NCBI GenBank assembly: GCA_964482645.1
Contig: CAYZYQ010000004.1
Coordinates: 1 to 63,775 of the forward strand
Direction: 5' to 3'
Origin: an uncultured Lentisphaeraceae bacterium
GTDB taxonomy: Bacteria; Verrucomicrobiota; Kiritimatiellia; RFP12; UBA1067
Length of the DNA stretch: 63,775 nt
A program made the position numbers and the translations under genes. Shown here piece by piece: positions 1 through 63,775 of this stretch (positions are counted from its first letter, which is position 1; each line of letters starts with the position of its first letter). The notes beneath the pieces are model-generated. The model was not told where the DNA came from. It ran no database searches and saw only the letters and a list, made by a program, of their open reading frames with translations.

Positions 1-247
1 GGGGCGGACGCCCCCATCGTTTTTCGAGAGTGTCCGTTATTATGGCAAACTGCGGGACCTTCGCGAGAAGCGCGTCCGACGTGCGCTCCACGGCGGTTTT
101 TGCTATATTGTGCGCCACGGGGAGACTCCTTTCGGTTGTTTTGCACCGCACATTATAGCGGAATCGGAAAAGTCTCCCCGCTTTTTTCGCCCTCCCAAAA
201 ATTTATTTCCCCTTTGTTTATTGGCCCTGGCAGATGTCTGGGATAAT

Positions 248-275
248 TTATCCCGGATTTTCCGGGATAAGGGTG
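248..275. repeat. Palindromic element TTATCCCGGA-TTT-TCCGGGATAA-GGGTG (copy 1)
   Basis: Perfect 10-bp inverted repeat; a 27/28-identical copy lies at 35129-35156. Confidence 0.75.
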
Positions 276-290
276 TACGGACGGGGACGA

Positions 291-318
291 TTGACAAGAA
301 AAAAAAAATACATATAAT
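291..318 (+). promoter_or_regulatory. Sigma70-like promoter with A10 spacer tract (P1)
   Basis: TTGACA 291-296, A10 at 299-308, TATAAT 313-318; spacer 16 bp. Confidence 0.85.
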
Positions 319-371
319 TGATGACATCAAGGAACGTTGTATTTTCTGTCATTCATGAAAGGATCGGGAAG

Positions 372-2288
372 ATGATGAAGCGCACGTTTGGAGTCGCACT
401 TGCGGCTTTCTGTATCGGATGCCTGTCCGCCGCCCAGGGCGACGTGCTGGGCGAGGCGAAGTATCTCTGGGATTTCGACTACGACATTACGGGCGACGGG
501 AACTTACAGATTGAGGAAGTTCGCGACGCCCGTCACTGGGGGTCGACGAATCTCTCCGGCTACGCGGGGACTTGGCTGCCAACTAGCATCAAGACGAATG
601 GGATCGACAAAGTCGGCCCCCAGTGGCGGACGGGTACGGTCATTCAGCCGATGCGCGGTATTACGTCCGAAGGAACGTACCTCCACTTCGCCGTCGGCAC
701 GAACATCGTCGCAAACGCGGACGGCACGTGTGTGACGAACGTCAGCGGCTGCGGCATCGAATATAATACCAGCGCGATTACGGGCAGCGTGACCGTACTT
801 CTCCGGCTGCGCGTGGATGCGTTTGACGCCTGGTGCAACGCCGAGGATTTGATTTGGGTGGTGGACAACGGCGAGACGTGGAACAATGACGCCGAGAAAG
901 CCGCCGGGTCGAACTTCGGATTCAATGCGGACAAATATGTTAAAGGCCGGGGATTTCCCTCCGTCATGTTCGGTAAACATGCGTTGAACATGGGGACGAG
1001 CATCAAAACAAACGTGTGGTATGACATCGGCATTTCCCTGCGGAATACGGGGGATGGCGGTGCCGAAGCAGTCTTCATGATCCGCGATCCCGATATGACG
1101 AACGCCGTCAAGGGCCATGTTGAAGCCAAAACGAATATGACGAAGGGTGTGATTTTCGAGCGCAAGACCTGTGCTGCCGGAAGCGGGGCGTTTATGAATG
1201 AGGCGAAGGCCAATCGTTTCATCCGCATCGGCGGTGAGGATATCGGAATCGTCGGTTCGAAAGGCGGGAGCAACGCTCGAAAATGTTTTGCGGGCGACAT
1301 CCAACGCATCGTGATGTGGGATCGTGCGCTTACGACGAACGAACTCGTCGAGGCCGCGCTCCAGACGTCTTCGCTTTTCAAGATCGGGTACGAGGACGGC
1401 GCAAACGGCGAGTTCGGGCGCGTGGACGAAATCGTGAAACCCTATGACATCGACCGTGCGCCGTTTCGCGAAATGCCGCAGACGTTGTCGGCCGCCCATC
1501 CCGTGGCCGAACTCGCGTTCACGCCGTATTCAAGATCTGTCGCTGCGCTCGGGCACATGATGCGCATCAAGGCCGCGTCGGGCGCGGCGGGGACGACGGT
1601 GCTGCGCGTATCCGTCAACGGGCACGTGGCGGACACGCTGGTCTTGTCCGCCGGAAAGGAAAAATGGTTCTACGTGAAACCCGGTCGGCTCAACGCAACG
1701 GCCAACGCGATTCGGATTGAGCGTCTGGCCACGAGCACGGCAACGTCCTTTAACTTCGACGTCGTGGAGATGTCCGGGTCGTGGCAGGTCAGCGAGACAG
1801 GTAACGGCAATAACGATATGTCAGTGGAGGGCAGTGTCCCGAGGACGTTCTATGCGGGGGACTGGAACTTCCACGGGATGCAACGCGGTCTTGTCACGGG
1901 TGCACCGAAGGTGGCGATTCGTTTTCAGATGCCGGCCGCGTTGGCACTGCGCCATGCGTTCACGTATTCGGGCGTTTGCACGGCGGTGGATGCCGGTAGC
2001 TATTTGACGCTCACGAACAGTGTTGCGAACGGCGGTCTTGGCTATCCGTACAGGAAGTGGCCGTTGAACGTGGCGGTGAACGGTCGCGAATACGTGACGG
2101 GCGAATGTATCGGGGATGGTGAAGGTTGGTCGTTCACGATTCCAAAGGGCACGTTGAACGCCGGTTGGAACGAAGTCACGATGGAGCTGGCCGTACCCGC
2201 GGACAAGGCCGCGTGCTGGACGTGTTTTGATTACCTCCGTCTGGAAGTGGAGCCGAATCCGAGCCATACGTTGCTCATTTTCCGCTGA
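372..2288 (+). CDS. Secreted protein: LamG/ConA-like domain plus two probable PL4 domain III (CBM-like) modules; C-terminus HTLLIFR
   Basis: Signal peptide MKRTFGVALAAFCIGCLSAAQG; LamG-like FAGDIQRIVMWDRALT; FKIGYEDGANGEF and WQVSETGNGNNDM resemble the start of rhamnogalacturonan lyase domain III. Start moved from the track's TTG 318 to ATG 372 (GAAAGGA upstream). Confidence 0.65.
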   Translation: MMKRTFGVALAAFCIGCLSAAQGDVLGEAKYLWDFDYDITGDGNLQIEEVRDARHWGSTNLSGYAGTWLPTSIKTNGIDKVGPQWRTGTVIQPMRGITSEGTYLHFAVGTNIVANADGTCVTNVSGCGIEYNTSAITGSVTVLLRLRVDAFDAWCNAEDLIWVVDNGETWNNDAEKAAGSNFGFNADKYVKGRGFPSVMFGKHALNMGTSIKTNVWYDIGISLRNTGDGGAEAVFMIRDPDMTNAVKGHVEAKTNMTKGVIFERKTCAAGSGAFMNEAKANRFIRIGGEDIGIVGSKGGSNARKCFAGDIQRIVMWDRALTTNELVEAALQTSSLFKIGYEDGANGEFGRVDEIVKPYDIDRAPFREMPQTLSAAHPVAELAFTPYSRSVAALGHMMRIKAASGAAGTTVLRVSVNGHVADTLVLSAGKEKWFYVKPGRLNATANAIRIERLATSTATSFNFDVVEMSGSWQVSETGNGNNDMSVEGSVPRTFYAGDWNFHGMQRGLVTGAPKVAIRFQMPAALALRHAFTYSGVCTAVDAGSYLTLTNSVANGGLGYPYRKWPLNVAVNGREYVTGECIGDGEGWSFTIPKGTLNAGWNEVTMELAVPADKAACWTCFDYLRLEVEPNPSHTLLIFR

Positions 2289-2327
2289 CGCGACGACATC
2301 CGTTTGCCGTTTCGCAGGTGAAACTGC

Positions 2328-2399
2328 TATAATGGCGAACACAGGCAAAAGCGCCGACGGCAGACGGCCGCGCAACGGGTGTTGCGCGGCCGGTTGGCG
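2328..2399 (+). promoter_or_regulatory. Extended -10 (TGC-TATAAT) and 5' leader with a strong hairpin
   Basis: TATAAT 2328-2333; 12-bp perfect stem CGGCCGCGCAAC/GTTGCGCGGCCG at 2365-2392. Confidence 0.5.
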
Positions 2400-2431
2400 G
2401 ACGAAACGAGACGACTCGAAGGATTGACGTG

Positions 2432-5400
2432 ATGAAAAGATTTCTGTGGGCGAAAACGTGTCTGGCGGCCTGCCTGGCCGTCATGCTGGCGAGCGGTTTG
2501 AATGCGGCGAATCTGCTGTCGGACACGGTGTTCGCCCTGCGTGGCGTGAAGAGTCTGCCGGCGGGCTGGACGACGGAGATGCAGGGCGGCGCGACGTGCA
2601 TGGTGGACGCGGTTGGGCGTGCGCCGGGTGCGCTGTCCATCAAGATGACGGCGCCCAAGGGTGGCGAACGCGCGTGGAACATGGTGTCGCGCCGGGTGGT
2701 CGGCCTCAAGCCCAAAACGCCGTACACGGTCAGCGCGTGGGTGAAGACGGCGGACATGGACAAGGGGACGATGGCGTATCTTTCCTTCCACTGTTTCGCC
2801 AATTCGCGTCGTCTTGCGTCGAACGATTCGACCATGAAAGTGTCAGGGAACCACGAGTGGACGCGGATCGTCCACACGATTCTCGAACTGCCGGGCGGGA
2901 CGCATGACGTTCGTTTCGTCTTCTGCCTCTACGGTGGCGGCACGGCGTGGTTTGCCGAACCGCAGGTGGAAGAGGGGCGCGTGGCGACGGACTATGCGCC
3001 CGCGCCTGGAGACGTCGCCCGTGCGGAACGCCGCACCCGTCAGGCGCACGCGGCCGACGCATGGTTGGCGGCGCGGGGCCTTGAAAAGCCCGGCGCCCCG
3101 CGCGTGGCCGTGCTCGACCTGGGGTTGAAGCCTGGTCGTGGCGAATTTGGTTTCGTGACCGACCCCGCCGCGTTCGAGCGGCTGTTGTCCGACGACTTCC
3201 GCGTCGCGCGCGTTTCCGGCGACGACGTTGCGAACATGGGCATTCTTTCCCGCAAGGCGTTCGACTTGCTGGTCGTGCCGACGGGTTCGGCGTTTCCGAA
3301 AGATGCGGCGGAGACGTTGGTCGATTTCTTGCAGGACGGCGGCGCGTTGCTGACGTGCGGCGGCTATGCGTTCGACAAGCCCGTGTTGAAAGTGGACGGC
3401 GTGTGGAGCAGTCAAGAAGCGTTCGCGGGCGACATTCCCGCCGGCACGGATGCGCTCGCCCTGCCGTCGGCGGATGCGTGGTCGGCCGGGGCGGATTCCG
3501 CCGGCAAAACCGTTGTCTCCGGCGTGGTTGGCCCGAACGGCGAAAAGGGAGTTTGTCTGTCCACGCCTTCGCTCTCCCTTTGGAGCACGGCGGACATCCG
3601 TCTCGACGGAGTACTCAAGGGCAGCGGCGTGGTGAGTTTCCTCGCCAAGGGCGACGCGACGACGCCGAACGCCTGGTTTGAAATTGCCGAACGCGACGGT
3701 TCGCGCTGGCACAGCAAACTGGATTTGACGACGGAGTGGAAGGAGTACCGCCTGACGCCGATGCAGTTTACGTACTGGTCCGACAATCCCAGCATCGGGC
3801 GTGGTTTTCCGGGCGACTTCGTGCAGTTCGACAATGTCGCTCGTCTGAGCCTAGGCGTAGCGATCGACGTGGCGGCCGTCGGCCAGCCACACGCCGTGTC
3901 GATCTGCGCCGTGAAGAAGGGCGTGGATCCCCGTGGCGCGGAGCGGTGTGTGTCCCTCCCGCAGATCAACACGCGCACGGCGCACATTCGCGATGCGATC
4001 CATCCCGAAGCCAAACAGATCGGCGTGTTCGATCCGTCGTTCGACTTGCGGCACGTGGCGGAGATGCAGTCTGACGCGGCGATGGCCGGGATGCTGCCGA
4101 CGCGCAATCCGATTCGCGGGGCGTTCACCGGCTTGTCGGCGATTGCGCAGTTGGGGGTGAACGGACACGGCTTCGGGCCGAACCGCTGCTGCTGGCGTCC
4201 GGTACTTGTCTGCACGGATGCTGCTGGAAATCCGCGCGGATACGCCGGCGCCATCGTCCACCACTACACCGGGACGTTCGCGGGATCGTCCTGGGCGATT
4301 TTCGGCGTGGACAACGCGGATCTCTTCGATCCGTCGGACGCCTCCGTCCGCGTGTGGACGGTCGCGCTCGTGAAGGCGCTCGTTTCGCGTCGTTTCCTCG
4401 GCAACACGTCTGCCGAATACGCCTGCTATCGCGTGGGCGAGACGATGAAACTCGTGACGGACGTGGCGAACTTCGCGCCCACGTCCGCCGCGTACCGGGT
4501 GGTCTTCACGCTCGCCGATGAAAGTGGCCGCACGGTGGCCGTCGTCCCGCAGACCGTGACCGCAGGGGCCGGAAAGACATCCCGCGTTGTCGGCGAATGG
4601 GTCGTGCCGTCGTCAGCGCCGGATTTCCTGCGTCTGACGGCGGAACTCCAAACGTCCGACACCGGGCGGCCCGCGACCGTCATCGACCGTGAGGGCGGTG
4701 CGGTTGTCATTTGGAACGACCGCGTTCTCGCCGGCGGCTCGCAGGTGAAAAAGGAGGGCTTGCGTCTGACGATCGATGGCGAATCGCGGTTCTTCATGGG
4801 TTGCCAGACGTTCTGGGGGCAGCACAGGAGCGTGACGGCGAGTTCGCCTGAACGTTTCTATCAGGACTTCAAACAAATGCGGGCGTTCGGGTTGCGTTGG
4901 ACGCGCTGCTTCCTGCCGTTCCGGAACGAAAAGGAAAAACGCGATTCCGACGCGGTCGTGCAACTGGCGCAAAAGTTCGGGCTCGTCCTCTACCACACGC
5001 CCAACCTCTGGAACACACGGGACGCCGAGAAGCTTGCCGAACAGAATCGTACGATCGCTGAAATCGCCACGCGCTATCGCGCCGTGCCGGGGTTTGCGAT
5101 CGACATCTGCAACGAGCCGTTTCTGAAGGAACCGTCGTCTCGGTCGGCCACGGACGCGCAACGCCACTGGGCGAAGACGAACTACGATGCGGTGAAGCGC
5201 GTTCGCGCGGAGGTGCCGGTGTCTGTCGGCTGGAGCCAGGGTTGGGCCGGCGACACGTCGACAAAAGACCCGCAGGTGGCGTCGCTCGACCTTGACTTCA
5301 CGGATCGCCACTACTACGGCAATCCCACGAAGGTTGTGGAGCAGATGAAGGACGTCGATCTGCGAGTGCTCGGCAAGCCCGTGATCATCGGCGAATGCGG

Positions 5401-6124
5401 TGCGAAAAACCATCCGACGTTCAAGTCCAGCGACCCGTGGGGCATGGGCGACGATGACGCGGGCTATGACGAGCGTTTCCGCTATCTCGTGTCCCACGCA
5501 TTCGGTACGGGCGCGACGGCGCTGTTGTCGTGGCACTGGCGCGATCCGATGGAAGGGTTGTTTCCGTGCGGGCTCGTTCACGCGACGAACGTGCCGCGTC
5601 CGACGGCGCACCTCTTCGGGAAGATGGCGCGGACGTTCGGGCGGTTGACGCTTGTGGACAATCCGCCGGATGTGGTGGTGGTGTTGGACGAGGACGTTCG
5701 CCAACAGGCGACACCCGACCGTGTCCGCGTCCTCGATGCCGCGTATCGCGTGGACGAGGATCTGATGTGGTGGGGCGCGAACTGGAGCAAGTTGACGTCC
5801 TCCCAGACGGCAGCGCTGCCGCCAACGGTCAAACTCGTCATTCGGCCCGAGCAGATGCCGACGGATGCGGCGGCGCGGCGGGCGGAGATTGGTCGTCTGC
5901 TCAAGGCTCACGGTGCGTCCTTCACGCGGCGGGCGGAGGATCCGGACACGCTGGAGACGTTCAAGGTGCCGGGCGCGGGCGCGACGGGCTGGGTGTTCTG
6001 GAATGGCGGCAAGACATCCGTGGACGTTGTGCGCGGCGCGGGGCGCCTGACCATCGGCCCTCGGCGCGTGGGTTATCTGCAAATCGGCGTCGACGGATGC
6101 GTCCAGGTTCAGGAGGAACTGTAA
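2432..6124 (+). CDS. Multidomain secreted glycoside hydrolase, clan GH-A (GH5/GH42-like), with N-terminal CBM-like modules
   Basis: Signal peptide; CBM4/9-like N-terminus; C-terminal TIM barrel with DICNEPF (acid/base), TDRHYY and IIGECG (nucleophile). Confidence 0.7.
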   Translation: MKRFLWAKTCLAACLAVMLASGLNAANLLSDTVFALRGVKSLPAGWTTEMQGGATCMVDAVGRAPGALSIKMTAPKGGERAWNMVSRRVVGLKPKTPYTVSAWVKTADMDKGTMAYLSFHCFANSRRLASNDSTMKVSGNHEWTRIVHTILELPGGTHDVRFVFCLYGGGTAWFAEPQVEEGRVATDYAPAPGDVARAERRTRQAHAADAWLAARGLEKPGAPRVAVLDLGLKPGRGEFGFVTDPAAFERLLSDDFRVARVSGDDVANMGILSRKAFDLLVVPTGSAFPKDAAETLVDFLQDGGALLTCGGYAFDKPVLKVDGVWSSQEAFAGDIPAGTDALALPSADAWSAGADSAGKTVVSGVVGPNGEKGVCLSTPSLSLWSTADIRLDGVLKGSGVVSFLAKGDATTPNAWFEIAERDGSRWHSKLDLTTEWKEYRLTPMQFTYWSDNPSIGRGFPGDFVQFDNVARLSLGVAIDVAAVGQPHAVSICAVKKGVDPRGAERCVSLPQINTRTAHIRDAIHPEAKQIGVFDPSFDLRHVAEMQSDAAMAGMLPTRNPIRGAFTGLSAIAQLGVNGHGFGPNRCCWRPVLVCTDAAGNPRGYAGAIVHHYTGTFAGSSWAIFGVDNADLFDPSDASVRVWTVALVKALVSRRFLGNTSAEYACYRVGETMKLVTDVANFAPTSAAYRVVFTLADESGRTVAVVPQTVTAGAGKTSRVVGEWVVPSSAPDFLRLTAELQTSDTGRPATVIDREGGAVVIWNDRVLAGGSQVKKEGLRLTIDGESRFFMGCQTFWGQHRSVTASSPERFYQDFKQMRAFGLRWTRCFLPFRNEKEKRDSDAVVQLAQKFGLVLYHTPNLWNTRDAEKLAEQNRTIAEIATRYRAVPGFAIDICNEPFLKEPSSRSATDAQRHWAKTNYDAVKRVRAEVPVSVGWSQGWAGDTSTKDPQVASLDLDFTDRHYYGNPTKVVEQMKDVDLRVLGKPVIIGECGAKNHPTFKSSDPWGMGDDDAGYDERFRYLVSHAFGTGATALLSWHWRDPMEGLFPCGLVHATNVPRPTAHLFGKMARTFGRLTLVDNPPDVVVVLDEDVRQQATPDRVRVLDAAYRVDEDLMWWGANWSKLTSSQTAALPPTVKLVIRPEQMPTDAAARRAEIGRLLKAHGASFTRRAEDPDTLETFKVPGAGATGWVFWNGGKTSVDVVRGAGRLTIGPRRVGYLQIGVDGCVQVQEEL

Positions 6125-6125
6125 G

Positions 6126-7022
6126 ATGACGAAGAAGGTGGCGTTTCGAATCGGTCTCGGCCTCGCGGCCGTCTGTGTGCTGGCGGTTGGCGTGGGCGGC
6201 ATCTTTTGGTGGCGGGCGCAGCGGCGGGCGGCGGCGGTCGCCGAACGCCAGGCGCTTTTCGCGTCGTTCGGGATTGATTCGGACGGTACGGAGGATTTCG
6301 TGCCGTTGCCGCGCATCATGCCGCACAAATTGCCGGCGGCCGTGCTGGGGCGGACGCTCTTTCTCGACCGCCGTCTGGCGCAGGGACAATCCATCAAGCG
6401 AACGTGCGCGGCCTGTCACTGGCCGAATGCGGGCGGGACGGACGGGAAGTGCCACGCCGGGACGCTCACGCGGCCGTTCCCGAACGCCGCGTTTGGATCG
6501 GTCTTCCTCCAGGACGGATCGTTGACCAATTTATCCGACGTCGTGGTGCGGATGGTTGAAAGTCCCGATTTCTGCGGCGGCGGGCCGGTGTCGAACGTGG
6601 TGGCGAAACTGAACGAGGACAAGCGGCTCGTCGAGCGTTTCCAATTCGCCTACGATGGCGAGGGGTTGACGGCGGCGACGCTGGCCGACGCCGTTGTCAA
6701 TTATGCGCGGTCGCAGGTGTCGGAACCGACGGCGTTCGACGCGTTCACGGGCGGCCGGGACGATGCGTTTGACGCGCAGCAGAAAAAGGGGATGACGCTT
6801 TTCCAGCGGAACTGCCTGGCGTGTCACGACGGGCCGACGCTCGGCGGCCGCCGCGCGTCGGAGGGGCGGAAAGTCCCCGCCCTGCGCGGCCTTTCGATGC
6901 GGAAGGTCTACTTGTCGGACGGCTCGCAGACGGATCTGACCGCCGTGTTGTCGCGGATGCCCGTGGGCGAGCAAGAGGCGGCCGACCGGGCGGCGCTCGT
7001 CGCCTTTTTGAAAACGCTCTGA
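6126..7022 (+). CDS. Membrane-anchored di-heme cytochrome c peroxidase/MauG-family protein
   Basis: N-terminal TM helix; LGRTLFLDRRL; two CxxCH motifs (CAACH, CLACH). Confidence 0.75.
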   Translation: MTKKVAFRIGLGLAAVCVLAVGVGGIFWWRAQRRAAAVAERQALFASFGIDSDGTEDFVPLPRIMPHKLPAAVLGRTLFLDRRLAQGQSIKRTCAACHWPNAGGTDGKCHAGTLTRPFPNAAFGSVFLQDGSLTNLSDVVVRMVESPDFCGGGPVSNVVAKLNEDKRLVERFQFAYDGEGLTAATLADAVVNYARSQVSEPTAFDAFTGGRDDAFDAQQKKGMTLFQRNCLACHDGPTLGGRRASEGRKVPALRGLSMRKVYLSDGSQTDLTAVLSRMPVGEQEAADRAALVAFLKTL

Positions 7023-7163
7023 ACTACGGACACTCCATGGGACGGACAGGATGCTAGATTTCGGCGGGAAATTAATCTGACAGAATTGTCACATTCCGCT
7101 TGATTCCGCTTGCTCTTTTTCGCGTCGCATGAGATAATGGGCGCGTTTCTTGGAGATAGAAGC

Positions 7164-7625
7164 ATGAAAGAGATAACTGGAAACCTGTCGGCGGCCGGGT
7201 TGAAAATCGCCTTCGTGGCGAGCCGCTTCAACTCCTTCCTCGTGGAGCAGTTGATCAAGGGCGCGGCGGATGCGTTTACGCGCTTGGGTGGCGACGCAGC
7301 GGACATGGTGCTCGTCCGTGTGCCGGGCGCCTACGAGATTCCCGTGACGGCGAAGAAGCTGGCGCTCACGCGGAAGTTCGACGCGATTGTCGGCCTGGGC
7401 GCGGTCGTCCAGGGCGCGACGGCGCACGCGGGGCTGATTTGCGAGACGACGGCGCGGGCGTTCAGTGAAATCGCGCTTGAGACGGGTGTGCCCGTGGCGG
7501 ACGGCGTCGTGAGCGCGGAGAATCTGGAACAGGCGGTCGAGCGCTGCGGCACGAAGCAGGGCAACAAGGGCTTTTCGGCCACGCAGGCGGCGATTGAGCT
7601 GGCGAACGTGCTGAAGCAGATTTAA
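7164..7625 (+). CDS. ribH: 6,7-dimethyl-8-ribityllumazine synthase
   Basis: ASRFN, VPGAYEIP, GAVVQGATAH, KQGNKG motifs; GGAG RBS before ATG 7164. Confidence 0.95.
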   Translation: MKEITGNLSAAGLKIAFVASRFNSFLVEQLIKGAADAFTRLGGDAADMVLVRVPGAYEIPVTAKKLALTRKFDAIVGLGAVVQGATAHAGLICETTARAFSEIALETGVPVADGVVSAENLEQAVERCGTKQGNKGFSATQAAIELANVLKQI

Positions 7626-7659
7626 ACAATCTTATTGAGACAACAAGAGGTACATCAAA

Positions 7660-8913
7660 ATGGCGAAGACAGTCAAGAAGGTGGCGTTTCTCACGGCGGG
7701 CGGATTGGCCCCGTGCCTGAGCTCGTCGATTGGTTTTCTGATCGACGAATACACGAAGAAGGCGCCGGAAGTTGAAATGATCGGCTATGTCAACGGCTAC
7801 ATGGGCCTGTTGCAGGGCAAGTCGATTCCCGTGACGGACGCCGTGCGCAAGAATGCACTCGAACTCACGCTCCACGGCGGCAGCCCGATCGGCAACAGCC
7901 GCGTGAAGTTGACGAACGTCAAGGACTGCGTGAAGCGCGGCCTCGTGAAGGAAGGCGAAGATCCGTTGAAGGTGGCGGCGGAGCAGTTGATGAAGGATGG
8001 CGTGGACGTGCTGCACACGATTGGCGGCGACGACACGAACACGACGGCGGCCGATCTGGCGGCGTACCTGGCGGAAAACGACTACCCGCTTACGGTCGTG
8101 GGCCTTCCGAAGACGATCGACAACGACGTCTATCCGATCAAGCAGTCCCTCGGCGCCTACACGGCGGCCGAAGAGGGTGCGAAGTTCTTTGTGAACGTGG
8201 TGAAGGAGAACAGCGCGAATCCGCGTTCGCTCATCATCCACGAAGTCATGGGCCGCAACTGCGGCTGGCTGACGGCGTTCACGGCGATCAACTACCACAA
8301 GATGTTGAAGCGGCGCATCCACTTCCTGCCGGAGTTCGGCCTGACGCGCGAACGCCAGGACGTCCATGCCGTCTACGTGCCGGAATCCAAGATTGATTTC
8401 GACGCCGAGGCGCGGCGTCTGAAGAAGATCATGGAGCGGCACGATGGCGTGAACATCTTTGTGAGCGAAGGCGCGTGCGTGAAGCAGATCATTGCGGAGA
8501 AGCGGAAAGCCGGCGAGGAAGTCCCGATGGACGCATTTGGCCATCCGCGTCTCGACAAGGTGAACGTCGGTCAGTGGTTTGCCGAGCAGTTCGGCAAGCG
8601 TCTGGGTGCGGAGAAGACGCAGGTCTTCAAGAGCGGCTACTTTGCCCGTTCGGCCGCGCCGAACAAGAAGGATCTCAAGCTCATCCACGCCTGCTGCGAA
8701 GTGGCCGTGGAAAGTGCGCTCCGGGGCGAGGGCGGCGTCGTGGGCAAGGACGAGGATGCGTCCAACAAGATTCGTGCCTGCGAGTTCACCCGCATCGCGG
8801 GTGGCAAGCCGTTCAATGTGCGCAACAGCCGTTTCCGCAAATTGCTCGACGAAATCGGCCAGCCGCGTCCCCGCAAGACGCGCGTGGTCAAGAAATCCGC
8901 CGCCAAGAAGTAA
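7660..8913 (+). CDS. pfp: Pyrophosphate-dependent phosphofructokinase
   Basis: LTAGGLAPC, GGDDT (Asp typical of PPi-dependent enzymes), PKTIDND, EVMGRNCGWL. Confidence 0.9.
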   Translation: MAKTVKKVAFLTAGGLAPCLSSSIGFLIDEYTKKAPEVEMIGYVNGYMGLLQGKSIPVTDAVRKNALELTLHGGSPIGNSRVKLTNVKDCVKRGLVKEGEDPLKVAAEQLMKDGVDVLHTIGGDDTNTTAADLAAYLAENDYPLTVVGLPKTIDNDVYPIKQSLGAYTAAEEGAKFFVNVVKENSANPRSLIIHEVMGRNCGWLTAFTAINYHKMLKRRIHFLPEFGLTRERQDVHAVYVPESKIDFDAEARRLKKIMERHDGVNIFVSEGACVKQIIAEKRKAGEEVPMDAFGHPRLDKVNVGQWFAEQFGKRLGAEKTQVFKSGYFARSAAPNKKDLKLIHACCEVAVESALRGEGGVVGKDEDASNKIRACEFTRIAGGKPFNVRNSRFRKLLDEIGQPRPRKTRVVKKSAAKK

Positions 8914-8946
8914 AGACCCGTTCCGAGGGAAAGGAATTCATTCAAC

Positions 8947-9630
8947 ATGGCAGAAGGAAAACAAAGTTATCTGCGCGGCGTGATCATCGAATACGATTTC
9001 ACGGCCATTGACGGTGCGCAGGTTCTGTTCGACGTCGCGAAACAGGTGTTGGCGCCCAAGGGCATTGATTTGACGATCAAATCGGAAAGTCTGCACCTCG
9101 TGGGCGGCAACTACCAGGGCGCGTTGGCCGAACTGGCCGAGTCGTGTGACGTTCAGCTGGACGTTGCGGCGACGGCGCGTGAACTGGCCGAGGCGTTTCA
9201 CGCGGCGCTCGCCGAGCGCGTTGCGGCGGCGGCCACGCCGGAGTTCAAGGCGTTTGTGTCGGCGTTGACGGATCACAACATCAAGGTCGTGCTGGCGTCC
9301 CGTGCCGGCGCGGACGCATTGGCTCCCGTGATGGAGGGGTTGGATGCGAAGCTGGTCGTTCCCTACACCGAACAGTCGCTCACTTACGGCAACGGCAAGT
9401 GGGACGTCTGGCGCCGTGCCTGCAGTTCGAACGAACTGATCGACGTGCTGACCGTCGGCGTGACGGGATCCGGCCCCGGCGTCAAGGCCGTCCTCGTGGC
9501 GGGGTTGAGCGCACTTGCGATCATCCATCCGCACGTGGCGTACCAGGACTTTGGCGGCGCCGACGTGGCGGCGGAGAAGTTCAGCGCCGCGTTGGCGAAG
9601 GACGTTCTGCGGATGCTCCACATGGCGTGA
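8947..9630 (+). CDS. HAD-superfamily-like protein with degenerate catalytic motifs
   Basis: Layout resembles beta-PGM-type HADs, but motif I reads VIIEYDFT and the motif IV region reads VTGSGPGVKAVLVAGL. Confidence 0.5.
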   Translation: MAEGKQSYLRGVIIEYDFTAIDGAQVLFDVAKQVLAPKGIDLTIKSESLHLVGGNYQGALAELAESCDVQLDVAATARELAEAFHAALAERVAAAATPEFKAFVSALTDHNIKVVLASRAGADALAPVMEGLDAKLVVPYTEQSLTYGNGKWDVWRRACSSNELIDVLTVGVTGSGPGVKAVLVAGLSALAIIHPHVAYQDFGGADVAAEKFSAALAKDVLRMLHMA

Positions 9631-9632
9631 CG

Positions 9633-10463
9633 ATGAACGGCATCGAAAGATTGCATTCGATCATGACCCGTCTCCGTGATCCGGAGACGGGTTGTCCGTG
9701 GGATCGTGTCCAAACGCTGGAAACGCTCAAGCCCTGCGTACTTGAAGAGACGTACGAGCTGCTCGCCGCGATGGACAGACCCGACGACCGCGAGAACTAC
9801 GTCGAGGAACTGGGCGATGTGCTGCTCCAGGTGATGTTCCAATGCGTGATGGCCGAGGAGAAGAAGGCGTTTTCCTTCGACGACGTGGCCAATGCCATTG
9901 CGGACAAACTGGTGCGCCGCCATCCGCACGTGTTCGGCGACGTCGTGGCCGACGATCCGGCGGCGGTGTTGCGCAACTGGGAACGCATCAAGCAGCAGGA
10001 GCACAAGAAGGAGGCGCGGCACAGCGCACTTGACGGTGTACCGCCGGCGTTGCCCGCGTTGCTGAAAGCGCAGCGGACGCAGGAGAAGGCCGCGCGTGTG
10101 GGGTTCGACTGGAAGGACGCCCAGGGGCCGCTTGCGAAAATCCGCGAAGAACTGGCGGAGTTGGAGGAAGCGGTGGCTGCGTCGGCGGACACGGCGCGCG
10201 ATCCGCACGTCAAAGACGAACTCGGCGATTTGCTGTTCTCCGTGACGAATCTGGCGCGGCATCTCAAGGCCGATTCCGAATCGGCGTTGGCGAACACGAC
10301 GGCCAAATTCGCGCGGCGGTTCCGGGCTGTGGAAGCGGGCGCGAAAGCCGCCGGGCGGGATTTGAAGGACATGACGCTCGCCGAGATGGACGCCTTGTGG
10401 GATCGGGCGAAAGCCGCTGAACGATCCGCCGTGTCCGAATCGGCGAGTGAACCGACGAAGTAG
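9633..10463 (+). CDS. mazG: Nucleoside triphosphate pyrophosphohydrolase MazG
   Basis: LRDPETGCPWDRVQT, EETYE, EELGDVLLQV, RRHPHVF, ELGDLLF. Confidence 0.95.
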   Translation: MNGIERLHSIMTRLRDPETGCPWDRVQTLETLKPCVLEETYELLAAMDRPDDRENYVEELGDVLLQVMFQCVMAEEKKAFSFDDVANAIADKLVRRHPHVFGDVVADDPAAVLRNWERIKQQEHKKEARHSALDGVPPALPALLKAQRTQEKAARVGFDWKDAQGPLAKIREELAELEEAVAASADTARDPHVKDELGDLLFSVTNLARHLKADSESALANTTAKFARRFRAVEAGAKAAGRDLKDMTLAEMDALWDRAKAAERSAVSESASEPTK

Positions 10464-10466
10464 AAT

Positions 10467-11318
10467 GTGCGGATTGAAGTTCTAGAGCCGCACGGATTCT
10501 GCCAAGGAGTTCGGGCCGCCGTGGACAAAGCGTTTCGCGTGTTGTCCGCTGGCGGCCCTGTCTATTGTCTGCACGAGCTCGTCCACAACGAATCGGTCGT
10601 TACCGCGCTTGCGGCGCGGGGGTTGCGGTTCGTCGAACGTCTCGATGAAGTTCCGTCGGGGGCGACGGTGTTGTTTTCCGCGCATGGGGTGTCGCCGGCG
10701 GTGCGGCGGCAGGCCGAGGCGCGGCGGATGTCCGTGGTGGATGCCACCTGTCCGTTCGTTGCGCGCATTCATCGGCAGGTACGTGATTTCGCGGCGCGGG
10801 GCGTCAATCTCGTCGTCGTGGGCCATGCCGAGCACGTGGAAGTGCAGGGTGTCGTCGGTGAAGCGGCGGGAACGGGCATTGACGTGGCCGTGGTGGACGC
10901 GGCGGATGCCGTTGCGGCGTTGCCGGCGTGGTCGCGCGTCGGGGTTGTCTGCCAGACGACTTTGTCGGAGGATGTTGTGCGGGCGGTGTGGACGGCGTTG
11001 GAAAGGCGTTATCCGCATGTGGAGCGTCCGGCGGCGGCGGGCGTCTGCACGGCGACGCGGGATCGGCAGAACGCCGTCCGTGCATTTGTGCGTGCGGGGG
11101 GTGACGGCGTGTTGGTGGTGGGGAGTCCGCGATCGTCGAACACGCGCCGATTGGCGGAGGTGGCTGCGGCCGAGGGTGCGCGGGCGATGCGCGTGGGAAA
11201 TGTCGCGGACGTGTCGGGCTGTGATTTTTCGGGCATCCGCCGTTTGGGTGTCACGGCGGGGGCGTCGACGCCGGAATCCCTTCTCCGCGCCGTTGTGGAT
11301 AGTTTGGGCGGAAGGTGA
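10467..11318 (+). CDS. ispH: 4-hydroxy-3-methylbut-2-enyl diphosphate reductase
   Basis: GFCQGV, HELVHN, SAHGV, DATCPFV, QTT, CTAT, SSN, TAGASTP. Confidence 0.95.
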   Translation: MRIEVLEPHGFCQGVRAAVDKAFRVLSAGGPVYCLHELVHNESVVTALAARGLRFVERLDEVPSGATVLFSAHGVSPAVRRQAEARRMSVVDATCPFVARIHRQVRDFAARGVNLVVVGHAEHVEVQGVVGEAAGTGIDVAVVDAADAVAALPAWSRVGVVCQTTLSEDVVRAVWTALERRYPHVERPAAAGVCTATRDRQNAVRAFVRAGGDGVLVVGSPRSSNTRRLAEVAAAEGARAMRVGNVADVSGCDFSGIRRLGVTAGASTPESLLRAVVDSLGGR

Positions 11319-11406
11319 TTGCGCCGACTCTGCCCGTTGCACGGCATGGTGTTGTGGAATTGACGGGGGGGTGGGCGGCGAAAAAGCGCCTTGTTCGCTT
11401 CTCCAG

Positions 11407-11434
11407 TTGACTGAAAAAAAAAATACATTATAAT
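11407..11434 (+). promoter_or_regulatory. Sigma70-like promoter with A10 spacer tract (P2)
   Basis: TTGACT 11407-11412, A10 at 11414-11423, TATAAT 11429-11434; spacer 16 bp. Confidence 0.85.
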
Positions 11435-11502
11435 GGAGGAAGTTTGCAGTGGAGTAGGCTGCGGACGGAACGAGACGATTGAACGAACGAAAGGAACTTC
11501 GC

Positions 11503-14500
11503 ATGGGAAATCTGCTTGCACGGGCTGGCTTTCTGGCCGCCGCCGTTGTCCTGGCGACGCCGGGCGCATTCGCCGGCAATGTCGTCGTGGACGGGACGCG
11601 GACGATTTCGGAGGAGATCGTCTCGGTTTCCGCCGAGCGCGAACTGGGCGACGCCTCGGTCGCGAACGTCGTGCTGGCGAATGGCGGCGGCGTGTCGTTC
11701 ACGACGAACATGACTCTTTCCAAGACGTATTCGCTCGACGGCACCGGCGTCGTGGCGGTGGCCGGGGGAAGGCGGGTTGATGTGTCGGGTGTGCGTCTAG
11801 CCGTCGGTGCGGTCGGGCACGTCCTCGTCAAGCGCGGCGCGGGCACGCTCGCCCTGGGAGGCGTCGGCAAGGCGGCCGGGAAGCGGACGCGGTTCATCGT
11901 GGAGGAAGGGACGATTTCATGCAACGGCGACTTCTGGGGCGGGCATTCGACGGCGGACACGAACGTGACGATCGACGTCCGCCACGGCGCGACGTACAGC
12001 CACGGCAATTCGCACGGCGTGGTGGGGCCTGTCGAATTGACCGGCGCCACGTTCGTGAGCGCCTCGACCGGCCCTGGCTTCTGGTCTGACGCCGCGCTGT
12101 GCGGCGGCGTGACCGCCCACGCGCACGAGACGACGAGCGTCGTGCGCATGGGCTACAAGGGCTTTCTCGGACACGTCGACTACACGAACTGCGTCTTCAA
12201 CGTGGAGGACGGCGCGCGCCTCCTGCTGGACGCCACGCTGCGCGACGGCATGAACAGGGGCGCCACGAAGGCGGTCGCCTGCCGTCTGACGAAACGCGGC
12301 GCGGGCGATCTCGTGATTGCCAAGCCGGGCGAATGGACGGGCGGCACGTTCCTCGAGGGCGGCACGGTGTCCGTTGCCGTCGCGGGCGCGTTCGGCACGG
12401 GCCCCGTCGTCGTCGCGGGCGACGTCAAGCTGTACGTCGCCGCGGGCGTGACGGTCGACTTGACGAACCTGCGCGTGGATGGGACGCGCGTGCTGACGCT
12501 CGCGGGCGATGGCTGTGTGACGCTTCCCGAAACGCTTCCGGCAGGACTGTCCGTCGAAGGGCGTACGGGCGGAATCGCGTCTGTCGAACCGTACAGGGAC
12601 GGCGTTCTGCACCTGACCGGCGGCATCGTGACGGTGGACGTGCCGGCGGGCGAGACGCTGACGGTGACGGCGATGGAATCCGCCGCGGATCCGGCCGGGT
12701 TCGAGGCGGCGCGGCCTGACGTCGTCAAGACCGGTGGCGGAACGCTTGAACTGCCCGCCGGGCTTGCGGCGGCCTATGGACGGCTCAACGTCGCGGAGGG
12801 ATTCGTGAGCGTGGCCGACGAGAGTTCATTTGGCGCGAACGTCGTCACGCTGTCGGATGGCGCCGGGCTGCGCGTCCGGTCGAGCTTCACGCAGACGCGG
12901 ATCCAGATCTCCTGCGCAGGCGCGGCGACGCTCGACGTCCCGGACGGTGTCACGTTCGGCGTCACGAAGGGGCTTTTCAAGTGTCCGACAAGTGCGATCA
13001 CGAAGATTGGCGGCGGCACGTGGCAGCCCGACACGTTCATCAAGGAAAAGGAGGGCAACACAACCTATCTCAATGCCGGTGCGCGGTGGGTCGTCCACGA
13101 GGGCCGTCTCAAGTTTGCCTCGGGCGATATGTTCTGCGGCTACGGCGAAAAGCCGGCGGTCGTGCTGGAGGCGCACGAGGGCGCGGTCATTGAACTGGGG
13201 TACGCGAACGCCCACACGCCCATCGGCGACGTCGTGCTGCGCGGCGGCGTCATGCGCGCCGGGTACGGGCAGCTTGATCAGGAGGCGTTGCCGCTGGAGG
13301 GCGGAAAAATCTGGAAGGGGTTCGGCCTTAACGGCACGATTACTGTCCTGCCGTCGTCGGACGGACGCCCTTCGCGCCTTGAGGCACGTGCCGTCCATGC
13401 CGGGCACTACAACAAGACGCAGACTGGTTTCCCGACGGTGTTCGACGTGCGCGAGGGCGCTACGTTCGAGGTGGATGCGATGATCTGTCCCGGATTCGGG
13501 CCTTACGCCACGGTGCCTCCGGAAACCGGGAGCGGCGTGACGAAGATCGGCGCGGGCAGGGTGCGTTTCCTGAAGCCGCTCGCCATCACCGGACTCTTCG
13601 CGGTCGAGGCGGGCGTGGCGGAGCTTGGCCCGGGCGTCGTGATTTCCGAGAAGGCGACGGTGCGCGTGGGGGCCAACGCGGAACTCGTGCTGGGCGACAA
13701 GGCGCGGATTTCATCGACGAACGATGCGCTGGCCGGACTTTGCGCGTCGGCGGACCTCTGGCTCGACGCTTCGCGTCTGGTGGCGACGAACGGCGAAACG
13801 GTGGCGCGTGTTCCGAACCTCGGTACGGCGGGCGGTGCGTTCGTCAGGCCGACGGGCGATCTTGGCAGCGCTTTCGCGCCGACGTTCACCGTCTCCGGCG
13901 TCGGCGGACGCGGCTCGCTTTCGTTTGACGGCAAGAGTGCGCTCGTGACGGACGTCTACACGAACTACGGTGCGGCGGCGAGCGTGTTCATCGTCTCGCG
14001 CTGGACGAGCTGGGCGAATGCCGGCGGCCAGGGCAAGTGGGGCGGGCCGTTCTCGATGATGGCCCGTGCGCCGACGGCGCTGTCAAGCAATTTGGGCGAC
14101 GACAACCATGCCCATGGAGGCCTCTCCTTCCAGCACGGCGGGGATACGATCGACACGCTCTACACGTTCGGCGGCCTTTCGCAGGCGACAATCTCCAGAG
14201 TCGGCTTTGAGGTGGGACATTCATATGTAACCTGTTCGTGGCGCGACGCGGAAACCAGGAAGGGCGCGACCGCCGTGTGGCTGGACGGCGGGGCCTATCA
14301 GTGCGTGACGGGGAGTCTGAACACGGTGCGCCCGACGTGCGAGATCGATCGCGTCTGCGTGGGTGGTCGTTTGAGGATGGGACGTCCGCAGATCTTCCCC
14401 GATTCTGCCGCCAATCGAATGTACATCGGCGAGATCGGCGAAGTCCTCGTCTTCTCGCGAATGCTGACGGAGGCGGAACGCACGGCGATCGAGACGTATC

Positions 14501-15969
14501 TGCGCAACAAGTGGATGGACGCGGGACTCGACGTCTCCATCGAGATGCGCCGTGAACTGGCGAGCGCCGCGAAGGTGTCCGTGCCGGCGGGCGCGGAGGC
14601 CGCGTTCGTCGTGAACGGCGCGTCGGTGGACGGCGTGTCGCAGGGAATCGTGAAGTCCGGCGCGGGAACGCTGCGCGTCGGTGGCGGAGCGATGGGCGGA
14701 CTTGCGCTGCGCGTGCACGAGGGGACGCTCGCCTTGCGCGCGGGACGTCTGCCGTCGCGGGTGGACGTCTGGGTGGACGCGGCGGACGCCGCCGCGCGGA
14801 CGCTTGACGCGGACGGCCGCGTGACGAACGTCGTCAACAAGGGCGCGGCCGGCGGCGTCTTCAGGCGCAGTCCGCGCCCGAACGGGACCGCGGTTCCATT
14901 CGGGCCGGAATTGAAGGAGAACGGACTCAACGGCAATCCCGTCTTCGCGTTCGACGGCGATTCCTGCCTTGCGCTCGACTCCTACACGAACCATTCCGCG
15001 CCGCGTTCGTTGAGCGTCTATTTCGTCGGACGGCGGACGAAATGGGAACTGAATCCCGCCGACGCCGAGAATGGCGCCGGACTTGGAAGATGGGGCGGCC
15101 CGTTTGCGTTCGGATGCACGACCGCGACGCGGTCCGACGAGGCCATCCCCGGCATCGCCATGCTTGAGGAGCCCTCTGCGAGTACCACGCGCGTCGACTT
15201 GGGGAACGAGGGACTCTCGGTGAATACGCCGCCGACGGGTGAACCGTACCTGTTCGTGCTTCACAGTCTCACGAACGCGGCGATGGCCGCATTTGAGAAG
15301 AACGCGACGGCGACGTCCGCCGTGCCGCGTCAGGTAGGTTTGGGTTTTGCCAGTGAACCGTTCGCCATCGACCTCCTCCATCTCGGATCGCGCGTGGCGG
15401 CCGGCGGTCGGCCTCAATGGTGGGGCAAGGGGGATCTCAAGAATCGGTGTTGGTTCGGCGACATCGCGGAGTTCATTGCGACGACGGAGCCGTTGACCGT
15501 CGACGAGGAACGCGAACTGTTTGCCTATCTGCGCAAGAAGTGGCTGGACAAGGGCGACGGCCCGGCCACGCCGCCGGAATGGCTCGTCGGGACGTCGGCG
15601 ACGCCGGTGACGGATGCGGATTCGATGCTTGCGATGGCGGACGGCGCGGCCCTTGAACACGCGGCCGAGACGCTGTCGCTTGGTGTGCTGGAGACGGCGG
15701 GAACCGTCGACTGGACACGCGTCTGGTCCGGCGGCGACTCGGCGGACTTCCCGCTCTTCTCGGTGTCGGGCGACGTGTCGCTGGGCGCGGTGGAGTTCAC
15801 CGCCGCGCCGTTCCCGGCGGTCGAAGCGCGGATTCTCGACTGGACGGGCGAACTCGTCTCCGCGCCGACGTGGAACCTGTGTGGCGACGGGAGCGACGGA
15901 TTCCGCGTCGGCGCGCGCGGCAGGTCGGCCTGGCTTCTCCGCGCCGGCCTCTACATCATCCTCCGATAG
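11503..15969 (+). CDS. Large secreted protein: autotransporter-associated beta-strand repeats plus two LamG-like domains; C-terminus GLYIILR
   Basis: Signal peptide; repeats such as LTKRGAGDLVI, VVKTGGGTLEL, VTKIGAGRVRF, VKSGAGTL; two LWLDA...E..(F/L)..YL.(N/K)KW modules; GAAAGGA RBS before ATG 11503. Confidence 0.75.
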   Translation: MGNLLARAGFLAAAVVLATPGAFAGNVVVDGTRTISEEIVSVSAERELGDASVANVVLANGGGVSFTTNMTLSKTYSLDGTGVVAVAGGRRVDVSGVRLAVGAVGHVLVKRGAGTLALGGVGKAAGKRTRFIVEEGTISCNGDFWGGHSTADTNVTIDVRHGATYSHGNSHGVVGPVELTGATFVSASTGPGFWSDAALCGGVTAHAHETTSVVRMGYKGFLGHVDYTNCVFNVEDGARLLLDATLRDGMNRGATKAVACRLTKRGAGDLVIAKPGEWTGGTFLEGGTVSVAVAGAFGTGPVVVAGDVKLYVAAGVTVDLTNLRVDGTRVLTLAGDGCVTLPETLPAGLSVEGRTGGIASVEPYRDGVLHLTGGIVTVDVPAGETLTVTAMESAADPAGFEAARPDVVKTGGGTLELPAGLAAAYGRLNVAEGFVSVADESSFGANVVTLSDGAGLRVRSSFTQTRIQISCAGAATLDVPDGVTFGVTKGLFKCPTSAITKIGGGTWQPDTFIKEKEGNTTYLNAGARWVVHEGRLKFASGDMFCGYGEKPAVVLEAHEGAVIELGYANAHTPIGDVVLRGGVMRAGYGQLDQEALPLEGGKIWKGFGLNGTITVLPSSDGRPSRLEARAVHAGHYNKTQTGFPTVFDVREGATFEVDAMICPGFGPYATVPPETGSGVTKIGAGRVRFLKPLAITGLFAVEAGVAELGPGVVISEKATVRVGANAELVLGDKARISSTNDALAGLCASADLWLDASRLVATNGETVARVPNLGTAGGAFVRPTGDLGSAFAPTFTVSGVGGRGSLSFDGKSALVTDVYTNYGAAASVFIVSRWTSWANAGGQGKWGGPFSMMARAPTALSSNLGDDNHAHGGLSFQHGGDTIDTLYTFGGLSQATISRVGFEVGHSYVTCSWRDAETRKGATAVWLDGGAYQCVTGSLNTVRPTCEIDRVCVGGRLRMGRPQIFPDSAANRMYIGEIGEVLVFSRMLTEAERTAIETYLRNKWMDAGLDVSIEMRRELASAAKVSVPAGAEAAFVVNGASVDGVSQGIVKSGAGTLRVGGGAMGGLALRVHEGTLALRAGRLPSRVDVWVDAADAAARTLDADGRVTNVVNKGAAGGVFRRSPRPNGTAVPFGPELKENGLNGNPVFAFDGDSCLALDSYTNHSAPRSLSVYFVGRRTKWELNPADAENGAGLGRWGGPFAFGCTTATRSDEAIPGIAMLEEPSASTTRVDLGNEGLSVNTPPTGEPYLFVLHSLTNAAMAAFEKNATATSAVPRQVGLGFASEPFAIDLLHLGSRVAAGGRPQWWGKGDLKNRCWFGDIAEFIATTEPLTVDEERELFAYLRKKWLDKGDGPATPPEWLVGTSATPVTDADSMLAMADGAALEHAAETLSLGVLETAGTVDWTRVWSGGDSADFPLFSVSGDVSLGAVEFTAAPFPAVEARILDWTGELVSAPTWNLCGDGSDGFRVGARGRSAWLLRAGLYIILR

Positions 15970-16044
15970 GAGTGTCGTCATCCCTGTTTGCTGCTTCACA
16001 AGATCGTTACAACTTCCGCCCCTCCCCCCTCGTTGCATTCCGGA

Positions 16045-16071
16045 TTGACAAAGAAAAAAAAACACTATAAT
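16045..16071 (+). promoter_or_regulatory. Sigma70-like promoter with A9 spacer tract (P3)
   Basis: TTGACA 16045-16050, A9 at 16054-16062, TATAAT 16066-16071; spacer 15 bp. Confidence 0.85.
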
Positions 16072-16134
16072 TGACGCAATCAGACGAAAAAGAAGTTTCA
16101 CGAGTTGTCGGTTGAAATTCATTTTGGAGATTGC

Positions 16135-19100
16135 ATGAACGAGATGGTTGGATGGACGACCGCGCGGGTGGTCGTCTTGTGTGCGGCGCTGTGCGGTGCC
16201 GTCCGTGCCGAAGAAGGCGCCACGGGGCTGACGGCGAACTGGCTGCCCACGGCGGCTGGGACGCACGATTGGTGGGATGCCGCCAACTGGGACGGTGGCG
16301 TGGTGCCGACGAATCGCGGCGACACGGCCCGCTTCGACGCGGTGGCAATCGAAGGCAATCAGACGATCGCATTGCCCAAGGGCAACGAGTTCCGGCGTTT
16401 CACGCTCGGGACCGTCTTCGGGCATACGAACCAGGTCGTCAAGTCGCCCGCACGTTCCTCGAACGGAACGACAATCCGCCAGATGTCCGTCGCAGACCCA
16501 ACTGGATTCAAGGGCGCCTGGGACCAGGCGGATGCGAAGGCGAACTGGATCGCGGAGCCGGCGGATTCCTTCGTGCCGCTTTTCGCGCAGGTCGTCGGCA
16601 CGTACATGCCGCAGTTCACCGTGGCGTCGAACCGCGCCGAAATAGGCGAAGTCATCGGAGGAGACGGTCTCGTGAAGGCGGGCGGGGGCGCGTTGACGGT
16701 TCGCGGCGTTCTTCCCTCGCTTCGGGCGAACACGCGGCTCCAGGTCGAGGCTGGGACCATGGCGCTGGCGTTTGAGGACGAGATTCCGACGGCGGTCGTT
16801 CCTGGCGCCTATCTCCATCTGGACGCGGCGCGCGCGGACACGTTCACGCTGCAGGCGGGCGACGACGGGCGCACGTACGTCTCCGAATGGCGGGACTGCG
16901 ACGGCGCGGAAATCGCCGCGACGAAACACCCAAGCGTGGCGCTCCCCTTCCTCAGTTCCGTCACCGTCGTGCGGGGCTTTCCACTCGTGGACTTCGGCGC
17001 GAGCAAGCCTTCGAACGACGCCATGAACAACCTCACCTATTGGACGGAGAAGGTCGGGCCCTGCGGCAGCCTGAGGTTTCCGAGGACGACGAAAGTCCGT
17101 GAGGTTTTCGTCGTCTTCGAGGACACGCAGCCGTCCAACACGAGTTGCTTCGTCGTGGGTGACGATAAATCCTATCACTTCCATCGCGCCAATTCGGACA
17201 CGTCCGGGCATAAGTTGCTTGACGCATCGTTTTGCGATCCGGGGTTGAAGAACAATCTCGCCATGGTCGACGGCGTCTCCTGTAGTTTCGAGTGTCAGCG
17301 GGACTGGACGCGGCTTGCGGTGGTGTCCGTCGTCTCGACGAACGACCTCTGCCTGTCCTCGCTCTGCAACGACCGCAATACGATTCGCTACGGCGGCGCC
17401 CGCATCGCGGAAGTCCTGATCTACACGAACAACCTGACCCAGGCGGAACGCGACTGGAATCATTTCGTTCTGCGGCGCAAGTGGACGCCGGGCAAACTCC
17501 CGTCAGACGACCTGCGCGAGCTCCGCATGGCGAACGGCACGACGGTGGACGTGGCCGACGGGCTGTCCGTGACGGTCGACCAGTTGAGCGTGAAGGCCGG
17601 CGCCACCGTGACGAAGTCGGGCGCGGGCAGTTTGCGCGTCCATGCCATGTCGGAGGACGGGTTCGGCCTCCAGGTGAACGGCGGGACCGTGGATTTCGTA
17701 CCGCCGGACGTTCCCGTGACGGACGACGCACCGGCGGAAGATCCGCAGATCTGGTTCGATGCCTCGTGTGCCGCGTCGCTTGTCGCCACCAACCTGGCGA
17801 ATGGCGCGGGCGGCGTCTCGATCTGCCGATGGAACGACCGCCGGCCTGAACAGACCTCGATCTTCGCCGCCACGCGCAATGGCGACACAACGTTCCCGTT
17901 CCTTGTGACGGACGCCGCGAACGGGTTGTCAGTCCTCGACTTCGGCGACGGCTGGATCTCGGAATGGGGCGCCTGGGGTGTCGCAAGCGGAACGTCCGCG
18001 CGTTTCGACATAAACAGGCACACGACGGCCTACGACGGGTTCGTGGTGATTCGTCCGAAGATGCCAAACGGCTACGACAAGAATGCGCGCACATGCCTCA
18101 ACCCGGCGTTCTTCGGGACGAAATGGCAGTCGTTCACACGCTGGGGCGGCGGCGCCGCCGTCGCGGGATATGCGGACGCGAACGTCATTTCCGCGCTTTG
18201 GGAGTTCGACGGCGTTCCGCAGGATGCGCGTACGTCCCCGGCGGTCTCCACGAATGCGTTCACCGTGGTCAGTTTCTCGTCCTCCACGCCGTGCAATGCG
18301 GGCGACCACATCGCGAACGACCGCGACATCTGCTGTGGCGGCGTCCAGATCGGCGAACTGATTCTCTACGACCGCCGCCTGACGTCCACGGAACGCAAGA
18401 CGACGCAGGCCTATCTCATGAAGAAGTGGAAGGCGAAGGAACATCCGGCGTTGGCGGAGACGGTCGAACTCGAGTCGCTAACGTACGCCGACGGCGTAGA
18501 GGCGAAAATCGAAACAGATCGCCATGTCGTCGTTTCGTCGCTCACCGCCTCCGGACCGTTCCACGTGACGGGCGGCGGGTCGGTGTCCGTCAAGGGGCTT
18601 TCGGACACGCTGACGGCGCTCGTCCTGGACGGCGGCGCATTCAGCGTGGCTTCGGACGATGCGTTCGGCGATGCGCTGTTCCACTTCGACGCCTCTGTTC
18701 CGGAAACGCTTGAATGCACGGTGGCGGTGCGGGACGGCGAAACCGTCACGAACGTCACGAAATGGCTGGACGTCCGCAACAACGGCGTGTATGCAAAGGC
18801 TTCCAGGCAGAAGCCGGTGGCGACCGCCGATCCGACGCTGCGGACGGTCGAGACGCGCAACGGGCGCACGATGCCGGTCTTGGATTTTGGCGATGTCAAC
18901 GTGAACGTCGATACGTGCCAGACGTCGGCGGGCATGAACATCGTGCGGCCGAACTGGAACGGCCATGTCCAGGAGGCGCACGTCGTCTACAGCGACGCCT
19001 ACGACTCTAACAACGGCTATGCGCAGCGCTTCATCTTCGCGGATTCGGAGGTCTATCCCTGCCATCGGGGCGAGAACGGCCAGCTCTTCGCCGCTTATGG

Positions 19101-19860
19101 CGGCGACCAGTCCGATTACGTGAAGAACGGTTACGTGGGGATTGACGGCGAAACGCATAGGTGGAATGACAGACTGACCGATCGAGCGTTCCACGTCGTG
19201 TCGCTCGCGACGTCGCAGCCGATTAAAATGCGGACGATCGCCCTCGACCGCAGCTGCCGCGCGGGCGGAAGCCGCCAGGGCGAGCTGATCGCGTTTTCGA
19301 AGAAACTATCGCCGGCGCGGCGCAAGTACGTGCAGGCGTACCTGATGTGGAAGTGGTTCGGCGAGGGGACGCAGCCCATGCTTGACCACAGCTTGTCGGC
19401 CGTCTCGCTGTGCGCGGGTGCGGTGGCGACGTTCCCGTCGTATTGGGCGCTTCGGACGGCGACGGTGTCCGGCACGGGTACGTTGTCGGCCGGATTGGTT
19501 GCGGACGTGGAGGCGCTGGCGCCGGCGGGGACGTTGGCGATTGGCGGCGACCTCTCGTTGGACGCGACGGCGGAACTTGTCTTCGACTTCGAGTCGCCGG
19601 CGTCCTACGACGTCGTGACGGTGGACGGTACGTTTACGGCGACTGCGGATACGACGATCGTGCTCAACATCGGAAAGGGCGCGGACAACTGTTCGGGCGA
19701 TTTCCCGATTCTGCGGGCGACGGCGTTCGCGGGGACGCCTCCGTCCGACTGGACGCGCGTTGTCAGCAACCAGTCGAATCGTTCGGTCGCGCTCGTCCTG
19801 CAGAACGGCGTCTTGTGTCTGCGTCTCACGCCGAAAGGTACGGTCATCTTCATCCGCTAG
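16135..19860 (+). CDS. Large secreted protein with three tandem LamG-like domains and passenger-type repeats; C-terminus GTVIFIR
   Basis: Signal peptide; LVKAGGGALTV and VTKSGAGSLRV; three (L/F)DA...E...L...R...L.(R/K/W)KW modules; GGAG RBS before ATG 16135. Confidence 0.75.
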   Translation: MNEMVGWTTARVVVLCAALCGAVRAEEGATGLTANWLPTAAGTHDWWDAANWDGGVVPTNRGDTARFDAVAIEGNQTIALPKGNEFRRFTLGTVFGHTNQVVKSPARSSNGTTIRQMSVADPTGFKGAWDQADAKANWIAEPADSFVPLFAQVVGTYMPQFTVASNRAEIGEVIGGDGLVKAGGGALTVRGVLPSLRANTRLQVEAGTMALAFEDEIPTAVVPGAYLHLDAARADTFTLQAGDDGRTYVSEWRDCDGAEIAATKHPSVALPFLSSVTVVRGFPLVDFGASKPSNDAMNNLTYWTEKVGPCGSLRFPRTTKVREVFVVFEDTQPSNTSCFVVGDDKSYHFHRANSDTSGHKLLDASFCDPGLKNNLAMVDGVSCSFECQRDWTRLAVVSVVSTNDLCLSSLCNDRNTIRYGGARIAEVLIYTNNLTQAERDWNHFVLRRKWTPGKLPSDDLRELRMANGTTVDVADGLSVTVDQLSVKAGATVTKSGAGSLRVHAMSEDGFGLQVNGGTVDFVPPDVPVTDDAPAEDPQIWFDASCAASLVATNLANGAGGVSICRWNDRRPEQTSIFAATRNGDTTFPFLVTDAANGLSVLDFGDGWISEWGAWGVASGTSARFDINRHTTAYDGFVVIRPKMPNGYDKNARTCLNPAFFGTKWQSFTRWGGGAAVAGYADANVISALWEFDGVPQDARTSPAVSTNAFTVVSFSSSTPCNAGDHIANDRDICCGGVQIGELILYDRRLTSTERKTTQAYLMKKWKAKEHPALAETVELESLTYADGVEAKIETDRHVVVSSLTASGPFHVTGGGSVSVKGLSDTLTALVLDGGAFSVASDDAFGDALFHFDASVPETLECTVAVRDGETVTNVTKWLDVRNNGVYAKASRQKPVATADPTLRTVETRNGRTMPVLDFGDVNVNVDTCQTSAGMNIVRPNWNGHVQEAHVVYSDAYDSNNGYAQRFIFADSEVYPCHRGENGQLFAAYGGDQSDYVKNGYVGIDGETHRWNDRLTDRAFHVVSLATSQPIKMRTIALDRSCRAGGSRQGELIAFSKKLSPARRKYVQAYLMWKWFGEGTQPMLDHSLSAVSLCAGAVATFPSYWALRTATVSGTGTLSAGLVADVEALAPAGTLAIGGDLSLDATAELVFDFESPASYDVVTVDGTFTATADTTIVLNIGKGADNCSGDFPILRATAFAGTPPSDWTRVVSNQSNRSVALVLQNGVLCLRLTPKGTVIFIR

Positions 19861-19978
19861 CCCCTAGAGGCGATTCGTTTTTAGGTCGCACGGACGGTGC
19901 AGGCGGACTTTTTGCTATACTGGCGCGGTGGTAGCAAGGAGGCCGCCTGGTGCGGCGTTTCAACGAACGAATGCGAGG

Positions 19979-21718
19979 ATGACGATGACAAGGAATGTAA
20001 GTGCGAAGACGAACGTGTGGGCTGCACTCGGTTTGGGACTGTTGTTGGCAGTCCCGGCGGTGGCCGATGAAAACGCGGCGCCGGCCGACGAACTGGCGCG
20101 TCTGAAGAAAGAAGCCGTGGCGCGTGTCCCGCTGGCGCCGCCGGAGTATCGTCGGCCGAAAGACTGGAAGCCCGTTCTCTATCCTCGCAGTCTGCACCAG
20201 TTGGCGCGTGAGCATTCGGCCGAGATGACGGCTCGTGCGCGGCGGCAGATGGAGAAGGTGCGGGCCGTCAACGTGAAAGGCAAATACAAAGCCACGGGCG
20301 CGTCGATGGATGCACATCCGTGTCCCGAATGGTTCATCGACGCGAAGCTCGGCATTTTCATCGACTGGGGGCTGTGGTCCGTCGCGTCGTGGTGTCCGTA
20401 CGTCAAGGGCCACCGCCTCTATCCCGACTGGTACGAGAGCCGCGCGTTCCAGCACTACCCCGCGAACAGTGCGTTCAGCGGCTATCCCGAGTACCACGTG
20501 AAGAACTGGGGCGAGGATTTCAAGCGTGACCATTTCATCGACCTCTTTCGCGGCACGAAGTTCGACGCGCCCGCGCTGATGGAATTGTTCAGCACCTGCG
20601 GCGCGAAGTACGTCGTGCCGTTCTTTAAGCACCATTCGGGGTTCTGTCTCTGGGACAGTTCGTTCACGTTCCGCGACACGGTGGATCAGGGTGCGCATCG
20701 CGATTTCGCGCGGGAGATGGCGGATGCCTGTCGTGCGCAGGGGCTGAAGTTTGGCTTCTACAATTCGCAGGCCGGCGAGTGGGAGTACCCCATTCTCCAG
20801 GACGACGGCTCGATCAAGATGTACGTCGACGCCGCGCTGCCGTTGCGCGACTACACGCCCGACATGGAGTGGAAGGCGTCGGGCAAGGTGGCGGTGAAGG
20901 ATTTCGTGAACGACTACCTCGTGCCGATGACGACCGAGTTCGTGGACAAGTACGACCCGGACATCATGTGGTACGACTACGACTGGGCGACGTCCGCGAA
21001 GGACAACGGCAGCTACGAAATCACCGCCTACATGTACAACCGCGCGGAAGGGCGCAAGGCCGTGGCCTGCAACGACCGCTACGGCAAGGCCGAGCCGGAG
21101 GAAATCGTCGGCCGTTTCACGAAGCGTCCGCGCAACTGGCTGCGGACGGTGCGCGGCGACTTCTTTACCGACGAATGGGGCGACACGGAGGAATGCCTCG
21201 ACCCGGCGAAGTGGCATCCGTGGGAATCCTGTTCGGGCATTTCAAAATCCTACGGCAACCATTGGATGGAGAACTATGACCCGTCGATGGTCATGACGGA
21301 AAAGGCGTTCATCGTTCATTTCTCGGACATCGTCGCGCGCGGCGGCAATCTGCTGCTGCTCGTCAACCTCGACGCCCAGGGGGCGATTCCTGCCGTGCAG
21401 AAGACGCGCCTGGAACAGATCGGCGCATGGCTGAAGACGTACGGCGAGGCCATCTACGCGACGCGGATCTGTGCGCCGTTCAACACGCCGGCGGTGGACT
21501 ACACGCAGTCGAAGGACGGGCGCGTTGTCTACGCGATCGTCAAGGAGCCGGCGGCGGAAGTCGCGCTGCGGTGCGAACTCCCTGCGACGGCGCGGGTCAC
21601 GCTCGTCGGCACGGATCGCGTGTTGGAGACGCGGCCGGACGGAAAGGGACTGGTCGTAAAACTCCCGCCCGACCTCGCCCGCAGCGTCCTGCCGTTCGCG
21701 CTCAAGTGTACGCGCTGA
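19979..21718 (+). CDS. Alpha-L-fucosidase (GH29), secreted
   Basis: WFIDAKLGIFIDWG, KHHSGFCLWDS, YDPDIMWYD nucleophile region, WESC, VARGGNLLLLV; signal peptide. Confidence 0.9.
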   Translation: MTMTRNVSAKTNVWAALGLGLLLAVPAVADENAAPADELARLKKEAVARVPLAPPEYRRPKDWKPVLYPRSLHQLAREHSAEMTARARRQMEKVRAVNVKGKYKATGASMDAHPCPEWFIDAKLGIFIDWGLWSVASWCPYVKGHRLYPDWYESRAFQHYPANSAFSGYPEYHVKNWGEDFKRDHFIDLFRGTKFDAPALMELFSTCGAKYVVPFFKHHSGFCLWDSSFTFRDTVDQGAHRDFAREMADACRAQGLKFGFYNSQAGEWEYPILQDDGSIKMYVDAALPLRDYTPDMEWKASGKVAVKDFVNDYLVPMTTEFVDKYDPDIMWYDYDWATSAKDNGSYEITAYMYNRAEGRKAVACNDRYGKAEPEEIVGRFTKRPRNWLRTVRGDFFTDEWGDTEECLDPAKWHPWESCSGISKSYGNHWMENYDPSMVMTEKAFIVHFSDIVARGGNLLLLVNLDAQGAIPAVQKTRLEQIGAWLKTYGEAIYATRICAPFNTPAVDYTQSKDGRVVYAIVKEPAAEVALRCELPATARVTLVGTDRVLETRPDGKGLVVKLPPDLARSVLPFALKCTR

Positions 21719-21913
21719 AAAGGCGAATGCCATCTTCATTTACGGAGTAAATGTCTCCTTCTCGCAGGAATCTGGCTCCGTCGGCTCTTCTTTCTTCCCA
21801 ATGCATAACATACGCTACCTTGCCTTTGTTGATCCACGAGGCATTACAACTTTCGGCAGACCTTGACGGCAAGTTATGGTAGAATAGGTACACTTTTTCA
21901 CGAAAGGTTAAGC

Positions 21914-23542
21914 ATGAATTCTGAAGCATGGAAAAAGGTCGAAGCCGCGATTGCGGCGACGCAGGACACGACGATTAAAGATTTGTTCGCGGCGGATCCG
22001 GACCGCGCGGCGAAGTACACGGTGCAGGCGGCCGGCTGGTTGCTTGACTATTCGAAGAACCGTGTTGACGCGAACGTGATGAAAGCGCTCATCAAGCTCG
22101 CCGAGGCCTCGAACCTCAAAGAGGAAATCGAGAAGATGTTCACGGGCAAGAAGATCAATTGCACCGAGAACCGCGCCGTCCTTCACACCGCGCTGCGCAA
22201 CTGCGACCCCAACGCGAAAGTGCTCGTGGACGGCAAGAACGTGATGCCGAAGATTCGCGCCACGCTCAAGAAGATGGGCGATTTCGCCGACGCCGTTCGC
22301 AAGGGGACGCACAAGGGTTTCACGGGCAAGCGCATCAAGTACGTGGTCAACATCGGCATTGGCGGCAGCGATCTCGGTCCCGTCATGGCGACGCTCGCGC
22401 TCGCGCCGTTTACGAAGCGTTCGATCAAGAACTACTTTGTGTCCAACGTCGATTCCACGCATCTCGCGGAAGTGTTGCGCGAAGTTCGGGCGGATCAGAC
22501 GCTCTTCATCGTCGCGTCCAAGACGTTCACGACGCAGGAGACGATGACGAACGCGCTCTCCGCGCGCGCCTGGCTGTTGGAGAAACTGGGCAGCCGCAAG
22601 ACGAAGGCGAACGACGTGGTGTCCAAACACTTCGTGGCGCTGTCCACGAACGCCGAGGAAGTTTCCAAGTTCGGCATCGACGTCGCCAACATGTTCGAGT
22701 TCTGGGACTGGGTGGGCGGCCGTTATTCGCTGCCGAGCGCCATCGGCCTCTCGCTGATGATTGCCATCGGGCCGCGCAACTTCGCGCGTTTCCTCAAGGG
22801 CTATTGGAAGATGGACAAGCACTTCCGCACGGCGGGCTTCAAGCGCAACCTCCCCGTGATTCTCGCGCTTCTCGGCATCCTCTACGCGAACGGCTACGGC
22901 GCGGAGAGCTACTGCGTACTGCCGTACGACCAGTACCTCAGCCGTCTGCCGGCCTACCTCCAGCAGATGGACATGGAATCGAACGGCAAGAGCGTGACGA
23001 AGGACGGGAAGAAGGTCACGTACACGACCGGCCCGATCGAATGGGGCGAACCCGGCACGAACGGCCAGCACAGTTTCTACCAGCTCATCCACCAGGGTAC
23101 GCACCTCATCCCGTGCGACTTCATCGGTTTCTGCAAGACGCACAATCCGATCGGCGACCACCACGACAAGCTGATGGCGAACTTCTTTGCGCAGACCGAG
23201 GCGCTTGCGTTCGGCAAGACGGCCGAGCAGTGCCGCAAGGACGGCGATCCGGAGGCGCTGATTCCGTTCAAGACGTTCGAGGGCAACCGGCCGACGAATA
23301 CGTTGCTCGCCGACGATCTCACGCCGGAGACGCTGGGTTCGCTGATTGCGCTTTACGAACACAAGGTGTTCACGCAGGGCGTGATTTGGAACATCTACAG
23401 TTTCGACCAGTGGGGCGTCCAGCTCGGCAAGGTGCTGGCCAAGAACGTCTTGAAGGATCTCACGGCGAAGAAAGCCGGCCAGAAGCACGATTCCTCCACG
23501 AACGCGTTGATCGCCCGCTACCGCAAGGTGCTGGGCCGCTGA
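21914..23542 (+). CDS. pgi: Glucose-6-phosphate isomerase
   Basis: [60 protein letters not shown]. Confidence 0.97.
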
Positions 23543-23561
23543 ACGGCCGTGCGTTAACTTC

Positions 23562-23590
23562 TTGTCATTGCCACGGTAAAAGTATATAAT
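23562..23590 (+). promoter_or_regulatory. Sigma70-like promoter of fba
   Basis: TTGTCA-17 bp-TATAAT. Confidence 0.65.
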
Positions 23591-23622
23591 TTGCAACACT
23601 TTTTTCTACGAAAGGAAGAACC

Positions 23623-24627
23623 ATGAAGGAAGTCAGCTACAAGGAACTCGGCCTCGTCAACACGAAGGAGATGTTTGCGAAGGCGATCAAGGGCGGATAT
23701 GCGATTCCGGCCTTCAACTTCAACACGATGGAGCAGATGCAGGCGATCGTCCAGGCCGCCGTTGAAACCAAGTCGCCCGTCATCATGCAGGTGTCCAAGG
23801 GTGCGCGCAAGTACGCCAACCCCACGATCCTCCGCTACATGGCGCAGGGCGCGGTCGAATACGCGAAGGAACTGGGCTGCGCGAATCCGCAGATCGTTCT
23901 CCACCTCGACCATGGCGACAGCTTCGAGACGTGCAAGAGCTGCATCGATTCGGGCTTTTCGAGCGTCATGATCGACGGCTCCTCTCTGCCGTTCGAGAAG
24001 AACATCGAAGTCACGAAGCAGGTCGTCGATTACGCGCACGCGCATGACGTCACGGTCGAGGCCGAGCTTGGCGTGCTCGCCGGCGTCGAGGATGAAGTCG
24101 CCGCCGAGGAGAGCCACTACACGAAGCCCGAAGAAGTGATCGAGTTCGCCACGAAGACGGGCTGCGATTCGCTCGCCATTTCGATCGGCACGTCCCACGG
24201 CGCCTACAAGTTCAAGCCGGAACAGTGCACGCGCGACCCCAAGACGGGCAAGCTCGTCCCGCCGCCGCTCGCGTTCGACGTTCTCGCCGAAATCGAGAAG
24301 AAGCTCCCCGGCTTCCCGATCGTCCTCCATGGTTCTTCCTCCGTCCCGCAGGAAGAGGTCGACACGATCAACAAGTTCGGCGGCAAGCTGCCGGACGCGG
24401 TCGGCATTCCGGAAGAGCAGCTCCGCCAGGCCGCGAAGAGCGCCGTGTGCAAGATCAACATCGATTCCGACTCTCGTCTCGCGATGACGGCGGCCATCCG
24501 CCAGCACTTCGCGGAACATCCGGATCACTTCGATCCGCGCCAGTACCTCACCCCGGCGCGTGAGAACATGAAGAAGATGTACATCCACAAGATCGTCAAC
24601 GTCCTCGGCTCGAACGACAAGCTGTAA
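23623..24627 (+). CDS. fba: Class II fructose-bisphosphate aldolase
   Basis: HLDHG, SVMIDGS, VEAELG, SIGTSHGAYK, VLHGSSS, KINIDSD. Confidence 0.97.
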   Translation: MKEVSYKELGLVNTKEMFAKAIKGGYAIPAFNFNTMEQMQAIVQAAVETKSPVIMQVSKGARKYANPTILRYMAQGAVEYAKELGCANPQIVLHLDHGDSFETCKSCIDSGFSSVMIDGSSLPFEKNIEVTKQVVDYAHAHDVTVEAELGVLAGVEDEVAAEESHYTKPEEVIEFATKTGCDSLAISIGTSHGAYKFKPEQCTRDPKTGKLVPPPLAFDVLAEIEKKLPGFPIVLHGSSSVPQEEVDTINKFGGKLPDAVGIPEEQLRQAAKSAVCKINIDSDSRLAMTAAIRQHFAEHPDHFDPRQYLTPARENMKKMYIHKIVNVLGSNDKL

Positions 24628-24658
24628 GGTCGTCGCAGACAACGTTCTGCAATCCACT

Positions 24659-24696
24659 GAAACGGCCGCGCGGAATCCGCGCGGTCGTTTCGCTTT
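24659..24696 (+). terminator. Intrinsic terminator after fba
   Basis: GC-rich hairpin AACGGCCGCGCGG-AAT-CCGCGCGGTCGTT followed by TCGCTTTT. Confidence 0.65.
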
Positions 24697-24714
24697 TGTC
24701 GTCGGCCGTTCTGC

Positions 24715-24731
24715 GGGGGGGGGGGGGGGGG
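24715..24731. repeat. G17 homopolymer
   Basis: 17 consecutive G between the fba terminator and the rnfE promoter. Confidence 0.85.
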
Positions 24732-24784
24732 AAGACAAAGCGTCCATTCACGGCGGGTACGAGTTTTGTGGTATAATTTAGCGC

Positions 24785-25462
24785 ATGAAAATTTTTCAGG
24801 CATTCGGGCAGAGCGTCTTTAAGAACAATCCGATTTTCCGTCTCGTGTTGGGCATGTGTCCCACGCTGGCGGTCACGACGTCGTTGGAGAACGCTTTGGG
24901 CATGGGGTTGGCCGCGTCGTTCGTGCTCGTCTGCTCAAACGGCATGATTTCGGCGTTGCGCAAATGCATCCCCGACGCCGTCCACATTCCCTGTTACATC
25001 GTCATCGTGGCGACGTTCGTGACGACGATCGATTTGCTGATGCAGGCCTTTTTGCCGGCACTTTCCGAATCGCTTGGCATCTTCATCCCGTTGATCGTTG
25101 TGAACTGCATCATTCTCGGTCGGGCGGAGGCGTTCGCCTGCAAGAACCCCGTATTGCCATCGCTGGCGGACGGTCTGGGCACGGGCGTTGGGTTCACGCT
25201 CTCGCTGTCGCTGATCGCCGCCGTGCGCGAAATCGTCGGCACGGGGTGTCTGACCGTCTGGGGTGACGTGGCAATCCGCAACATCCATTCCAATTCGGTC
25301 ATCATGGCCGTGTTGCCGGCGGGCGGTTTCATCACCGTGGGTCTGCTGCTGGCGCTGATCAACCATCTCTCGTCCGTCTGGGCGCGGCGCACGGGCGCGG
25401 AAGCCCCCGAACCGGTTTCATTCGACTGCCGCCACTGCACGTTGTGCGGGCGCGGCAAGTGA
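24785..25462 (+). CDS. rnfE: Rnf/Rsx electron transport complex subunit E
   Basis: NNPIFRLVLGMCPTLAVTTS, GIFIPLIVVNCIILGRAEAFA, REIVGTG, LPAGGF. Confidence 0.9.
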   Translation: MKIFQAFGQSVFKNNPIFRLVLGMCPTLAVTTSLENALGMGLAASFVLVCSNGMISALRKCIPDAVHIPCYIVIVATFVTTIDLLMQAFLPALSESLGIFIPLIVVNCIILGRAEAFACKNPVLPSLADGLGTGVGFTLSLSLIAAVREIVGTGCLTVWGDVAIRNIHSNSVIMAVLPAGGFITVGLLLALINHLSSVWARRTGAEAPEPVSFDCRHCTLCGRGK

Positions 25463-25496
25463 GGCGCGACGAGACGGACGGAAAGGATGCGCGAAC

Positions 25497-25943
25497 ATGA
25501 AGTGTCCTAAATGTGGAAATGACGACGACAAAGTGCTTGATTCACGGACGTCGAAGGAAGGTTCGGCGATCCGGCGGCGGCGGGAATGCCTGAAGTGCGG
25601 CTACCGCTTCACGACGCACGAGGAATACGAACGAGACGAGCTGTTCGTCATCAAGCGGGGCGACCAGCGGCGCGAACCTTTTCAAAGGGAGAAACTGGAG
25701 AAATCCGTTCGCATTGCCTGTCAGAAGCGTCCCATCCCGGAGACGAAGGTACGCGAACTCATCGACACCGTGGTGGCCGCGTTGGAGGGCGACGAAGTGG
25801 AATCCTCCAAAATCGGCGAACTTGTGATGAAGGAACTGCACGCGCTGGACGAAGTGGCCTACATCCGTTTCGCGTCCGTCTACCGCCGGTTTACGGACGT
25901 CAACCAGTTCCTTTCTGCCATTACCGAAATGGTCCGCACGTAA
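25497..25943 (+). CDS. nrdR: Transcriptional repressor NrdR
   Basis: MKCPKC, KVLDSR, RRRRECLKCGYRFTT, ATP cone, EVAYIRFASVYRRF. Confidence 0.97.
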   Translation: MKCPKCGNDDDKVLDSRTSKEGSAIRRRRECLKCGYRFTTHEEYERDELFVIKRGDQRREPFQREKLEKSVRIACQKRPIPETKVRELIDTVVAALEGDEVESSKIGELVMKELHALDEVAYIRFASVYRRFTDVNQFLSAITEMVRT

Positions 25944-25954
25944 GGAGGCCGACG

Positions 25955-26833
25955 ATGAAAGAAATACGCATCCGGCTTGTCGACCTGCACGTCCACAGCA
26001 CGGCGAGCGATGGCACATGTGCCCCCGAGGCGCTTGCCGAGCAAGGACGGTCGTTCGCCTTGATGGCGCTGACGGATCACGATACATGTGGCGGAACGCG
26101 GGCCTTTCTCGATGCGTCGCGCCGGCTGGGCGTGACCGCCCCGCGCTGGGCGGGCGTCGAATTGAGCGTCGAACCGGGGACGGGCTACGGCAAATTCCAC
26201 CTGCTGGGGTTGGGCATCAATCCGGACGCGCCGAGCCTGACGACGTTCCTGGATGAAATCCGCGACGGACGGAACGCGCGGAACGTGGTGATTCTCCAGA
26301 AACTCCAGGAACTCGGTCTGCGTATCGCGTTGGCCGATGCGCAGAAGTTTTCGGACGGGCGCATTCTCGCGCGGCCGCATTTCGCGCGGGCGCTCGTCGA
26401 GAAGGGCTACGCGACGTCCGTCCTGGACGCTTTTGAAAAGTTTCTAGGCGACGGCAAGCCGGCCTACGTGGATCGCTACCGTCCGACGCCAGAGGCGGCC
26501 ATCGCGGCGATTCACCGGGCGGGCGGATTGGCCGTCATGGCGCATCCGCGCTATTGGGCATCCGATCCCGCCGCGTTGCGGACGGGATTGGCCCGCTTGA
26601 AGGACGTGGGGCTGGATGGCGTGGAGGCCATCTACGAGGCCAATCAATTGGGCGAAACGGTCGATCATCTCATGGCGGCTCATGCGCTGGGGTTGCTTGT
26701 GACGGCGGGTAGCGATTTTCATGGGGCGAACAAGCCGACGATTTCGCTGGGCATGGACGTCGGGGACGAGGAGGCGTTCATTGCACCTCTGCTGGCGCGT
26801 CACGCCGAATTGCAGGCGGCGGCGGAATGCTGA
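25955..26833 (+). CDS. PHP-domain metal-dependent phosphoesterase (TrpH/YciV-like)
   Basis: DLHVHSTASDG, ALTDHDT, ARPHFA, MAHP, AGSDFHG; AGGAGG RBS before ATG 25955. Confidence 0.88.
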   Translation: MKEIRIRLVDLHVHSTASDGTCAPEALAEQGRSFALMALTDHDTCGGTRAFLDASRRLGVTAPRWAGVELSVEPGTGYGKFHLLGLGINPDAPSLTTFLDEIRDGRNARNVVILQKLQELGLRIALADAQKFSDGRILARPHFARALVEKGYATSVLDAFEKFLGDGKPAYVDRYRPTPEAAIAAIHRAGGLAVMAHPRYWASDPAALRTGLARLKDVGLDGVEAIYEANQLGETVDHLMAAHALGLLVTAGSDFHGANKPTISLGMDVGDEEAFIAPLLARHAELQAAAEC

Positions 26834-26870
26834 GACGTGTTTTCATTCCAGATATGGTATAATTCCCGTC

Positions 26871-27446
26871 GTGCGAAATCTGGTTCTAGTTCTTGCGGCG
26901 CTCGTCTGTTGGAGCGTCCGCGCGTCCGCCGCCGAAGCGGAATCCGCGTCTGTGCCCGCCTACTTGGGTACGGGCGCGGGGCTGTTTTTGCCGGGCGGCG
27001 GCAGCACGTTGTCCCGCGCGGCGCAAGTCGCCGTTCGTGCCGGGTGGTACATGGACGATTTTATCGCGTGGGAAATCGAAGGGGCGTGTGCGCCGAACGC
27101 TTCGTCCCGTGCGGGCCATGCGGCCGTGACGGGTTTGGCGGCGCGGGGGTTGTTCCATTTCGCGGGCTGGGAGGCGTTCGACAAGTTGTTCGGCTGCGAA
27201 CGGTTCGATCCTTTTCTCACGGCGGGCGTCCAGACGTACCTGTCGTCGCGTGCTGCGTTCGCCGACGGTTCGCACCGCACGGGTGTCGGGCCATCCGTCG
27301 GGTTGGGCGCGTTCTATTATTTGACGGATGCCTGGGCCGTGCGGGCGGACGCGATGGCGACGCTGGCGATTGGTTCGCCCTGCGGAATGGACTATGGACT
27401 GCTCATCGGCGTCCAGTATAGTTTTGGTGGAGAAAGCGGCTTGTGA
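26871..27446 (+). CDS. Outer-membrane beta-barrel protein (OmpA-like 8-stranded)
   Basis: Signal peptide; alternating Gly/aromatic strands, RFDPFLTAG, C-terminal LLIGVQYSF; probable leaderless GTG start 7 nt after TATAAT. Confidence 0.7.
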   Translation: MRNLVLVLAALVCWSVRASAAEAESASVPAYLGTGAGLFLPGGGSTLSRAAQVAVRAGWYMDDFIAWEIEGACAPNASSRAGHAAVTGLAARGLFHFAGWEAFDKLFGCERFDPFLTAGVQTYLSSRAAFADGSHRTGVGPSVGLGAFYYLTDAWAVRADAMATLAIGSPCGMDYGLLIGVQYSFGGESGL

Positions 27447-28633
27447 AAACGCTTGAACGCTACGTCTTCGGGTCTTTTTTCTCGTCCTTTTTCCTGGCGT
27501 TTCTCGTCTTGTCGTTCGTCTTGACGATTGGCTTGATGGTTCAGATCGTCGGCTACATGATCCAGGGGATGCCCGTACGGCTCGTGGGCGAATTCGCGCT
27601 GGTGAGTTTTCCTGAGACGATGCAGTGGACGATTCCGTTGGGGCTGCTCGTGTCCTCGATTCTCGTTTTCTCCCGCATGAGCGCGGACAGCGAGATTGCC
27701 GCGATGCGCGCCTGTGGCGTCAATTTGCTGACGGTCATGCGCTGGCCGCTCCTCTTCGCGTTGGCCTGTACGTTGCTCGGCCTTTACATCAACAACGACA
27801 TCGTTCCGCGCGGACACGAAATCCGGCGCAAACTCACGCGGCAGATTTCCGTCGGCGCGGGATTGAGTTTGTTGGAGCCGGGGCGCGTGATTGACGATTT
27901 CCCCAAGGTCAAAATCTATTTCGAGTCGAAGCAGGACAACTGGTTGCAGAATTTGATCGTCCTCGACTATTCAAACCCGAAAATCGACCGTCTCGTGACG
28001 GCCTCGAAAGCGCTTGTCGAGAGCGAGGGGCGCGACGTCGTGCTGGATCTCCACAACATGACGGTCGATCCCATGGATGAAAATCATCCGGGCATGGCCC
28101 GCGCGGGGCGGTTCCAGTACCGCGTGAAGGACGCACTCAAAGACGCGAAGTACAAGCCGAAGGAAAAGGACTTTCGCTTCTTCCAGATGCTCGACCGCAT
28201 CCGCGAACTGAAAGCGACGGTGAAGCATCCGAAGGCGTACATCGAGGAGAACATGGCGCGGCGGAAGGCCAAGGCCCGTGCGCAGGGTGTGGCGGAGACG
28301 ACGGCGGGCGAACTCGTGTCCGAGGAAACCGTGTTGAGAGGTCTGCGCCGCCAGTTGAGCGACACGCAGACGGAGTTCATGAAGCGGTGGGTGTTCGCGT
28401 TCGCGTCCGTCTGCTTCGTGCTCATCGGCGTCCCATTGGGCATTCGCGCCCAGCGGCGGGAATCGACGATTGGCATGGCGATTTCCATCATCGCCGCGCT
28501 CTGCTACTATCTGATTGTCATCTTGATGACGAGCCTGTCCAAGAACTACGCGGTGCATCCCGAAATCCTGATCTGGCTGCCCGTGGCGCTGTGCGGCGTG
28601 TTGGCGGCCTATCTGCTGCCGAAGAACCTTTGA
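27443..28633 (+). CDS. lptF: LptF/LptG-family LPS export permease
   Basis: LERYV, FSRMSADSEIAAMRACGVNL, FVLIGVPLGI; 6-TM layout. F versus G not resolved. Confidence 0.8.
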   Translation: MKTLERYVFGSFFSSFFLAFLVLSFVLTIGLMVQIVGYMIQGMPVRLVGEFALVSFPETMQWTIPLGLLVSSILVFSRMSADSEIAAMRACGVNLLTVMRWPLLFALACTLLGLYINNDIVPRGHEIRRKLTRQISVGAGLSLLEPGRVIDDFPKVKIYFESKQDNWLQNLIVLDYSNPKIDRLVTASKALVESEGRDVVLDLHNMTVDPMDENHPGMARAGRFQYRVKDALKDAKYKPKEKDFRFFQMLDRIRELKATVKHPKAYIEENMARRKAKARAQGVAETTAGELVSEETVLRGLRRQLSDTQTEFMKRWVFAFASVCFVLIGVPLGIRAQRRESTIGMAISIIAALCYYLIVILMTSLSKNYAVHPEILIWLPVALCGVLAAYLLPKNL

Positions 28634-28664
28634 CACTGCAACTATTTCGTAGAGGAGATTTGAC

Positions 28665-29447
28665 ATGGCCATAACCATCCATCCCACCGCGATTGTCGAC
28701 GCCCGTGCCCAGTTGGGCGAAGACGTGGAAATCGGGCCTTACGCGAACGTGGGGCCGGACGTGAAAATCGGCGCGCGCACAAAGGTGCAGCAGGGCGCGA
28801 TTCTGAGCGGACATTCAACGATCGGCGAGGACTGTCAGATTTTCCCCTACGCCTGCATCGGCATGAAGACGCAGGATCTCAAGTACCACGAAGGCAGCGT
28901 CTCCTACGTGGAGATCGGTAACCGCACGGTGATTCGCGAGTTCGCGACCGTCCATCTGGGCACGGCCGATGGCGAGAAGACGATTATCGGCGACGACTGC
29001 CTGTTCATGGCCTACTGCCACGCGGCTCACGGTGTGATTCTGGGCAACCACGTGATTTGCTCGAATTCCGTCCAGCTGGCTGGCGACGTGCACATCGACG
29101 ACTGGGGCATTGTCGGCGGCGTGACGGGCGTCCACCAATTCTGCCACATCGGCGCACACGCGATGGTCGGCGGCGCGGTCAAGGTGCGGCAGGATGTGCC
29201 GCCGTATATGTTGTGCGACATGGAGGGCGGCTCGCTCAAGGTCATTGGCCCGAACATCGTGGGACTGCGCCGGCGCGGATTCCCCGACGCGGTCTGCCGC
29301 GCCCTGAAGGAGGCGTTCCGTTTCATCTACCGCGACGGCCTTAATCGTTCTCAGGCGCTGGAGCGCGTGGAGAACGACGTGGATCCGCTGCCTGAAATCA
29401 AGACGCTCGTCAGCTTCTACCGCGCCTCCACGCGCGGTGTGGTATAA
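28665..29447 (+). CDS. lpxA: UDP-N-acetylglucosamine O-acyltransferase
   Basis: IHPTAIVD, hexapeptide repeats, QDLKY, IREFATVHLGT, HQFCHIG, GLRRRGF. Confidence 0.95.
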   Translation: MAITIHPTAIVDARAQLGEDVEIGPYANVGPDVKIGARTKVQQGAILSGHSTIGEDCQIFPYACIGMKTQDLKYHEGSVSYVEIGNRTVIREFATVHLGTADGEKTIIGDDCLFMAYCHAAHGVILGNHVICSNSVQLAGDVHIDDWGIVGGVTGVHQFCHIGAHAMVGGAVKVRQDVPPYMLCDMEGGSLKVIGPNIVGLRRRGFPDAVCRALKEAFRFIYRDGLNRSQALERVENDVDPLPEIKTLVSFYRASTRGVV

Positions 29448-29473
29448 TCGTCTTTCAATTAGGAAGGTCTAGC

Positions 29474-30598
29474 ATGAGTCTTTCAGTTGGTATTGTCGGG
29501 TTGCCGAACGTCGGCAAGTCCACGTTGTTCAACGCGCTCACGAAGCGCCAGCAGGCGGCGGCGGAGAACTATCCGTTCTGCACGATCGAACCGAACTCCG
29601 CCATCGTGGAGGTGGCCGACGCGCGTCTGGACGCGCTGGCCCAGATCGTCAAGCCCGCGCAAATCATCCACGCGACGGTGGCGTTCACGGACATTGCCGG
29701 CCTTGTGAAGGGCGCGTCGAAGGGCGAGGGGCTGGGCAACAAGTTTCTTGCGAACATCCGCGAGTGCGATGCGATTCTCCACGTCGTGCGCTGTTTCGAG
29801 AACGACGACATCATCCACGTGCAGGAGGGCGGCAACAAGTCCGCGCCCATCGACCCGGCGGGCGATGCCGAGGTCATCGAGACGGAATTGATTCTGGCCG
29901 ACATGGAGCAGTTGCAGAAGCGCCATGACAAGACGCGGAAAGAGGCGCAGAGCGATCCGAAGAAGCGTCCTGAATTCGACGCGATGACGGCGCTGTTGGC
30001 GCATTTGGGCGAGGGGCATCCCGTGCGGACGTTCCCGCGCGGCGAGGGCGACCCCATCCTGCCCGTGTTGCACGACCTCCATTTCCTGACGGACAAGAAG
30101 ACGATCTACTGCGCGAACGTTTCGGAAGACGATTTGTCCGATCCGTCCGCCAACCCGCACGTCCAGGCGCTCAAGGCGTATGCGGACAAGCAGGGCTGCG
30201 AGATGGTGACGGTCTGTGCCCAGATGGAAGCGGATCTTGCGGGGTTGTCGGACGCGGAGGCGCAGGAGTTTCTCGGCAGCTATGGTCTGACGGAATCCTC
30301 GCTCGACCGCACGATCAAACTGGCGTACCACACGCTGGGTCTGGCGAGCTTCCTCACGGCGGGACCGAAGGAAGTTCGCGCCTGGACGTTCCATCGCGGT
30401 TGGAAGGCGCCGCAGTGCGCGGGCGTGATCCACACGGATTTCGAGAAGGGCTTTATCCGTGCGCAGGTCATTGCGTTTGACGACTACGTGAAGTACAACG
30501 GCGAAGCGGGTGCCCGCGCGGCGGGTGCGTTGCGGCCCGAGGGGCGCGATTACGAAATGCAGGACGGCGACGTGGTGGAGTTCATGTTCAGCAAGTAG
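29474..30598 (+). CDS. ychF: Redox-regulated ATPase YchF
   Basis: [57 protein letters not shown]. Confidence 0.97.
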
Positions 30599-30659
30599 GC
30601 GCGTTCTGTCTTTTGCTCGGTAATTTGGTTGAATCGAAATTTCAAGGAAAGAATCGGAG

Positions 30660-31535
30660 ATGAAACTTCAAGGTACGATTACGGCCATGGCCACGCCGTT
30701 CAATGCGGACGGTTCGGTGGACTACGGCACGTTGCAGGCGTTTGTGGACTGGCAGTGTGTGAACGGCGTGGAGGGCATCTGCGCCGTCGGCACGAGTGGC
30801 GAATCGCCCACGCTGACGCACGAGGAGCACCACAAGGTCATCGAGAAGACGATCGAGTACGCGGCGGGCCGCGTGAAAATCGTCGCGGGCACGGGCGCGA
30901 ATTCGACGCAGGAGGCGGTGTCGTTGACGAAGGCGGCCATTGCGATGGGTGGTGCGGATGCCTGTTTGCAGGTCACGCCCTACTACAACAAGCCGAATGC
31001 CGAAGGGCTTTACCGCCATTTCGCGACGTTGGCCGATCTGGGTCTGCCCGTCATCCTCTACAACGTGCCGGGACGCGCCGGCAAGGAGATTCCGCTGGAT
31101 GTCGTGGTGCGGCTTGCAAAACACCCGAACGTGGTCGCAATCAAGGAGGCCGCCGGCAGCGTCGAGCGTGTGAGCGCGATTCTGAACCGCTGCCCCGATT
31201 TCACGGTACTGTCGGGCGACGATTCGCTGACGTTGCCGATGATCAGCGTCGGCGCGAAGGGCGTCATCTCCGTGGCCTCGAACGTGATTCCGAAGGAGAT
31301 GTCCGACTTCGTGCGTCAGGCGTTGGCGGGTGACATGGTCGGCGCCCGCGCGGCGCACGCGAAATACTATCCGCTCTTCCACGATCTCTTCATCGACACG
31401 AATCCCGTCATGGTCAAGGAAGCGCTCGTGATGATGGGGAAGTTTGGCCCCGGTTTCCGTCTGCCGCTCTGCGAGACGACGCCCGCGAACCGTGACCAGA
31501 TTCGCAAGACGCTGTCGGATTTGCGGATCATCTGA
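30660..31535 (+). CDS. dapA: 4-hydroxy-tetrahydrodipicolinate synthase
   Basis: GTSGESPTL, TPYYNKP, ILYNVPGR, AIKEA, SGDD. Confidence 0.95.
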   Translation: MKLQGTITAMATPFNADGSVDYGTLQAFVDWQCVNGVEGICAVGTSGESPTLTHEEHHKVIEKTIEYAAGRVKIVAGTGANSTQEAVSLTKAAIAMGGADACLQVTPYYNKPNAEGLYRHFATLADLGLPVILYNVPGRAGKEIPLDVVVRLAKHPNVVAIKEAAGSVERVSAILNRCPDFTVLSGDDSLTLPMISVGAKGVISVASNVIPKEMSDFVRQALAGDMVGARAAHAKYYPLFHDLFIDTNPVMVKEALVMMGKFGPGFRLPLCETTPANRDQIRKTLSDLRII

Positions 31536-31548
31536 AAGGAGCAGACGG

Positions 31549-32286
31549 ATGAAAGTTGCGATTCTTGGCGCGGCCGGCCGGATGGGCCGGATGCTCTGTG
31601 CGCTCGCGGAGGCGAACCCGGAACTTGAACTCGTCGCCCGCGTCGACGTGGCGGACGGTTTCGATACGACGTGGCCGGACGGTACCGAGGCCGTTGTCGA
31701 TTTCACGTTCCATACGGCCGTGCCGGCGAACGTGGAGAAAGCGGCCGCCGCCGGTGTGGCGTACGTGATCGGCACGACGGGGCTGTCCGCCGACGAACAG
31801 GCCCGCGTGGACGCCTGTGCGCAGAAGATTCCGATCGTTCAGGCGGCGAACTACTCGCTGGGCGTGAATCTGCTGCTTGATCTCGTTCGGAAAGCCGCCG
31901 CCGTGCTGGGGACGGACTACGACATCGAGGTCGTGGAAATGCACCACCGCCATAAGAAGGACGCGCCAAGCGGTACCGCGCTCATGCTTGCCCGTGCGGC
32001 GGCGGCCGGTCGGCAGGTTGAGTTGGACGATGTGGCCTGTTACGGCCGTCACGGCATCGTGGGCGAGCGTCCAGAAGGGCAGATCGCCCTCCACGCCCTG
32101 CGCGGCGGATCGGTCGTCGGCGACCATACGGTCATGTTCGCGGGTGACGTCGAGCGTGTGGAAATTACGCACAAGGCGCAGGGACGCGAAGCGTTTGCCG
32201 CCGGCGCCCTCCGCGCCGCGCAGTGGGCCGCCGGCCGTGCGCCAGGCCGCTACGATATGCGCGACGTGCTGGGCTTCACGGACTAA
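31549..32286 (+). CDS. dapB: 4-hydroxy-tetrahydrodipicolinate reductase
   Basis: GAAGRMG, IGTTG, EMHHRHKKDAPSGTA, RGGSVVGDHTV. Confidence 0.95.
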   Translation: MKVAILGAAGRMGRMLCALAEANPELELVARVDVADGFDTTWPDGTEAVVDFTFHTAVPANVEKAAAAGVAYVIGTTGLSADEQARVDACAQKIPIVQAANYSLGVNLLLDLVRKAAAVLGTDYDIEVVEMHHRHKKDAPSGTALMLARAAAAGRQVELDDVACYGRHGIVGERPEGQIALHALRGGSVVGDHTVMFAGDVERVEITHKAQGREAFAAGALRAAQWAAGRAPGRYDMRDVLGFTD

Positions 32287-32364
32287 CCGCGTCTCTCGGT
32301 CGTAAACATCCCCTCCGGCGGGTTCGTTTCTGCGCGTCTGCGCGGACGTCCCGCCGAGAAAACG

Positions 32365-32396
32365 AAAAACGCCGCGAATCGCGGCGTTTCTACTTT
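32365..32396. terminator. Probable bidirectional terminator between dapB and tRNA-Glu
   Basis: AAACGCCGCG-AAT-CGCGGCGTTT with A and T tracts on either side. Confidence 0.7.
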
Positions 32397-32407
32397 TACC
32401 ACCCTAA

Positions 32408-32482
32408 TGGCAGTCCCTAGGAGAGTCGAACTCCTCTTACAGGCATGAAAAGCCCGTGTCCTAACCGATAGACGAAGGGACC
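32408..32482 (-). tRNA. tRNA-Glu (UUC)
   Basis: Cloverleaf GGTCCCT...AGGGACT-G-CCA; anticodon loop TTTTCAT; T-loop TTCGACT. Confidence 0.95.
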
Positions 32483-32612
32483 ACTCGGTGGGAACGAGGA
32501 AAGAGTTTATCAAATGTTTCCGTGGTATGCAAGGGGCGAGACAAAAATACTACAAAAGAACGTTAGGGGGTTGTCCGTGTGCTGTGCTATGATGTATTCG
32601 TCTGGAGGCACA

Positions 32613-33770
32613 ATGACAATGACCGAACGTGAAGCGCGAATAGCATTTAACATGATTCCCACGGTGGGCGCGGTGACGCTGGATCGTCTGATGGCGGAAG
32701 TCGGCGGCCGAGCGGCGGACGCCTATGCGCTCTATCCCGAAAAGAAGGACTGGGAGGGGCGTCTTCCGGACTGGGAAGGCGAAATCGCGCGCGCGGAGAA
32801 GATGCACGTTCGGATCGTAACGGCCGTCGATCCGGACTATCCGCCGCAGTTGAAGGAAATCGCCTCGCCACCGCTGGCCCTCTACGTGGTGGGAGACGTG
32901 GCGGCCCTGTCCCAGGCGGGCGTGGCGATTGTCGGGACGCGGCGGGCGACGCCTTATGGGCGCGAGACGGCGGAACGGCTGGCGTCGAACCTGGTGGGAC
33001 GTGGCTGGGCGGTCTATTCGGGGCTTGCGCGTGGCATCGACGCGGCGGCTCATCGCGGGGCGTTGCTGGCGGGCGGCGTGACGGTCGGCGTTCTGGGCGG
33101 TGCGCTCGATCGGTTTTTCCCGGAGGAGAACCGCGATCTGGCGCGGCAGATGGTTGAGAAACACGGTGCGGTCGTGAGCGAGTTTCCGTTCGGGCGGCCG
33201 CCCGACGTGCAGACGTTTCCGCAGCGCAACCGAATCGTGTCGGGTCTTTCCCGCGGCGTCGTGGCAGTGGAGTGTCCCATCCACAGCGGCACGTTAATCA
33301 CGTGTTCGCGGGCCGTAGAACAGGGGCGCGCCGTGATGGCCGTACCGGGGCGGATCGATTCGGTGGCGTCGGCGGGTTGTCTGCACTTGATTCGCGAAGG
33401 TGCGCGGATGGTGACGTGCGTGGACGACATCGTGGAAGAGCTGTCGCCACTCGGCCGGGCGCCGTCCGCCCCGCCACCGGCGCGGGCAGCTCTGCCGTCG
33501 GGTGGAAAAACTGTACGGACGCCTCCGCCTCCTAAAAAGAGGAAGCCGCCCGTGCTACCGCTCGAGGCGAAGATCTCGTTGGAGGAATCGCTCGTCCTTC
33601 GCGCCGTGCCGGAATCGGGGACGACGGGCGACCACGTGGCGGCGGCGACGAACTTCCCGATGTCCAAGGTGAATGCGCTGCTCGTGGCTCTCCGCCTCAA
33701 GGGTCGGGTGCGTTTCTTGCCCGGAAACCGCGTGGCACCCGTTGACATGGAACCGCGTGGTACCCGTTGA
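32613..33770 (+). CDS. dprA: DNA-processing protein DprA/Smf; C-terminus altered by island insertion
   Basis: AIVGTRRATPYG, SGLARGIDAAAH, FPQRNRIVSGLS, SGTLIT, AVPG, C-terminal winged helix; GGAGG RBS before ATG 32613. Confidence 0.93.
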   Translation: MTMTEREARIAFNMIPTVGAVTLDRLMAEVGGRAADAYALYPEKKDWEGRLPDWEGEIARAEKMHVRIVTAVDPDYPPQLKEIASPPLALYVVGDVAALSQAGVAIVGTRRATPYGRETAERLASNLVGRGWAVYSGLARGIDAAAHRGALLAGGVTVGVLGGALDRFFPEENRDLARQMVEKHGAVVSEFPFGRPPDVQTFPQRNRIVSGLSRGVVAVECPIHSGTLITCSRAVEQGRAVMAVPGRIDSVASAGCLHLIREGARMVTCVDDIVEELSPLGRAPSAPPPARAALPSGGKTVRTPPPPKKRKPPVLPLEAKISLEESLVLRAVPESGTTGDHVAAATNFPMSKVNALLVALRLKGRVRFLPGNRVAPVDMEPRGTR

Positions 33771-33773
33771 CAT
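33723..33773 (+). repeat. Tandem pair of left junction repeats (attL-like)
   Basis: GGAAACCGCGTGGCACCCGTTGACAT (33723-33748) then GGAACCGCGTGGTACCCGTTGACAT (33749-33773); each differs by one base from 38031-38056. Confidence 0.85.
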
Positions 33774-34244
33774 GGTGAATTGCAACCTACGTGGCGCAGG
33801 ACGTCCCTAAACCGTCTTGGCAAGACGTGAATGGTAGCCATATGCGGACGCTCCTTTCAGCGGGCGTCTGTGTATTTTGGAGATTCCCCAATTTTTTCGG
33901 GTACGAAAATCGTCGACCCCTATAAATAAAGGGCGACGTCTCGGTTTTCACATTGCGCCAAGTGAAAATTCGGCTGTGGGAACGTGGCGCACGTTTCCGT
34001 CTTCCCGGCGTGGCTCAATCTCGTGCATATCGTCATCCACGCAAAGCTGCGCCTCGTCCGGCACGGGCGCCTCCCAGTTGACTTTTGATGCGATGGGTAT
34101 ATTGGTTTGATCCTTTGTTTCGGATTTTTCGGGGCAAGGGTGGCTTGCTTGTCGCGCACGGATGTCTCCTGAAAAGCGGAGTTGAAGTCAATGACGCATT
34201 TACCCGTCAATCCGTGCGGACGAGTTGAGCCGACCGTGAAGCTT

Positions 34245-34720
34245 AGATTACGTTGCGGACGAATCCATTTCAGAATCCCAAGCCTCCAGTTCATAGCCAG
34301 TTTCCGTAGTTTATCTCCATATTCATAGTCAATTCAAGTAGTTTCACGGTTGTTTTCACGTTTCACATAGAAACCCCATCCGTTCCATTTTTTCCGTTCC
34401 GTTTTGTAGGATTACGTTGCGGACGAAATTGTCGTGCGGCGGGATGGCGATGTGGAGGGAAAGCATTTCGGGGGTTTCAATTTTTGGGTGGAGGATCGGG
34501 CGTTTTTGTGTTTGGCGGTCGGGCTGGTTACGGTCGGATTGATTGGCGGTCAAATCTGTTGGTGATCGGGCCGTTTGGTGGTCAAACCGGTTAGTGGTTG
34601 GACAGTTTTCCATCTTACAGATGTCAATGACAGTTCGTCCGCAACATAATCTCACGAAACACAGGAGATTGATTTATCCACGATTCTGCAACTGAAAGGA
34701 ATTCGTCCGCAACGTAATCT
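34245..34720. repeat. Four copies of 18-bp GATTACGTTGCGGACGAA in nested inverted arrangement
   Basis: + copies 34246-34263 and 34410-34427; - copies 34634-34651 (one mismatch) and 34702-34719. Confidence 0.9.
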
Positions 34721-34766
34721 CACATTCCCGTTTCAGTCGAATGACTCGTTTGGTAGAATGGACGCC

Positions 34767-35191
34767 ATGGTGATTGAACGTACACTTCCATTGTCCAAGA
34801 AGCTCCTCCGCCATTCGAGAAGCTCCGGTCGGGAAGGGTTGGCTTCCGACATTCACGAAGCCCTGACTTCAAATGAAAAGAGGTTTCCGGTCAGAAGAAA
34901 CGGGAGATTCAGAAGACCGTGGCATGCGATTCCGGGAGAATCGGTAGCCTGGTCGCCGACCTCGAATGCTTCCTCGACAACAGCCTCATCTTCGACGACG
35001 GCGGCGCGATCGTCGGGCGGCGCGGCGGGGTGAAGCGCTGGCTGCAGGAGAACATTCCCGCGCTCTACCTGCGCTACACGACCGTCATGCCCTACAAGGC
35101 CGTCCGCGCAAAACCGTTCGGAGTGCCCTTATCCCAGATTTTCCGGGATAAGGGTGCGTTTCCGCTTGCCTTGACGCAGGTGAAGTGCTAG
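34767..35191 (+). pseudogene. Frame-broken gene remnant of unknown function
   Basis: TGG-TAGAAT-7 nt-ATG start at 34767. A protein-like high-GC3 stretch (RIGSLVADLECFLDNSLIFDDGGAIVGRRGGVKRWLQENIP) lies in a different frame at about 34940-35100 and ends at a palindrome. Confidence 0.45.
35126..35156. repeat. Palindromic element (copy 2 of 248-275)
   Basis: CCCTTATCCC-AGATTTTCC-GGGATAAGGG. Confidence 0.75.
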
Positions 35192-35616
35192 ACTGTGCCG
35201 CGTACATGGGCGAAGGAGTTTTTCGTTCTTTCACATAGGCGGACGGCCCATGGTCCGCCACCGCGCCGGAGGCGAAGCGATTCGCGTCCGGTAGAACCTC
35301 GGCAGAACGTGTCCTAGTGATTTTGGGCGCGAACCCCGAGGGGAGCCGCAGGGTTCCGAGAAGGACTGCGGCGGCGTACGCATACTTGCGTATTTGGCTT
35401 TGAGAGAAAACGACCAAATTTCATTCAAAGAAGTCGAATATGTGGGATGCGCTACGTGGAGTATTCCACGTGGCGTGTTTTCTATTCGTGTTTCTTTGTA
35501 GGCGCTTGGTCGTGCCTCTCTCAAGACAGGAATTTGAAGACACGCCACGTTCCTTTTTTCGCGTCGGATGTGGAGGGTGTCAAACGATTGACGCGAAGAG
35601 ATCGGAGTTCTAGTGT

Positions 35617-35769
35617 ATGTCAAGCGAAGGTAGTAGAATATTTGGGAAAGTCATCTTTTTTATAATTGCAGTGCCGATTGCCATTGTATTGGGAATGGTA
35701 TTTCCTGGTGTTGCACATGCCGTCCTAGCACATGGTGTTATGGTTCTTTATAGGGAGATCTTCCCATAA
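35617..35769 (+). CDS. 50-aa small membrane protein (below the ORF-track cut-off)
   Basis: MSSEGSRIFGKVIFFIIAVPIAIVLGMVFPGVAHAVLAHGVMVLYREIFP; GGAG upstream; first gene of a co-oriented cluster. Confidence 0.6.
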   Translation: MSSEGSRIFGKVIFFIIAVPIAIVLGMVFPGVAHAVLAHGVMVLYREIFP

Positions 35770-35875
35770 CAGAACAGCAAAAGCGGCTTCAATTTTTGGT
35801 CTTGTTTAATCATGTCAACGCGGATACTCCTATCCGAATGAACTCGAAGGAATGTCGTAAGTGAAAGGCGTAGGA

Positions 35876-36190
35876 ATGGCTGTGTTGCATGAAAACAAGA
35901 AGTTTCAATACCAACCTCAAAAAGGAGACCTCAAAATGGACGATTATGTACACGATACAGTTATGGGATATCCTGACACTCAGACAGGGTATTGGGAAGG
36001 TTGGCACTTTTCCGCCAATTGCGAGACAATTACAGAGGGTTGCATAATCAAACCATTTGACTATGATTGTTACCAAGACCAGTTTGTATGCCTGTCGGCG
36101 GTAAACGGCGGCTGTCACATGCCAAGAGGCAGGAGGAGGCCTGAAGCTTTCGGAAGGCTTTCCATGGAAATTTTCCTTGTAGCTCAATAA
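35876..36190 (+). CDS. Hypothetical protein (~104 aa; Cys/Asp/aromatic-rich)
   Basis: Open frame with AGGA before ATG 35876, 13 bp from the next gene; no recognised motif. Confidence 0.6.
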   Translation: MAVLHENKKFQYQPQKGDLKMDDYVHDTVMGYPDTQTGYWEGWHFSANCETITEGCIIKPFDYDCYQDQFVCLSAVNGGCHMPRGRRRPEAFGRLSMEIFLVAQ

Positions 36191-36203
36191 GGGGGAAGAA
36201 ATA

Positions 36204-36830
36204 ATGGAACATTTACTGATGAAGGCTGCGGTTGCGCTCTGCAAGGCATTACACAAAAAAGGACCGCGGGTTTTGGGGAAGGAACTCGCTGGAATCGTAG
36301 AGAAACACGCGATTGCAGTTGCAGTTGCTGGGCTAGGTACCGCATGGTTGCCTGGAGTTGGTGCTACTGCAGCTATGTTGACGAGCGTCGGATTTGTATG
36401 GTCGATGTACGTTCGGATCAGTTCAAGGATAGGCCTCCCGTTTAGTAAGCATATACTCAAATCAGTGGCGACGGCGATAGGTACAAACATCGTTTCATCT
36501 CTAGCCAGTTCTGTGATAATTGGATCTGCGCTTTCTTTTATTCCAGGTTTAGGCAGTATTGGCGCTTCCGCATTGATGGCCGGGGTGGCATTTTCGCTTA
36601 CATGGACAAGTGGGATTGTTTATTTCAAAGTGCTGACTCGTTTTTGCGAAGCGGGTGTCAATTTTGAAAAAGTCAGCGAAAAGGATTTAAAGGCAATGGC
36701 GAAGGAAGTAGTCGAGCAGGAAGATATTAAGGCGATGATGAAACAGGCCAAGCGCCAATTCAAAGAGGCTAAAGCTCGTGGAGATCTCAAGAAATCAGAC
36801 GACAATGTGAAACCCATGGAGGAAATGTAA
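36204..36830 (+). CDS. DUF697/YcjF-like membrane protein
   Basis: IVEKHAIAVAVAGLGTAWLPGVG, FVWSMYVRISSRIGLPFS, ALSFIPGLGSIGA; charged helical C-tail. Confidence 0.6.
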   Translation: MEHLLMKAAVALCKALHKKGPRVLGKELAGIVEKHAIAVAVAGLGTAWLPGVGATAAMLTSVGFVWSMYVRISSRIGLPFSKHILKSVATAIGTNIVSSLASSVIIGSALSFIPGLGSIGASALMAGVAFSLTWTSGIVYFKVLTRFCEAGVNFEKVSEKDLKAMAKEVVEQEDIKAMMKQAKRQFKEAKARGDLKKSDDNVKPMEEM

Positions 36831-36831
36831 T

Positions 36832-37038
36832 ATGTCCTCATCCTATTATGTTAATCGGAAATGTTGTGCCACATGCCGATTTTGGGACGGAGATAGGCGT
36901 CCAGAGTTTCGTGCCAACCGTCTGTATGCGGTGATTGTATCGGGGATGGCTGCGCCATGTATGGCCAAGCCTAATTCAGCCAAATCATCTCCGGTGAACT
37001 ATTGCCCATGCTGGTCGAAATCCCCACAATTGACATGA
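36832..37038 (+). CDS. 68-aa Cys-rich putative metal-binding protein
   Basis: CCATCRFWDG...C...YCPCW; tightly packed between its neighbours. Confidence 0.6.
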   Translation: MSSSYYVNRKCCATCRFWDGDRRPEFRANRLYAVIVSGMAAPCMAKPNSAKSSPVNYCPCWSKSPQLT

Positions 37039-37053
37039 CAGGGAGCAATACAC

Positions 37054-37866
37054 ATGGACTACCATCAATATGTGCATCCGAATGACGAGGCGGCCATATC
37101 TAAACTCAAGGCGATACCAGGGTTCAATATCGCAATGCGTATGTTCATGAAGTTTGGCGTAGAACAATATTGCCGCGCACTTTACATGGCCAATCACATT
37201 AGATTATCCCCCAGACAATTACCGAAGGTATACAACCTTCTACCTCCTATATGCGAAAAACTTGGAATAACTATCCCTGAACTCTATCTACAAATGTATC
37301 CTACGCCCAATGCTTATACGGTTGGTGACAAAAGGAATTGCATTGTCGTGACAAGCGGACTTCTTGATTGCCTTGAGGACGAAGGAGAATTGAGTGCCGC
37401 TCTTGCGCACGAGTGTGGACATATTGCCTGTAGGCATGTGTTTTATTCCACAATGGTACAAATGATGTTCAACTTCGGTGGTCAATACGAAATCGTGCAG
37501 AAAATTCAGGCGCCGTTGGCGCTTGCGTACAACTTTTGGGTACGACAAAGTGAACTTTCCGCCGATCGTGCCGCTGTCGTGTGTCTTGGTAACGTGGTAA
37601 CGCCAATCAACATGATTTTACGACTTGCCGGCGGACCATTTCGATATACCGGTGAGCTGGATCTTGAGGAATATGCCGAACAGATTATGGAAAGCGAGAG
37701 TTTGCAGAAAGATGGCGCATGGCAGAAATTTCTCAGTGATTGCGTGGAGATGGGTGAAGACCATCCGTTTACGTCGACACGGGTCAGGGAATTGTTGCAG
37801 TGGGGCGATGGGGTACGGTCATTTAAGTCAATCGAATGTTCGGATGATAAGAAAGCTTTACCTTGA
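37054..37866 (+). CDS. M48-family (HtpX/Ste24-like) zinc metallopeptidase
   Basis: PNAYTVG, IVVTSGLLD, ELSAALAHECGH (HExxH), ELSADRAA, HPFTSTRV. Confidence 0.9.
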   Translation: MDYHQYVHPNDEAAISKLKAIPGFNIAMRMFMKFGVEQYCRALYMANHIRLSPRQLPKVYNLLPPICEKLGITIPELYLQMYPTPNAYTVGDKRNCIVVTSGLLDCLEDEGELSAALAHECGHIACRHVFYSTMVQMMFNFGGQYEIVQKIQAPLALAYNFWVRQSELSADRAAVVCLGNVVTPINMILRLAGGPFRYTGELDLEEYAEQIMESESLQKDGAWQKFLSDCVEMGEDHPFTSTRVRELLQWGDGVRSFKSIECSDDKKALP

Positions 37867-37906
37867 ATTGACATCAATGATCCTCTCTTTCATACCGCAC
37901 GGCAAA

Positions 37907-38019
37907 GCGGAACTAAACGCAAGTCCCTCCCCGGGAGGGAAGGGGGAATTTCCTGTCACTCCTCGACTATGCCCCGTACCAAAGGAGTAAACGCAAGCCG
38001 TTCTTGCATTTAGTTCCGC
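37907..38019. other. 113-nt self-complementary element (structured RNA or MITE-like)
   Basis: Terminal IR GCGGAACTAAACGCAAG / CTTGCATTTAGTTCCGC (16/17), with internal hairpins. Confidence 0.55.
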
Positions 38020-38030
38020 AAATAACATCT

Positions 38031-38056
38031 GGAAACCGCGTGGTACCCGTTGACAT
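38031..38056 (+). repeat. Right junction repeat (attR-like) containing the nusA -35 box
   Basis: GGAAACCGCGTGGTACCCGTTGACAT. Confidence 0.85.
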
Positions 38057-38078
38057 TTCGCCGATAAAACGGTAATAT
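38050..38078 (+). promoter_or_regulatory. Promoter of the nusA-infB operon
   Basis: TTGACA-17 bp-TAATAT. Confidence 0.7.
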
Positions 38079-38156
38079 ACTCCCTCGTTTCACGGTGGTT
38101 CAGCGAATCACCGCAAGGTTTGTATTGCTTTTTGACATGAGAGGAGCGAGTTGAGA

Positions 38157-39431
38157 ATGGCCATGAACAACGATTTGTTGGCGATCGTGAGCTATATTGA
38201 GCGCGAACGCGGGGTCGAACGCGAAATCGTGCTGACGGCGATTGAACAGGCGATCCAGCAGGCGGCACGGCGGAATCCGGACGTCACCAACGATTTGCGC
38301 GTGGCCATCGACCGGAAGGATCTCTCGCTCCATGTCTACGACACGCTTGTCGTTTCCGACGAGGATGTCGGTACGGGGTTCGTCTCCGTCGCCCGCGCCC
38401 GTCGCTTCAACCCCAACGTGAAGGAAGGGGACACGATCGAGGTCGAGATGCCGGCGTCGCGTCTGGGGCGCATTGCCGCGCAGACGTCCCGTCAGATGAT
38501 CATGCAGAAAATCCGCGAGGCGGAGCGTTCGAACGTCTTTACCGAATACAAGAACCGCGTGGGCGAAATCGTCAGCGGTACGGTCACGACGGTTACCCAG
38601 CGGCACGACCTCTACGTGCTCGTCGGCAAGACGGAGATGATTCTGCCGAGCAAGGAGCGGATTCCCACGGAGGAATACAACGTGGGCGACATGATCCGGG
38701 CGATCGTCCACTCCGTGAAGCCGGAGTCCAACGGCCCGGCGGTGACGTTGAGCCGCGCCTCCGGCAAGTTCGTCCAAAAGCTCTTCAATCTGGAAGTTTC
38801 CGAAATCGCCGATGGCGTGGTGGAAATCATGGGCGTGGCGCGCGATCCGGGCTTCCGCTCGAAGATCGCCGTTCGCACGCACGATGAAAAGGTCGATCCT
38901 GTCGGCGCGTGCGTGGGTTTGAAGGGTGCGCGTGTGCGCAACATCGTGCGCGAGTTGAATGGCGAGAAACTCGACATCGTGCGTTGGTCGGACGATATTA
39001 AAGTGTTCGTCGCGCAGGCGCTGGCGCCGGCCAAGTTGGAGACGATCGAGGTCGATCCGAACGGGGACAAGATCGTCCGCGTGACGGTGGCGCCGGATCA
39101 GTACTCGCTGGCGATTGGCAAGCGCGGCCAGAACGTTCGTCTGACGAAGGCGTTGACGGGGTGGCGCGTGGAAATCACGAAGGCGCTGGCGTTGGCGAGT
39201 TTCGAGGATCAGAAGGCGGCGGCCATCAAGTTGCTGGCCGACATGTTCTCCATTTCGATGGGCGTGGCCACGCAGTTGGCCGACGCGGGCTATCTGACGG
39301 TCGACGGCATTGTCGAGAGCGACGAGGCGGATTTCGTGGCGTCGACGGGGCTGGACGAGGTGACGGCGAAGGGCATCTACGCCGCCGCCCGGGCCGTCAG
39401 CGAACTGACGAACGGCACATCCGACCTCTAA
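38157..39431 (+). CDS. nusA: Transcription termination/antitermination factor NusA
   Basis: GRIAAQTSRQMIMQKIREAER, S1 and KH domains, ARDPGFRSKIAV, DPVGACVG, AIGKRGQNVRL. Start may instead be TTG 38151. Confidence 0.95.
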   Translation: MAMNNDLLAIVSYIERERGVEREIVLTAIEQAIQQAARRNPDVTNDLRVAIDRKDLSLHVYDTLVVSDEDVGTGFVSVARARRFNPNVKEGDTIEVEMPASRLGRIAAQTSRQMIMQKIREAERSNVFTEYKNRVGEIVSGTVTTVTQRHDLYVLVGKTEMILPSKERIPTEEYNVGDMIRAIVHSVKPESNGPAVTLSRASGKFVQKLFNLEVSEIADGVVEIMGVARDPGFRSKIAVRTHDEKVDPVGACVGLKGARVRNIVRELNGEKLDIVRWSDDIKVFVAQALAPAKLETIEVDPNGDKIVRVTVAPDQYSLAIGKRGQNVRLTKALTGWRVEITKALALASFEDQKAAAIKLLADMFSISMGVATQLADAGYLTVDGIVESDEADFVASTGLDEVTAKGIYAAARAVSELTNGTSDL

Positions 39432-39494
39432 ACCGAACGTTGCCGACATTCAAATCTCCTTCACATCGGACATCCTGAACCTGGAACTAACCAC

Positions 39495-42179
39495 ATGAGA
39501 GTCTACGAATTTGCAAAGAAAACGGGAACGACTTGCGCAACAGTCATGCGTGTGGCCGAGAAGAACGACATCGAGGTCTATTCGCCGCTGTCCGAGTTGG
39601 AGGATTCCGACGTGGAGGCGTTGAGCGCGGGATTCCATCGCATGGGTCTTGCGGCGCTGAAAGCCGAAACGCTCGCCGTGGCGGAGAAGCGCCGGACGAA
39701 AGCCGTGAAAGCGGCGGCCGCCCGTCAGCAGAAGGATCGGGTACAGACCGCCGAACTTGAAGCGGCGCGTCAGCGGGCGATCGCAGCGGCCGAGGGTCGG
39801 CCGTTTACTGCGCCGTCCGCCACGGCCGTGGCAGAAGTGCCGCCGCCCGCCACCGAGGAATCCGTCGCCGCACCGGTGGCGGAGCGTGAGGCCGAGGATG
39901 AAATCAAGGTGACACTCCCCGAGCTCCCCAAGGTGTCGTTCGAGATGTCCGAACCGGAAGAGGCCGACGACAAGGGCGAGTCCGACGAGAAGATCGAGGA
40001 CGATGACGAGGATGACGACGCGGACGACTATCTGCACGGCAAGGATCGCCGGACGGAAAGCAAGGCCCAGACGTCCATGAAGCCCCATCAGCAGCCGTTG
40101 CAGAAACCGGCCGCCGCTGGACGGAAGGGCGACAAGAAGGCCGCCCGTCCCGCCGAGAAGGAGAAGCCGGCTGCCGCGCCGACGGCCGACAAGAAAAAGA
40201 AGCCCGTCATCGCGGTGGCGCCACCGCCGCGTCCGACCCCGCCGCCGACGCGCGTGGGTGGAACGCGCGCGGGCTTTTCGTCCGTGTCGATGCGCGTGAG
40301 CCGCCCGCTCACGCCGCAGATTTCGATTGGCGTTGGCACGTCGCCCGCGCCCGCCGCCGTGCCGCCGCCGAAGCCGACGATTTCGCTGTCCGTCAATACG
40401 CGGGAAATCTCCGTGCGCGGCGCGATCGTGGTCAAGGAACTCGCGCTCAAACTCGGCATCCGCCCGAACCGCTTGATTGCGGACTTGATGGGCTTGAAGA
40501 TTCTCGCGTCGATCAACCAGCGCGTCGAGCCGGACGTGGCCGCGAAGGTGGCGCAGAAGTACGGCTACAAGGTCAACATCGAACACGCCCGCGACGCCGC
40601 GAACAAGAAGCCGGTTCTGAAGGCCATTGACGCGGACGACGAGATTCCAGAGGATAAGCCCGAGCAGATGAAGCCGCGGCCGCCGGTCGTCACGTTCCTC
40701 GGCCACGTCGACCACGGTAAGACGACGCTCATGGACTACATTCGCCACGCCCATGTGGCGGCGGGTGAAGCGGGCGGCATCACGCAGCAGATTTCCGCCT
40801 ACCAGGTGGACGTGCAGGGCCGCAAGATCACGTTCCTCGATACGCCCGGCCACGCCGCGTTCAACGCGATGCGCCAGCGCGGCGCCCAGTTGACGGACGT
40901 CGCCGTGATCATCATCGCCGCGGATGACGGCATCATGCCGCAGACCGAGGAGGCGATCAAGTTCGCCCGCCAGGCCGGCGTCCAGATCATGGTGGCCATC
41001 ACCAAGTGTGACAAGCCGACGGCCAACGCCCAGCGCGTGATGCAGCAGTTGCAGAAAGCGGGCCTCACGCCGGAAGACTGGGGTGGCGACATTGTTTGCT
41101 GTGAAGTCTCCGGTGCGACCGGGCAGGGCGTCGAGAATCTGCTGGACATGGTTCTCCTCCAGGCCGACGTGCTGGAACTCTCCGCGAACCCGGATCGCCG
41201 TGCGAACGGCTACGTGATCGAGGCCGAACTTGAGCAGGGATTCGGACCCACGGCCACGCTCCTCGTGACGGGTGGTACGCTGAAGGTCGGCGACGCGATT
41301 CTCATCGGCGAACATTTCGGCAAGGTGCGTTCGCTCATCGACGACCGGGGCCGCCGCGTGAAGGAGGCGGGTCCGTCGACGCCCGTCAAGTGTACGGGTC
41401 TTTCCGGCGTTCCGGAAGCCGGCGCCGAGTTCCGTGTGATGCTGGATGAAAAACGCGCCCGGACGCTGGCCGAAGAGACGGCCCGCGCCCGTAAGGAGCA
41501 GGAACTTTCCGCGCCGAAGGCACTCTCGCTCGACGACCTCATGAGCCAGATGAGCGCGAACGACAAGCGCGAATTGAGCGTTGTGGTGAAGTCGGACACG
41601 CAGGGTTCGCTGGAAGCCATCGTCGAGGCGTTGAACGGAATCAAGAGCGAAAAGGTCTCCCTCAAGATTATCGGTACGGGCACGGGCAACGTGTCGCTGA
41701 CGGATGTCAAGAGCGCGGCGGCCGGCCACGCGGTGATTATCGGATTCGACATCGGGTGCGATTCCGGCGTCCAGCAGCAGGCGCGTCACGACGGTGTGCG
41801 CATCAGTTCGTTCCGCATCATCTACGAACTGATCGACCATGTGAAGCAGTGTATGCTCGACCTGCTGCCGCCCGAATACAAGGAAGTTATCAAGGGTCAT
41901 GCGGCGATCAAGGCCGTCTACGACATCGGCAAGATCGGCAAGATTGCCGGTTCGCAGATGCTCGACGGCGTACTTACGTCGACGGCGCGTTACCGTATCC
42001 TGCGCGGCAAGGAGAAGATTTGGGACGGCAAGCTCCAGACGCTCCGCCACTTCAAGGACGAGGTCAAGGAAGTGACGGGCCAGCAGGAATGCGGCGTGTG
42101 CTTCCAGAACTTCGAGGACTTCGCCGTGGGCGACACGATCGAATGCTACCTGCTCGAAGAACTTCCGCGTTCGCTGTAA
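39495..42179 (+). CDS. infB: Translation initiation factor IF-2
   Basis: RPPVVTFLGHVDHGKTTL, AGGITQ, FLDTPGHAAF, DDGIMPQT, ECG. Confidence 0.97.
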   Translation: MRVYEFAKKTGTTCATVMRVAEKNDIEVYSPLSELEDSDVEALSAGFHRMGLAALKAETLAVAEKRRTKAVKAAAARQQKDRVQTAELEAARQRAIAAAEGRPFTAPSATAVAEVPPPATEESVAAPVAEREAEDEIKVTLPELPKVSFEMSEPEEADDKGESDEKIEDDDEDDDADDYLHGKDRRTESKAQTSMKPHQQPLQKPAAAGRKGDKKAARPAEKEKPAAAPTADKKKKPVIAVAPPPRPTPPPTRVGGTRAGFSSVSMRVSRPLTPQISIGVGTSPAPAAVPPPKPTISLSVNTREISVRGAIVVKELALKLGIRPNRLIADLMGLKILASINQRVEPDVAAKVAQKYGYKVNIEHARDAANKKPVLKAIDADDEIPEDKPEQMKPRPPVVTFLGHVDHGKTTLMDYIRHAHVAAGEAGGITQQISAYQVDVQGRKITFLDTPGHAAFNAMRQRGAQLTDVAVIIIAADDGIMPQTEEAIKFARQAGVQIMVAITKCDKPTANAQRVMQQLQKAGLTPEDWGGDIVCCEVSGATGQGVENLLDMVLLQADVLELSANPDRRANGYVIEAELEQGFGPTATLLVTGGTLKVGDAILIGEHFGKVRSLIDDRGRRVKEAGPSTPVKCTGLSGVPEAGAEFRVMLDEKRARTLAEETARARKEQELSAPKALSLDDLMSQMSANDKRELSVVVKSDTQGSLEAIVEALNGIKSEKVSLKIIGTGTGNVSLTDVKSAAAGHAVIIGFDIGCDSGVQQQARHDGVRISSFRIIYELIDHVKQCMLDLLPPEYKEVIKGHAAIKAVYDIGKIGKIAGSQMLDGVLTSTARYRILRGKEKIWDGKLQTLRHFKDEVKEVTGQQECGVCFQNFEDFAVGDTIECYLLEELPRSL

Positions 42180-42182
42180 GCC

Positions 42183-42566
42183 ATGGCCGTCGATCGTCTT
42201 GAAAGAATCAACGCGCTCCTCAAACGGGTCATCGGGGAATCGATGTTCCGCGTGTTGCAGAGCGATGATGTCAATCCGGGTGTCATTACCGTCACAGGCG
42301 TGACCTGCGGAAAGGATTTACGCAACGCCACCGTACGCGTCTCCGTGTTCGGCGACGACGCATTGCGCAGTCATGTCATGGGGCGTCTGATTCGTCGGAC
42401 GCACGAGTTCGAGCGGATTGTCAACCGCGAGGTGCGCATGAAATTCACGCCGCAATTGCGGTTCGTGGCCGATCGGTCGCTTGAAAAGGGCGACCATGTG
42501 CTGGCGATTCTCGATACCCTGCCGGGGGATGCGTCGACGGGGGCGGCAGCCGATGGCGAAGCTTGA
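42183..42566 (+). CDS. rbfA: Ribosome-binding factor A
   Basis: RLERINALLKRVI, ITVTGVTCGKDLRNATV, MKFTPQLRF; canonical position after infB. Confidence 0.92.
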   Translation: MAVDRLERINALLKRVIGESMFRVLQSDDVNPGVITVTGVTCGKDLRNATVRVSVFGDDALRSHVMGRLIRRTHEFERIVNREVRMKFTPQLRFVADRSLEKGDHVLAILDTLPGDASTGAAADGEA

Positions 42567-43278
42567 TTCGATTGCGATGGCTGCCGAGCTGGACGGGTTT
42601 CTGCTCGTCGACAAGCCGGCGAACCTCTCGTCCCACGACGCGGTGAAGGCGATCAAGACGCACTTCAACCTTGTGAAAGTTGGCCACGGCGGTACGCTGG
42701 AACCGAATGCGACGGGGTTGCTCGTCGTTCTGCTCGGCAACGCCACGCGCCTGTCGGGCGACGTGATGGGGGCGGATCGTGCCTATTCGGCCGTCGTACG
42801 GCTGGGCCGCGAGACGAACACGGGCGATGGCGACGGCGCGGTTGTGGCGGAGAAGGATGCCGCCGACGTGTCGCGTGAGGCGATTGACCGGGTGTTGCCC
42901 GAACTGCGGGGCGACGTGTTCCAGACGCCGCCGCCGTTCACGGTCATCAAAATGCCGATGAAGCCGACCTACGATGTGGTCGAGACGGATCCGGATGATC
43001 GGAAGGTTCGGATGGTTCATTTCTATCGGGCGGCCGTGACGGCGTTCACGCCGCCGTGTGTGACGTTCGACCTCCTCTGTACAAAGGGCGCGTCCATTGC
43101 CGCGTTCGCGTTGGAACTGGGCCGTCTGCTCGGCTGTGGCGCATCCATCGAGACGCTTCGCCGGACGTCGTGCGGTCGTTTCGATGTCGCCGACGCCTTG
43201 CCGCTCATGGAACTCCTGAAGATGGATCCGGTCGATTTGAAGGGACGTGTGCTGTCGCGCATGGGAGCGCGTGTGTGA
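42553..43278 (+). CDS. truB: tRNA pseudouridine(55) synthase TruB homologue with non-canonical active site
   Basis: LLVDKP, KVGHGGTLEP, TGLLVV, LRRTSCGRF; position between rbfA and ribF. Confidence 0.85.
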   Translation: MAKLDSIAMAAELDGFLLVDKPANLSSHDAVKAIKTHFNLVKVGHGGTLEPNATGLLVVLLGNATRLSGDVMGADRAYSAVVRLGRETNTGDGDGAVVAEKDAADVSREAIDRVLPELRGDVFQTPPPFTVIKMPMKPTYDVVETDPDDRKVRMVHFYRAAVTAFTPPCVTFDLLCTKGASIAAFALELGRLLGCGASIETLRRTSCGRFDVADALPLMELLKMDPVDLKGRVLSRMGARV

Positions 43279-44120
43279 TGCGGTTGGCCGTCGGTTTTTT
43301 TGACGGCGTTCATCTGGGGCATCGGCGTATCCTTGCGTCGGCCGATGCGGCGTTGACGTTTCGCAACCATCCCGCGACGGTTTTTGCGCCCGCCCGTGCG
43401 CCGCATCTCCTCATGACGGCGACGGAACGTCTCGATGCCTTGGCGCATCGCGTGTTGCACGTCCATGCGCTTGATTTCACGCCCGCGTTGGCCGAAAAAT
43501 CGGCCGATGATTTCGCGGACTGGTTGCGCCGTCAGTTTCCCGATTTGGAGGCGATTTGCTGCGGGCCGAACTGGACGTTCGGCAAAGGCGGCGTGGGGAC
43601 GGCGGATTTTCTGCGGGCGCGGGGTTTCGTTGTCGAGACCGTTCCATTCGTCGTGCAGAACGGCGAACCCGTTTCTTCCACGCGCATCCGCCGGGCGATT
43701 GCGGCGGGCGACATGGCGGCGGCCGCCGCGATGCTGGGGCGGCCGTGGCGCGTCGTAGGCGAGGTCTTTGCGGGCAAGGGGTTGGGGCGTGCGCTGGGCA
43801 CACCCACGCTTAACGTGCGTTGGTCGGCGGAGCGGATCTGTCCGCCACGTGGTGTCTATGCGGTTGAAACGGATTTCGGACGCGGCGTGGCGAACTTCGG
43901 CGTCGCGCCGACGCTCGGAACGCGGGCTTGGTCAGATCCTGTCCTGGAAGTTCACCTGTTGGCGGCGGCGGACGTTCCCGCCGTGCGGACGCTCTCCGTC
44001 GCGTTCTTGAAGTACCTGCGGCCGGAGCGGACGTTCGCGTCGTTGGCGGAACTGCAAAGCCAAATTGTGCGGGACGCAGACGCGGCGCGGCTTATTTCTT
44101 CATCTTCAACCAGTCTGTGA
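43278..44120 (+). CDS. ribF: Bifunctional riboflavin kinase/FAD synthetase
   Basis: GFFDGVHLGH, VSSTRIR, GRALGTPTLN, GVY, LEVHL, LRPERTF. Confidence 0.92.
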   Translation: MRLAVGFFDGVHLGHRRILASADAALTFRNHPATVFAPARAPHLLMTATERLDALAHRVLHVHALDFTPALAEKSADDFADWLRRQFPDLEAICCGPNWTFGKGGVGTADFLRARGFVVETVPFVVQNGEPVSSTRIRRAIAAGDMAAAAAMLGRPWRVVGEVFAGKGLGRALGTPTLNVRWSAERICPPRGVYAVETDFGRGVANFGVAPTLGTRAWSDPVLEVHLLAAADVPAVRTLSVAFLKYLRPERTFASLAELQSQIVRDADAARLISSSSTSL

Positions 44121-46038
44121 ACTTCTGCTTGTTGTAGGTCGTGGATGGATTTTCCAACGGGCCTTCGATGCGGAACTCGAAGAGGAGTTTGGAGAGGTGT
44201 GCGACAGACCATGAAATCGGCATGGTGATTTGGGTGTACCATTCGTCGGGCTTGGTGAACGAGACGTTCGCCTTCAAATCGAGATGATCGCGGGGGAGGT
44301 CGTAGGAACCGGATGCGTGGATGGAGAAGACCTTGCCGTCGATGAGGATGTTCGACGTGCGGAAAACGCCGTTGCTGATGGTGAAGTCGAGGCTGGCCTG
44401 CGACTGGTTGACGACGAGGGGGAGACCCGGGACGTGCTTGGCGAGCGTGGCGGTGAGTCCGGAAAAGATTTTCAACTGGGCCAGATAGCCGTCCGCGCAA
44501 ACGACGTGGCCGTGTCCGTTGAGTCGGTCGAGGCTGTCGCTCCGGAGCGGGCCGGCGAGCGTGACGGTGCCCGCAACGCGGCCATGCCGGTCGCCGACGT
44601 CGAACGCGAAGACGTCGGCGATGTCTTTCAACGGCAGATCGCCGCCCGTGATGGATACGGAGTAGGTGGCGTGGTCTTGTTTGAAGTCGGGGATGGACAA
44701 GCGGGCCGAGCCGGTCAGCGTGCCGCTGTGCGGCCCTTCGGCGCGGGCGTCCGCGAACGTGATGTCCGTGTCTTTCAGATGAAACGCGGCGGCGGCGTTG
44801 CGGAGGGGAATGCCGAAGAACGTGCCTTTCTCGAACGCGACAGTACCGTGCAAGTCGTTGAGGCGGGCATGGGTGGGGTTGACGGCCAGTCGCCCGTTGA
44901 GTGAAAGGCGCGGCGTCGTTTCCGGCACGAGGCAGTCGAGCGTCCCGTCGTTCATGACGTCCGCCACGGCGAGCGCGTTGGAAAGCGAGGTGGCGGATCG
45001 CACGTCGAAGTCCACGTAACCGATATCGTTCGTGTTGCGGTAGTAGACCGTACCGTCCATCGACGTGCCGTCCGCCAGTTGTGCGTCGAGAGGGCCGATT
45101 TTGATGTCCGCATTCTGGAACGTGTCGCGCACGAAAACGCGGATGTCGAGTTCGCCGGCGACGCCTTTGAGAGGGACGTTGTTGTAGCGGCCGCCGCGCG
45201 GGTGGAGTTTGAGGTAGATGTTGAGGTCGTTGTTGCGCAGGTTGACGTTGAATGCGCACGTCGCGTCGACGGGTTGTTCGATGTAGGTGAAGTCTTCGAT
45301 GAAGGGGATGGCATTGGTGATGTCGATTGTCTGCAACATGGGTACGATGTTCTGCGGCCGCGCCTGGCCGTCCACGCGGCCACGGACGAGCTGCCGGCCG
45401 ACGTCGAGTTCCATTCCGCCGTCGAGCGCCATGGGGACGTCCGCGTCCCGCCACTGGAGGTGAAGCCCTCGCGCCGTCATTGTCTCTTGCGTGAACTCGA
45501 CGTTTTTGATGTCGACGAACTTCGGCGTGACGCCGAGGATGTCTGGATTTTCCAGCCGGACGCTGAACGGGTGGATACGCGCCATTTGGAAGACGAGCGG
45601 TTCGTCCTTCTCCTGGAAGTCCGGTTGGCCGGGAAATTCGATTGAATCGGGGATGTAGTAGCCTTCGGGAAGGCGCGGGTAGACGAGCCGGTCGATCGTG
45701 ACGCGCCGAAGCAGCCGTTCCCATGCCCAGGGAAGGCGCGTCAGGTTCAGTTCGAGGGCGACACGCCGGGCGGCGATGACGGGCGCCGCGTGCGGGCGCG
45801 TGGCGTCGAGAACACGGACGTCCCGCAACGTCACGCCGTGGATGAAATGGAACGAGGCCGATCCCACGTGGACGACGAATCCGCCCGTCGACAATTTGTC
45901 CGTCGCATACCGCAGAAGGGACGAGGGGATTTTCTGTTCGCAGAAGACAACCGCGCCAAGGGCGAAGAAGAACAGAATGAAATGGAAGAGAAGCAAATAT
46001 TTCAGAACTCGTCCGAAACCCGCAAGGAAACTTCTCAT
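44092..46038 (-). CDS. AsmA-like (AsmA_2/TamB-related) envelope protein
   Basis: N-terminal TM anchor; C-terminal SLDFTISNGVFRTSNI...GSYDL...LFEFRIEGPLENP. Start reset to ATG 46038 because the track's start lies inside tRNA genes. Confidence 0.7.
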   Translation of the reverse strand: MRSFLAGFGRVLKYLLLFHFILFFFALGAVVFCEQKIPSSLLRYATDKLSTGGFVVHVGSASFHFIHGVTLRDVRVLDATRPHAAPVIAARRVALELNLTRLPWAWERLLRRVTIDRLVYPRLPEGYYIPDSIEFPGQPDFQEKDEPLVFQMARIHPFSVRLENPDILGVTPKFVDIKNVEFTQETMTARGLHLQWRDADVPMALDGGMELDVGRQLVRGRVDGQARPQNIVPMLQTIDITNAIPFIEDFTYIEQPVDATCAFNVNLRNNDLNIYLKLHPRGGRYNNVPLKGVAGELDIRVFVRDTFQNADIKIGPLDAQLADGTSMDGTVYYRNTNDIGYVDFDVRSATSLSNALAVADVMNDGTLDCLVPETTPRLSLNGRLAVNPTHARLNDLHGTVAFEKGTFFGIPLRNAAAAFHLKDTDITFADARAEGPHSGTLTGSARLSIPDFKQDHATYSVSITGGDLPLKDIADVFAFDVGDRHGRVAGTVTLAGPLRSDSLDRLNGHGHVVCADGYLAQLKIFSGLTATLAKHVPGLPLVVNQSQASLDFTISNGVFRTSNILIDGKVFSIHASGSYDLPRDHLDLKANVSFTKPDEWYTQITMPISWSVAHLSKLLFEFRIEGPLENPSTTYNKQKFTDWLKMKK

Positions 46039-46076
46039 GCCTGAACCCTCGAACCGCTTAACGCGCTGAAACCGAT

Positions 46077-46151
46077 TGGCAGCCCCCAGGAGAGTCGAAC
46101 TCCTCTTCTTAGGATGAGAACCTAATGTCCTAGCCGATAGACGAGGGGGCC
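46077..46151 (-). tRNA. tRNA-Glu (CUC)
   Basis: GGCCCCC...GGGGGCT-G-CCA; anticodon loop TTCTCAT. Confidence 0.95.
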
Positions 46152-46155
46152 AGTC

Positions 46156-46240
46156 TGGTGCACCCGGTGGGAGTCGAACCCACACACCTTGCGGCACAAG
46201 AACCTGAATCTTGCGTGTATGCCAATTTCACCACGGGTGC
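46156..46240 (-). tRNA. tRNA-Leu (CAG)
   Basis: GCACCCG...CGGGTGC-A-CCA; anticodon loop TTCAGGT; long variable arm. Confidence 0.95.
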
Positions 46241-46251
46241 GATTGGGGGAT

Positions 46252-46280
46252 AGTATGCCATAATCTCCGTCCGTCGTCAA
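46252..46280 (-). promoter_or_regulatory. Promoter of the tRNA-Leu/tRNA-Glu pair
   Basis: TTGACG-17 bp-CATACT on the minus strand. Confidence 0.7.
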
Positions 46281-46374
46281 CCCCCGCCGTCGGGAATTTT
46301 GCGAGGGCGGAAATCCCAAATTCAATTTTAGATTTCCGCCCTCGTCGGGGGCGGTTGTGGTATAATGGCTTGGA

Positions 46375-46935
46375 ATGAAGAGATTGTTCATACTCGCCGG
46401 GGCGAACGGTAGTGGCAAGAGCACGATAGCAAAAGTTCTTTTGCCGTCTGAGAAGATTGACTACGTCAATCCAGATGATATTGCGCGTGAACTGAATCCG
46501 CAAGATTTCACTTCCGTAAAGATTGCCGCTGGTCGGGAGGCTCTGCGCCGTATTGACGATCTGATAATACGGAATAAATCGTTTGCCATAGAATCAACAC
46601 TTTCCGGCCTTACCTACGTTAAAACGATTGAGCGAGCCAAAAGGGCGGGATACACGACGATATTGGCTTATGTGTACGTTGATTCCGCAGATGTATGCAT
46701 CGCCCGTATAATTGCGCGGGTTAAGAACGGTGGTCATCCTGTTCCCGATGTCGATGTTCGTCGTCGGTATGTGCGCAGCAAACGGAACTTCCTTGACGTT
46801 TATGCGTCATTGGTAGATCATTGGATGCTTTACTACAACGGAGGTTCCGACCTGTCGTTGGTTGCGCATGGGAACGGAAGCGTCAACGTACTTTCGCAGG
46901 AGCGTTTTTCCGCGTTCAAGGAGGATTTATGCTAG
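46375..46935 (+). CDS. Zeta-toxin-like P-loop kinase/ATPase (COG4185-type)
   Basis: ILAGANGSGKST, YVNPDDIA, SFAIESTLSG, RVKNGGHPVP, DVRRRY. Confidence 0.85.
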   Translation: MKRLFILAGANGSGKSTIAKVLLPSEKIDYVNPDDIARELNPQDFTSVKIAAGREALRRIDDLIIRNKSFAIESTLSGLTYVKTIERAKRAGYTTILAYVYVDSADVCIARIIARVKNGGHPVPDVDVRRRYVRSKRNFLDVYASLVDHWMLYYNGGSDLSLVAHGNGSVNVLSQERFSAFKEDLC

Positions 46936-47141
46936 ATATTGTTGAAAAAATGACACGCATCGGAAACGCTGCGGTCAAGGCCGCTCAGGAGGAGAATCGT
47001 CGTAACGGCATTGCAAACGTCTATGTTTTGAACGGACGGCTCGTCTGGCAGTTACCTGATGGAAGTATTACGACAAACCCTCCTACCGATACGAATTTAC
47101 CAACCGTCCCGCCTCATTCGTTTGCGAGCAGGAAGTCGTAG
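46929..47141 (+). CDS. Small protein coupled to the zeta-like ATPase (putative antitoxin/partner)
   Basis: Overlaps the upstream stop; IGNAAVKAAQEENRRNGIANVYVLNGRLVWQLPDG resembles small partners of such ATPases. Confidence 0.65.
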   Translation: MLDIVEKMTRIGNAAVKAAQEENRRNGIANVYVLNGRLVWQLPDGSITTNPPTDTNLPTVPPHSFASRKS

Positions 47142-48319
47142 GCGTTGATTTGGCGGACGCCGTTGTTGTCGGCGGGCAAGTCCATGTCAAGTGTGATGAG
47201 CGTTTTGGGATGGTGGTCGCGGATGGATAGAAGGGGCGCGAATTCGCGTTCGCGCGTTGCCGCGTCGCGCACGGTTTCCGCGACTTGGTAGTAGCGTACG
47301 TCGTCTCCGTCCCGTGTGACGAAGTCGACCTCGCGTCCGCCGTGCTGTCCGACCATGACGTTCCGCGACCGTCGGAGGAGTTCGAGGTAGACGACGTTTT
47401 CGAGGATGTGGCCTGAATCGCCAGAACGATTGCCCAGAAGGCGGTATCGAAGGCCGATGTCGGACGCATAGTACTTGCAACCGCTTGAGAGAAGTTCCCG
47501 TCCGCGAATGTCATAGCGTTCGGCTTTCCAGAACAGGAACGCATCGCACAATGCGGCCACGTAGCTTTCAACCGTGGTGCCGTTCGTCTTCATGCCACCG
47601 GTGGAAAGCGACCCCGCGATGTTTCGCAGACTCGTCACGTTTCCGATGTTGTCGAAAAGATAGCGTGCGATGCGATCGACCAGCCCTGCATCGGAAAGTC
47701 TTCGCCGTTGGAGGACGTCCTTGACGAGAACCGTGTTGTAGATACCGTCCAGATACGTTCCGACAAGTCCCGCATCTCGTCCAAGCGACACGGCATAGGG
47801 GAATGAACTGAAACGCAAATAATCGAGATATTGCGCGGCGTAGTCGCCCTGTGCGCCGACGGCCGTGCAATACTCACGGAAAGAAAGCGGTTGCATCCGT
47901 AATCCAACGTAGCGTCCTGACAAGTAGGTGGCTAATTCGCCGGAAAGCATATAGGCATTTGAACCCGTGATGTAGACATCGATGTCCGCTCGGGCATGAA
48001 GCCCGTCGACCAGTCTTTCAAATTGGGGAATGCGTTGTACCTCATCTAGGAAAATGTAGGTGCGTTCATGTTTGGAAAGGCGCAGCTTGATGTCGTTCCA
48101 GATGTCCCGCCATGTGTCGAACGCCGGCGTGTCGGGGTCTTCAAAATTCAGAACGACCATCTGCTTTTCTGAAACGCCGCTTTCAGCCAGTTTCTTCCGA
48201 AACAACGCAAGCAGGGTGGATTTGCCACACCGCCGAATGCCCGTCACGACCTTGATGAGGTCGTGATCCCGCCAGCGTTCAAGCCAGTGCGTGTAAAAAG
48301 GGCGATCAATGTAGGTCAT
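47114..48319 (-). CDS. AAA+ ATPase with DUF4143 (COG1373-type)
   Basis: VVTGIRRCGKSTLL, IFLDEVQ, YITGSN, KYYASDIGLR, LENVVYLEL, EVDFV, YYQV. Confidence 0.9.
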   Translation of the reverse strand: MTYIDRPFYTHWLERWRDHDLIKVVTGIRRCGKSTLLALFRKKLAESGVSEKQMVVLNFEDPDTPAFDTWRDIWNDIKLRLSKHERTYIFLDEVQRIPQFERLVDGLHARADIDVYITGSNAYMLSGELATYLSGRYVGLRMQPLSFREYCTAVGAQGDYAAQYLDYLRFSSFPYAVSLGRDAGLVGTYLDGIYNTVLVKDVLQRRRLSDAGLVDRIARYLFDNIGNVTSLRNIAGSLSTGGMKTNGTTVESYVAALCDAFLFWKAERYDIRGRELLSSGCKYYASDIGLRYRLLGNRSGDSGHILENVVYLELLRRSRNVMVGQHGGREVDFVTRDGDDVRYYQVAETVRDAATREREFAPLLSIRDHHPKTLITLDMDLPADNNGVRQINAYDFLLANE

Positions 48320-48381
48320 GGCAAAATTCCTCAATGAAGAAGACGCGGACAGTAAATCATTTTCTGACCGCACAGTCAAGG

Positions 48382-48447
48382 ATATTGCTAAACGGATTTA
48401 GCAATTCACATGAAACCAGTGCGATTGCTAAATCCGTTTAGCAATAT
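48382..48447. promoter_or_regulatory. Nested palindrome pair (probable operators)
   Basis: Perfect 24-bp IR (48382-48405 / 48424-48447); each arm is itself ATTGCTAAA-N4-TTTAGCAAT. Confidence 0.7.
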
Positions 48448-48534
48448 TTTGCGTCTGCGTACGCGGATGCGGCATGACCGCATCGGCTCCCTCGGACATC
48501 CCGCGCATAAAATGCGTAAACTTCGCGAACGGGG

Positions 48535-48562
48535 TTGACGTAGAAAAAAAAAACCGTATAAT
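48535..48562 (+). promoter_or_regulatory. Sigma70-like promoter with A10 spacer tract (P4)
   Basis: TTGACG 48535-48540, A10 at 48544-48553, TATAAT 48557-48562; spacer 16 bp. Confidence 0.85.
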
Positions 48563-48628
48563 TGAACTGTTGACTTGAAAAAGGTTTTTCGGCGAACGGT
48601 AATTCAGACGACAACAAGGAGATGGCAG

Positions 48629-51600
48629 ATGAAAACGACACTGAAGACGGGCGTGTTGGGCGCGGCGGTCTGCTGCGCGGCGGCGCTTTGGGGTGAAACT
48701 CTGACATGGACGGGCGCGGCTGGCGACAACGACTGGACGACGCCCGCGAACTGGTCGTCGTCGGCTCTTCCCACCTCTGACGCCACGGTCGTCTTCACGA
48801 ACAACGTCACCGTCACGCCGTCGGCCGATTTCGCCGGCGTCCTCTACGTTACGAACGCCACGGTGACGCTCGTCGTGGACGATGACGCAACGGCCGTGCG
48901 GGCGTTCTCCACCGCGCTGGACATCGGCGCGAAACTCGTGAAGGACGGCGCGGGCGCGTTGACCCTCCGCGCCGCGCCCGGCTACTATCCGGGCGGCATT
49001 CAGGTGAACGCGGGTTCGGTGACGTTCGCTGGCAACGGCGTCTTCGCCGCGCCCGGAATGTTCGGGCCGCTGTCCGTCGCGTCCGGCGCCGCCGTCACGG
49101 TTGCCGACAGTCCTGCCGCCGACCGGCATGGCGTCGTCGTCCGCGCGGAGAAGTGGGAGAAGAGTTTTGCCGACGCATGGCAGGACTTTACAAATTGCGT
49201 CGTTACGGTGACGGCGTTTGCGGACACCTGGGATGCGTTGGGCGCGTCCGGTACGGAGCGCGACCGTTGGATCCATCGGCCAGATGGCGTGTCCACGTTC
49301 CACTTGAAGGGCAACCAGACGGTTGCCGAGCCGTTCTACGCGACAAATACGTGCTACATCGCCCTCTCCCGTGCGCTCATCGCCATCCCGGCGTCCGCCC
49401 GGGTGGCGCCGCGCATTTCCGTGGACGACTACGGATTGCTCATCTGCGACGGCGTGAACTGGTCGGCGATTTATAACAACGGAAGCGTATGGCTGGGGAC
49501 GCGGCGGCTGGCGGCGGGTTGGCACGCATTGGACACGGCATACTACGAACATGCCGGCGATCACAGGCTGGACGTCCGTCTGACATCTCCGTTTTTGCCG
49601 AAGCACACGTACCTTGGCCCGAACCTCCTCTGGCGTGGCGTCTGCTTCACGGATCTCAAATTGGACGCGGACGCGACGCTCACGGTGGCGGACGGACAGG
49701 CCGTCGCGTTCGTCTGCGGGAACGGCACGTCCGTCGCGGGCAAAGTCGCGGGCGGCGCGGATGCCGTCTTCGCGGTCATGGGCGGGAAACTGGCGGCCGA
49801 CGCGGCGGCGTTCGCGTCCTTTGCGGGCAACGTCGAAGTCGCGGCCTACGGTGCGCTGGCGCTGGCGAACGTGCCGGCCGATCCGTCGTTCACGTGCACG
49901 GGCGCGGGGACGTTCGTGGCGGCGAACGAGTTGTCATTCGATTCGGCATTTACGGGGACGGTCGACGTGCCGGCGGGGACCGTCTACACGAACGAACTGG
50001 GCGATGCGGTCTCCTTCATGGGGGCGGGAACGCTTGTGACGGACACGTTGGTCGGCACGGCCGAATTCGACGGCACGGTCGTGCTGCGTGAGCGCACGGC
50101 GGGCGACATGACGGACGTGGCGGGCTTCGCGCCGCAGACCCTGCGCCTGGACGATGGAGCGTCGGTTTCGATTGCGGGAGGCGCTGCATGGAACAGTTTT
50201 GAAAAGCCGCTGCCGGACTGGAACGCGGATCGGGACGCCTGGAATCTGATCACCTATCAGGGATTCAAACGCGACTATCTGAACGAGGTCGGCATGTACG
50301 TGACGAACAATGGCGTCCTTGTGGTGACGGACGATACGGGCTGCCAGCGGAACACCGCCGTCTACACGAACCGTGCGTTCGCCGCCGAGGACATCTGGCG
50401 CATCCGCTTCACGTTCTCGTCCACCCTGCTCAACCGCTGGCCGAATGAAGTCCGCGCCGAGGCGTTCTCCTTCTTCTTGGCGAAGAGTCCGGCGGCCCAC
50501 AATCACAACACCCAGGGGGCGTATCCCGGCGACGCCTATGGGTTCAACATCTATCAGTATCGTGCTGGGGCTCAGGGGTTGACGTGGATTTTGAACGGAA
50601 ACACGGCGGAGGGCCCCGACTATAAGGAGGGCGCGATGGGGATTTCGCTTCTAAAGCCAATCGACATGGACGTGTCCTACCGCGACGGGATGCTGACGGT
50701 TGTGATGACGCAGGGCGCGGCCACGTTCTCGTCTCGGTGCGACATCTCGGAAGCGTTCATGGACGGGACGTGCCGCTATTTCGGCTTCGGCGGTGGTACG
50801 GGTTGGTGGGCCAATGCGGGTGAAATTGAAGGCGCCGGTGGTACATCCGCCGCCGTCTACTGCTACCAGACGATCAGCAACTTCACGGGTTCTGTGGTGG
50901 ACGTGTCCGCCGAGGCGGGACCTGATGTTTCGTTCACGACGGGCGACTGGATGCTAGTGAACGACATGACGCTCCTTCCTGGCGGTACGAACGGTGTGGA
51001 GACGGTGTCGTGGTCGTCTGGAAGTGTCGGTACGAATGGAACGGCCATCTGCCAGACGGCGTTTTCGCCACACCAGGCATTCTGGCTCGACTTGGACGAG
51101 CGCCTGGTGGAAGAGGTCAAGGGATGGGCGGAAGGATTGTCGATCTTCTTCCGTCCATCGGCATCGTTGGAGGGCGTGGGTGGCGGTTATGCCGGGGCGG
51201 GCAATCCGTCGCTTACGTTCCAGCATTACTTTTGGAACAACAAGTTTTTCTGGGATGAAAACGGAAGCTACTCGGCACGTGATCAACATTCAAGCGACAA
51301 CGCCACGCCGAAGTCGCTGGGAACGAACCACATTCGTATTTTCTATGACGGCGCGGGACGGTTCACGGCCACGGTGTCGCGGGGAACGACCACGAAGACG
51401 TTCAAGAAGGACTACGCGAAGATTCTGACGTGGGACAAGTTCTACATGGGTCTCAAGTCGGCCACCTCCTCCTGGGGGGCGTATTTGAAGACGCACGTGC
51501 TCGATCCCGTTGTGACGCAGCCTGTGCCGGGGACGGCGGTCGTGGACACGGTGCTGGAGGTCGTGGCGGACGCGACGGCCACGGTGGCCGTGGGTGGTTG

Positions 51601-52051
51601 GACGACGAACGACGTGGCGTCTGTTGGCTTTGCGACGACGACGCTTCAGGACGGCGGCGTGTTGAACGTGGTGTCCGCCGTGTCGAGCCGCCCGGCGGTC
51701 GTGGCATTCCGCGATGTGACGGTGAACGGCGCGACGAAGGTCGTGGCGGCGGACGGCAACGCCGTGGAGCTGGCGAACGTCGTGGGACCGTCGGCATCGG
51801 ACGTGCTGACGGTGGTAGGGAACTGGACGGCGGTGGACGGGCGTGTCACGTTCCGCGTGGACGCGGCGGCGCTGCCGACGGGCGGGCGCGTGCTGGCGGA
51901 CTTCTCGCGGGCGTCGTACGTCGGCGCGGGCAAACCGGAATTCGTCTGCACGGGGCTGAACGGCGAAGACCTGTCGGCTCGCTGGCGGGTGTCCGCGGTG
52001 AACGACGTCGTCCGCCTTACGTCTCTCGGCTTCCTGCTCATCTTCCGTTGA
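48629..52051 (+). CDS. Large secreted adhesin-like protein: passenger repeat, PA14 domain, two L-type-lectin-like domains; C-terminus GFLLIFR
   Basis: Signal peptide; TWTGAAGDNDWTTPANWS; LVKDGAGALTL; PA14-like SVDDYG...LAAGWHALDTAYYEHAG; EAFSFFLA...RYFGFGGGTG; AAGGAGA RBS. Confidence 0.72.
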   Translation: MKTTLKTGVLGAAVCCAAALWGETLTWTGAAGDNDWTTPANWSSSALPTSDATVVFTNNVTVTPSADFAGVLYVTNATVTLVVDDDATAVRAFSTALDIGAKLVKDGAGALTLRAAPGYYPGGIQVNAGSVTFAGNGVFAAPGMFGPLSVASGAAVTVADSPAADRHGVVVRAEKWEKSFADAWQDFTNCVVTVTAFADTWDALGASGTERDRWIHRPDGVSTFHLKGNQTVAEPFYATNTCYIALSRALIAIPASARVAPRISVDDYGLLICDGVNWSAIYNNGSVWLGTRRLAAGWHALDTAYYEHAGDHRLDVRLTSPFLPKHTYLGPNLLWRGVCFTDLKLDADATLTVADGQAVAFVCGNGTSVAGKVAGGADAVFAVMGGKLAADAAAFASFAGNVEVAAYGALALANVPADPSFTCTGAGTFVAANELSFDSAFTGTVDVPAGTVYTNELGDAVSFMGAGTLVTDTLVGTAEFDGTVVLRERTAGDMTDVAGFAPQTLRLDDGASVSIAGGAAWNSFEKPLPDWNADRDAWNLITYQGFKRDYLNEVGMYVTNNGVLVVTDDTGCQRNTAVYTNRAFAAEDIWRIRFTFSSTLLNRWPNEVRAEAFSFFLAKSPAAHNHNTQGAYPGDAYGFNIYQYRAGAQGLTWILNGNTAEGPDYKEGAMGISLLKPIDMDVSYRDGMLTVVMTQGAATFSSRCDISEAFMDGTCRYFGFGGGTGWWANAGEIEGAGGTSAAVYCYQTISNFTGSVVDVSAEAGPDVSFTTGDWMLVNDMTLLPGGTNGVETVSWSSGSVGTNGTAICQTAFSPHQAFWLDLDERLVEEVKGWAEGLSIFFRPSASLEGVGGGYAGAGNPSLTFQHYFWNNKFFWDENGSYSARDQHSSDNATPKSLGTNHIRIFYDGAGRFTATVSRGTTTKTFKKDYAKILTWDKFYMGLKSATSSWGAYLKTHVLDPVVTQPVPGTAVVDTVLEVVADATATVAVGGWTTNDVASVGFATTTLQDGGVLNVVSAVSSRPAVVAFRDVTVNGATKVVAADGNAVELANVVGPSASDVLTVVGNWTAVDGRVTFRVDAAALPTGGRVLADFSRASYVGAGKPEFVCTGLNGEDLSARWRVSAVNDVVRLTSLGFLLIFR

Positions 52052-52084
52052 CGCGGGGCGGCGGGGAATGGTAGAATGACGGGC

Positions 52085-53896
52085 ATGGAACGGCGACTGA
52101 AAATTCCCTACGGTCTCAAGGACTTCAAGATCATCCGCGACGAGGGCTACTACTACGTCGACAAGACGGCCTACATCCGACGGATGGAGGAACGCGACCG
52201 GTTCGTCTTCTTCGTGCGCCCGCGCCGCATGGGCAAGTCCCTCTTCGTCGAGACGCTGCGCGCCTACTACGACATCAACGAGAAGGCGAACTTCCGGAAG
52301 CTCTTCGGCGGCCTCGACATCGGCGAGAACCCAACGGAGAACGCAAACCGGTACCAAATACTCGCGCTCGACTTCTCGCTGGTCGATAGAGGTATCGGGA
52401 TGACGCTTGAGGATCGTTTCGAGAGCTACCTCTCCACCCGCCTCGACGGCTTCCTCCTCGCGTACGGATCCGCCTACGAGGACGGCCTGATCGACAAGCT
52501 TGCAGACCGGAACGCGGCGGCGAAATTCAACGAGATCGCCATGCGGGCGCGTCTCGCCGGGCATGAAATCTACCTGGTCATCGACGAGTACGACAACTTC
52601 ACGAACGCGATGCTGCGCGACGAGGCGAACGCGGACTACCGCGCCGTCACGCACGGGGCGGGGTTCTACCGTAACTGGTTTAAGGCGTTCAAGGAGGCGT
52701 GCTCGCGGATCTTCATGACGGGCGTCTCGCCCGTGACGATGGACGACCTGACGAGCGGCTTCAACATCGCCGCCAACCTCACGCAGGACGAGGCGTTCAA
52801 CGCGATGGCCGGCTTCTCCGAGGCCGAGGTCGTGAAGATGTACGCGGATTTCAGGGGAACGGGGCGCTTCACGGCGGGCGACCCGGCGGCGATCGTGAAG
52901 GCGATCAAGCCGTGGTACGACGGCTACTGCTTCTCGACGGCCTGCATCGGGAAGGAGTGCGTGTTCAACAGCGACATGGCGCTCTACTACCTGAAGGCGC
53001 TCGTCGCGAAGGGCGAGCCGCCGGAGAACATGGTGGACGCCAACATCAAGACGGACTACCAGAAGCTGAAAATCATCGCCGACATCCAGCGCCGGCAATG
53101 TGGCGGTGTTAGCGTCGCAACGCAGACCTCCGAGACCGGCGCCGGATCTGCCGCCGAAACCGCCATCGCCGAGGGCGTCCTGCCCGTCACGGAACAACTC
53201 GCCGCGACGGGCGAGATCTCGTTCGACCTCGTCGAGAGCTTCCCCGCCGACAAGATCTCCGACCTCGCGAACTTCCACTCGCTCTTCCACTACTACGGCA
53301 TCGTCTCGATGCAGGACCGGCGCGAAGGGCAGACGGTCTTCAAGATCCCGAACGTCTGCGTCCGCCGCCAGCTCTTCGACTACCTGCGCGATGCCTACCG
53401 CCGGACGCGGACGCCCGACTGGATGGCGTGGTCGCGCCTCGCCTCCGCGTTCGCCTACCGGGGCGAGTTCGAGCCGTTCCTGAAACGCCTCGCGCAGGAC
53501 TACGCGGAGACGACGCCCGTGCGCGGCGGCCTCCAGGGCGAGATCCGCGTGCAGGGCTACATGCAGGCGGAGTTCGGGCACCTGAAGTTCTACCTCCTCG
53601 CGCCGGAGATGGAGCTGTCGCGCGGGTTCTGCGACTTCTGCCTCTTCCCCGAGCGCGTCCACTACGGCGACGTGCTGCACAGCTACATCGTCGAACTCAA
53701 GTACGCGAAGGCCGACGCCTCGGACGCGGAGATGGCCGCGAAGGTGGCGGAGGCGAAGGCGCAGCTCGCGAAGTACCGTGCCGACCGTGCCGTTCCGTCG
53801 CTCGCGCACGGCACGACGCTCCACCAGATCGTCTTCGTCTTCCGGGGCGCGGAACTGCACACGCTCGACGAAATCGCCTGCGAGCAGATGTCGTAG
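52085..53896 (+). CDS. AAA-ATPase-like protein with C-terminal PD-(D/E)xK nuclease domain
   Basis: IPYGLKDF, YYVDKT, RPRRMGKSL, IDEYDNF, FMTGVSP, WYDGYCF, GFCDF...IVELKY; probable leaderless ATG 52085 after TAGAAT. Confidence 0.88.
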   Translation: MERRLKIPYGLKDFKIIRDEGYYYVDKTAYIRRMEERDRFVFFVRPRRMGKSLFVETLRAYYDINEKANFRKLFGGLDIGENPTENANRYQILALDFSLVDRGIGMTLEDRFESYLSTRLDGFLLAYGSAYEDGLIDKLADRNAAAKFNEIAMRARLAGHEIYLVIDEYDNFTNAMLRDEANADYRAVTHGAGFYRNWFKAFKEACSRIFMTGVSPVTMDDLTSGFNIAANLTQDEAFNAMAGFSEAEVVKMYADFRGTGRFTAGDPAAIVKAIKPWYDGYCFSTACIGKECVFNSDMALYYLKALVAKGEPPENMVDANIKTDYQKLKIIADIQRRQCGGVSVATQTSETGAGSAAETAIAEGVLPVTEQLAATGEISFDLVESFPADKISDLANFHSLFHYYGIVSMQDRREGQTVFKIPNVCVRRQLFDYLRDAYRRTRTPDWMAWSRLASAFAYRGEFEPFLKRLAQDYAETTPVRGGLQGEIRVQGYMQAEFGHLKFYLLAPEMELSRGFCDFCLFPERVHYGDVLHSYIVELKYAKADASDAEMAAKVAEAKAQLAKYRADRAVPSLAHGTTLHQIVFVFRGAELHTLDEIACEQMS

Positions 53897-54064
53897 GAAG
53901 TGAGCTTTTCTTCTTCTTGTTCCCGTCGCGGCGCCTACCCTCATGGGGTGTCGTGGTCTGCCTCTCTCTTTTTTCGATGCCATGGTTTTCTTTGCCGTCT
54001 CATTAGAGATTGCCATTTGCGCGGATGAGATGCCGTCCGGCCAAGGTTGTGCTACAATAACGTC

Positions 54065-54775
54065 ATGGATTTCAAACGGATTACAAAATGGTTGGACGAC
54101 GTCTTGGATGTGGCGTCGTTTTCGGACGTTTCCAACAACGGCATTCAGATTGCTCGGGGGGACGGAGATGTCGACTGCGTGGCGTTTGGTGTCGATGCGA
54201 GTGTACGGACGGTTGAGGCGGCCATTGCGGCGCGTGCGCAAATGCTTGTCGTCCACCATGGTATTTCGTGGGGCGGCGGCATGGTGCGTCTGACGGGTGG
54301 CGTGTACAATGTCGTGAAAGCGGCGATGGACGGGAATTTGGCCCTCTACGCCGTGCATCTGCCGCTCGACGCGCATCCGCGCTACGGTAACAATTTTGAA
54401 TTGGCGCGTTATCTGGGGCTTTCGAAACTCGAACCTGCATTCGTCTACCACGGTGAAACGATTGGTTGCGTGGGTGAGTTGCCGGATGGCCGGAAAGTTG
54501 GCATCTGTTCGGGCGGCGGTGGCGAATTCGCGCCACGGGCGCGGGAGCTGGGGTGTGACCTCTTCGTTACCGGCGAGGCGGACTGGGGGGAAGTTATTGC
54601 GGCGGAGAACGTCGGCATGAAGATGATTTGTGCGGGGCATTACGAAACCGAGACATTCGGCGTCAAGGCCGTGATGAAGGCGATGGAGACGGCGTTGGGT
54701 GTGAAGACGGTGTTCATTCCACGTGAAAACGAACGTGCCGTACCGGTCGACGCGACGGTGTTAACATCGACCTAA
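54065..54775 (+). CDS. NIF3/YbgI-family dinuclear metal-centre protein
   Basis: DVSNNGIQI, GVDAS, VHHG, LYAVHLPLDAH, VTGE, AGHYETETFGV. Confidence 0.9.
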   Translation: MDFKRITKWLDDVLDVASFSDVSNNGIQIARGDGDVDCVAFGVDASVRTVEAAIAARAQMLVVHHGISWGGGMVRLTGGVYNVVKAAMDGNLALYAVHLPLDAHPRYGNNFELARYLGLSKLEPAFVYHGETIGCVGELPDGRKVGICSGGGGEFAPRARELGCDLFVTGEADWGEVIAAENVGMKMICAGHYETETFGVKAVMKAMETALGVKTVFIPRENERAVPVDATVLTST

Positions 54776-54833
54776 CATCGTCGTGCTATAATCTCAGTCA
54801 TTGTAATCGGATTTGAAAGAGGAGAACGAGAGC

Positions 54834-55823
54834 ATGGATTATTCAAATGCGTCCAGTCAGATTGCGGCCCAAGGCGAATTGGCTGCGAAAATCAAGGAAG
54901 AAGTCGGCAAGGTGATTGTCGGTCAGGAGAAGCTGATCGACCGGCTCGTGCTGGCGCTCGTGACGGACGGCCACATCCTTCTGGAAGGTGTGCCGGGGCT
55001 TGCGAAGACACTGAGTGTCAACACGCTGGCGAAAGTTCTTGGGCTGGACTTCAAGCGCATTTCGTTCACGCCCGACCTGTTGCCGGCCGACGTCGTCGGC
55101 ACGTTGATCTACTCGCCGAAGACGGGCGAGTTCACACCGAAGAAAGGACCGGTCTTCACGAACCTGCTGCTGGCGGACGAAATCAACCGCGCGCCCGCGA
55201 AGGTGCAGAGCGCGCTGCTGGAGTCCATGCAGGAAAAGCAGGTCACGATCGGCGAAACTACGTATGCGCTGCCGAAGCCGTTTCTTGTGCTGGCCACGCA
55301 GAACCCAATCGAGCAGGAAGGCACGTACCCGTTGCCGGAGGCGCAGGTCGACCGTTTCATGTTCAAGTGCCTTGTGGAAACGCCGAGCCGCGAGGACGAG
55401 CGGCGCATCATGCAGCGTTTCGCCCAGCAGGCGAAGACGCCGGACGTCGCGACGGTTTGCACGATGGACGACATCGTCGCGCTGCGCGAGACGTTGAAGG
55501 AGGTCTACTGCGACGAGAAGGTGGGCGACTACATTCTCGATGTCGTGTTCGCGACGCGCGAGCCGGAAAAGACGAAGGGGCTTGAATCTTTGAAGGAGCA
55601 GATTCAGGTCGGCTGTTCGCCCCGCGCCACGCTCTGCCTCAACAAGGCGGCTCGTGCGAACGCGCTTCTGCATGGCCGTGCCTACGCGACGCCGCAGGAC
55701 GTGAAGGAAGTTGCGCACGACGTGCTGCGCCACCGCATCCTTCTTACGTACGAGGCCGAAGCGGAGAACGTGACGAGCGACGCGATCATCGACAAGATCC
55801 TCTCGACAATCCCCGTGCCGTGA
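54834..55823 (+). CDS. moxR: MoxR-family AAA+ ATPase
   Basis: LEGVPGLAKT, RISFTPDLLPAD, LLADEINRAPAKVQSALLE, ATQNPIEQEGTYPLPEAQVDRF, HDVLRHR. Confidence 0.95.
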   Translation: MDYSNASSQIAAQGELAAKIKEEVGKVIVGQEKLIDRLVLALVTDGHILLEGVPGLAKTLSVNTLAKVLGLDFKRISFTPDLLPADVVGTLIYSPKTGEFTPKKGPVFTNLLLADEINRAPAKVQSALLESMQEKQVTIGETTYALPKPFLVLATQNPIEQEGTYPLPEAQVDRFMFKCLVETPSREDERRIMQRFAQQAKTPDVATVCTMDDIVALRETLKEVYCDEKVGDYILDVVFATREPEKTKGLESLKEQIQVGCSPRATLCLNKAARANALLHGRAYATPQDVKEVAHDVLRHRILLTYEAEAENVTSDAIIDKILSTIPVP

Positions 55824-56917
55824 TGTCCATGGCTCTTGCCAGATTTTCGGATCGGGAACGGCAACTTGCGCTGTGGCCGAATCTGGATTTTCAACATCGT
55901 GACGTTTTCCAGCCACGGTGTTCGCCCTGTTGTGACGACGTGTCATCTCGTGCGCTGGCGCGGATCGATTTGGGGGATAGTTTCCTCTGTTGCGACAATT
56001 GGCCGGCACCGACAGTCATCATTTCCGACGGGCCATATGGATTGGCCAGTTATCCAGGCGATCCCGCTTCACCGGAGGGATTGGCCGACTGCTACGAACC
56101 ATTTGCGAAAAAGTGGTATGAACGGGCGTTGCCAGCCACGACGCTATGGTTCTGGAATTCCGAACAGGGATGGGCGAATTGCCATCGGATGCTTGAGGCC
56201 AGCGGGTGGGAATTTCGAAATTGCCACATCTGGGATAAAGGAATTGCGCATGTTGCGGGGAATTGTAATACGCGAACCATTCGCAAGTATCCCGTCGTGA
56301 CGGAGGTTTGTGCGCAGTACGTGCGTAAAAATCGGCTTGTTTCGGCTGGTCATTCTTTGCCGCTCAAGGAATGGTTGCGAGCCGAATGGAAACGTTCGGG
56401 ACTGCCTTTTCGTCTGACAAACGCGGCGTGTGGTGTCAAAGACGCCGCGACGCGCAAGTACTTTGCCACGGATGCCATGTGGTATTTCCCGCCGTCCGAT
56501 GCGTTTGTCGCAATCGCCGCTTATGCGAATCGCCATGGACGTACCGAGGGGCGGCCTTATTTTGCGAAGGACGATGGAACGGCGTTTTCGGCCAGTGAAT
56601 GGGATTTGATGCGGGCGAAGTTTCATTGTGAGATCGGAGTCTCGAACGTTTGGCATTATCCGGCCGTGCGAGGACGCGAACGTATCAAGAAAGGTTCGGC
56701 GTGTCTGCACATGAACCAGAAGCCAATCGAACTTTTGATGCAGATTGTTCGGTCGTCGTCAGATCCCGGTGATGTCGTGTGGGAGCCATTTGGCGGTCTC
56801 TGCTCTGCGTCTGTCGCGGCAGTCCGCTTGGGACGTTCCGCATACGCCGCCGAACGCAATCCCGAATACCATGCTGTAGCGAAAAGGAGGCTCGATGAAG
56901 AACTTGCGCAATGTTAG
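55823..56917 (+). CDS. Beta-class amino (N6-A or N4-C) DNA methyltransferase
   Basis: IISDGPY catalytic motif precedes HMNQKP and the VVWEPFGGLCS SAM-binding motif; ATG overlaps the moxR stop (TGATG). Confidence 0.85.
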   Translation: MSMALARFSDRERQLALWPNLDFQHRDVFQPRCSPCCDDVSSRALARIDLGDSFLCCDNWPAPTVIISDGPYGLASYPGDPASPEGLADCYEPFAKKWYERALPATTLWFWNSEQGWANCHRMLEASGWEFRNCHIWDKGIAHVAGNCNTRTIRKYPVVTEVCAQYVRKNRLVSAGHSLPLKEWLRAEWKRSGLPFRLTNAACGVKDAATRKYFATDAMWYFPPSDAFVAIAAYANRHGRTEGRPYFAKDDGTAFSASEWDLMRAKFHCEIGVSNVWHYPAVRGRERIKKGSACLHMNQKPIELLMQIVRSSSDPGDVVWEPFGGLCSASVAAVRLGRSAYAAERNPEYHAVAKRRLDEELAQC

Positions 56918-57818
56918 GTTTGAACCGCCACAACAGGTGTTTCCGTCCGTTGAATGGGCGCACCATGCGCTATGGACGGGCGTTCGCGCTGCGCTCAAAT
57001 CGTTGCCGGCCTATTTTCGCAGCGAAACGTTTATTGAAGGCATCAGCGCGATTGATATATTTACCTTGAATTCCGCGCTGGGCGCGACGATCGAGAATCA
57101 AGTGGTGGATGCGTTGAATGCCATTCGGAGCGTATGGGATGTCAATGGACGTTATGGAACGTATGTTTTCCAACGGCAACCACAGTCCTTTCCCGATGTG
57201 GTGTTAAAAAATCTTGCGAATGAAAATGAAACGCCACTCATGGGAATCGAACTGAAAGGATGGTATCTTCTTGCGAAAGAGGGTGAGCCGAGTCTCCGTT
57301 TTACGCAGACCGAGGCCGCCTGTGCGGATGCCGACATGATCATGGTTGTTCCATGGGCGTTGAGTAGTGTGATTTCCGGTCGCCCTCGAATTTACGAACC
57401 TTATATCGAATCCGCGAAATACGCGGCGCGTTACCGCAACCTTCATTGGAGAGCTATGCGTGGAGAGGGGGATGACGCGCAGATCGTTGTTCCCGCCATC
57501 GCCACGCCGTATCCGAAAAAGAGCGATGCGACAACCGACTATCCAAAATCGGATCGTAGGGGCAATTTTGGACGAATCGCGCGGACGGGCATGATGGACG
57601 AGTATCTTGACTTGATGCGAAAGCATCCCGTGTGCGGAATCAAGGCCGCATATTGGTTGGAGTTCTTCAAGATATTCCATCAGGATTCAACGGATTCGGA
57701 TATACAGGAAGCGTTGATACGTTTGCGTACAAAGGCTGAGTCGGTAGACGATTCGCCAGCTCGTCGGAAGTTGCTCGACATTATTTTGGCTTTTGAAACA
57801 CTTGTCGAGACGAAATGA
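56895..57818 (+). CDS. Putative Type II restriction endonuclease (PD-(D/E)xK)
   Basis: FPDVVL...GIELK motif; 23-bp overlap with the MTase gene; lower GC. Confidence 0.65.
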   Translation: MKNLRNVRFEPPQQVFPSVEWAHHALWTGVRAALKSLPAYFRSETFIEGISAIDIFTLNSALGATIENQVVDALNAIRSVWDVNGRYGTYVFQRQPQSFPDVVLKNLANENETPLMGIELKGWYLLAKEGEPSLRFTQTEAACADADMIMVVPWALSSVISGRPRIYEPYIESAKYAARYRNLHWRAMRGEGDDAQIVVPAIATPYPKKSDATTDYPKSDRRGNFGRIARTGMMDEYLDLMRKHPVCGIKAAYWLEFFKIFHQDSTDSDIQEALIRLRTKAESVDDSPARRKLLDIILAFETLVETK

Positions 57819-57886
57819 ATAGGACGACGAACGTAGAAAAGCGAAAGCGCGGCGGAGAGTTCGTGTCGCATTGACGGAGTGGTGAG

Positions 57887-58630
57887 ATGACGTTGCTCGA
57901 ACAGATTGCGCAGGGCGAGAACGTCGCGCTTGAGTTCAAGGAGGCGCGGCCGAAGGACCCGCTGAAGTTTATCAAGACGGCTGTGGCGTTCGCCAACGGT
58001 CGTGGCGGGCGATTGCTGTTCGGCGTGGAGAATGAAACGGGACGGATTGTCGGCATTCCCCGTGAGAAGGTCGCCGCCGAGATGGACGCCATCCGTGAGG
58101 CCATCTGCAACGCAGTCTTCCATCGTGACTACCTGGTGCCGTCATGCGTCTACGTGGCGCTCTACGATGATCGGCTTGAGGTCATCTCGCCGGGCGGCCT
58201 TGTCCGTGAAATGACGGTCGAAGATGCGCGAAACGGTTTTTCCAAGATCAGAAACCATGCCATTGGCGCTGCTTTGGAGTACATGGGAGAAGTCGAGGGA
58301 TGGGGTGGTGGCGTTTCGCGTTATTTTGAATCGTGTGAAAAGATGAACCTTCCTCCGCCCATGGTCGTCGAGGAGACATCCGTTTTGAAGGTGACGTTCT
58401 TTCGTGCGGGGAAGAAGGACGCGAACACGAAAAAGAGTAAGGAGAAAAGTAAGGAGAAAATCTTGGCTGCGTTGACGCTTCACCCAGATTGGACGACGGC
58501 GGATCTTGCGCGGGAGGTCGGACTTTCGCGTTCGGGCATCGAGCGGAACCTTCGCCAGTTGAAGGCGGACGGGCTTCTTGTGCGAAATGGAGCAGACAAT
58601 GGTGGCGTTTGGCAGGTCGTGAGATCGTGA
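57887..58630 (+). CDS. AlbA_2/Schlafen-like + HATPase-like + HTH protein, apparently internally deleted
   Basis: GENVALEFK...KTAVAFANGRGGRLLFGVEN joins directly to IREAICNAVFHRDY...DDRLEVISPGGL; C-terminal HTH. Confidence 0.7.
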   Translation: MTLLEQIAQGENVALEFKEARPKDPLKFIKTAVAFANGRGGRLLFGVENETGRIVGIPREKVAAEMDAIREAICNAVFHRDYLVPSCVYVALYDDRLEVISPGGLVREMTVEDARNGFSKIRNHAIGAALEYMGEVEGWGGGVSRYFESCEKMNLPPPMVVEETSVLKVTFFRAGKKDANTKKSKEKSKEKILAALTLHPDWTTADLAREVGLSRSGIERNLRQLKADGLLVRNGADNGGVWQVVRS

Positions 58631-58713
58631 CGGTTGTGAGAAACGTAACGCATGGTGCGACAAGGTAGAGATATGGTTTTTGTTGGAATGCAGATGGAGG
58701 TACAAAACTTATC

Positions 58714-59601
58714 ATGACGGATGTAAAAGAATTGATGGCGAAGGTGGGGAAGATCCGGATCCTCACCAATCGATTGATTGACGACCAGTTGAGCGGCGAC
58801 TACCACTCGACCTTCAAAGGGCAGGGAGTGGAGTTCGACGAAGTTCGCCCCTACGTGCCGGGCGATGACGTGCGTTCGATCGACTGGAACGTCACGGCGC
58901 GAACGGGCGAGCCGTTCATCAAGCGTTTCAGCGAGGAACGCGAATTGACGGTGATGTTCCTTGTCGACGTTTCCGGTTCGCAGACTTATGGAAGTGTCCG
59001 GCGTTCAAAAGCCGAACTCGCCGCCGAGGTGTCCTCTCTCCTCGCGCTCACGGCGATTCGCAATCAGGACAAAATCGGTTTGATTCTTTTTTCCGATCGG
59101 ATCGTCAAATACATCCCGCCGCGCAAGGGGCGCCAAAGCGTGATGCGCCTCGTGCGCGAAGTCCTCGCGGCCGAAGATGACGCGACGGGCGGGACGGACA
59201 TCGCGGGCGCCCTGCGTTTTCTCAACGGTGTCCAGAAGCGCCGCGCCGTCGTTTTCCTGGTGAGCGATTTCTTCGACGCGAACGCCGACTACGAAAAACT
59301 GCTGCGCGTTGTCGCGCGTCGCCATGACGTGATCTGCATCCCCGTGGAAGATCCTGCCGAACGCGAATTGCCGAACGTAGGGTTGGCCGAACTGGAAGAC
59401 CCCGAAACGGGTGAACTTCTGCTCGTCGACACGTCGGACAGCACCGTGCGGCGTGGTTTCGCGGCCGTCGCCCAGGCGCAGACAGACCATCGGACGCGCT
59501 TTTTCGCGCGTAGTGGCATCGACACCGTGCCCATCGCGACAGACCGTCCGTACATCCAATCCATTCGCGCGCTCTTCAAACGTCGCGCCAGCAAACGGTG
59601 A
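58714..59601 (+). CDS. DUF58 (VWA-associated) protein
   Basis: YHSTFKGQGVEFDEVRPYVPGDDVRSIDWNVTAR, EERELT, VDVSGSQ, LVSDF. Confidence 0.92.
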   Translation: MTDVKELMAKVGKIRILTNRLIDDQLSGDYHSTFKGQGVEFDEVRPYVPGDDVRSIDWNVTARTGEPFIKRFSEERELTVMFLVDVSGSQTYGSVRRSKAELAAEVSSLLALTAIRNQDKIGLILFSDRIVKYIPPRKGRQSVMRLVREVLAAEDDATGGTDIAGALRFLNGVQKRRAVVFLVSDFFDANADYEKLLRVVARRHDVICIPVEDPAERELPNVGLAELEDPETGELLLVDTSDSTVRRGFAAVAQAQTDHRTRFFARSGIDTVPIATDRPYIQSIRALFKRRASKR

Positions 59602-59612
59602 GGAAACTCCGA

Positions 59613-60593
59613 ATGATGAAAACGATTTCAAACATCCTTCTAATCGGCGGTGTACTTTGCGCGGCCCTACCGTCCGCCGCGACGACATGGGATGTCAGCC
59701 ACGGAGACATTGGCATCGTCGTTGAATCCGCGTCCGACCAAATCGATCCCGGACGCAATTTCGATGTGACGGTGACGGCGACGGCGCCGGCCGGTCGGCG
59801 CGTCCAACTTCCTGACTTGCGCGACCGTTTCCAGGGTTTTCAAGTGGCAGAGGATTTCACGGAGGAACCACTCATCGCCGACGACGGCAAGACGACGATC
59901 ATCTCCCGGTGGCGTCTCTTGCCCGAACCGCTGGCGCGGCGTTATCGTCTGGCGCCGTTCGTCGTGACCGTGCAGACATCCGCCGCGACAAACGGTGTTG
60001 CGGCAGTGACTGAGAGCACGTCTTTTTATACGGAGCCGATTCGTTTCGCGCCGCCGGCGACGCGCGAGACGGTGACGGGCGATATGGAACTCCATGTGAC
60101 GCGCGATCTCCCGCCGCTGAGCTGGAAACTCGCGGGATGGATTGCGCTGGCCGTGGCGGGCGTGTTGGCGATCGGCGCACTGCTCTATTTTGTCGTGCGC
60201 AAGATTCGTCTCCTGATTCGCATTCATCGGATGAGTCCGATCGAACGCGCCTTGTATGAACTGGAAGTCCTGCTGGGGAAGAATCTGCCGGGGCGTGGGT
60301 TCTACAAGGACTTCTATGTGGAACTCACGATGGTTGTGCGCCGTTACATCGAACGTCGTCATGCGGTGAAAGCGCCCAACTTGACGACGGACGAGTTTCT
60401 CCGCGCGGCGCAGGACAATCCGGCGTTCCCGCGCACGGCGCTGGCGGAGTTGAAGCAGTTTTTGGAATCGGCCGACATGGTGAAGTTCGCGGGTGTTGAA
60501 TCGACGCCGGAAATGGCGGATGCGGCGACGAACCGGGCGCGGGGGTATTTGGATGCGGACAACACGAAGCAGAAGACGGAGAATGTGAAATGA
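59613..60593 (+). CDS. Bat-operon membrane protein (BatD-like Ig domain, TM, DUF4381-like tail)
   Basis: Signal peptide, one TM, then KDFYVELTMVVRRYIE...TTDEFL...ADMVKFA; position between DUF58 and batA. Confidence 0.65.
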   Translation: MMKTISNILLIGGVLCAALPSAATTWDVSHGDIGIVVESASDQIDPGRNFDVTVTATAPAGRRVQLPDLRDRFQGFQVAEDFTEEPLIADDGKTTIISRWRLLPEPLARRYRLAPFVVTVQTSAATNGVAAVTESTSFYTEPIRFAPPATRETVTGDMELHVTRDLPPLSWKLAGWIALAVAGVLAIGALLYFVVRKIRLLIRIHRMSPIERALYELEVLLGKNLPGRGFYKDFYVELTMVVRRYIERRHAVKAPNLTTDEFLRAAQDNPAFPRTALAELKQFLESADMVKFAGVESTPEMADAATNRARGYLDADNTKQKTENVK

Positions 60594-61642
60594 ATTTCGG
60601 TTGGCCTTGGTGTTTCCTGCTCGTCGTGCCGCTCGCTCTGGCGGCGTGGCGAATGTTGCGGCGTCCGGCGAAGAAAGACAGTTGCGGCATCAAATTCGCG
60701 GCCGTGGCGCGTCTCCCCGTGCGCACGGCCGGCTGGCGCGCGCGCGTGGCCGCGCTGACGCCGTGGTTCTTCCTGCTTGGCGCGTCGTGTCTTGTACTGG
60801 CCGCCGCGCGACCGCGTTCGGCGTTGTCACAAGGACGGCGTAATGTCGATGCGATTGCCATTGCGATGACGGTGGACGTGTCCGGTTCCATGAACGCGCT
60901 CGACTTGACACCGGCGGGGTCGAAGAAATACGTCACGCGCCTGGACGTCGTGAAGGAGATGTTCAAGAAATTCATCGAGGCGCGTCCCGACGATTTGATT
61001 GGACTCGTCGCGTTCGGCGGCTATGCGTCGTCTCGTGCACCGTTGACGGCGGATCACGATGCGTTGTTTCACGTGCTGAAAGGACTTGAAGTCCCGACGG
61101 TCAACTACGATGAGCAGGGGCGTCCGATCGACCCGGAGGAAACGACCACGGCGATTGGCGATGGACTGGCCACGGCGTTGGCGCGGCTCAAAAACGCCGA
61201 ACCGAAATCGAAGATCGTTATTCTGCTGTCCGACGGCGTGTCCAACGCAGGCGTCGTCGAACCCGAACAGGCCGCCGCCGCCGCCGAGAAACTGGGCATT
61301 CGCGTCTATACGATCGGCGTGGGGACGAAGGCGGGGCGCGTACCGTTCCAGGGGCGTGACATGTGGGGACGCACGGTCGTCCAGTACGCCAACAACATGA
61401 CGTTCGACGAATCGCAACTCAAGTCGATTGCCGCGAAAACACATGCGCGGTATTTTTCGGTGAACGACGCGCAGGGTTTGAAAGCGGCGTTGGAGGAAAT
61501 CGACACGTTGGAGAAAACGACGCTCGACCGTACGGTCTACCAGCGGTGGAACGAGTATTTCGCGCCGTTGCTGCTGGCGGGGGCGTGCCTCGTTTTCGCC
61601 GCCGTTTCGCTCCAGATGTCCGCCTCCCGTCGTCTCGTCTGA
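60590..61642 (+). CDS. batA: VWA-domain protein BatA
   Basis: N-terminal WPWCFLL; MIDAS VDVSGSM; TAIGDGLATA; ILLSDG; IRVYTIGVG; C-terminal TM. Confidence 0.85.
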   Translation: MNFGWPWCFLLVVPLALAAWRMLRRPAKKDSCGIKFAAVARLPVRTAGWRARVAALTPWFFLLGASCLVLAAARPRSALSQGRRNVDAIAIAMTVDVSGSMNALDLTPAGSKKYVTRLDVVKEMFKKFIEARPDDLIGLVAFGGYASSRAPLTADHDALFHVLKGLEVPTVNYDEQGRPIDPEETTTAIGDGLATALARLKNAEPKSKIVILLSDGVSNAGVVEPEQAAAAAEKLGIRVYTIGVGTKAGRVPFQGRDMWGRTVVQYANNMTFDESQLKSIAAKTHARYFSVNDAQGLKAALEEIDTLEKTTLDRTVYQRWNEYFAPLLLAGACLVFAAVSLQMSASRRLV

Positions 61643-61801
61643 TCTTTTCGGATCGTGTGTCGCTTTACTCTTGCTTGAATGGACGTGAAATTGATATAAT
61701 CACATAGATTTCAACGCCGCCTTTTTCCGTGTATACGCATGGTTTGGATGTCGTGGCGATGGGATGTACGTAGTTTTGTTCATCAATCAAGGAAGTTGCA
61801 C

Positions 61802-63406
61802 ATGAAGAAGGCGTGGATGGGTTTGTCCGTCGCTCTGTCTGGTTTTGTGTCGTGGGCGCAGACGGTCGCCCCGACGGCGTTGAAAACGGTTGAAACGGCC
61901 CCGGAGGCGGCGCAGGCGGGCAAGGCCGTCGCAAAGACGGTCGAGGCGACGAGCGATTGGCTGGCGCAGTTTACGGCGTTTGTGGACAAGATTGACGGTT
62001 ACGTGTGGGGCATTCCGCTGATTGCCTCCATTCTGGTGACGGGGTTGCTGCTCACGTGCATTCTGCGTTTCCGTCATCTCTTCAACTTGAAGAACGCATT
62101 TCACTATATGTTCCACACGGAGGAGGGAACGTCGGGCGAAGTGAGTTCGTTCGGGGCGCTTTGCACGGCGTTGTCGGCCACGATCGGCACGGGCAACATC
62201 GTGGGCGTGGCGACGGCGATTGGCACGGGCGGGCCGGGGGCTCTCTTCTGGATGGAAGTGGCGGCGTTCTTCGGCATGGCGACGAAATACGCGGAAGGTC
62301 TGCTGGCGGTGAAGTACCGTGAAATCACGCCCGACGGACGTGTGCTGGGCGGCCCGTTCTACTACATCGAGAAGGGGCTTGGCTGCCGTTGGAAATGGCT
62401 GGCCGTCGCGTTTGCGGTCTTCGGTGTACTGGCGGGCATTCTCGGCATCGGCACGATTACGCAGATCCATGGCATTACATCGGCCGTGCAGCGGTTCTTC
62501 GACCCGAATTTCGATCCGGCCAACATGGCCACGGGGTTGCAGTTGTTTGGTACGACGTATTCCATTCCCGTTGTCATCGCCGGCCTGGTGGTGACGGTCT
62601 GCGTGGCGCTCGTCGTGATCGGCGGCCTTCAGCGCATCGCCAAAGTGTCCACGGTGATCGTGCCGTTCATGGCGATTTTCTACGTGGCGACGATTGCGTT
62701 CCTCCTGTTGGGCAATCTCTCCAAGATTACGGCCGCGCTGGAATTGATCGTCCGGGCGGCGTTCAACCCCGCGGCGTTCACGGGCGGCATGGTGGGAACG
62801 ATTTTCATCGCCATGCAGAAGGGGGTCGCGCGTGGTATCTTCTCGAACGAGGCGGGTCTGGGGTCTGCGCCAATCGCGGCGGCGGCGGCGAAGACGAACG
62901 AGCCGGCGCGGCAGGGTCTTGTGTGCATGACGGGCACGTTCATCGATACGATCGTCATCTGCACGATGACGGGTCTTGCGATTGTCGTGACGGGTGCCTG
63001 GGAGCCGTCGCTCGGTCTCAAGGGCGTGGATATCACGATCGAAGCGTTCAGCCGTGGGTTGGCGTTCATCGGGCCGAACGCGGCGGTTGTTTCGTCCTTC
63101 TTCCTCATGGTGTCGCTCACGTTCTTTGCGTTCACGACGATTCTCGGCTGGGACTACTATTCTGAAAAGTGCCTTGAATACCTCGTGGGCACGGAACGGC
63201 GTGGGATCGTCAAAATCTACCGTCTGCTCTACGTGGCCGTCGTGTTCATGGGGCCGTATCTGACGGTTTCGGTGGTTTGGGGCATGGCGGACGTCTTCAA
63301 CGGCCTCATGGCGTTCCCGAACCTCGTCGCGCTCGTGCTGCTCTCGCCAGTCGTCATGCGGACGACCCGCGACTTCCTGTCACGTCAGGACAAGCAAAAG
63401 CGTTAA
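61802..63406 (+). CDS. Sodium:alanine/glycine symporter (AGCS family)
   Basis: ALSATIGTGNIVGVA, GGPGALFWM, GGPFYYI, GVARGIFSNEAGLGSAPIAAA, FIDTIVIC, GLMAFPNL. Confidence 0.93.
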   Translation: MKKAWMGLSVALSGFVSWAQTVAPTALKTVETAPEAAQAGKAVAKTVEATSDWLAQFTAFVDKIDGYVWGIPLIASILVTGLLLTCILRFRHLFNLKNAFHYMFHTEEGTSGEVSSFGALCTALSATIGTGNIVGVATAIGTGGPGALFWMEVAAFFGMATKYAEGLLAVKYREITPDGRVLGGPFYYIEKGLGCRWKWLAVAFAVFGVLAGILGIGTITQIHGITSAVQRFFDPNFDPANMATGLQLFGTTYSIPVVIAGLVVTVCVALVVIGGLQRIAKVSTVIVPFMAIFYVATIAFLLLGNLSKITAALELIVRAAFNPAAFTGGMVGTIFIAMQKGVARGIFSNEAGLGSAPIAAAAAKTNEPARQGLVCMTGTFIDTIVICTMTGLAIVVTGAWEPSLGLKGVDITIEAFSRGLAFIGPNAAVVSSFFLMVSLTFFAFTTILGWDYYSEKCLEYLVGTERRGIVKIYRLLYVAVVFMGPYLTVSVVWGMADVFNGLMAFPNLVALVLLSPVVMRTTRDFLSRQDKQKR

Positions 63407-63442
63407 TCATCGCGTTCGGAAATAGTCATTTCTGACGGACGG

Positions 63443-63475
63443 AAAGGCCATGCGGACACGCATGGCCTTTTTGTT
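63443..63475 (+). terminator. Intrinsic terminator after the symporter gene
   Basis: AAAGGCCATGCG-GACA-CGCATGGCCTTT then TTGTTT. Confidence 0.85.
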
Positions 63476-63567
63476 TGTTGTGAGTAGGTTCGTTCTGTCG
63501 CGGCGAAGGCGCACGTGACGGTAAATGTGCTTTCATTCCGAGGAAATGACAAAAGGTGAGTTCGTGC

Positions 63568-63595
63568 TTGCAAATAAAAAAAAAACAACTATAAT
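63568..63595 (+). promoter_or_regulatory. Sigma70-like promoter with A10 spacer tract (P5)
   Basis: TTGCAA 63568-63573, A10 at 63576-63585, TATAAT 63590-63595; spacer 16 bp. Confidence 0.8.
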
Positions 63596-63664
63596 TGATG
63601 CCGCTTGGGAGGATAGTCCCAAGTCAAACTTGAATTTCAAATCGGAATCGAGGAACGACAGGCG

Positions 63665-63775
63665 ATGGACAAGGCGTTGTTTTTTGAATCGGTACGTTTC
63701 GGCGCACGGGGCGTACGGGCGGCGGGAATCGTCGCGGCGATTGTCATGGCGGGCGGTTTGGCGCGTGGTGACGAC
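63665..63775 (+). CDS. 5' end of a probable secreted protein, cut by the window edge
   Basis: AGGA upstream; MDKALFFESVRFGARGVRAAGIVAAIVMAGGLARGDD is signal-peptide-like. Confidence 0.6.
   Translation, partial: MDKALFFESVRFGARGVRAAGIVAAIVMAGGLARGDD

Follow-up and report, generated by a model that had tools for sequence, protein, structure and literature searches.

Why do five dispersed promoters in a stretch of DNA with 61% GC from an uncultured gut bacterium of the Lentisphaerota carry uninterrupted runs of A between their -35 and -10 hexamers, and could the lengths of these runs control the large secreted proteins encoded downstream? Re-reading of the window (the whole stretch of DNA that was analyzed, 63.8 kb) returned all five promoters with the coordinates, sequences and spacer lengths that the first-pass annotation had claimed:

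291 to 318, plus strand: P1 promoter, TTGACA-ag-A10-taca-TATAAT(tg), 16-bp spacer, A10 at 299-308
11407 to 11434, plus strand: P2 promoter, TTGACT-g-A10-tacat-TATAAT(gg), 16-bp spacer, A10 at 11414-11423
16045 to 16071, plus strand: P3 promoter, TTGACA-aag-A9-cac-TATAAT(tg), 15-bp spacer, A9 at 16054-16062
48535 to 48562, plus strand: P4 promoter, TTGACG-tag-A10-ccg-TATAAT(tg), 16-bp spacer, A10 at 48544-48553
63568 to 63595, plus strand: P5 promoter, TTGCAA-at-A10-caac-TATAAT(tg), 16-bp spacer, A10 at 63576-63585

With the hexamers assigned by consensus, a simple repeat occupies 9-10 of the 15-16 spacer bp at each of the five sites. These tracts are the only A runs of at least 7 in the window, where base composition predicts about 0.02 (0.019) A runs of at least 9 per strand, and the window has no T run of at least 8. 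The pattern A9-N3-5-TATAAT is found at five distinct sites, compared with none in 100 dinucleotide-preserving shuffles. Poly-A sites also supply four of the seven best -35/-10 matches in the window. None of the five has an extended -10 element (TGn), which is present at 7 of the 11 other TATAAT sites, so these promoters should depend on contact with the -35 hexamer and hence on spacing. Each of the five is on the sense strand and 53-69 nt 5' of an ATG that opens a signal-peptide-like N-terminus, and we infer that they are active promoters. The tRNA-Leu and tRNA-Glu(UUC) promoters do have the 17-bp spacers with no A run that were first ascribed to them, and a further promoter at 23562 likewise combines a 17-bp spacer with the absence of an A run.

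The flanks of the five promoters are unrelated, and no conserved sequence other than the hexamers and the tract was found among them. A duplicated repeat element was considered as the cause of their likeness and rejected because only the core aligns. The P1 core (about 287-320) is itself multi-copy in the genome, with a depth 7-10x that of single-copy sequence, and it is a point at which assemblies break. Multi-copy sequence also lies upstream of P1, and in assembly X18 it is fused to the end of the P2 gene.

The genes downstream of these promoters are the following:

372 to 2288, plus strand: P1 gene, 638-aa secreted protein with a CBM-like domain, ending PNPSHTLLIFR
2432 to 6124, plus strand: second gene of the P1 unit, 1230 aa, GH5 cellulase-family / CBM4_9, no tail
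11503 to 15969, plus strand: P2 gene, 1488-aa secreted protein with an autotransporter-associated beta-strand repeat, ending GLYIILR
16135 to 19860, plus strand: P3 gene, 1241-aa secreted protein, ending GTVIFIR
48629 to 52051, plus strand: P4 gene, 1140-aa secreted protein with a weak beta-strand-repeat match, ending GFLLIFR
63665 to 63775, plus strand: start of the P5 gene, 37 codons with a signal-peptide-like N-terminus, the rest lying beyond the window edge

The motif was originally said to occur only before four tailed secreted proteins and a fifth secreted gene at the window edge, and this description holds. Exactly four ORFs in the window end in a hydrophobic tail and R with G or H two residues before the tail, and these are the genes of sites 1-4; no other complete gene in the window lies behind a poly-A promoter. 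No housekeeping gene is preceded by the motif in the window or in one related genome. The tail consists of 4-5 hydrophobic residues and a single terminal R, a hydrophobic run too short to span a membrane. Neither whole proteins nor isolated C-termini match a Pfam or NCBIfam model for it at E up to 10. Calling these proteins adhesin-like, as was first done, is loose, since the product of the P1 gene carries a carbohydrate-binding-like domain and the gene is the first of an operon that includes a GH5 glycoside hydrolase. Rfam matches in the window are three tRNAs and nothing else. The P2 gene is absent from X14 and is split by a 1-nt deletion at 12043 in X13, X30/31 and L117, and the P3 gene is absent from X18. 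All assemblies break at 63724, inside the P5 gene, and its end was not recovered.

Comparison of assembled contigs, in which minor variants are lost, from about 15 metagenome assemblies of the same species shows that tract lengths vary between strains, with at least two lengths at each locus. Among 57 tract calls, 32 are A10 and 22 are A9, and A7, A11 and A12 occur once each. The P1 tract has 9, 10, 11 or 12 residues. At P2, A9 occurs in X9, X12, X27 and X18 and A10 in 11 further assemblies. P3 has A9 in X24, X12, X29 and X14 and A10 (a 16-bp spacer) in eight others. P4 has A9 in X5, X9, X12, X29, X14 and L001, A7 in X27 and A10 in X24, X1 and X13, and P5 has A9 in X1, X12, X29 and X14 and A10 in X24, X9, X27 and X13. 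The loci vary independently, giving at least nine distinct five-locus combinations among 12 samples. Consensus states can be stable, as in one lineage (X1 and X3-X7) whose samples from different studies have identical P1-P3 lengths.

This variation is concentrated at the tracts, whose length differs among close strains far more often than other sites do. Strains that are about 99.8% identical differ by few indels outside them, and nearly all indels of X1, X9 and X29 against the window fall there. X24 and X29 have in common a 5.2-kb contig with no substitutions, on which the P4 tract is the sole difference. In a 20-kb control region, indels occur only at a G17 run and one other site. Three pairs of technical replicate runs are concordant at P1-P3, including an A11 call. 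Against mixed lengths within one population, long contigs pass P2-P4 unbroken in deep samples. Length polymorphism is expected of any A10 run, and alone it is no proof of an evolved switch.

The same design (TTGAC, A9-A11, TATAAT) precedes tail-bearing genes in other Lentisphaerota. A motif scan of 596 Gb of genomes gave 93 stretches with a median GC of 38%; it did not return the window's own species, and the related genome that it returned is one metagenome-assembled genome (MAG). This 65% GC Lentisphaeraceae MAG is the only genome with several motif matches, and its three strict matches (A10, A9 and A10) all lie before secreted proteins that end GTMLILR, GLSILIR or GTLLMLR. Scans of JGI metagenomes found no relative of the P1 gene, and their motif matches were AT-rich background only. 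Orthologues of the P1 gene at 85, 75, 73 and 67-68% identity have an uninterrupted A9-A11 in a TTGAC/TATAAT promoter, and the promoter design is absent at 47, 42 and 38% identity. The P-x-P-x-G-T-hhhh-R end is retained by orthologues down to 24% identity, and the pairing of the P1 gene with the GH5 gene is conserved across orthologous loci.

In about 12 complete promoters of the strict form, 1-3 non-A spacer letters lie to the left of the tract and 3-5 to the right, and their sum is always six, so that A10 corresponds to a 16-bp spacer everywhere. A10 is the commonest length in this species and in most related lineages sampled, and one lineage has mostly A9. A second species has A9 in three samples and A11 in one, all from the same study. 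A11 is rare, with one of the 57 calls in this species and one occurrence in a related one. On the sense strand, the tract is a run of A in every one of about eight non-orthologous loci, and a G precedes it in 11 of 12 promoters. This orientation and the preceding G are needless for pure length variation, and they point to a sequence-specific role or to common promoter descent.

One metatranscriptome (X13) reads A10 at all five tracts, on fragmented contigs with adaptor-joined ends. Its RNA contig depth, which is a poor measure of expression, is several-fold greater over the P2, P4 and P5 genes than over the genes upstream, and a low-depth RNA contig runs through P4. The depth difference weakly favors the promoter reading proposed below. 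RNA fragments also extend over the P3 promoter, suggesting that transcription reads through from the upstream gene.

Most likely, slippage of the repeats controls the promoter spacing (15-18 bp), in the manner of Mycoplasma vlp or meningococcal porA. We assign a probability of roughly 0.6 to the reading that near-consensus promoters of the sigma-70 type, with poly-A spacers tuned by slippage, set the surface genes individually, their effect on expression being predicted. Spacer length has a steep effect on promoter strength, and slippage is frequent in homopolymers of at least nine residues. In each promoter, near-consensus for the housekeeping sigma factor, 9-12 of the 15-18 spacer bp form one uninterrupted A run, and each would drive one gene or short operon for a large secreted P-x-P-x-G-T-hhhh-R protein. 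Slipped-strand mispairing at replication could add or remove an A, which would alter the distance and rotational register of the -35 relative to the -10 hexamer and with them the binding of RNA polymerase. Transcription might thereby be set gene by gene, heritably and reversibly, with A10 (16 bp) expressed, A9 (15 bp) low and A7 (13 bp) off, and the population would display many combinations of surface proteins. We infer that a 1-bp change alters expression, and switching is presumed to be frequent within one population and selected for. The switching first proposed is therefore supported in part: the architecture, the gene class and the variable tracts agree with it, but the guess that A11 (17 bp) marks the "on" state, with the genes mostly low, is not supported, because A10 (16 bp) is the mode, A9 is second and A11 is rare. 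The proposal withstood two of the conditions first set for its refutation, as the tracts are not invariant and the motif does not precede housekeeping genes in the window or in the related MAG.

An unlikely but substantial alternative is that the A tract is a fixed signature of the genes in one secretion or sorting regulon, acting through its structure or as a recognition element, and that its length differences are unavoidable slippage, near-neutral or mildly harmful, rather than a switch. A rigid tract with a narrow groove could, for instance, make the promoter stronger, or the tract could bind a dedicated factor. The strict orientation and preceding G noted above would suit this explanation, as would the modal A10, the tie of the motif to a single protein class and the stable consensus lengths within one strain lineage. 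However, A9 accounts for 38% of calls and for most of those at P4 and in the second species, which is unlike purifying selection for a fixed length, and the lengths span 7 to 12. The tract also shifts its position in the spacer by 1-2 bp at a constant total spacing, so that spacing as the constrained variable fits better than a fixed operator, and the hexamers and tract are the only conserved sequence.

It is very improbable that the sites are another kind of element, such as an invertible promoter, a minus-strand terminator seen as a T run, or a mobile promoter cassette in which the A run has no role. The P1 core is dispersed, multi-copy and an assembly breakpoint, and its multi-copy upstream sequence is joined to the P2 gene end in X18, which would favor such an element, but the five sites have unrelated flanks and no flanking inverted repeats. 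A search within 600 nt of the five sites found no inverted repeats flanking any of them, and an invertible promoter (inverton) was rejected on this ground. A minus-strand terminator was rejected because the T run follows no GC-rich hairpin and no gene on that strand is read into it. That the tracts are truly constant and only appear to vary through sequencing or assembly errors is hardly credible: homopolymers are error-prone and the comparison was made on assembled contigs, but the replicate run pairs agree down to the rare A11, differences of 2-3 bases exist (A7, A12, A9 vs A11), the calls come from two assemblers at contig depths of 11-185x, and they are consistent within strain lineages.

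Control of promoter spacing by slippage, if it operates here, could extend well beyond the window. Rather tentatively, we propose that a clade of gut Lentisphaerota places the substrates of an undescribed C-terminal-tail sorting route under individually mutable poly-A-spacer promoters, probably many more per genome than five, and so generates combinatorial surface diversity. Repeat-driven promoter switching is textbook knowledge for a few pathogens (Neisseria, Haemophilus, Bordetella, Mycoplasma, Campylobacter and Helicobacter). The first-pass annotation recognized no description of it in this lineage, and a literature search found no report for Lentisphaerota or for other GC-rich uncultured gut commensals. 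The PVC group would thereby gain its first contingency-locus repertoire, and a gut commensal would use repeats where Bacteroides uses its inverton system. In displaying its glycan-binding, glycan-degrading and giant beta-helix proteins on the surface, the lineage would hedge its bets, with phages, host immunity or shifts in substrate as the presumed pressures. The rule TTGAC, 1-3 letters, A9-12, 3-5 letters, TATAAT would find the whole repertoire in metagenomes together with the substrates of the sorting tail, and tract lengths in public metagenomes would record which genes are dialed up in each host. For MAG-based studies of expression or pangenomes, the caution would follow that the on or off state of a gene may hang on a homopolymer call that differs by one base.

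The tail resembles PEP-CTERM in having a proline-containing motif, a hydrophobic stretch and an arginine at the extreme C-terminus of secreted proteins. PEP-CTERM combines a PEP motif, a membrane-spanning helix and a basic cluster, whereas here there are only 4-5 hydrophobic residues and a single R. Membership was rejected on the short hydrophobic run and the lack of an NCBIfam or Pfam match at E up to 10. In gut Bacteroidales, invertible promoters vary many capsule and surface structures independently and heritably (PMC10403206, PMC8748976). The ecological logic would be the same, but the mechanism there is site-specific inversion between inverted repeats, which are absent here.

In Neisseria, a homopolymer between the -35 and -10 hexamers or just upstream of the -10 sets expression stepwise by its length, as is proposed here. 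For porA, van der Ende et al. are said to have reported in 1995 that G11, G10 and G9 give 17-, 16- and 15-bp spacers with high, medium and no expression. The same spacer lengths occur here, although 16 and 15 bp predominate over 17. In isogenic mutants of Neisseria meningitidis, the nspA poly-A tract gives high mRNA with 6A and low mRNA with 5A (PMC6389960). Both porA and nspA are single pathogen genes for unrelated proteins, whereas the design here is family-wide.

Another close likeness in arrangement is to Mycoplasma hyorhinis vlp, where a surface-protein gene family also has a homopolymeric A tract in each promoter. The vlp tracts are longer, about 17-20 A. As later papers summarize, each vlp gene has its own transcript and its own promoter A tract, and tract indels switch the genes independently to give surface mosaics (PMC10502178, citing Citti and Wise 1995; PMC4198240). 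The vlp proteins are lipoproteins of a wall-less, AT-rich Mollicute and are unrelated to those of Lentisphaerota, in which tracts of A9-A12 occur in a diderm of the PVC group with 61-66% GC, the C-terminal tail is different and switching is predicted from sequence. Membership of the vlp family by homology was rejected, as the promoter flanks are mutually unrelated and the products are proteins of 600-1500 aa with PATR or CBM-like domains. By analogy, the Lentisphaerota system is one that would work like vlp without being a member of the vlp family.

The five promoters that the first-pass annotation had read with a poly-A tract between the -35 and -10 boxes (P1-P5) are all present exactly where it placed them and with the same spacers.

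Predicted poly(A)-spacer promoters (A10, a run of 10 A's)
P1, 291-318: TTGACA-ag-A10-taca-TATAAT, spacer 16 bp
P2, 11407-11434: TTGACT-g-A10-tacat-TATAAT, spacer 16 bp
P3, 16045-16071: TTGACA-aag-A9-cac-TATAAT, spacer 15 bp
P4, 48535-48562: TTGACG-tag-A10-ccg-TATAAT, spacer 16 bp
P5, 63568-63595: TTGCAA-at-A10-caac-TATAAT, spacer 16 bp

This five-site pattern is far from chance. The tracts are the only A runs of at least 7 nucleotides in this 60.8% GC window, which has no T run of at least 8, and base composition predicts 0.019 A runs of at least 9 per strand. The combination A9-N3-5-TATAAT occurs at five places in the window versus none in 100 dinucleotide-preserving shuffles. When the five regions are aligned, they share only a core made up of TTGAC, the A run and TATAAT plus T/G-G-A, with no relationship among their flanks or 53-69-nt leaders. 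Because only the core aligns, P1-P5 represent a shared promoter design rather than duplication of a segment. Depth at the P1 core (about 287-320) is 7-10 times single copy, with several different continuations on both sides, which implies several more promoter copies before other genes in the genome. At 56-276, upstream of P1, depth is 2-4 times, and De Bruijn contigs of many runs begin exactly at the TTGAC of the P1 core.

Four of the top seven TTGACA/TATAAT matches in the window are A-tract sites. As previously claimed, the spacers of the tRNA-Leu and tRNA-Glu promoters are 17 bp long and free of A runs, and the same holds for a promoter at 23562. A TGn extended -10 element accompanies 7 of the 11 other TATAAT boxes versus none of the five A-tract promoters, which should consequently depend on -35 contact and hence on spacing.

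Downstream of each of P1-P5 is an ATG from which a signal-peptide-like N-terminus begins. We scanned all window ORFs of at least 150 codons for a C-terminal run of hydrophobic residues closed by R, and the G/H-x-hhhh-R end (h, hydrophobic) was found in exactly four, the genes behind P1-P4, in agreement with the pairing first proposed.

Genes behind the promoters (the first four end P-x-P-x-G-T, 4-5 hydrophobic residues and a final R)
372-2288, forward strand: P1 gene, 638-aa secreted protein with a CBM-like domain
11503-15969: P2 gene, autotransporter-associated beta-strand repeat
16135-19860: P3 gene
48629-52051: P4 gene, weak match to the autotransporter-associated beta-strand repeat
P5 gene: truncated by the window end after 37 codons

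The label "adhesin-like" fits some of these genes and not others, such as that for the CBM-like P1 product, which is followed downstream by a GH5/CBM4_9 protein without the tail. Judging from domain content, glycan-binding and -degrading surface proteins and giant beta-helix-type proteins would be a better description. The tail, also found on relatives P0002-P0020 and retained in orthologues to 24% identity, matches no Pfam or NCBIfam model. It resembles a very short form of PEP-CTERM and may label proteins for a sorting route not yet described.

Tract lengths were read from public-run contigs aligned on the window and from three further samples in ENA assemblies; they are majority lengths per sample, since contigs lose minor variants. 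The metagenomes of X24, X1, X7 and X12 cover the species at 40-185x.

Tract lengths (number of A's) in assembled public runs (X) and other contigs or assemblies (L)
X24 (identical to the window): P1 10, P2 10, P3 9, P4 10, P5 10
X1: P1 9, P2 10, P3 10, P4 10, P5 9
X3 = X4 (P1-P3 read): P1 9, P2 10, P3 10
X5 = X6: P1 9, P2 10, P3 10; P4 9 from X5 only
X7 (firm calls): P2 10, P3 10
X9 (firm calls): P2 9, P3 10, P4 9, P5 10
X12 (firm calls): P2 9, P3 9, P4 9, P5 9
X13 (metatranscriptome): P1 10, P2 10, P3 10, P4 10, P5 10
X14: P1 10, P2 gene absent, P3 9, P4 9, P5 9
X18 (P1-P3 read): P1 9, P2 9, P3 gene absent
X27: P1 10, P2 9, P3 10, P4 7, P5 10
X29 (firm calls): P2 10, P3 9, P4 9, P5 9
X30 = X31 (P1-P3 read): P1 11, P2 10, P3 10
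L117, ENA (P1-P2 read): P1 10, P2 10
L118, ENA (P1-P2 read): P1 12, P2 10
L119, ENA (P1-P2 read): P1 10, P2 10
L001 (contig, possibly from one of the X runs): P4 9

No single length is fixed among related strains and genomes. The 57 firm calls comprise A10 (32), A9 (22) and one each of A7, A11 and A12; A9 is the majority length at P4, and it is also the majority in a second species. Three replicate pairs (two runs per sample) are concordant at P1-P3, including the A11 call, which argues against sequencing or assembly error. Tract changes recur on near-identical backgrounds: over a 5.2-kb contig common to X24 and X29 there are no substitutions and the P4 tract is the sole difference, and nearly all indels of X1, X9 and X29 relative to the window fall at tracts. 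In X1, the control 20 kb between the promoter groups has one indel, an 8-nt deletion in a G17 run. These comparisons show that the tracts are mutational hot spots whose lengths change independently at each locus. Within a single strain lineage (X1, X3-X7), several samples have identical P1-P3 lengths, and the majority state can therefore be stable.

The repertoire also varies in gene content (11340-16008 and 16009-20000): the P2 gene is missing in X14 and the P3 gene in X18, where the P2-gene end (15969) connects to position 159, which lies upstream of P1. In X13, X30/31 and L117, two ORFs replace the P2 gene owing to a 1-nt deletion at 12043 outside any repeat. Two perfect 24-nt inverted-repeat arms 18 nt apart (48382-48447) lie in the interval between P4 and a divergent AAA_14/DUF4143 gene, about 90 nt from P4 on its upstream side. 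The ORF at 52076-53896 (AAA-ATPase_like and PDDEXK_9) reaches 20-50 times the single-copy depth in all runs, with very high RNA depth; in X1 and X9 it is missing here (52112 joined to 53837), which makes it a multi-copy insertion directly after the P4 gene. The G17 run (24715-24731) is possibly another hypervariable tract, of a different kind. It extends over the opening codons of a divergent 397-aa ORF, and 41 nt downstream of it comes a TGGTATAAT box (24772) that is followed by an Rnf-Nqr subunit gene (24785-25462). The run has lost 8 nt in X1; in X12 it has one extra nucleotide and is interrupted, and in X9 and X14 the assemblies break within this tract region. A region at about 33300-36000 has 3-4 times depth, with joints, skips and back-steps between samples that are densest around 34400-34730. 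Its small ORFs have no Pfam match, and neither an Rfam match nor a tandem array was found there.

A scan for TTGAC-N1-5-A8-N3-6-TATAAT-K-GA over 185,579 species genomes (596 Gb) yielded only 93 stretches with a median GC of 38%; the window by itself has four matches. The sole genome with multiple hits is a 65% GC MAG labeled "uncultured Lentisphaeraceae bacterium", in which all three strict matches precede large, tailed secreted proteins. One of the three is a P1-gene orthologue (68% identity). A protein search recovered 19 further relatives of that gene, all ending P-x-P-x-G-T-hhhh-R down to 24% identity, and we read the promoters of P1-gene relatives from their contigs.

Promoters in the 65% GC MAG and before P1-gene relatives
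MAG hit 1: TTGACTGG-A10-CAGA-TATAATTGA, protein ending GTMLILR
MAG hit 2: TTGACGAG-A9-CGAA-TATAATGGA, protein ending GLSILIR
MAG hit 3: TTGACGAG-A10-CAGA-TATAATTGA, protein ending GTLLMLR
85% identity: TTGACAAG-A10-TACA-TATAATTGA
75% identity: TTGACAGG-A9-TGAA-TATAAT in three samples, A11 in a fourth of the same study
73% identity (NCBI MAG): same promoter as the 75% relative, A9
67-68% identity, four lineages: A10
47, 42 and 38% identity: A tract absent

One 67% contig has a second promoter, TTGACTG-A10-TAGGA-TATAATTG, ahead of the next secreted gene. The poly-A design is thus confined, in these sequences, to one clade, within which it is kept at orthologous and non-orthologous loci with flanks at saturated divergence. 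That the tract is kept in a GC-rich genome despite this divergence indicates that selection maintains it uninterrupted. The non-A spacer letters (1-3 on the left, 3-5 on the right) sum to 6 in every complete strict-form promoter read, so that A9, A10 and A11 correspond to 15, 16 and 17 bp. An exception in the 65% GC MAG has A9 before a TAAAAT box, with nine non-A letters and an 18-bp spacer. In one related lineage, a Y-family (IMS/DinB-type) DNA polymerase gene (L120, 565-1752) lies directly upstream of a poly-A promoter, which is probably a coincidence. Long JGI contigs of a 32% GC organism (L129, L145, L155, L172 and L189) carry an identical TTGACAAAAAAAAAATTGACATATAATTGA at several places; this is another repeated A-run promoter, unrelated to the system in the window.

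The best-supported reading of these sequences is repeat-slippage control of promoter spacing. Activity of sigma-70-type promoters drops steeply as the spacer leaves its optimum, and homopolymers of at least 9 slip often. In the promoters here the spacer is almost wholly such a homopolymer, and the spacing-independent extended -10 is lacking. Observed spacers (13, 15, 16, 17 and 18 bp) bracket the 17 bp of the window's housekeeping promoters. The scheme first proposed, with 17 bp "on" and the genes mostly low, is not borne out, as A11 is rare. Instead, 16 bp (A10) could be the expressed state and 15 bp (A9) the low state, and the tighter helical twist of A-tract DNA could make 16 bp equivalent to ~16.5 bp of ordinary DNA. 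In the metatranscriptome X13, where all five tracts are A10, the P2, P4 and P5 genes have several-fold higher contig depth than their upstream neighbors, a weak hint compatible with A10 as the expressed state. The X13 contigs are short and adaptor-joined, and one low-depth contig crosses P4; fragments that span the P3 promoter itself probably result from transcription continuing out of the P2 gene.

The leading alternative treats the tract as a fixed element of a regulon, with a structural or recognition role, and slippage as incidental. It would account for a tract that is always A on the sense strand and usually preceded by G, and for A10 as the mode in this species and most related lineages. 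However, A9 is frequent, outlier lengths from 7 to 12 occur, and the tract position floats inside a spacer of constant total length. An artefactual origin of the length differences was rejected because the replicate pairs agree, and inverton and terminator readings were also tested and rejected, the latter on the sequence itself.

The proposed phase-variable surface repertoire is partly supported. Three of the five hallmarks of a repeat-driven phase-variable promoter are found: a repeat placed within the promoter, an excess of such repeats linked to surface genes, and hypervariability from strain to strain. In the literature searched, we found no description of repeat-based phase variation in Lentisphaerota; the novelty is the new lineage and the deployment across a gene family, as the class of mechanism is already known. 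Its main interest is that, for an uncultured gut lineage, the variable surface repertoire and the substrates of an undescribed C-terminal tail can be read directly from metagenomes. The closest known system in geometry is meningococcal porA, which has poly-G spacers of 15-17 bp. In design, the nearest match is vlp of Mycoplasma hyorhinis, a family whose members each have a homopolymeric promoter A tract and switch independently (PMC10502178), and nspA is a further example with a poly-A tract (PMC6389960). The system in the window would work like these three but is unrelated to them.

Follow-up and report, generated by a model that had tools for sequence, protein, structure and literature searches.

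Four tail-bearing genes in the window

The window, the whole stretch of 63,775 nucleotides analysed here from an uncultured Lentisphaeraceae bacterium, holds housekeeping genes, glycosidases and defence-like genes. Four of its genes, called P1 to P4, are all on the + strand, and each product starts with a signal-like peptide and ends in a short tail. In the list below, the genes and tails come from translation, and the signal peptides are approximate in extent, found heuristically by a basic n-region and, after it, a hydrophobic run free of charged residues.

372..2288, + strand: P1, 638 aa, secreted, several jelly-roll or CBM-like domains, with tail
372..437, + strand: P1 signal peptide MMKRTFGVALAAFCIGCLSAAQ, approximate extent
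2259..2285, + strand: P1 tail PSHTLLIFR, then TGA at 2286-2288
11503..15969, + strand: P2, 1488 aa, secreted, beta-helix (PATR) and LamG-like, with tail
11503..11574, + strand: P2 signal peptide MGNLLARAGFLAAAVVLATPGAFA, approximate extent
15940..15966, + strand: P2 tail RAGLYIILR, then TAG at 15967-15969
16135..19860, + strand: P3, 1241 aa, secreted, repeated LamG-like modules, with tail
16135..16209, + strand: P3 signal peptide MNEMVGWTTARVVVLCAALCGAVRA, approximate extent
19831..19857, + strand: P3 tail PKGTVIFIR (the consensus form), then TAG at 19858-19860
48629..52051, + strand: P4, 1140 aa, secreted, beta-helix and legume-lectin-like domains, with tail
48629..48694, + strand: P4 signal peptide MKTTLKTGVLGAAVCCAAALWG, approximate extent
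52022..52048, + strand: P4 tail SLGFLLIFR, then TGA at 52049-52051

The translated ends are ...NPSHTLLIFR in P1, ...LRAGLYIILR in P2, ...TPKGTVIFIR in P3 and ...TSLGFLLIFR in P4, which confirms all four tails and stops of the original prediction. It had also set two secreted enzymes apart, and both the GH5 protein (...VQEEL) and the fucosidase (...LKCTR) indeed have signal peptides and lack the tail. A gut metatranscriptome covers P2 and P3 over their full length, the P3 stop included, and P3 was found in 23 contigs.

Upstream of the tail, the four proteins have no C-terminal domain in common, as judged by BLASTP and MAFFT over the last 160 residues. Residues 495-624 of P1 match the Pfam CBM-like family PF14683, and its AlphaFold model (pTM 0.82) resembles rhamnogalacturonan-lyase CBM-like and other jelly-roll folds in Foldseek. 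The P4 model (mean pLDDT 74) leads Foldseek to legume lectins. The names returned for homologues are only 'hypothetical protein [Kiritimatiellae bacterium]' and 'autotransporter-associated beta strand protein'.

Autotransporter-associated repeats had been assigned to three of the four proteins. The assignment is firm for P2, where TIGR02601 scores 35.4 bits (E=6.4e-9) over a cut-off of 19.85, but P4 falls under the cut-off with 16.5 bits, and P3 and P1 give no match. The companion claim that none of the four has a C-terminal autotransporter barrel agrees with their Pfam matches, which include no such barrel domain.

Position and conservation of the tail

The consensus of 47 non-redundant tails spans about nine residues, P(-9)-x-G(-7)-[T/F](-6)-hydrophobic x4-R(-1)-COOH. 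Proline is found at -9 in 31 of the 47, glycine at -7 in 45 and threonine at -6 in 27. Arginine ends 41 of them and lysine four more, so that the final residue is Arg or Lys in 45/47, and this basic end is a single residue rather than a cluster of 2-5. The hydrophobic part has only 4-5 residues, from -6 or -5 to -2, which is below the length of a transmembrane helix and in line with the earlier claim that the tail is too short for one of the PEP-CTERM type. The seven-residue motif first proposed, with Gly or His in front, stands as a real terminal pattern, but the tail is longer and the His of P1 is an exception.

The expression [GH].[LIVFYM]{4}R matches four C-termini and no internal site in about 16,500 residues of the window proteins, and is absent from the other 520 six-frame ORF ends of at least 60 aa in the window. 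A composition-based probability of 5.9e-5 per position gives P(≥4 of 36) of about 7e-13, which is indicative only because the pattern was defined post hoc. In 238 retrieved homologues (277,404 residues), the pattern was found 121 times terminally versus 20 times internally.

The tail is kept over long distances. It is present in all 21 P1 homologues with identities down to 23%, and the P1 orthologues have Gly at -7, in the form P-x-P-S-G-T-hydrophobic x4-R. A tail-like C-terminus is found in 27 of the 28 P3 homologues (down to 22% identity), mostly as L-x-L-x-P-K-G-T-hydrophobic x4-R, the most distant one (P0072) being without it. The 23 P4 orthologues, 35-98% identical, all end in G-x-hydrophobic x4-[RK] except P0010. 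A phmmer search with P2 against 1.84e9 representatives gave 594 matches, and strict tails end 72 of the best 150 of these, with many others being near-misses. The prediction of a C-terminal tag is supported in that the tail behaves as a portable one, always placed at the free C-terminus and preserved among the orthologues of three families that are unrelated to each other.

The stops of the four genes are a mix of TGA and TAG, and nothing coding lies 3′ of them. Orthologues encode the tail with different codons but keep its residue class, and their DNA beyond the stop has nothing in common. Selection therefore acts on the tail at the peptide level. A DNA repeat or terminator element at the gene ends is rejected on these same grounds. 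A longer signal, truncated or read through, is rejected as well, because the stops are mixed and no hydrophobic or basic stretch is encoded in frame past the stops of P1 to P4.

Together with chance, these artefacts form an explanation that had only the small initial sample of four in its favour. We regard it as refuted and its probability as negligible, given the composition-based P value above, the independent DNA and metatranscriptome runs in which the sequence is identical up to and including the stop, and the true stops behind nearly all of the metagenome matches described next.

Recurrence on unrelated exported proteins

A DNA scan of metagenomes with the pattern PKGTVxxxR+TRR gave 111 matches, followed by a true stop in 108 and by TGG in 3. 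Ninety-two matches terminate ORFs of at least 100 aa, and the carriers make up about 22 sequence-unrelated families. Their domain types are LamG/Laminin_G_3, PA14, F5/8-C, Gly_rich_2, GLEYA, PATR and CBM-like. The tail also ends a disordered acidic protein of 118 aa and is found behind poly-Pro linkers (PPPPPKGTVIIVR). The same pattern has no match in 2.9 million viral contigs, and a phage origin of the glycine-rich carriers was rejected for this reason.

Several tails can occur close together, with three within a 23-kb locus of a related MAG and four within the 64-kb window here. By a crude heuristic, a signal peptide is present in 11/11 tail proteins versus 39/116 other called genes (Fisher p=1.7e-5), and most complete metagenome carriers have one too. 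The original prediction had asked whether cytoplasmic proteins carry the motif equally; in the gene sets examined, it is only on signal-peptide proteins and on none that is clearly cytoplasmic. Most nearby signal-peptide proteins, glycoside hydrolases included, do without it, so the tail is not required for export as such.

The tail and the carrier folds

In the AlphaFold model of P4, the last strand is at 1127-1132 and residues 1133-1140 are coil, with pLDDT below 50 at 1136-1140. In that of P1, the tail is coil with pLDDT of about 53, past the last strand at 615-626. Low pLDDT is common at chain ends, so an unpacked tail is weak evidence by itself. Together with the poly-Pro linkers and the disordered protein, the models indicate that the tail is independent of the carrier's fold.

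The tail could instead be an ordinary structural element, the last beta-strand of its own C-terminal domain added in cis, and the earlier proposal that it completes the carrier's fold was of this kind. Just ahead of the tail, the P3 and P4 families have an L-x-L strand and a P-x-G turn, which could make a hairpin. This proposal is not supported and is now very improbable, since neither the P4 nor the P1 model packs the tail, and since it is found after 22 or more unrelated families and domain types, behind the poly-Pro linkers and on the disordered protein.

Another explanation does without a sorting machine. The tail may be an aggregation-prone beta-strand between gatekeepers, with Pro, Lys and Gly before it and Arg after it, by which surface lectins dock on each other or on a common scaffold through intermolecular strand exchange. 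Its contiguous beta-branched and aromatic residues are of strand length, and the monomer models leave it unpacked. Just 3-10 residues, in many cases rich in Pro, separate it from the last folded domain, and its carriers are non-enzymatic binding modules. The carrier folds are unrelated, however, and any acceptor groove common to them would need a separate protein to provide it, for which reason docking is hard to tell from a receptor model. The strict Arg at the last residue fits chain-end recognition better than generic strand pairing. We find the docking explanation unlikely.

A precedent for it is donor-strand complementation in the chaperone-usher pili and the type V pili of Bacteroidia, where a terminal strand is likewise unsatisfied in its own subunit. 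Unlike in those systems, the carriers are not pilins and have no common acceptor-groove fold, and the hydrophobic residues are contiguous. Usher, chaperone or pilin-like genes were not seen among the neighbours of tail genes in the metagenome loci, which also counts against docking.

Search for known signals and partner machinery

No sorting model of Pfam or NCBIfam matches the tail in the full proteins, and NCBIfam gave no match to eight isolated tails even at E≤10. This answers the earlier question of whether the motif is an already characterised sorting domain, as far as the curated models go. The full-text literature searched has no description of the motif. No sortase-like, receptor, barrel or protease candidate was identified in the window, and clustering of 517 ORFs from the 111 metagenome loci revealed no recurrent non-tail family beside the tail genes. 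The window does have an M48 peptidase gene at 37054-37866, and nothing ties it to the tail.

The tail might serve degradation or quality control, with a periplasmic tail-specific protease controlling the turnover of large secreted proteins. Substrates of such proteases have a chain-end-dependent, hydrophobic signal, which the tail resembles, and the M48 gene is a peptidase at hand, although unlinked. Against it, there is no ready reason why strong purifying selection would keep a turnover tag on dozens of surface-type proteins that are abundant, and the genes are well represented in the metatranscriptome. The tail also ends in Arg, which Prc/Tsp-type enzymes are not known to prefer. A degradation tag therefore appears quite improbable.

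Comparison with known C-terminal signals

The tail has much in common with the tripartite class of PEP-CTERM, LPXTG, GlyGly-CTERM, MYXO-CTERM and PGF-CTERM. It is at the extreme C-terminus with a Pro/Gly signature, then hydrophobic residues and then Arg, and it occurs several times per genome stretch on unrelated Sec-exported proteins, which are surface-type LamG or beta-helix proteins of a PVC bacterium. LamG and PATR-type proteins often carry PEP-CTERM in Verrucomicrobiota. Unlike in this class, the one basic residue of the tail must be the last, and no homologue has a tripartite domain in its place.

Haft gave seven criteria for small C-terminal sorting domains (bioRxiv 10.1101/2023.06.07.544157), and the tail agrees with five of them. 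It is C-terminal, occurs multiply on otherwise dissimilar proteins, has a signature of about three near-invariant residues and comes with a signal peptide on most members. It has neither a hydrophobic segment of transmembrane length nor a cluster of 2-5 basic residues. A curated model match is absent, and a sortase-like enzyme was not seen in the loci read.

The tail could still be a miniaturised PEP-CTERM, descending from or acting like an exosortase substrate, with a membrane transpeptidase cutting near P-x-G and attaching the protein to a lipid or glycan. PEP-CTERM has the form VPEPS..h..RRR, and VPNPSGTLLILR in P1 homologues resembles its start and end; the shared LamG/PATR carrier type and the agreement with most of Haft's list point the same way. 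But a run of only 4-5 hydrophobic residues with a single Arg cannot be embedded in the membrane, the place of exosortase action, and no PEP-CTERM or other CTERM model matches. PEP-CTERM-like ends were found neither in the best 150 of the 594 P2 relatives nor in the ORFs of 646 kb of metagenome loci, and an exosortase gene in none of the loci read. This descent seems rather improbable, a shade more so than docking.

The T9SS CTD of Bacteroidota is thought to act after Sec export in outer-membrane transit and surface attachment. Like the tail, it is a C-terminal tag on many unrelated signal-peptide proteins. It folds into a beta-sandwich of some 70-100 residues (PMC4804311), whereas the tail has about nine residues, is unstructured in the models and belongs to a different phylum. 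TIGR04183 and Por_Secre_tail do not match the carriers, which also have no similarity to each other upstream of the tail.

The OMP beta-signal and the autotransporter C-terminus share with the tail the strand length, the free C-terminus and a Gly a few residues upstream, and three carriers may have passenger-like beta-helix sequence, with PATR firm only for P2. In contrast to them, the carriers have no beta-barrel, the hydrophobic residues are contiguous instead of alternating, and the final residue is Arg, not Phe or Trp. A genuine small OMP of the window has the canonical ...GVQYSF motif and then six more residues.

The eukaryotic PTS1 (-SKL) and KDEL signals have the same very short register at the chain end and the same portability between cargoes, but this is analogy only, with no homology, since the sequence, the compartment and the kingdom are all different.

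As far as its sequence tells, with a hydrophobic stretch too short for a membrane helix and a lone Arg, the tail belongs neither to the PEP-CTERM class nor to the T9SS CTDs or the OMP beta-signals.

Discussion

Its recurrence on a large number of unrelated secreted proteins, and the lack of a match to any known sorting signal, make the tail a probable new address or attachment tag on secreted, sugar-binding-type proteins. We lean, at slightly better than even confidence, to the view that it is a portable C-terminal sorting or attachment tag of Kiritimatiellia-type (PVC) diderms that is read from the free C-terminus.

In such a scheme, the carriers would be exported by Sec through the cleavable N-terminal signal peptide. 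In the periplasm, a common envelope component would bind the tail in extended form, as a short hydrophobic strand with the invariant Gly on one side and the terminal Arg and its free carboxylate on the other. The simplest mode of binding would be beta-strand addition, in a pocket that takes its register from the end of the chain. The component may be a receptor or a processing enzyme, and would direct or hold the lectin-like or adhesin-like carriers at the cell surface, possibly cleaving them at the Gly. We infer the sorting or anchoring role, the reader, the binding mode and any cleavage from the features of the tail and its carriers.

For the known binders of C-terminal peptides, a hydrophobic strand with Arg at its end is an unusual ligand, and this counts against the tag. 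PDZ domains, for instance, mostly favour a final residue that is hydrophobic.

A broader proposal, which we put forward tentatively and consider short of an even chance, is a new envelope sorting pathway in Kiritimatiellota and related PVC bacteria. A decapeptide at the chain end, in place of a transmembrane anchor or a folded CTD, would bring dozens of lectin-like or adhesin-like proteins to the surface through a receptor or transpeptidase outside the known families of sorting enzymes.

If the tag is real, it would add a class of bacterial sorting signals that needs no membrane-spanning segment. Annotators could use it to predict the surface-displayed proteins of these mostly uncultured bacteria, and the tail counts per genome would give a handle for phylogenetic profiling of the reading machinery. 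It would also explain the autotransporter-like passenger proteins without barrels in the Kiritimatiellia group. Among the polysaccharide degraders of animal guts and sediments, Kiritimatiellia and their relatives are common, and the tag would bear on how they display their many large sugar-binding proteins.

Four secreted proteins share a C-terminal tail

Four proteins encoded in the window (P1–P4) begin with a signal-like peptide, basic then hydrophobic, and their translations end in a common pattern, as the original prediction held.

Tail proteins of the window, with C-termini from translation
372–2288, + strand: P1, ending ...EPNPSHTLLIFR
11503–15969, + strand: P2, ending ...LLRAGLYIILR
16135–19860, + strand: P3, ending ...LTPKGTVIFIR
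48629–52051, + strand: P4, ending ...LTSLGFLLIFR

A rough gene set of the window comprises 36 proteins and 16,500 residues; in it, [GH]-x-[LIVFYM]4-R is found at these four C-termini and at no internal position, and the pattern is absent from the 520 other six-frame ORF ends. Composition predicts it at p = 5.9e-5 per position and at about 7e-13 for at least four of 36 proteins, a figure that is indicative because the pattern was defined post hoc. Chance origin of the four tails is excluded.

The stops of P1, P2, P3 and P4 are TGA, TAG, TAG and TGA, respectively, the in-frame sequence past them is neither coding nor hydrophobic, and the P2 and P3 sequences through the stops are identical in independent public DNA and metatranscriptome runs. 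Hence, the stops are real, and it is scarcely conceivable that the tails are an artefact. Gut metatranscriptome contigs (run X13) also cover P2 and P3 end to end (11400–20000), with word depths clearly higher than in the DNA run, contig depth being a poor measure and DNA carry-over being possible. This suggests that P2 and P3 are expressed in vivo.

The secreted GH5 protein (...VQEEL) and fucosidase (...LKCTR) both have a signal peptide and lack the tail, as already noted from the sequence. Three of the four tail proteins had been assigned autotransporter-associated repeats; P2 does carry them (TIGR02601, 35 bits), P4 falls below the cut-off and P3 gives no match. The accompanying claim that none has an autotransporter barrel agrees with our domain search of P1–P4.

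The tail is conserved as a peptide

Homologue searches with three of the four proteins find the tail to be the best-kept portion of the C-terminal region. All 21 homologues of P1, down to 23% identity, end in P-x-P-x-G-T-hydrophobic x4-R, the His of the window P1 tail being an exception within its family. The 23 orthologues of P4 (35–98% identical) all but one end in G-x-hydrophobic x4-[RK]. A tail-like end closes 27 of the 28 P3 homologues (to 22% identity), mostly L-x-L-x-P-K-G-T-hydrophobic x4-R; a few are variant, with His or Tyr last or a polar residue within the run, and the most distant, P0072, has no tail. P2 gave 594 matches by phmmer against 1.84 billion representatives; among the best 150, 72 match the strict pattern and many others are gene fragments or near-misses, having His or Gln last or a single polar residue amid the hydrophobic ones.

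Residues of the tail, counted over 47 non-redundant tails, right-justified
Position −9: Pro, 31/47
Position −7: Gly, 45/47
Position −6: Thr, 27/47 (Phe, 7)
Positions −5 to −2: Val, Leu, Ile, Met or Phe
Position −1: Arg, 41/47 (Lys, 4)

The motif is thus longer than the seven residues first proposed, as the Pro at −9 belongs to it. Across 238 retrieved proteins (277,404 residues), 121 occurrences of the pattern are terminal and 20 internal; its position counted from the chain end hardly varies. Among the P4 orthologues, non-synonymous changes in the tail exchange one hydrophobic residue for another, and in the distant ones the DNA 3′ of the stop is unrelated. Selection therefore acts on the peptide, and a DNA or RNA element at the gene ends is ruled out.

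Variant tails occur in the proteins P0010, P0187, P0189, P0219, P0128 and others. In some, the Arg is at −3 with two hydrophobic residues after it (...GTLIRVL, ...GTLLRVF, ...PTLIRLW and ...GTLIRML); others have His or Gln last in place of Arg. Another lineage may here use a sister form of the signal.

The tail is portable between unrelated carriers

The last 160 residues of P1–P4 have no detectable similarity among the four. Further carriers lie in neighbouring loci of related MAGs, a 1153-aa LamG/CBM-type protein (...PRRGTVLIYR) and a 635-aa protein (...PRDSTLLLFR). A 118-aa carrier (locus L001, 18921–19277; MAG GCA_964386385.1, contig CAYLRN010000002.1), ending in ...RPPAGFFIIVR, consists almost wholly of a signal peptide, the tail and, between them, low-complexity acidic sequence, and would be a natural minimal cargo for it.

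We scanned JGI metagenome contigs for back-translated PKGTVxxxR followed by TRR. Of 111 matches, 108 continue with TAA, TAG or TGA and three with TGG; 92 lie at the end of an ORF with ≥100 residues, and contig ends cut most others. Chance would give TGG in about a quarter and would rarely close long ORFs. In 2.9 million viral contigs this pattern had no match. These carriers fall into 22 families without mutual BLAST similarity, with Pfam domains such as F5/8 type C with Gly_rich_2, PA14, GLEYA and Laminin_G_3, and no Pfam model covers the tail. The tail is portable between unrelated proteins.

The tail genes are rich in TAG stops, which end 72 of the 111 matches (L027–L137). In the same metagenome loci, TAG ends 27 of 48 tail genes versus 65 of 191 other long ORFs; in the window it ends P2 (15967–15969) and P3 (19858–19860). 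The lineage, or the context after CGN, may account for the excess.

The tail had also been proposed to complete the fold of its carrier as a strand in cis. In the AlphaFold2 model of P4 from orthologue alignments (mean pLDDT 74), strand 1127–1132 comes last and is followed by coil (1133–1140), with pLDDT below 50 at 1136–1140. In the P1 model (pTM 0.82), a CBM-like domain closes with strand 615–626 and 627–638 is coil at pLDDT of about 53. In several carriers the tail directly follows a proline-rich linker (e.g. ...AAHLPPPPPKGTVIIVR). These linkers, the modelled coils and the disordered 118-aa carrier argue against fold completion, which we consider very improbable. The same observations are consistent with the tail being a free strand available to something else.

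The tail marks a subset of exported proteins

In the gene calls from eight non-redundant loci, all 11 tail proteins, several of them mutual orthologues, are positive for an N-terminal hydrophobic segment versus 39 of 116 others (Fisher p = 1.7e-5), by a crude heuristic that also catches membrane anchors. No clearly cytoplasmic protein with the tail was seen in any locus examined, the occurrence that would have counted against a sorting role. That the tail is instead a degron, marking its carrier for degradation, seems very unlikely.

Many signal-peptide enzymes lack the tail (GH5, GH20, GH88, GH92, a sulfatase-modifying enzyme and a solute-binding protein), so export does not in itself depend on it. 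Only some exported proteins bear it, chiefly large binding proteins without a catalytic role; P1 has stacked jelly-roll/CBM-like domains and P4 legume-lectin-like domains. That the tails are 'sticky ends' through which surface lectins co-assemble is, in our view, rather unlikely.

Two tail proteins of the MAG with the 118-aa carrier (L001, 6373–8280 and 10001–13438) have near-identical signal peptides, MKTATLKTGVLGAAACCVAALWGE and MKTAALKAGVLCAAACCAAALFGE, and that of P4 is of the same type. Distant LamG-repeat relatives of P2 (P0166, P0180 and P0194) lack the tail and end at a LamG ...YLxxKWG helix; their N-terminal segments (GFSLVEV, GGFSFIAI and AGFSLT) resemble prepilin-type signals, so other lineages may use a pilin-like route to display related cargo.

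The tail differs from known sorting signals

Tripartite C-terminal sorting domains lie at the C-terminus of otherwise unrelated carriers that have N-terminal signal peptides, recur several times per genome, and combine a signature of some three invariant residues with a hydrophobic segment of transmembrane length and 2–5 clustered basic residues (Haft, bioRxiv 10.1101/2023.06.07.544157). The tail shares five of these features but not the two that define the mechanism, as it has 4–5 hydrophobic residues, too few for a PEP-CTERM-type helix as anticipated, and ends in one Arg only. Despite its likeness to a miniature PEP-CTERM (compare VPNPSGTLLILR), it is outside that class. CTERM models do not match it, and no homologue, including the best 150 P2 relatives, has a PEP-CTERM-like end in its place. 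An exosortase-like mini-signal is suggested by the likeness, and we judge it unlikely.

The T9SS C-terminal domain is ruled out, as there is neither a 70–100-residue beta-sandwich nor a model match; no characterized sorting domain among the CTERM and T9SS models matches the tail. The BAM beta-signal is ruled out by the absence of a barrel, the contiguous hydrophobic residues and the Arg at the chain end. A small OMP_b-brl protein of the window (~26863–27438, equal to L003 20729–21304) has the canonical ...GVQYSF motif and ends in ...GVQYSFGGESGL, the beta-signal plus a six-residue extension.

A full-text literature search turned up no account of this kind of motif, though one may exist in unsearchable work, and the sole homologue named in NCBI is 'hypothetical protein [Kiritimatiellae bacterium]'.

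Genomic setting

The window sequence (G+C ~61%) is present in gut metagenomes, and the P1–P4 genes are scattered through its mix of glycosidase and housekeeping genes (PFK, PGI, FBA, LytB, LptF/G, LpxA-like, the NusA/IF-2 region and DapA/B). None is in an operon with an export gene in the window.

Other features of the window
35810–36830: ORFs without Pfam match
37054–37866: M48 peptidase gene
46077–46240: tRNA-Glu and tRNA-Leu
46077–48379 stretch, after the tRNAs and just upstream of P4: Zeta-toxin/AAA_33-like gene and AAA_14/DUF4143 gene
52076–53896, just downstream of P4: AAA-ATPase_like + PDDEXK_9 gene
54813–55823: MoxR-type AAA gene, opening the 54813–58630 cluster
After it, to 58630: N6_N4 DNA methylase, unannotated 307-aa ORF, AlbA_2/HATPase_c_4 + HTH protein

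Both ATPase families at P4 also flank tail genes or a GH5 gene in L001 and L020. A long ORF at 44092–46197 (− strand) overlaps the tRNAs, so its real start is further in. A small insertion for restriction-modification or defence may account for the 54813–58630 cluster. In L026, a BREX-type cluster (10471–18662; BrxA, BrxB, BrxC and methyltransferase, with two TIR-domain genes and a caspase-like C14 peptidase) adjoins a P3-family tail gene. The peptidase gene and the ORFs without Pfam match lie in a stretch of lower G+C (33800–38000; 0.54–0.57 vs ~0.62).

Within the window we found no candidate reader of the tail, and in the 111 metagenome loci the tail genes have no recurrent neighbouring gene family. 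Both results would be expected for a many-to-one system encoded elsewhere.

Proposed mechanism

The carrier would first be exported by Sec. A shared envelope component would then bind the tail via its free end and retain the carrier at, or export it to, the cell surface. We give this reading slightly better than even confidence. The Gly at −7 stands at a strict distance from the terminal Arg and its carboxylate, pointing to a pocket measuring from the chain end; the beta-formers between them make up a run of strand length, which suggests beta-augmentation. Cleavage or transfer could also take place at the invariant Gly.

In summary, the motif is real, widespread, modular and linked to signal peptides, and it is apparently unnamed. 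Functionally the tail would belong with the C-terminal protein-sorting signals, and structurally it lies outside every described class. That it marks a genuinely new pathway is possible, at a chance we put somewhat below even.

What the first reader, a model, noticed from the sequence alone, without database searches (positions are those of the whole stretch)
33723..38078. Islet integrated in the dprA 3' end, with an att core that contains the nusA -35 box
Seen: a 26-bp repeat occurs twice in tandem on the left (33723-33773) and once on the right (38031-38056). Reading the right copy in the dprA frame gives GNRVVPVDISPIKR-stop, with the TAA (38073-38075) inside the nusA -10 box. That is a plausible ancestral dprA end, now replaced by GNRVAPVDMEPRGTR. 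The repeat includes TTGACA, so insertion leaves the essential nusA-infB promoter intact and creates -35 boxes facing into the islet. The extra left copy suggests a repeated integration/excision scar. Inference: a non-tRNA integration hotspot served by an integrase encoded elsewhere.
Basis: partly seen in the sequence, partly recalled or inferred. Interest (0 to 1): 0.62.

Follow-up and report, generated by a model that had tools for sequence, protein, structure and literature searches.

The report
Decayed integrated islet at dprA–nusA
A 4.3-kb piece of foreign DNA sits at a precise 26-bp site covering the end of dprA and the nusA promoter's -35 box; it has no integrase, looks old and immobile, and is an ordinary remnant of an integrated mobile element at a target site I found no report of.

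Summary
A 26-nt sequence occurs three times, at 33723-33748, 33749-33773 and 38031-38056, and nowhere else in the window. It brackets 4.28 kb of 49% GC DNA in a 63% GC genome. Sister lineages have one copy of the core followed directly by the nusA flank, so DprA there ends ...GNRVAPVDISPIKR*. The core holds the -35 (TTGACA) of the best sigma-70-like site in the region, and the old dprA stop codon lies in its -10.

The islet has no recombinase or recognisable remnant of one. Its left 1.8 kb is debris: short high-copy dispersed repeats, four copies of an inverted-repeat motif, and a 59-codon fragment of a multi-copy Kiritimatiellae gene. Its right 2.5 kb is single-copy cargo, a conserved module of a 208-aa protein, a 68-aa Cys-rich protein and an M48 peptidase.

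The islet is present in every strain of this lineage that I could see and has diverged about as much as its flanks. At least four related lineages are empty. No excision junction, attP or cognate integrase was found.

Best reading: a decayed, att-flanked (CIME-like) remnant of a site-specific integration. The "hotspot", "scar" and "integrase elsewhere" claims remain unsupported.

The parts
32613..33770 (+). dprA (385 aa from the ATG that gene callers use; the longest ORF starts at 32514). The last 7 residues, MEPRGTR, are encoded by att copy 2.
   Evidence: Pfam DNA_processg_A 4.7e-72 plus DprA_WH ending at ...GN. Called as a 385-aa gene in ENA contigs. Tail translated.
33723..33748 (+). attL core (copy 1, C variant). 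Identical to the single core of empty sites.
   Evidence: Homology to L001/L031 ends exactly at 33748.
33749..33773 (+). Tandem second core copy (25 nt, T variant, one A shorter). It supplies the present dprA stop codon, TGA at 33768-33770.
   Evidence: Present in all islet-bearing contigs and in the ~98% sublineage.
33777..33875 (.). Short high-copy dispersed repeat, block 1 (about 10-25x flank depth). It starts 3 nt after core copy 2.
   Evidence: depth profile, many variant unitigs, and unrelated sequence before 33776/33777 in the other copies.
33917..33987 (.). Short high-copy dispersed repeat, block 2 (about 10-30x), separated from block 1 by a single-copy spacer at 33880-33910.
34246..34719 (.). 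Four copies of the motif GATTACGTTGCGGACGAA (+ at 34246 and 34410; - at 34634 and 34702) around an array of ~15-nt repeats at about 34490-34615. These are ends of degenerate copies of a multi-copy inverted-repeat-bracketed gene unit. The region varies in structure between samples.
   Evidence: L138 variant. 3-6x depth.
34937..35113 (+). 59-codon internal fragment (about residues 185-243) of the 344-390-aa multi-copy Kiritimatiellae protein; a pseudogene piece. The 90-aa ORF at 34919-35191 is a chimera containing it.
35559..35559 (.). Boundary between the multi-copy left part and the single-copy cargo. Logan contigs from at least 5 runs break here.
35861..36190 (+). 109-aa ORF, first in the tightly spaced plus-strand gene row. 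It was not found by tblastn in the homologous modules, so its status is uncertain.
36204..36830 (+). 208-aa protein (hydrophobic core, charged C-terminus), the first gene of the conserved three-gene module.
   Evidence: 436 representative clusters with E<=1e-3. Syntenic homologues of 56-68% identity. No Pfam, NCBIfam, PHROG or PADLOC hit.
36832..37038 (+). 68-aa Cys-rich protein, the second gene of the module.
   Evidence: Syntenic homologues of 63-82% identity.
37054..37866 (+). M48-family Zn-metallopeptidase (HECGH motif), 270 aa, the third gene of the module.
   Evidence: Pfam Peptidase_M48 2.3e-21. 866 homologues. The exact protein occurs only in this context.
37907..38019 (.). 113-nt hairpin closed by a 17-bp stem. 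Its right part, 37988-38027, is multi-copy in some runs and ends 3 nt before attR.
   Evidence: I8; -48.4 kcal/mol, z -2.9.
38031..38056 (+). attR core (T variant here; C in the islet-bearing strain of run X14).
   Evidence: Homology to empty sites resumes exactly at 38031.
38050..38078 (+). nusA promoter-like site: -35 TTGACA inside the core, 17-nt spacer, -10 TAATAT. The ancestral dprA stop TAA (38073-38075) is the first half of the -10.
   Evidence: 10/12, best in the region. Same layout in the empty sites. L007 has TTGACT-17-TATCAT at the same place relative to the conserved leader hairpin.
38157..39431 (+). nusA (followed by infB at 39495-42179).
   Evidence: Pfam NusA_N and KH_5. Gene calls.

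Best explanation
This is the decayed remnant of a mobile element that entered by site-specific recombination.

Its attB is a 26-bp core, GGAAACCGCGTGGCACCCGTTGACAT. That core encodes the last conserved residues of DprA (GNRVAPVD) and contains the -35 box of the nusA-infB promoter. Recombination with a matching sequence on a circular element duplicated the core. attL (33723-48) stayed joined to dprA, which now ends in seven element-encoded residues. attR (38031-56) stayed joined to the -10 box and nusA, so both host functions survived.

The element has since lost, or never had, its recombinase. Its attL-side 1.8 kb became a dump for short dispersed repeats and fragments of a multi-copy gene unit. 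What remains useful is a single-copy three-gene module: a 208-aa protein, a 68-aa Cys-rich protein and an M48 peptidase.

The islet is now inherited vertically as part of this lineage's chromosome.

Shown: the insertion, its exact borders, the core duplication, the ancestral dprA end, the absence of a recombinase gene, and fixation with co-divergence. Inferred: that a tyrosine-type integrase did the job, that the promoter-like site is the real nusA promoter, and that the element is no longer mobile.
For: - The repeat is non-random and unique to these three places.
- Empty sites in L001 and L031 have one C-variant core followed directly by the window's right flank. Homology breakpoints fall at 33748 and 38031.
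- Further lineages in runs X32/X34, X36 and X37 are also empty.
- GC is 49% against 63% in the flanks.
- The cargo module has syntenic homologues of 56-82% identity in unrelated contexts, the closest in 50-53% GC contigs.
- The T variant occurs only in the element-side copies, while all empty sites have C. That fits an element-borne core.
- No recombinase or excisionase domain appears in any islet ORF, even at E<=1.
- The left part is multi-copy debris.
- All long contigs carrying this DprA or NusA variant show the identical three-core islet.
- The ~98% sublineage carries it at the same site. Its divergence there is 1.7% in the cargo, 2.5% on the dprA side and 0.7% in nusA.
- The promoter-like site is the best in the region, and its layout is conserved in L007.
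- CIMEs are defined as elements that lost their integration and transfer genes but kept attL and attR (PMC5704250).
Against: - No integrase, attP or circular junction was found anywhere, so the recombinase class is inferred only from the anatomy.
- The core shows no clear dyad symmetry by inspection.
- Sequence next to both cores is repeat DNA to within 3 nt, so no arm-type sites can be recognised.
- A simple attP x attB exchange does not explain the third, tandem core copy.
- Only assembled contigs were available, not raw reads, so rare excision products could not have been seen.
- One unitig in run X14 suggests the site is not wholly static.
Confidence: 0.7

Rival explanations
1. One reading: the islet is a still-mobilisable, integrase-less element at an active integration hotspot, and a recombinase encoded elsewhere in the genome moves it in and out.
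For: attL and attR are intact and 25/26 identical. The base at the polymorphic core position differs between strains: attR has C in X14's islet-bearing contig and T elsewhere. That could reflect recombination within the core. In X14 a 78-nt unitig (depth 17, against 12 for the islet and 25 for nusA) joins different DNA to CGTGGTACCCGTTGACAT plus the nusA flank. No diverged cargo homologue is present in that run. That is compatible with another occupant of the site.
Against: No empty site was seen within the lineage. All long contigs and 12+ runs show the same islet. The islet has co-diverged with its flanks. At least four sister lineages are empty rather than carrying other cargo. No attP or cognate integrase turned up in IMG/VR or JGI metagenomes, nor any recombinase among the candidates tested in the 64-kb window. 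The X14 evidence is a single short unitig that shares its attL contig with the islet form.
Confidence: 0.15
2. The insertion was not made by an integrase. The 26-bp direct repeat would then be a long target duplication from a transposition-like or replication-slippage/microhomology event, possibly linked to the repeat families that fill the islet's ends.
For: No integrase is present. High-copy repeats abut both cores to within 3 nt. The extra tandem 25-nt copy shows that local duplication did occur at this spot.
Against: The islet ends carry no terminal inverted repeats. Other copies of the left-end repeat are preceded by unrelated sequence with no similar duplications. The right-end repeat is not multi-copy in most runs that hold the lineage. 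The element-side copies carry a variant (T) absent from all empty sites, which a pure target duplication would not give. A 26-bp core at the 3' end of a conserved gene, with the reading frame kept open, is the usual signature of site-specific integration (established knowledge).
Confidence: 0.08
3. Reverse polarity: the islet is ancestral at this locus, and the empty-site lineages lost it by precise recombination between the 26-bp repeats.
For: Recombination between attL and attR, whether site-specific or homologous, would restore exactly the single core seen in the empty sites.
Against: Four or more empty lineages, all with the same C core, stand against one occupied lineage. The more distant L007 has dprA and nusA separated by an unrelated ORF and has no core sequence. 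The islet's GC is 14 points below the genome's. Loss would still require an earlier site-specific gain.
Confidence: 0.05
4. An IMEX-type element integrated by the host XerC/XerD recombinases at a dif-like site.
For: It has no integrase of its own, and a core of about dif length (26-28 bp) is duplicated.
Against: By inspection the core has no 11-6-11 dyad of Xer-binding arms. It lies in the dprA coding end next to nusA-infB, not in an intergenic terminus site. The same sequence is simply the dprA end in several lineages.
Confidence: 0.02

Closest known systems
CIMEs (cis-mobilisable elements) and other decayed integrative elements of streptococci, e.g. at the fda or tRNA-Lys 3' ends (review PMC5704250)
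   Same: Flanked by attL and attR direct repeats that include the 3' end of a conserved host gene. No integration or transfer genes. Small cargo. The host gene's reading frame is kept open.
   Different: No cognate autonomous element (ICE or IME) with the same att specificity is known or found here. No evidence of cis-mobilisation or accretion. The host phylum (Kiritimatiellota-like gut bacterium) and the target (dprA) differ. There is an extra tandem core copy instead of a distant third att site.
Integrase-bearing genomic islands at 3' or 5' ends of protein genes (SGI1 at trmE, GIsul2 at guaA, dusA-specific islands; PMC8409611, PMC9376610, PMC4482086 as listed)
   Same: A short core identical between element and host gene is duplicated on insertion. 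Composition is foreign. Empty sites exist in relatives.
   Different: Those islands carry their own tyrosine integrase next to one att site, and excision has been shown experimentally. Here there is no integrase gene and no evidence of excision.
Pneumococcal prophage site attBscr (PMC12637031)
   Same: The duplicated core (22 bp there, 26 bp here) spans the 3' end of one gene and the promoter element of the downstream operon. Integration keeps both flanking functions intact.
   Different: That site is used by full prophages with integrases and is occupied in about 24% of genomes by varied elements. Here there is one decayed islet in one lineage. That target is an RNA gene; this one is a protein-coding end.
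Pseudo-SCC elements at the rlmH (orfX) 3' end in staphylococci (from my own knowledge; not checked in the library)
   Same: Recombinase-less cassettes bounded by direct repeats of the integration-site sequence at the 3' end of a conserved gene, sometimes with extra repeat copies.
   Different: SCC elements are moved by large serine recombinases (Ccr), have a 15-18-bp core and form arrays of several cassettes. None of this was established here.

Membership tests
Site-specifically integrated genomic island (integrase type) | Flanking direct repeats identical to the single core of the unoccupied attB | tested here: met
   Cores at 33723-48 and 38031-56 compared with the single core in L001 and L031. 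Breakpoints exact.
Site-specifically integrated genomic island (integrase type) | Integrase gene inside the island next to an att site | tested here: not met
   No recombinase domain in any islet ORF (at E<=1). The closest cargo relatives show none either.
Site-specifically integrated genomic island (integrase type) | Excision to a circular form carrying attP and restoring attB | tested here: inconclusive
   No skip or circular joints across the cores in 12+ runs. However, only assembled contigs were available, and these drop rare variants.
Site-specifically integrated genomic island (integrase type) | Foreign composition and cargo with homologues in unrelated contexts | tested here: met
   49% GC against 63%. 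Module homologues found in other genomes.
CIME / decayed integrative element | Retains attL and attR but lacks integration and transfer genes | tested here: met
   Definition from PMC5704250.
CIME / decayed integrative element | A related autonomous element with the same att specificity exists and can mobilise it | tested here: inconclusive
   The core is absent from JGI metagenome contigs and IMG/VR. The one 18-nt hit (L145) is a chance match inside a phage structural gene. The rest of this genome was not searchable. A single alternative junction unitig was seen in X14.
IMEX (Xer-dependent integrative element) | The core is a dif-like site: two ~11-bp inverted arms around a 6-bp centre, at the chromosome's dif | tested here: not met
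   Inspection of the 26-nt core and its flanks shows no such dyad. The sequence is the dprA coding end in all relatives. The chromosomal dif itself was not located.
Transposon / insertion sequence with target-site duplication | Terminal inverted repeats at the element ends, a transposase, and identical short target duplications | tested here: not met
   No inverted repeat joins the two islet ends. No transposase domain. The duplication is 26 bp with an element-specific variant.

The most novel reading that the evidence does not exclude
The dprA-end/nusA -35 core is the live attB of an undescribed, trans-acting recombinase system in gut Kiritimatiellia. The site still turns over: the alternative junction in X14 and the C/T switching inside the core would be traces of this. 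The tandem 25-nt half-site would then be a functional part of the attachment site rather than an accident.
Probability: 0.1. Interest if true: 0.55.

Novelty: new member of a known kind. Interest (0 to 1): 0.3.

Why it matters
It gives a cleanly resolved example, in an uncultured gut Kiritimatiellia-like lineage, of an integration site placed so that one 26-bp core protects both a gene end (dprA) and the promoter of an essential operon (nusA-infB). I found no report of dprA as an attachment site in the searchable literature.

In practice it flags a 4.3-kb strain marker, a conserved but unnamed three-gene M48 module, and several repeat families that break assemblies in these genomes. It does not change how genomic islands are understood.

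Tried and rejected
1. Exact att core (23 nt, Y at the variable base) in JGI metagenome contigs and IMG/VR: no hit. The alternative-junction sequence in IMG/VR, the fetched loci and the window: no hit. The 18-nt right half-core in IMG/VR: one chance hit inside a phage structural gene.

2. Alternative cargo in more distant relatives (L002-L012): dprA-nusA synteny is not kept there, so they say nothing about this site.

3. I first took the multi-copy left part for the shared backbone of sister islets. Rejected. Only a 160-bp gene fragment matches the 80 loci fetched. The edge signal comes from short dispersed repeats whose other copies have unrelated neighbours.

4. I tested whether the multi-copy inverted-repeat-bracketed protein is a recombinase that could have moved the islet. 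It has no Pfam, NCBIfam, PHROG or PDB match. The AlphaFold model is low-confidence and all-helical, so no fold search was run. No target duplications were seen.

5. PADLOC, PHROGs and NCBIfam on the cargo gave nothing beyond a weak HtpX-like match for the M48 domain. The 208-aa protein is absent from PLSDB plasmids and INPHARED phages.

I used L001 and window stretches instead.

7. Lowering the identity threshold to 80% in X14 found no diverged cargo homologue.

Full report
**Organism and setting.** DprA relatives place the window in an uncultured gut or rumen lineage. The source records label it Lentisphaeraceae or Kiritimatiellia/Kiritimatiellae, and the runs that hold it are gut and faecal metagenomes. 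The local gene order is dapA-dapB, tRNA-Glu (minus strand), dprA, the islet, then nusA-infB-rbfA-truB.

**The observation.** Copy 1 is 33723-33748 (GGCACC variant). A 25-nt copy follows head to tail at 33749-33773 (GGTACC variant, one A shorter). The third copy is 38031-38056 (GGTACC). A 23-nt version with up to three mismatches occurs only at these three places in the window, against 0 expected. Between the cores lie 4,282 bp of 49% GC DNA. The flanks are 63% GC.

**Is it an insertion?** Yes. This is the strongest result. Two independent assemblies of a sister lineage are L001 (a MAG contig) and L031 (a Logan contig). Their NusA is 99.8-100% identical to the window's and their flanking DNA 92-95% identical. 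Each has a single core, GGAAACCGCGTGGCACCCGTTGACAT, followed directly by TTCGCCGATAAAACGGTAATATACTCC..., which is the window's sequence from 38057 onward. Homology to the window stops at 33748 and resumes at 38031. DprA in those genomes ends ...FLPGNRVAPVDISPIKR*. More lineages, about 96% identical to L001, in runs X32/X34, X36 and X37 also run straight through the junction with the C-variant core. More distant relatives all keep ...FLPGNRV and then diverge. They do not keep dprA next to nusA, so they are uninformative. L007 has an unrelated ORF between the two genes.

**The promoter claim.** TTGACA (38050-55), 17 nt, TAATAT (38073-78) is the best sigma-70-like match in 33.5-38.3 kb, 10 of 12 positions, although the total number of such matches in the region is no higher than in shuffles. 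In empty sites the same layout lies inside the dprA coding end, and the dprA stop TAA forms the first half of the -10. L007 has TTGACT-17-TATCAT at the same distance from a leader hairpin (CGGTG...CACCG, window 38093-38113) that is conserved between the two. The -35 lies in the core and the -10 in the host arm of attR, so any core-duplicating integration leaves this site whole. That part of the reading is sound, although the promoter itself is only predicted. The two left-hand TTGACA copies have no -10 partner, and no promoter-like site is called there. In a metatranscriptome run (X13), single contigs span dprA-attL-34019 and 36586-attR-nusA. That is compatible with read-through, but DNA carry-over cannot be excluded.

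**Anatomy of the islet: the left part.** The islet falls into two parts at about 35559, where Logan contigs from at least five runs break. The left 1.8 kb (53% GC) is multi-copy debris, and its depth in runs is several-fold that of the flanks. Fine mapping shows two short blocks, 33777-33875 and 33917-33987, at roughly 10-30x flank depth. A single-copy spacer separates them. Other genomic copies of these blocks are preceded by unrelated sequence, so they are small dispersed repeats and not the ends of sister islets.

Further in, the motif GATTACGTTGCGGACGAA occurs four times, twice on each strand at 34246-34719, around an array of ~15-nt repeats. One sample has a structural variant of this stretch, with extra motif copies and a longer array. 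Positions 34937-35113 are a 59-codon internal fragment of a 344-390-aa protein. That protein belongs to a very large family: at least 895 clusters at 90% identity, all labelled 'hypothetical', and Kiritimatiellae where named.

In dozens of metagenome loci this gene is bracketed by an inverted copy of the same motif upstream and a direct copy near its stop. So the motif copies in the islet are ends of degenerate copies of that unit. None of the ten longest non-cargo ORFs has any Pfam match even at E<=1. No integrase or excisionase remnant is recognisable.

**Anatomy of the islet: the right part.** The right 2.5 kb (46.5% GC) is single-copy, with depth equal to the flanks. It holds a tightly spaced plus-strand gene row: a 109-aa ORF, a 208-aa protein, a 68-aa Cys-rich protein and a 270-aa M48 metallopeptidase, with gaps of 13, 1 and 15 nt. 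The last three form a conserved module. Syntenic homologues (56-68%, 63-82% and 70-78% identity respectively) occur in other contigs. They often sit beside an ECF sigma factor and a Ser/Thr kinase, and are often followed by a ~700-aa protein, DUF1232 and an LRAT-like gene. The closest relatives lie in 50-53% GC contigs.

The 208-aa family has 436 representative clusters but no model in Pfam, NCBIfam, PHROGs or PADLOC. It is absent from annotated plasmids and phages. Its function is unknown. Between the M48 stop and attR lies a 113-nt hairpin, 37907-38019. Its right part is multi-copy in some runs only.

**Population picture.** Every long contig carrying this DprA or NusA variant has the same islet with the same three cores, at 99.9% identity. 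Twelve DNA runs from three studies hold at least 93% of its words. A sublineage about 98% identical (runs X14-X20) has it at the same site. In X14 its divergence from the window is 1.7% in the cargo, 2.5% on the dprA side and 0.7% in nusA. So the islet has diverged along with the chromosome, and the tandem copy is present there too. I saw no joint that skips the islet and no circular junction. But all runs were available only as assembled contigs, which cannot show rare forms.

Two details hint that the site is not entirely static. In X14 the islet-bearing contig has C rather than T at 38044. A second 78-nt unitig (depth 17, against 12 for the islet and 25 for nusA) joins ...ATATTACAACTTCCCATGGGAATCTCCAAA to CGTGGTACCCGTTGACAT plus the nusA flank. 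No 80-90% homologue of the cargo exists in that run. The dprA-attL contig seems shared by both forms. I could not extend or find this sequence elsewhere.

**The extra left copy.** It carries the element-type T and lacks one A. It supplies the present dprA stop, giving a 7-residue tail instead of the 12 residues that would follow without it. A clean attP x attB exchange gives two cores, not three. Accretion of two elements followed by excision would restore one core. A deletion that left two cores exactly abutting is improbable. The more economical options are these: the incoming attP already carried a tandem core, or a local slippage duplication occurred (GG microhomology flanks the unit) followed by two point changes. 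The data do not choose between them. The 'integration/excision scar' reading has no specific support.

**Mechanism and rivals.** The anatomy has four features: an exact core duplication at the 3' end of a conserved gene, the reading frame kept open, foreign composition, and clean empty sites. Together these form the standard signature of site-specific (typically tyrosine-recombinase) integration, and I give that reading about 0.7. The absence of any recombinase, the debris at the attL side and the co-divergence make it a decayed, att-flanked remnant. That matches the definition of a CIME in PMC5704250. The reasons are given under each.

**Comparison and novelty.** This is a new member of a known kind. 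The closest functional parallel for a core that protects both a gene end and a downstream promoter is the pneumococcal attBscr site (PMC12637031). I found no paper describing dprA/smf as an attachment site, which is not proof that none exists. A specialist would find the case tidy rather than surprising.

The side observation may deserve more attention than the islet itself. It is the very abundant family of inverted-repeat-bracketed genes, encoding an all-helical protein, that has no recognisable domain. A low-confidence structure model left its nature open.

Noticed in passing
window 34246-34719 and 34937-35113; L044:9371-10492, L048:6727-7917, L097:165-1284 and about 40 other loci: A very large family (at least 895 clusters at 90% identity, Kiritimatiellae where named) of 344-390-aa proteins with no domain hit and an all-helical, low-confidence model. 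Each gene is bracketed by a 22-25-nt inverted repeat: upstream, and about 60 nt before the stop. The unit has sharp borders and sits singly among housekeeping genes. It resembles an insertion sequence, but no transposase fold or target duplication is recognisable. In a subset (e.g. L042) it lies just upstream of an AEP-TOTE primase gene.
   Followed up: partly
window 33777-33875 and 33917-33987: Two short dispersed repeats at roughly 10-30x flank depth in every run examined, with many sequence variants and unrelated neighbours. They fold only weakly. The first begins 3 nt after att copy 2.
   Followed up: partly
window 37907-38019 (and 37988-38027): A 113-nt hairpin closed by a 17-bp stem (GCGGAACTAAACGCAAG / CTTGCATTTAGTTCCGC) between the M48 stop and attR. 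The 40 nt at its right end are about 8x multi-copy in runs X5 and X14 but single-copy in X15 and X17-X19.
   Followed up: partly
run X14, joining window 38039 onward: A 78-nt unitig (depth 17) joins ...ATATTACAACTTCCCATGGGAATCTCCAAA to the right 18 nt of the att core and the nusA flank. Its last ~13 nt loosely resemble the islet's own right end. In the same run the islet-bearing contig has C instead of T at 38044.
   Followed up: partly
L123-L130, L141-L144 (homologues of window 36204-37866): The module of a 208-aa protein, a 68-aa Cys-rich protein and an M48 peptidase is conserved in order. It recurs next to an ECF sigma factor plus a Ser/Thr kinase, and upstream of a ~700-aa protein, DUF1232 and an LRAT-like gene. 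In L123 the block lies between two genes with weak Y1_Tnp (IS200-like) hits. It could be an unnamed stress or conflict system.
   Followed up: partly
L138:9600-10244 versus window 34175-34700: One sample carries a structural variant of the islet's left part: an extra ~40-nt duplication containing the inverted-repeat motif, and an expanded array of ~15-nt GGTCAAACCnGTTGG-like repeats.
   Followed up: partly
window 38093-38113; L007:5331-5351: A hairpin (CGGTG-11 nt-CACCG) in the predicted nusA 5' leader is conserved between this lineage and a relative whose NusA is 72% identical. It may be a regulatory leader element. No Rfam family matched at gathering score.
   Followed up: no
window 35129-35156 and 248-275: A 28-nt near-identical (27/28) palindromic sequence (TTATCCC...GGGATAA) occurs in the islet and again 35 kb away near the start of the window.
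   Followed up: no
window 46077-48379: Directly after tRNA-Glu and tRNA-Leu genes come low-GC3 ORFs: a zeta-toxin/AAA_33-like kinase (46375-46935) and an AAA_14/DUF4143 ATPase (47114-48379, minus strand). This could be another small tRNA-adjacent islet.
   Followed up: no
window 55820-57818: Two overlapping low-GC3 ORFs: an N6/N4 DNA methylase (55820-56917) and a 307-aa protein with no domain hit (56895-57818). They may form a restriction-modification pair.
   Followed up: no
L007:4330-5270: In a more distant Kiritimatiellia MAG, a hydrophobic ORF of roughly 300 aa starts a few bases past the dprA stop and fills the dprA-nusA gap. So this intergenic position varies in the group by means other than the islet.
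   Followed up: no
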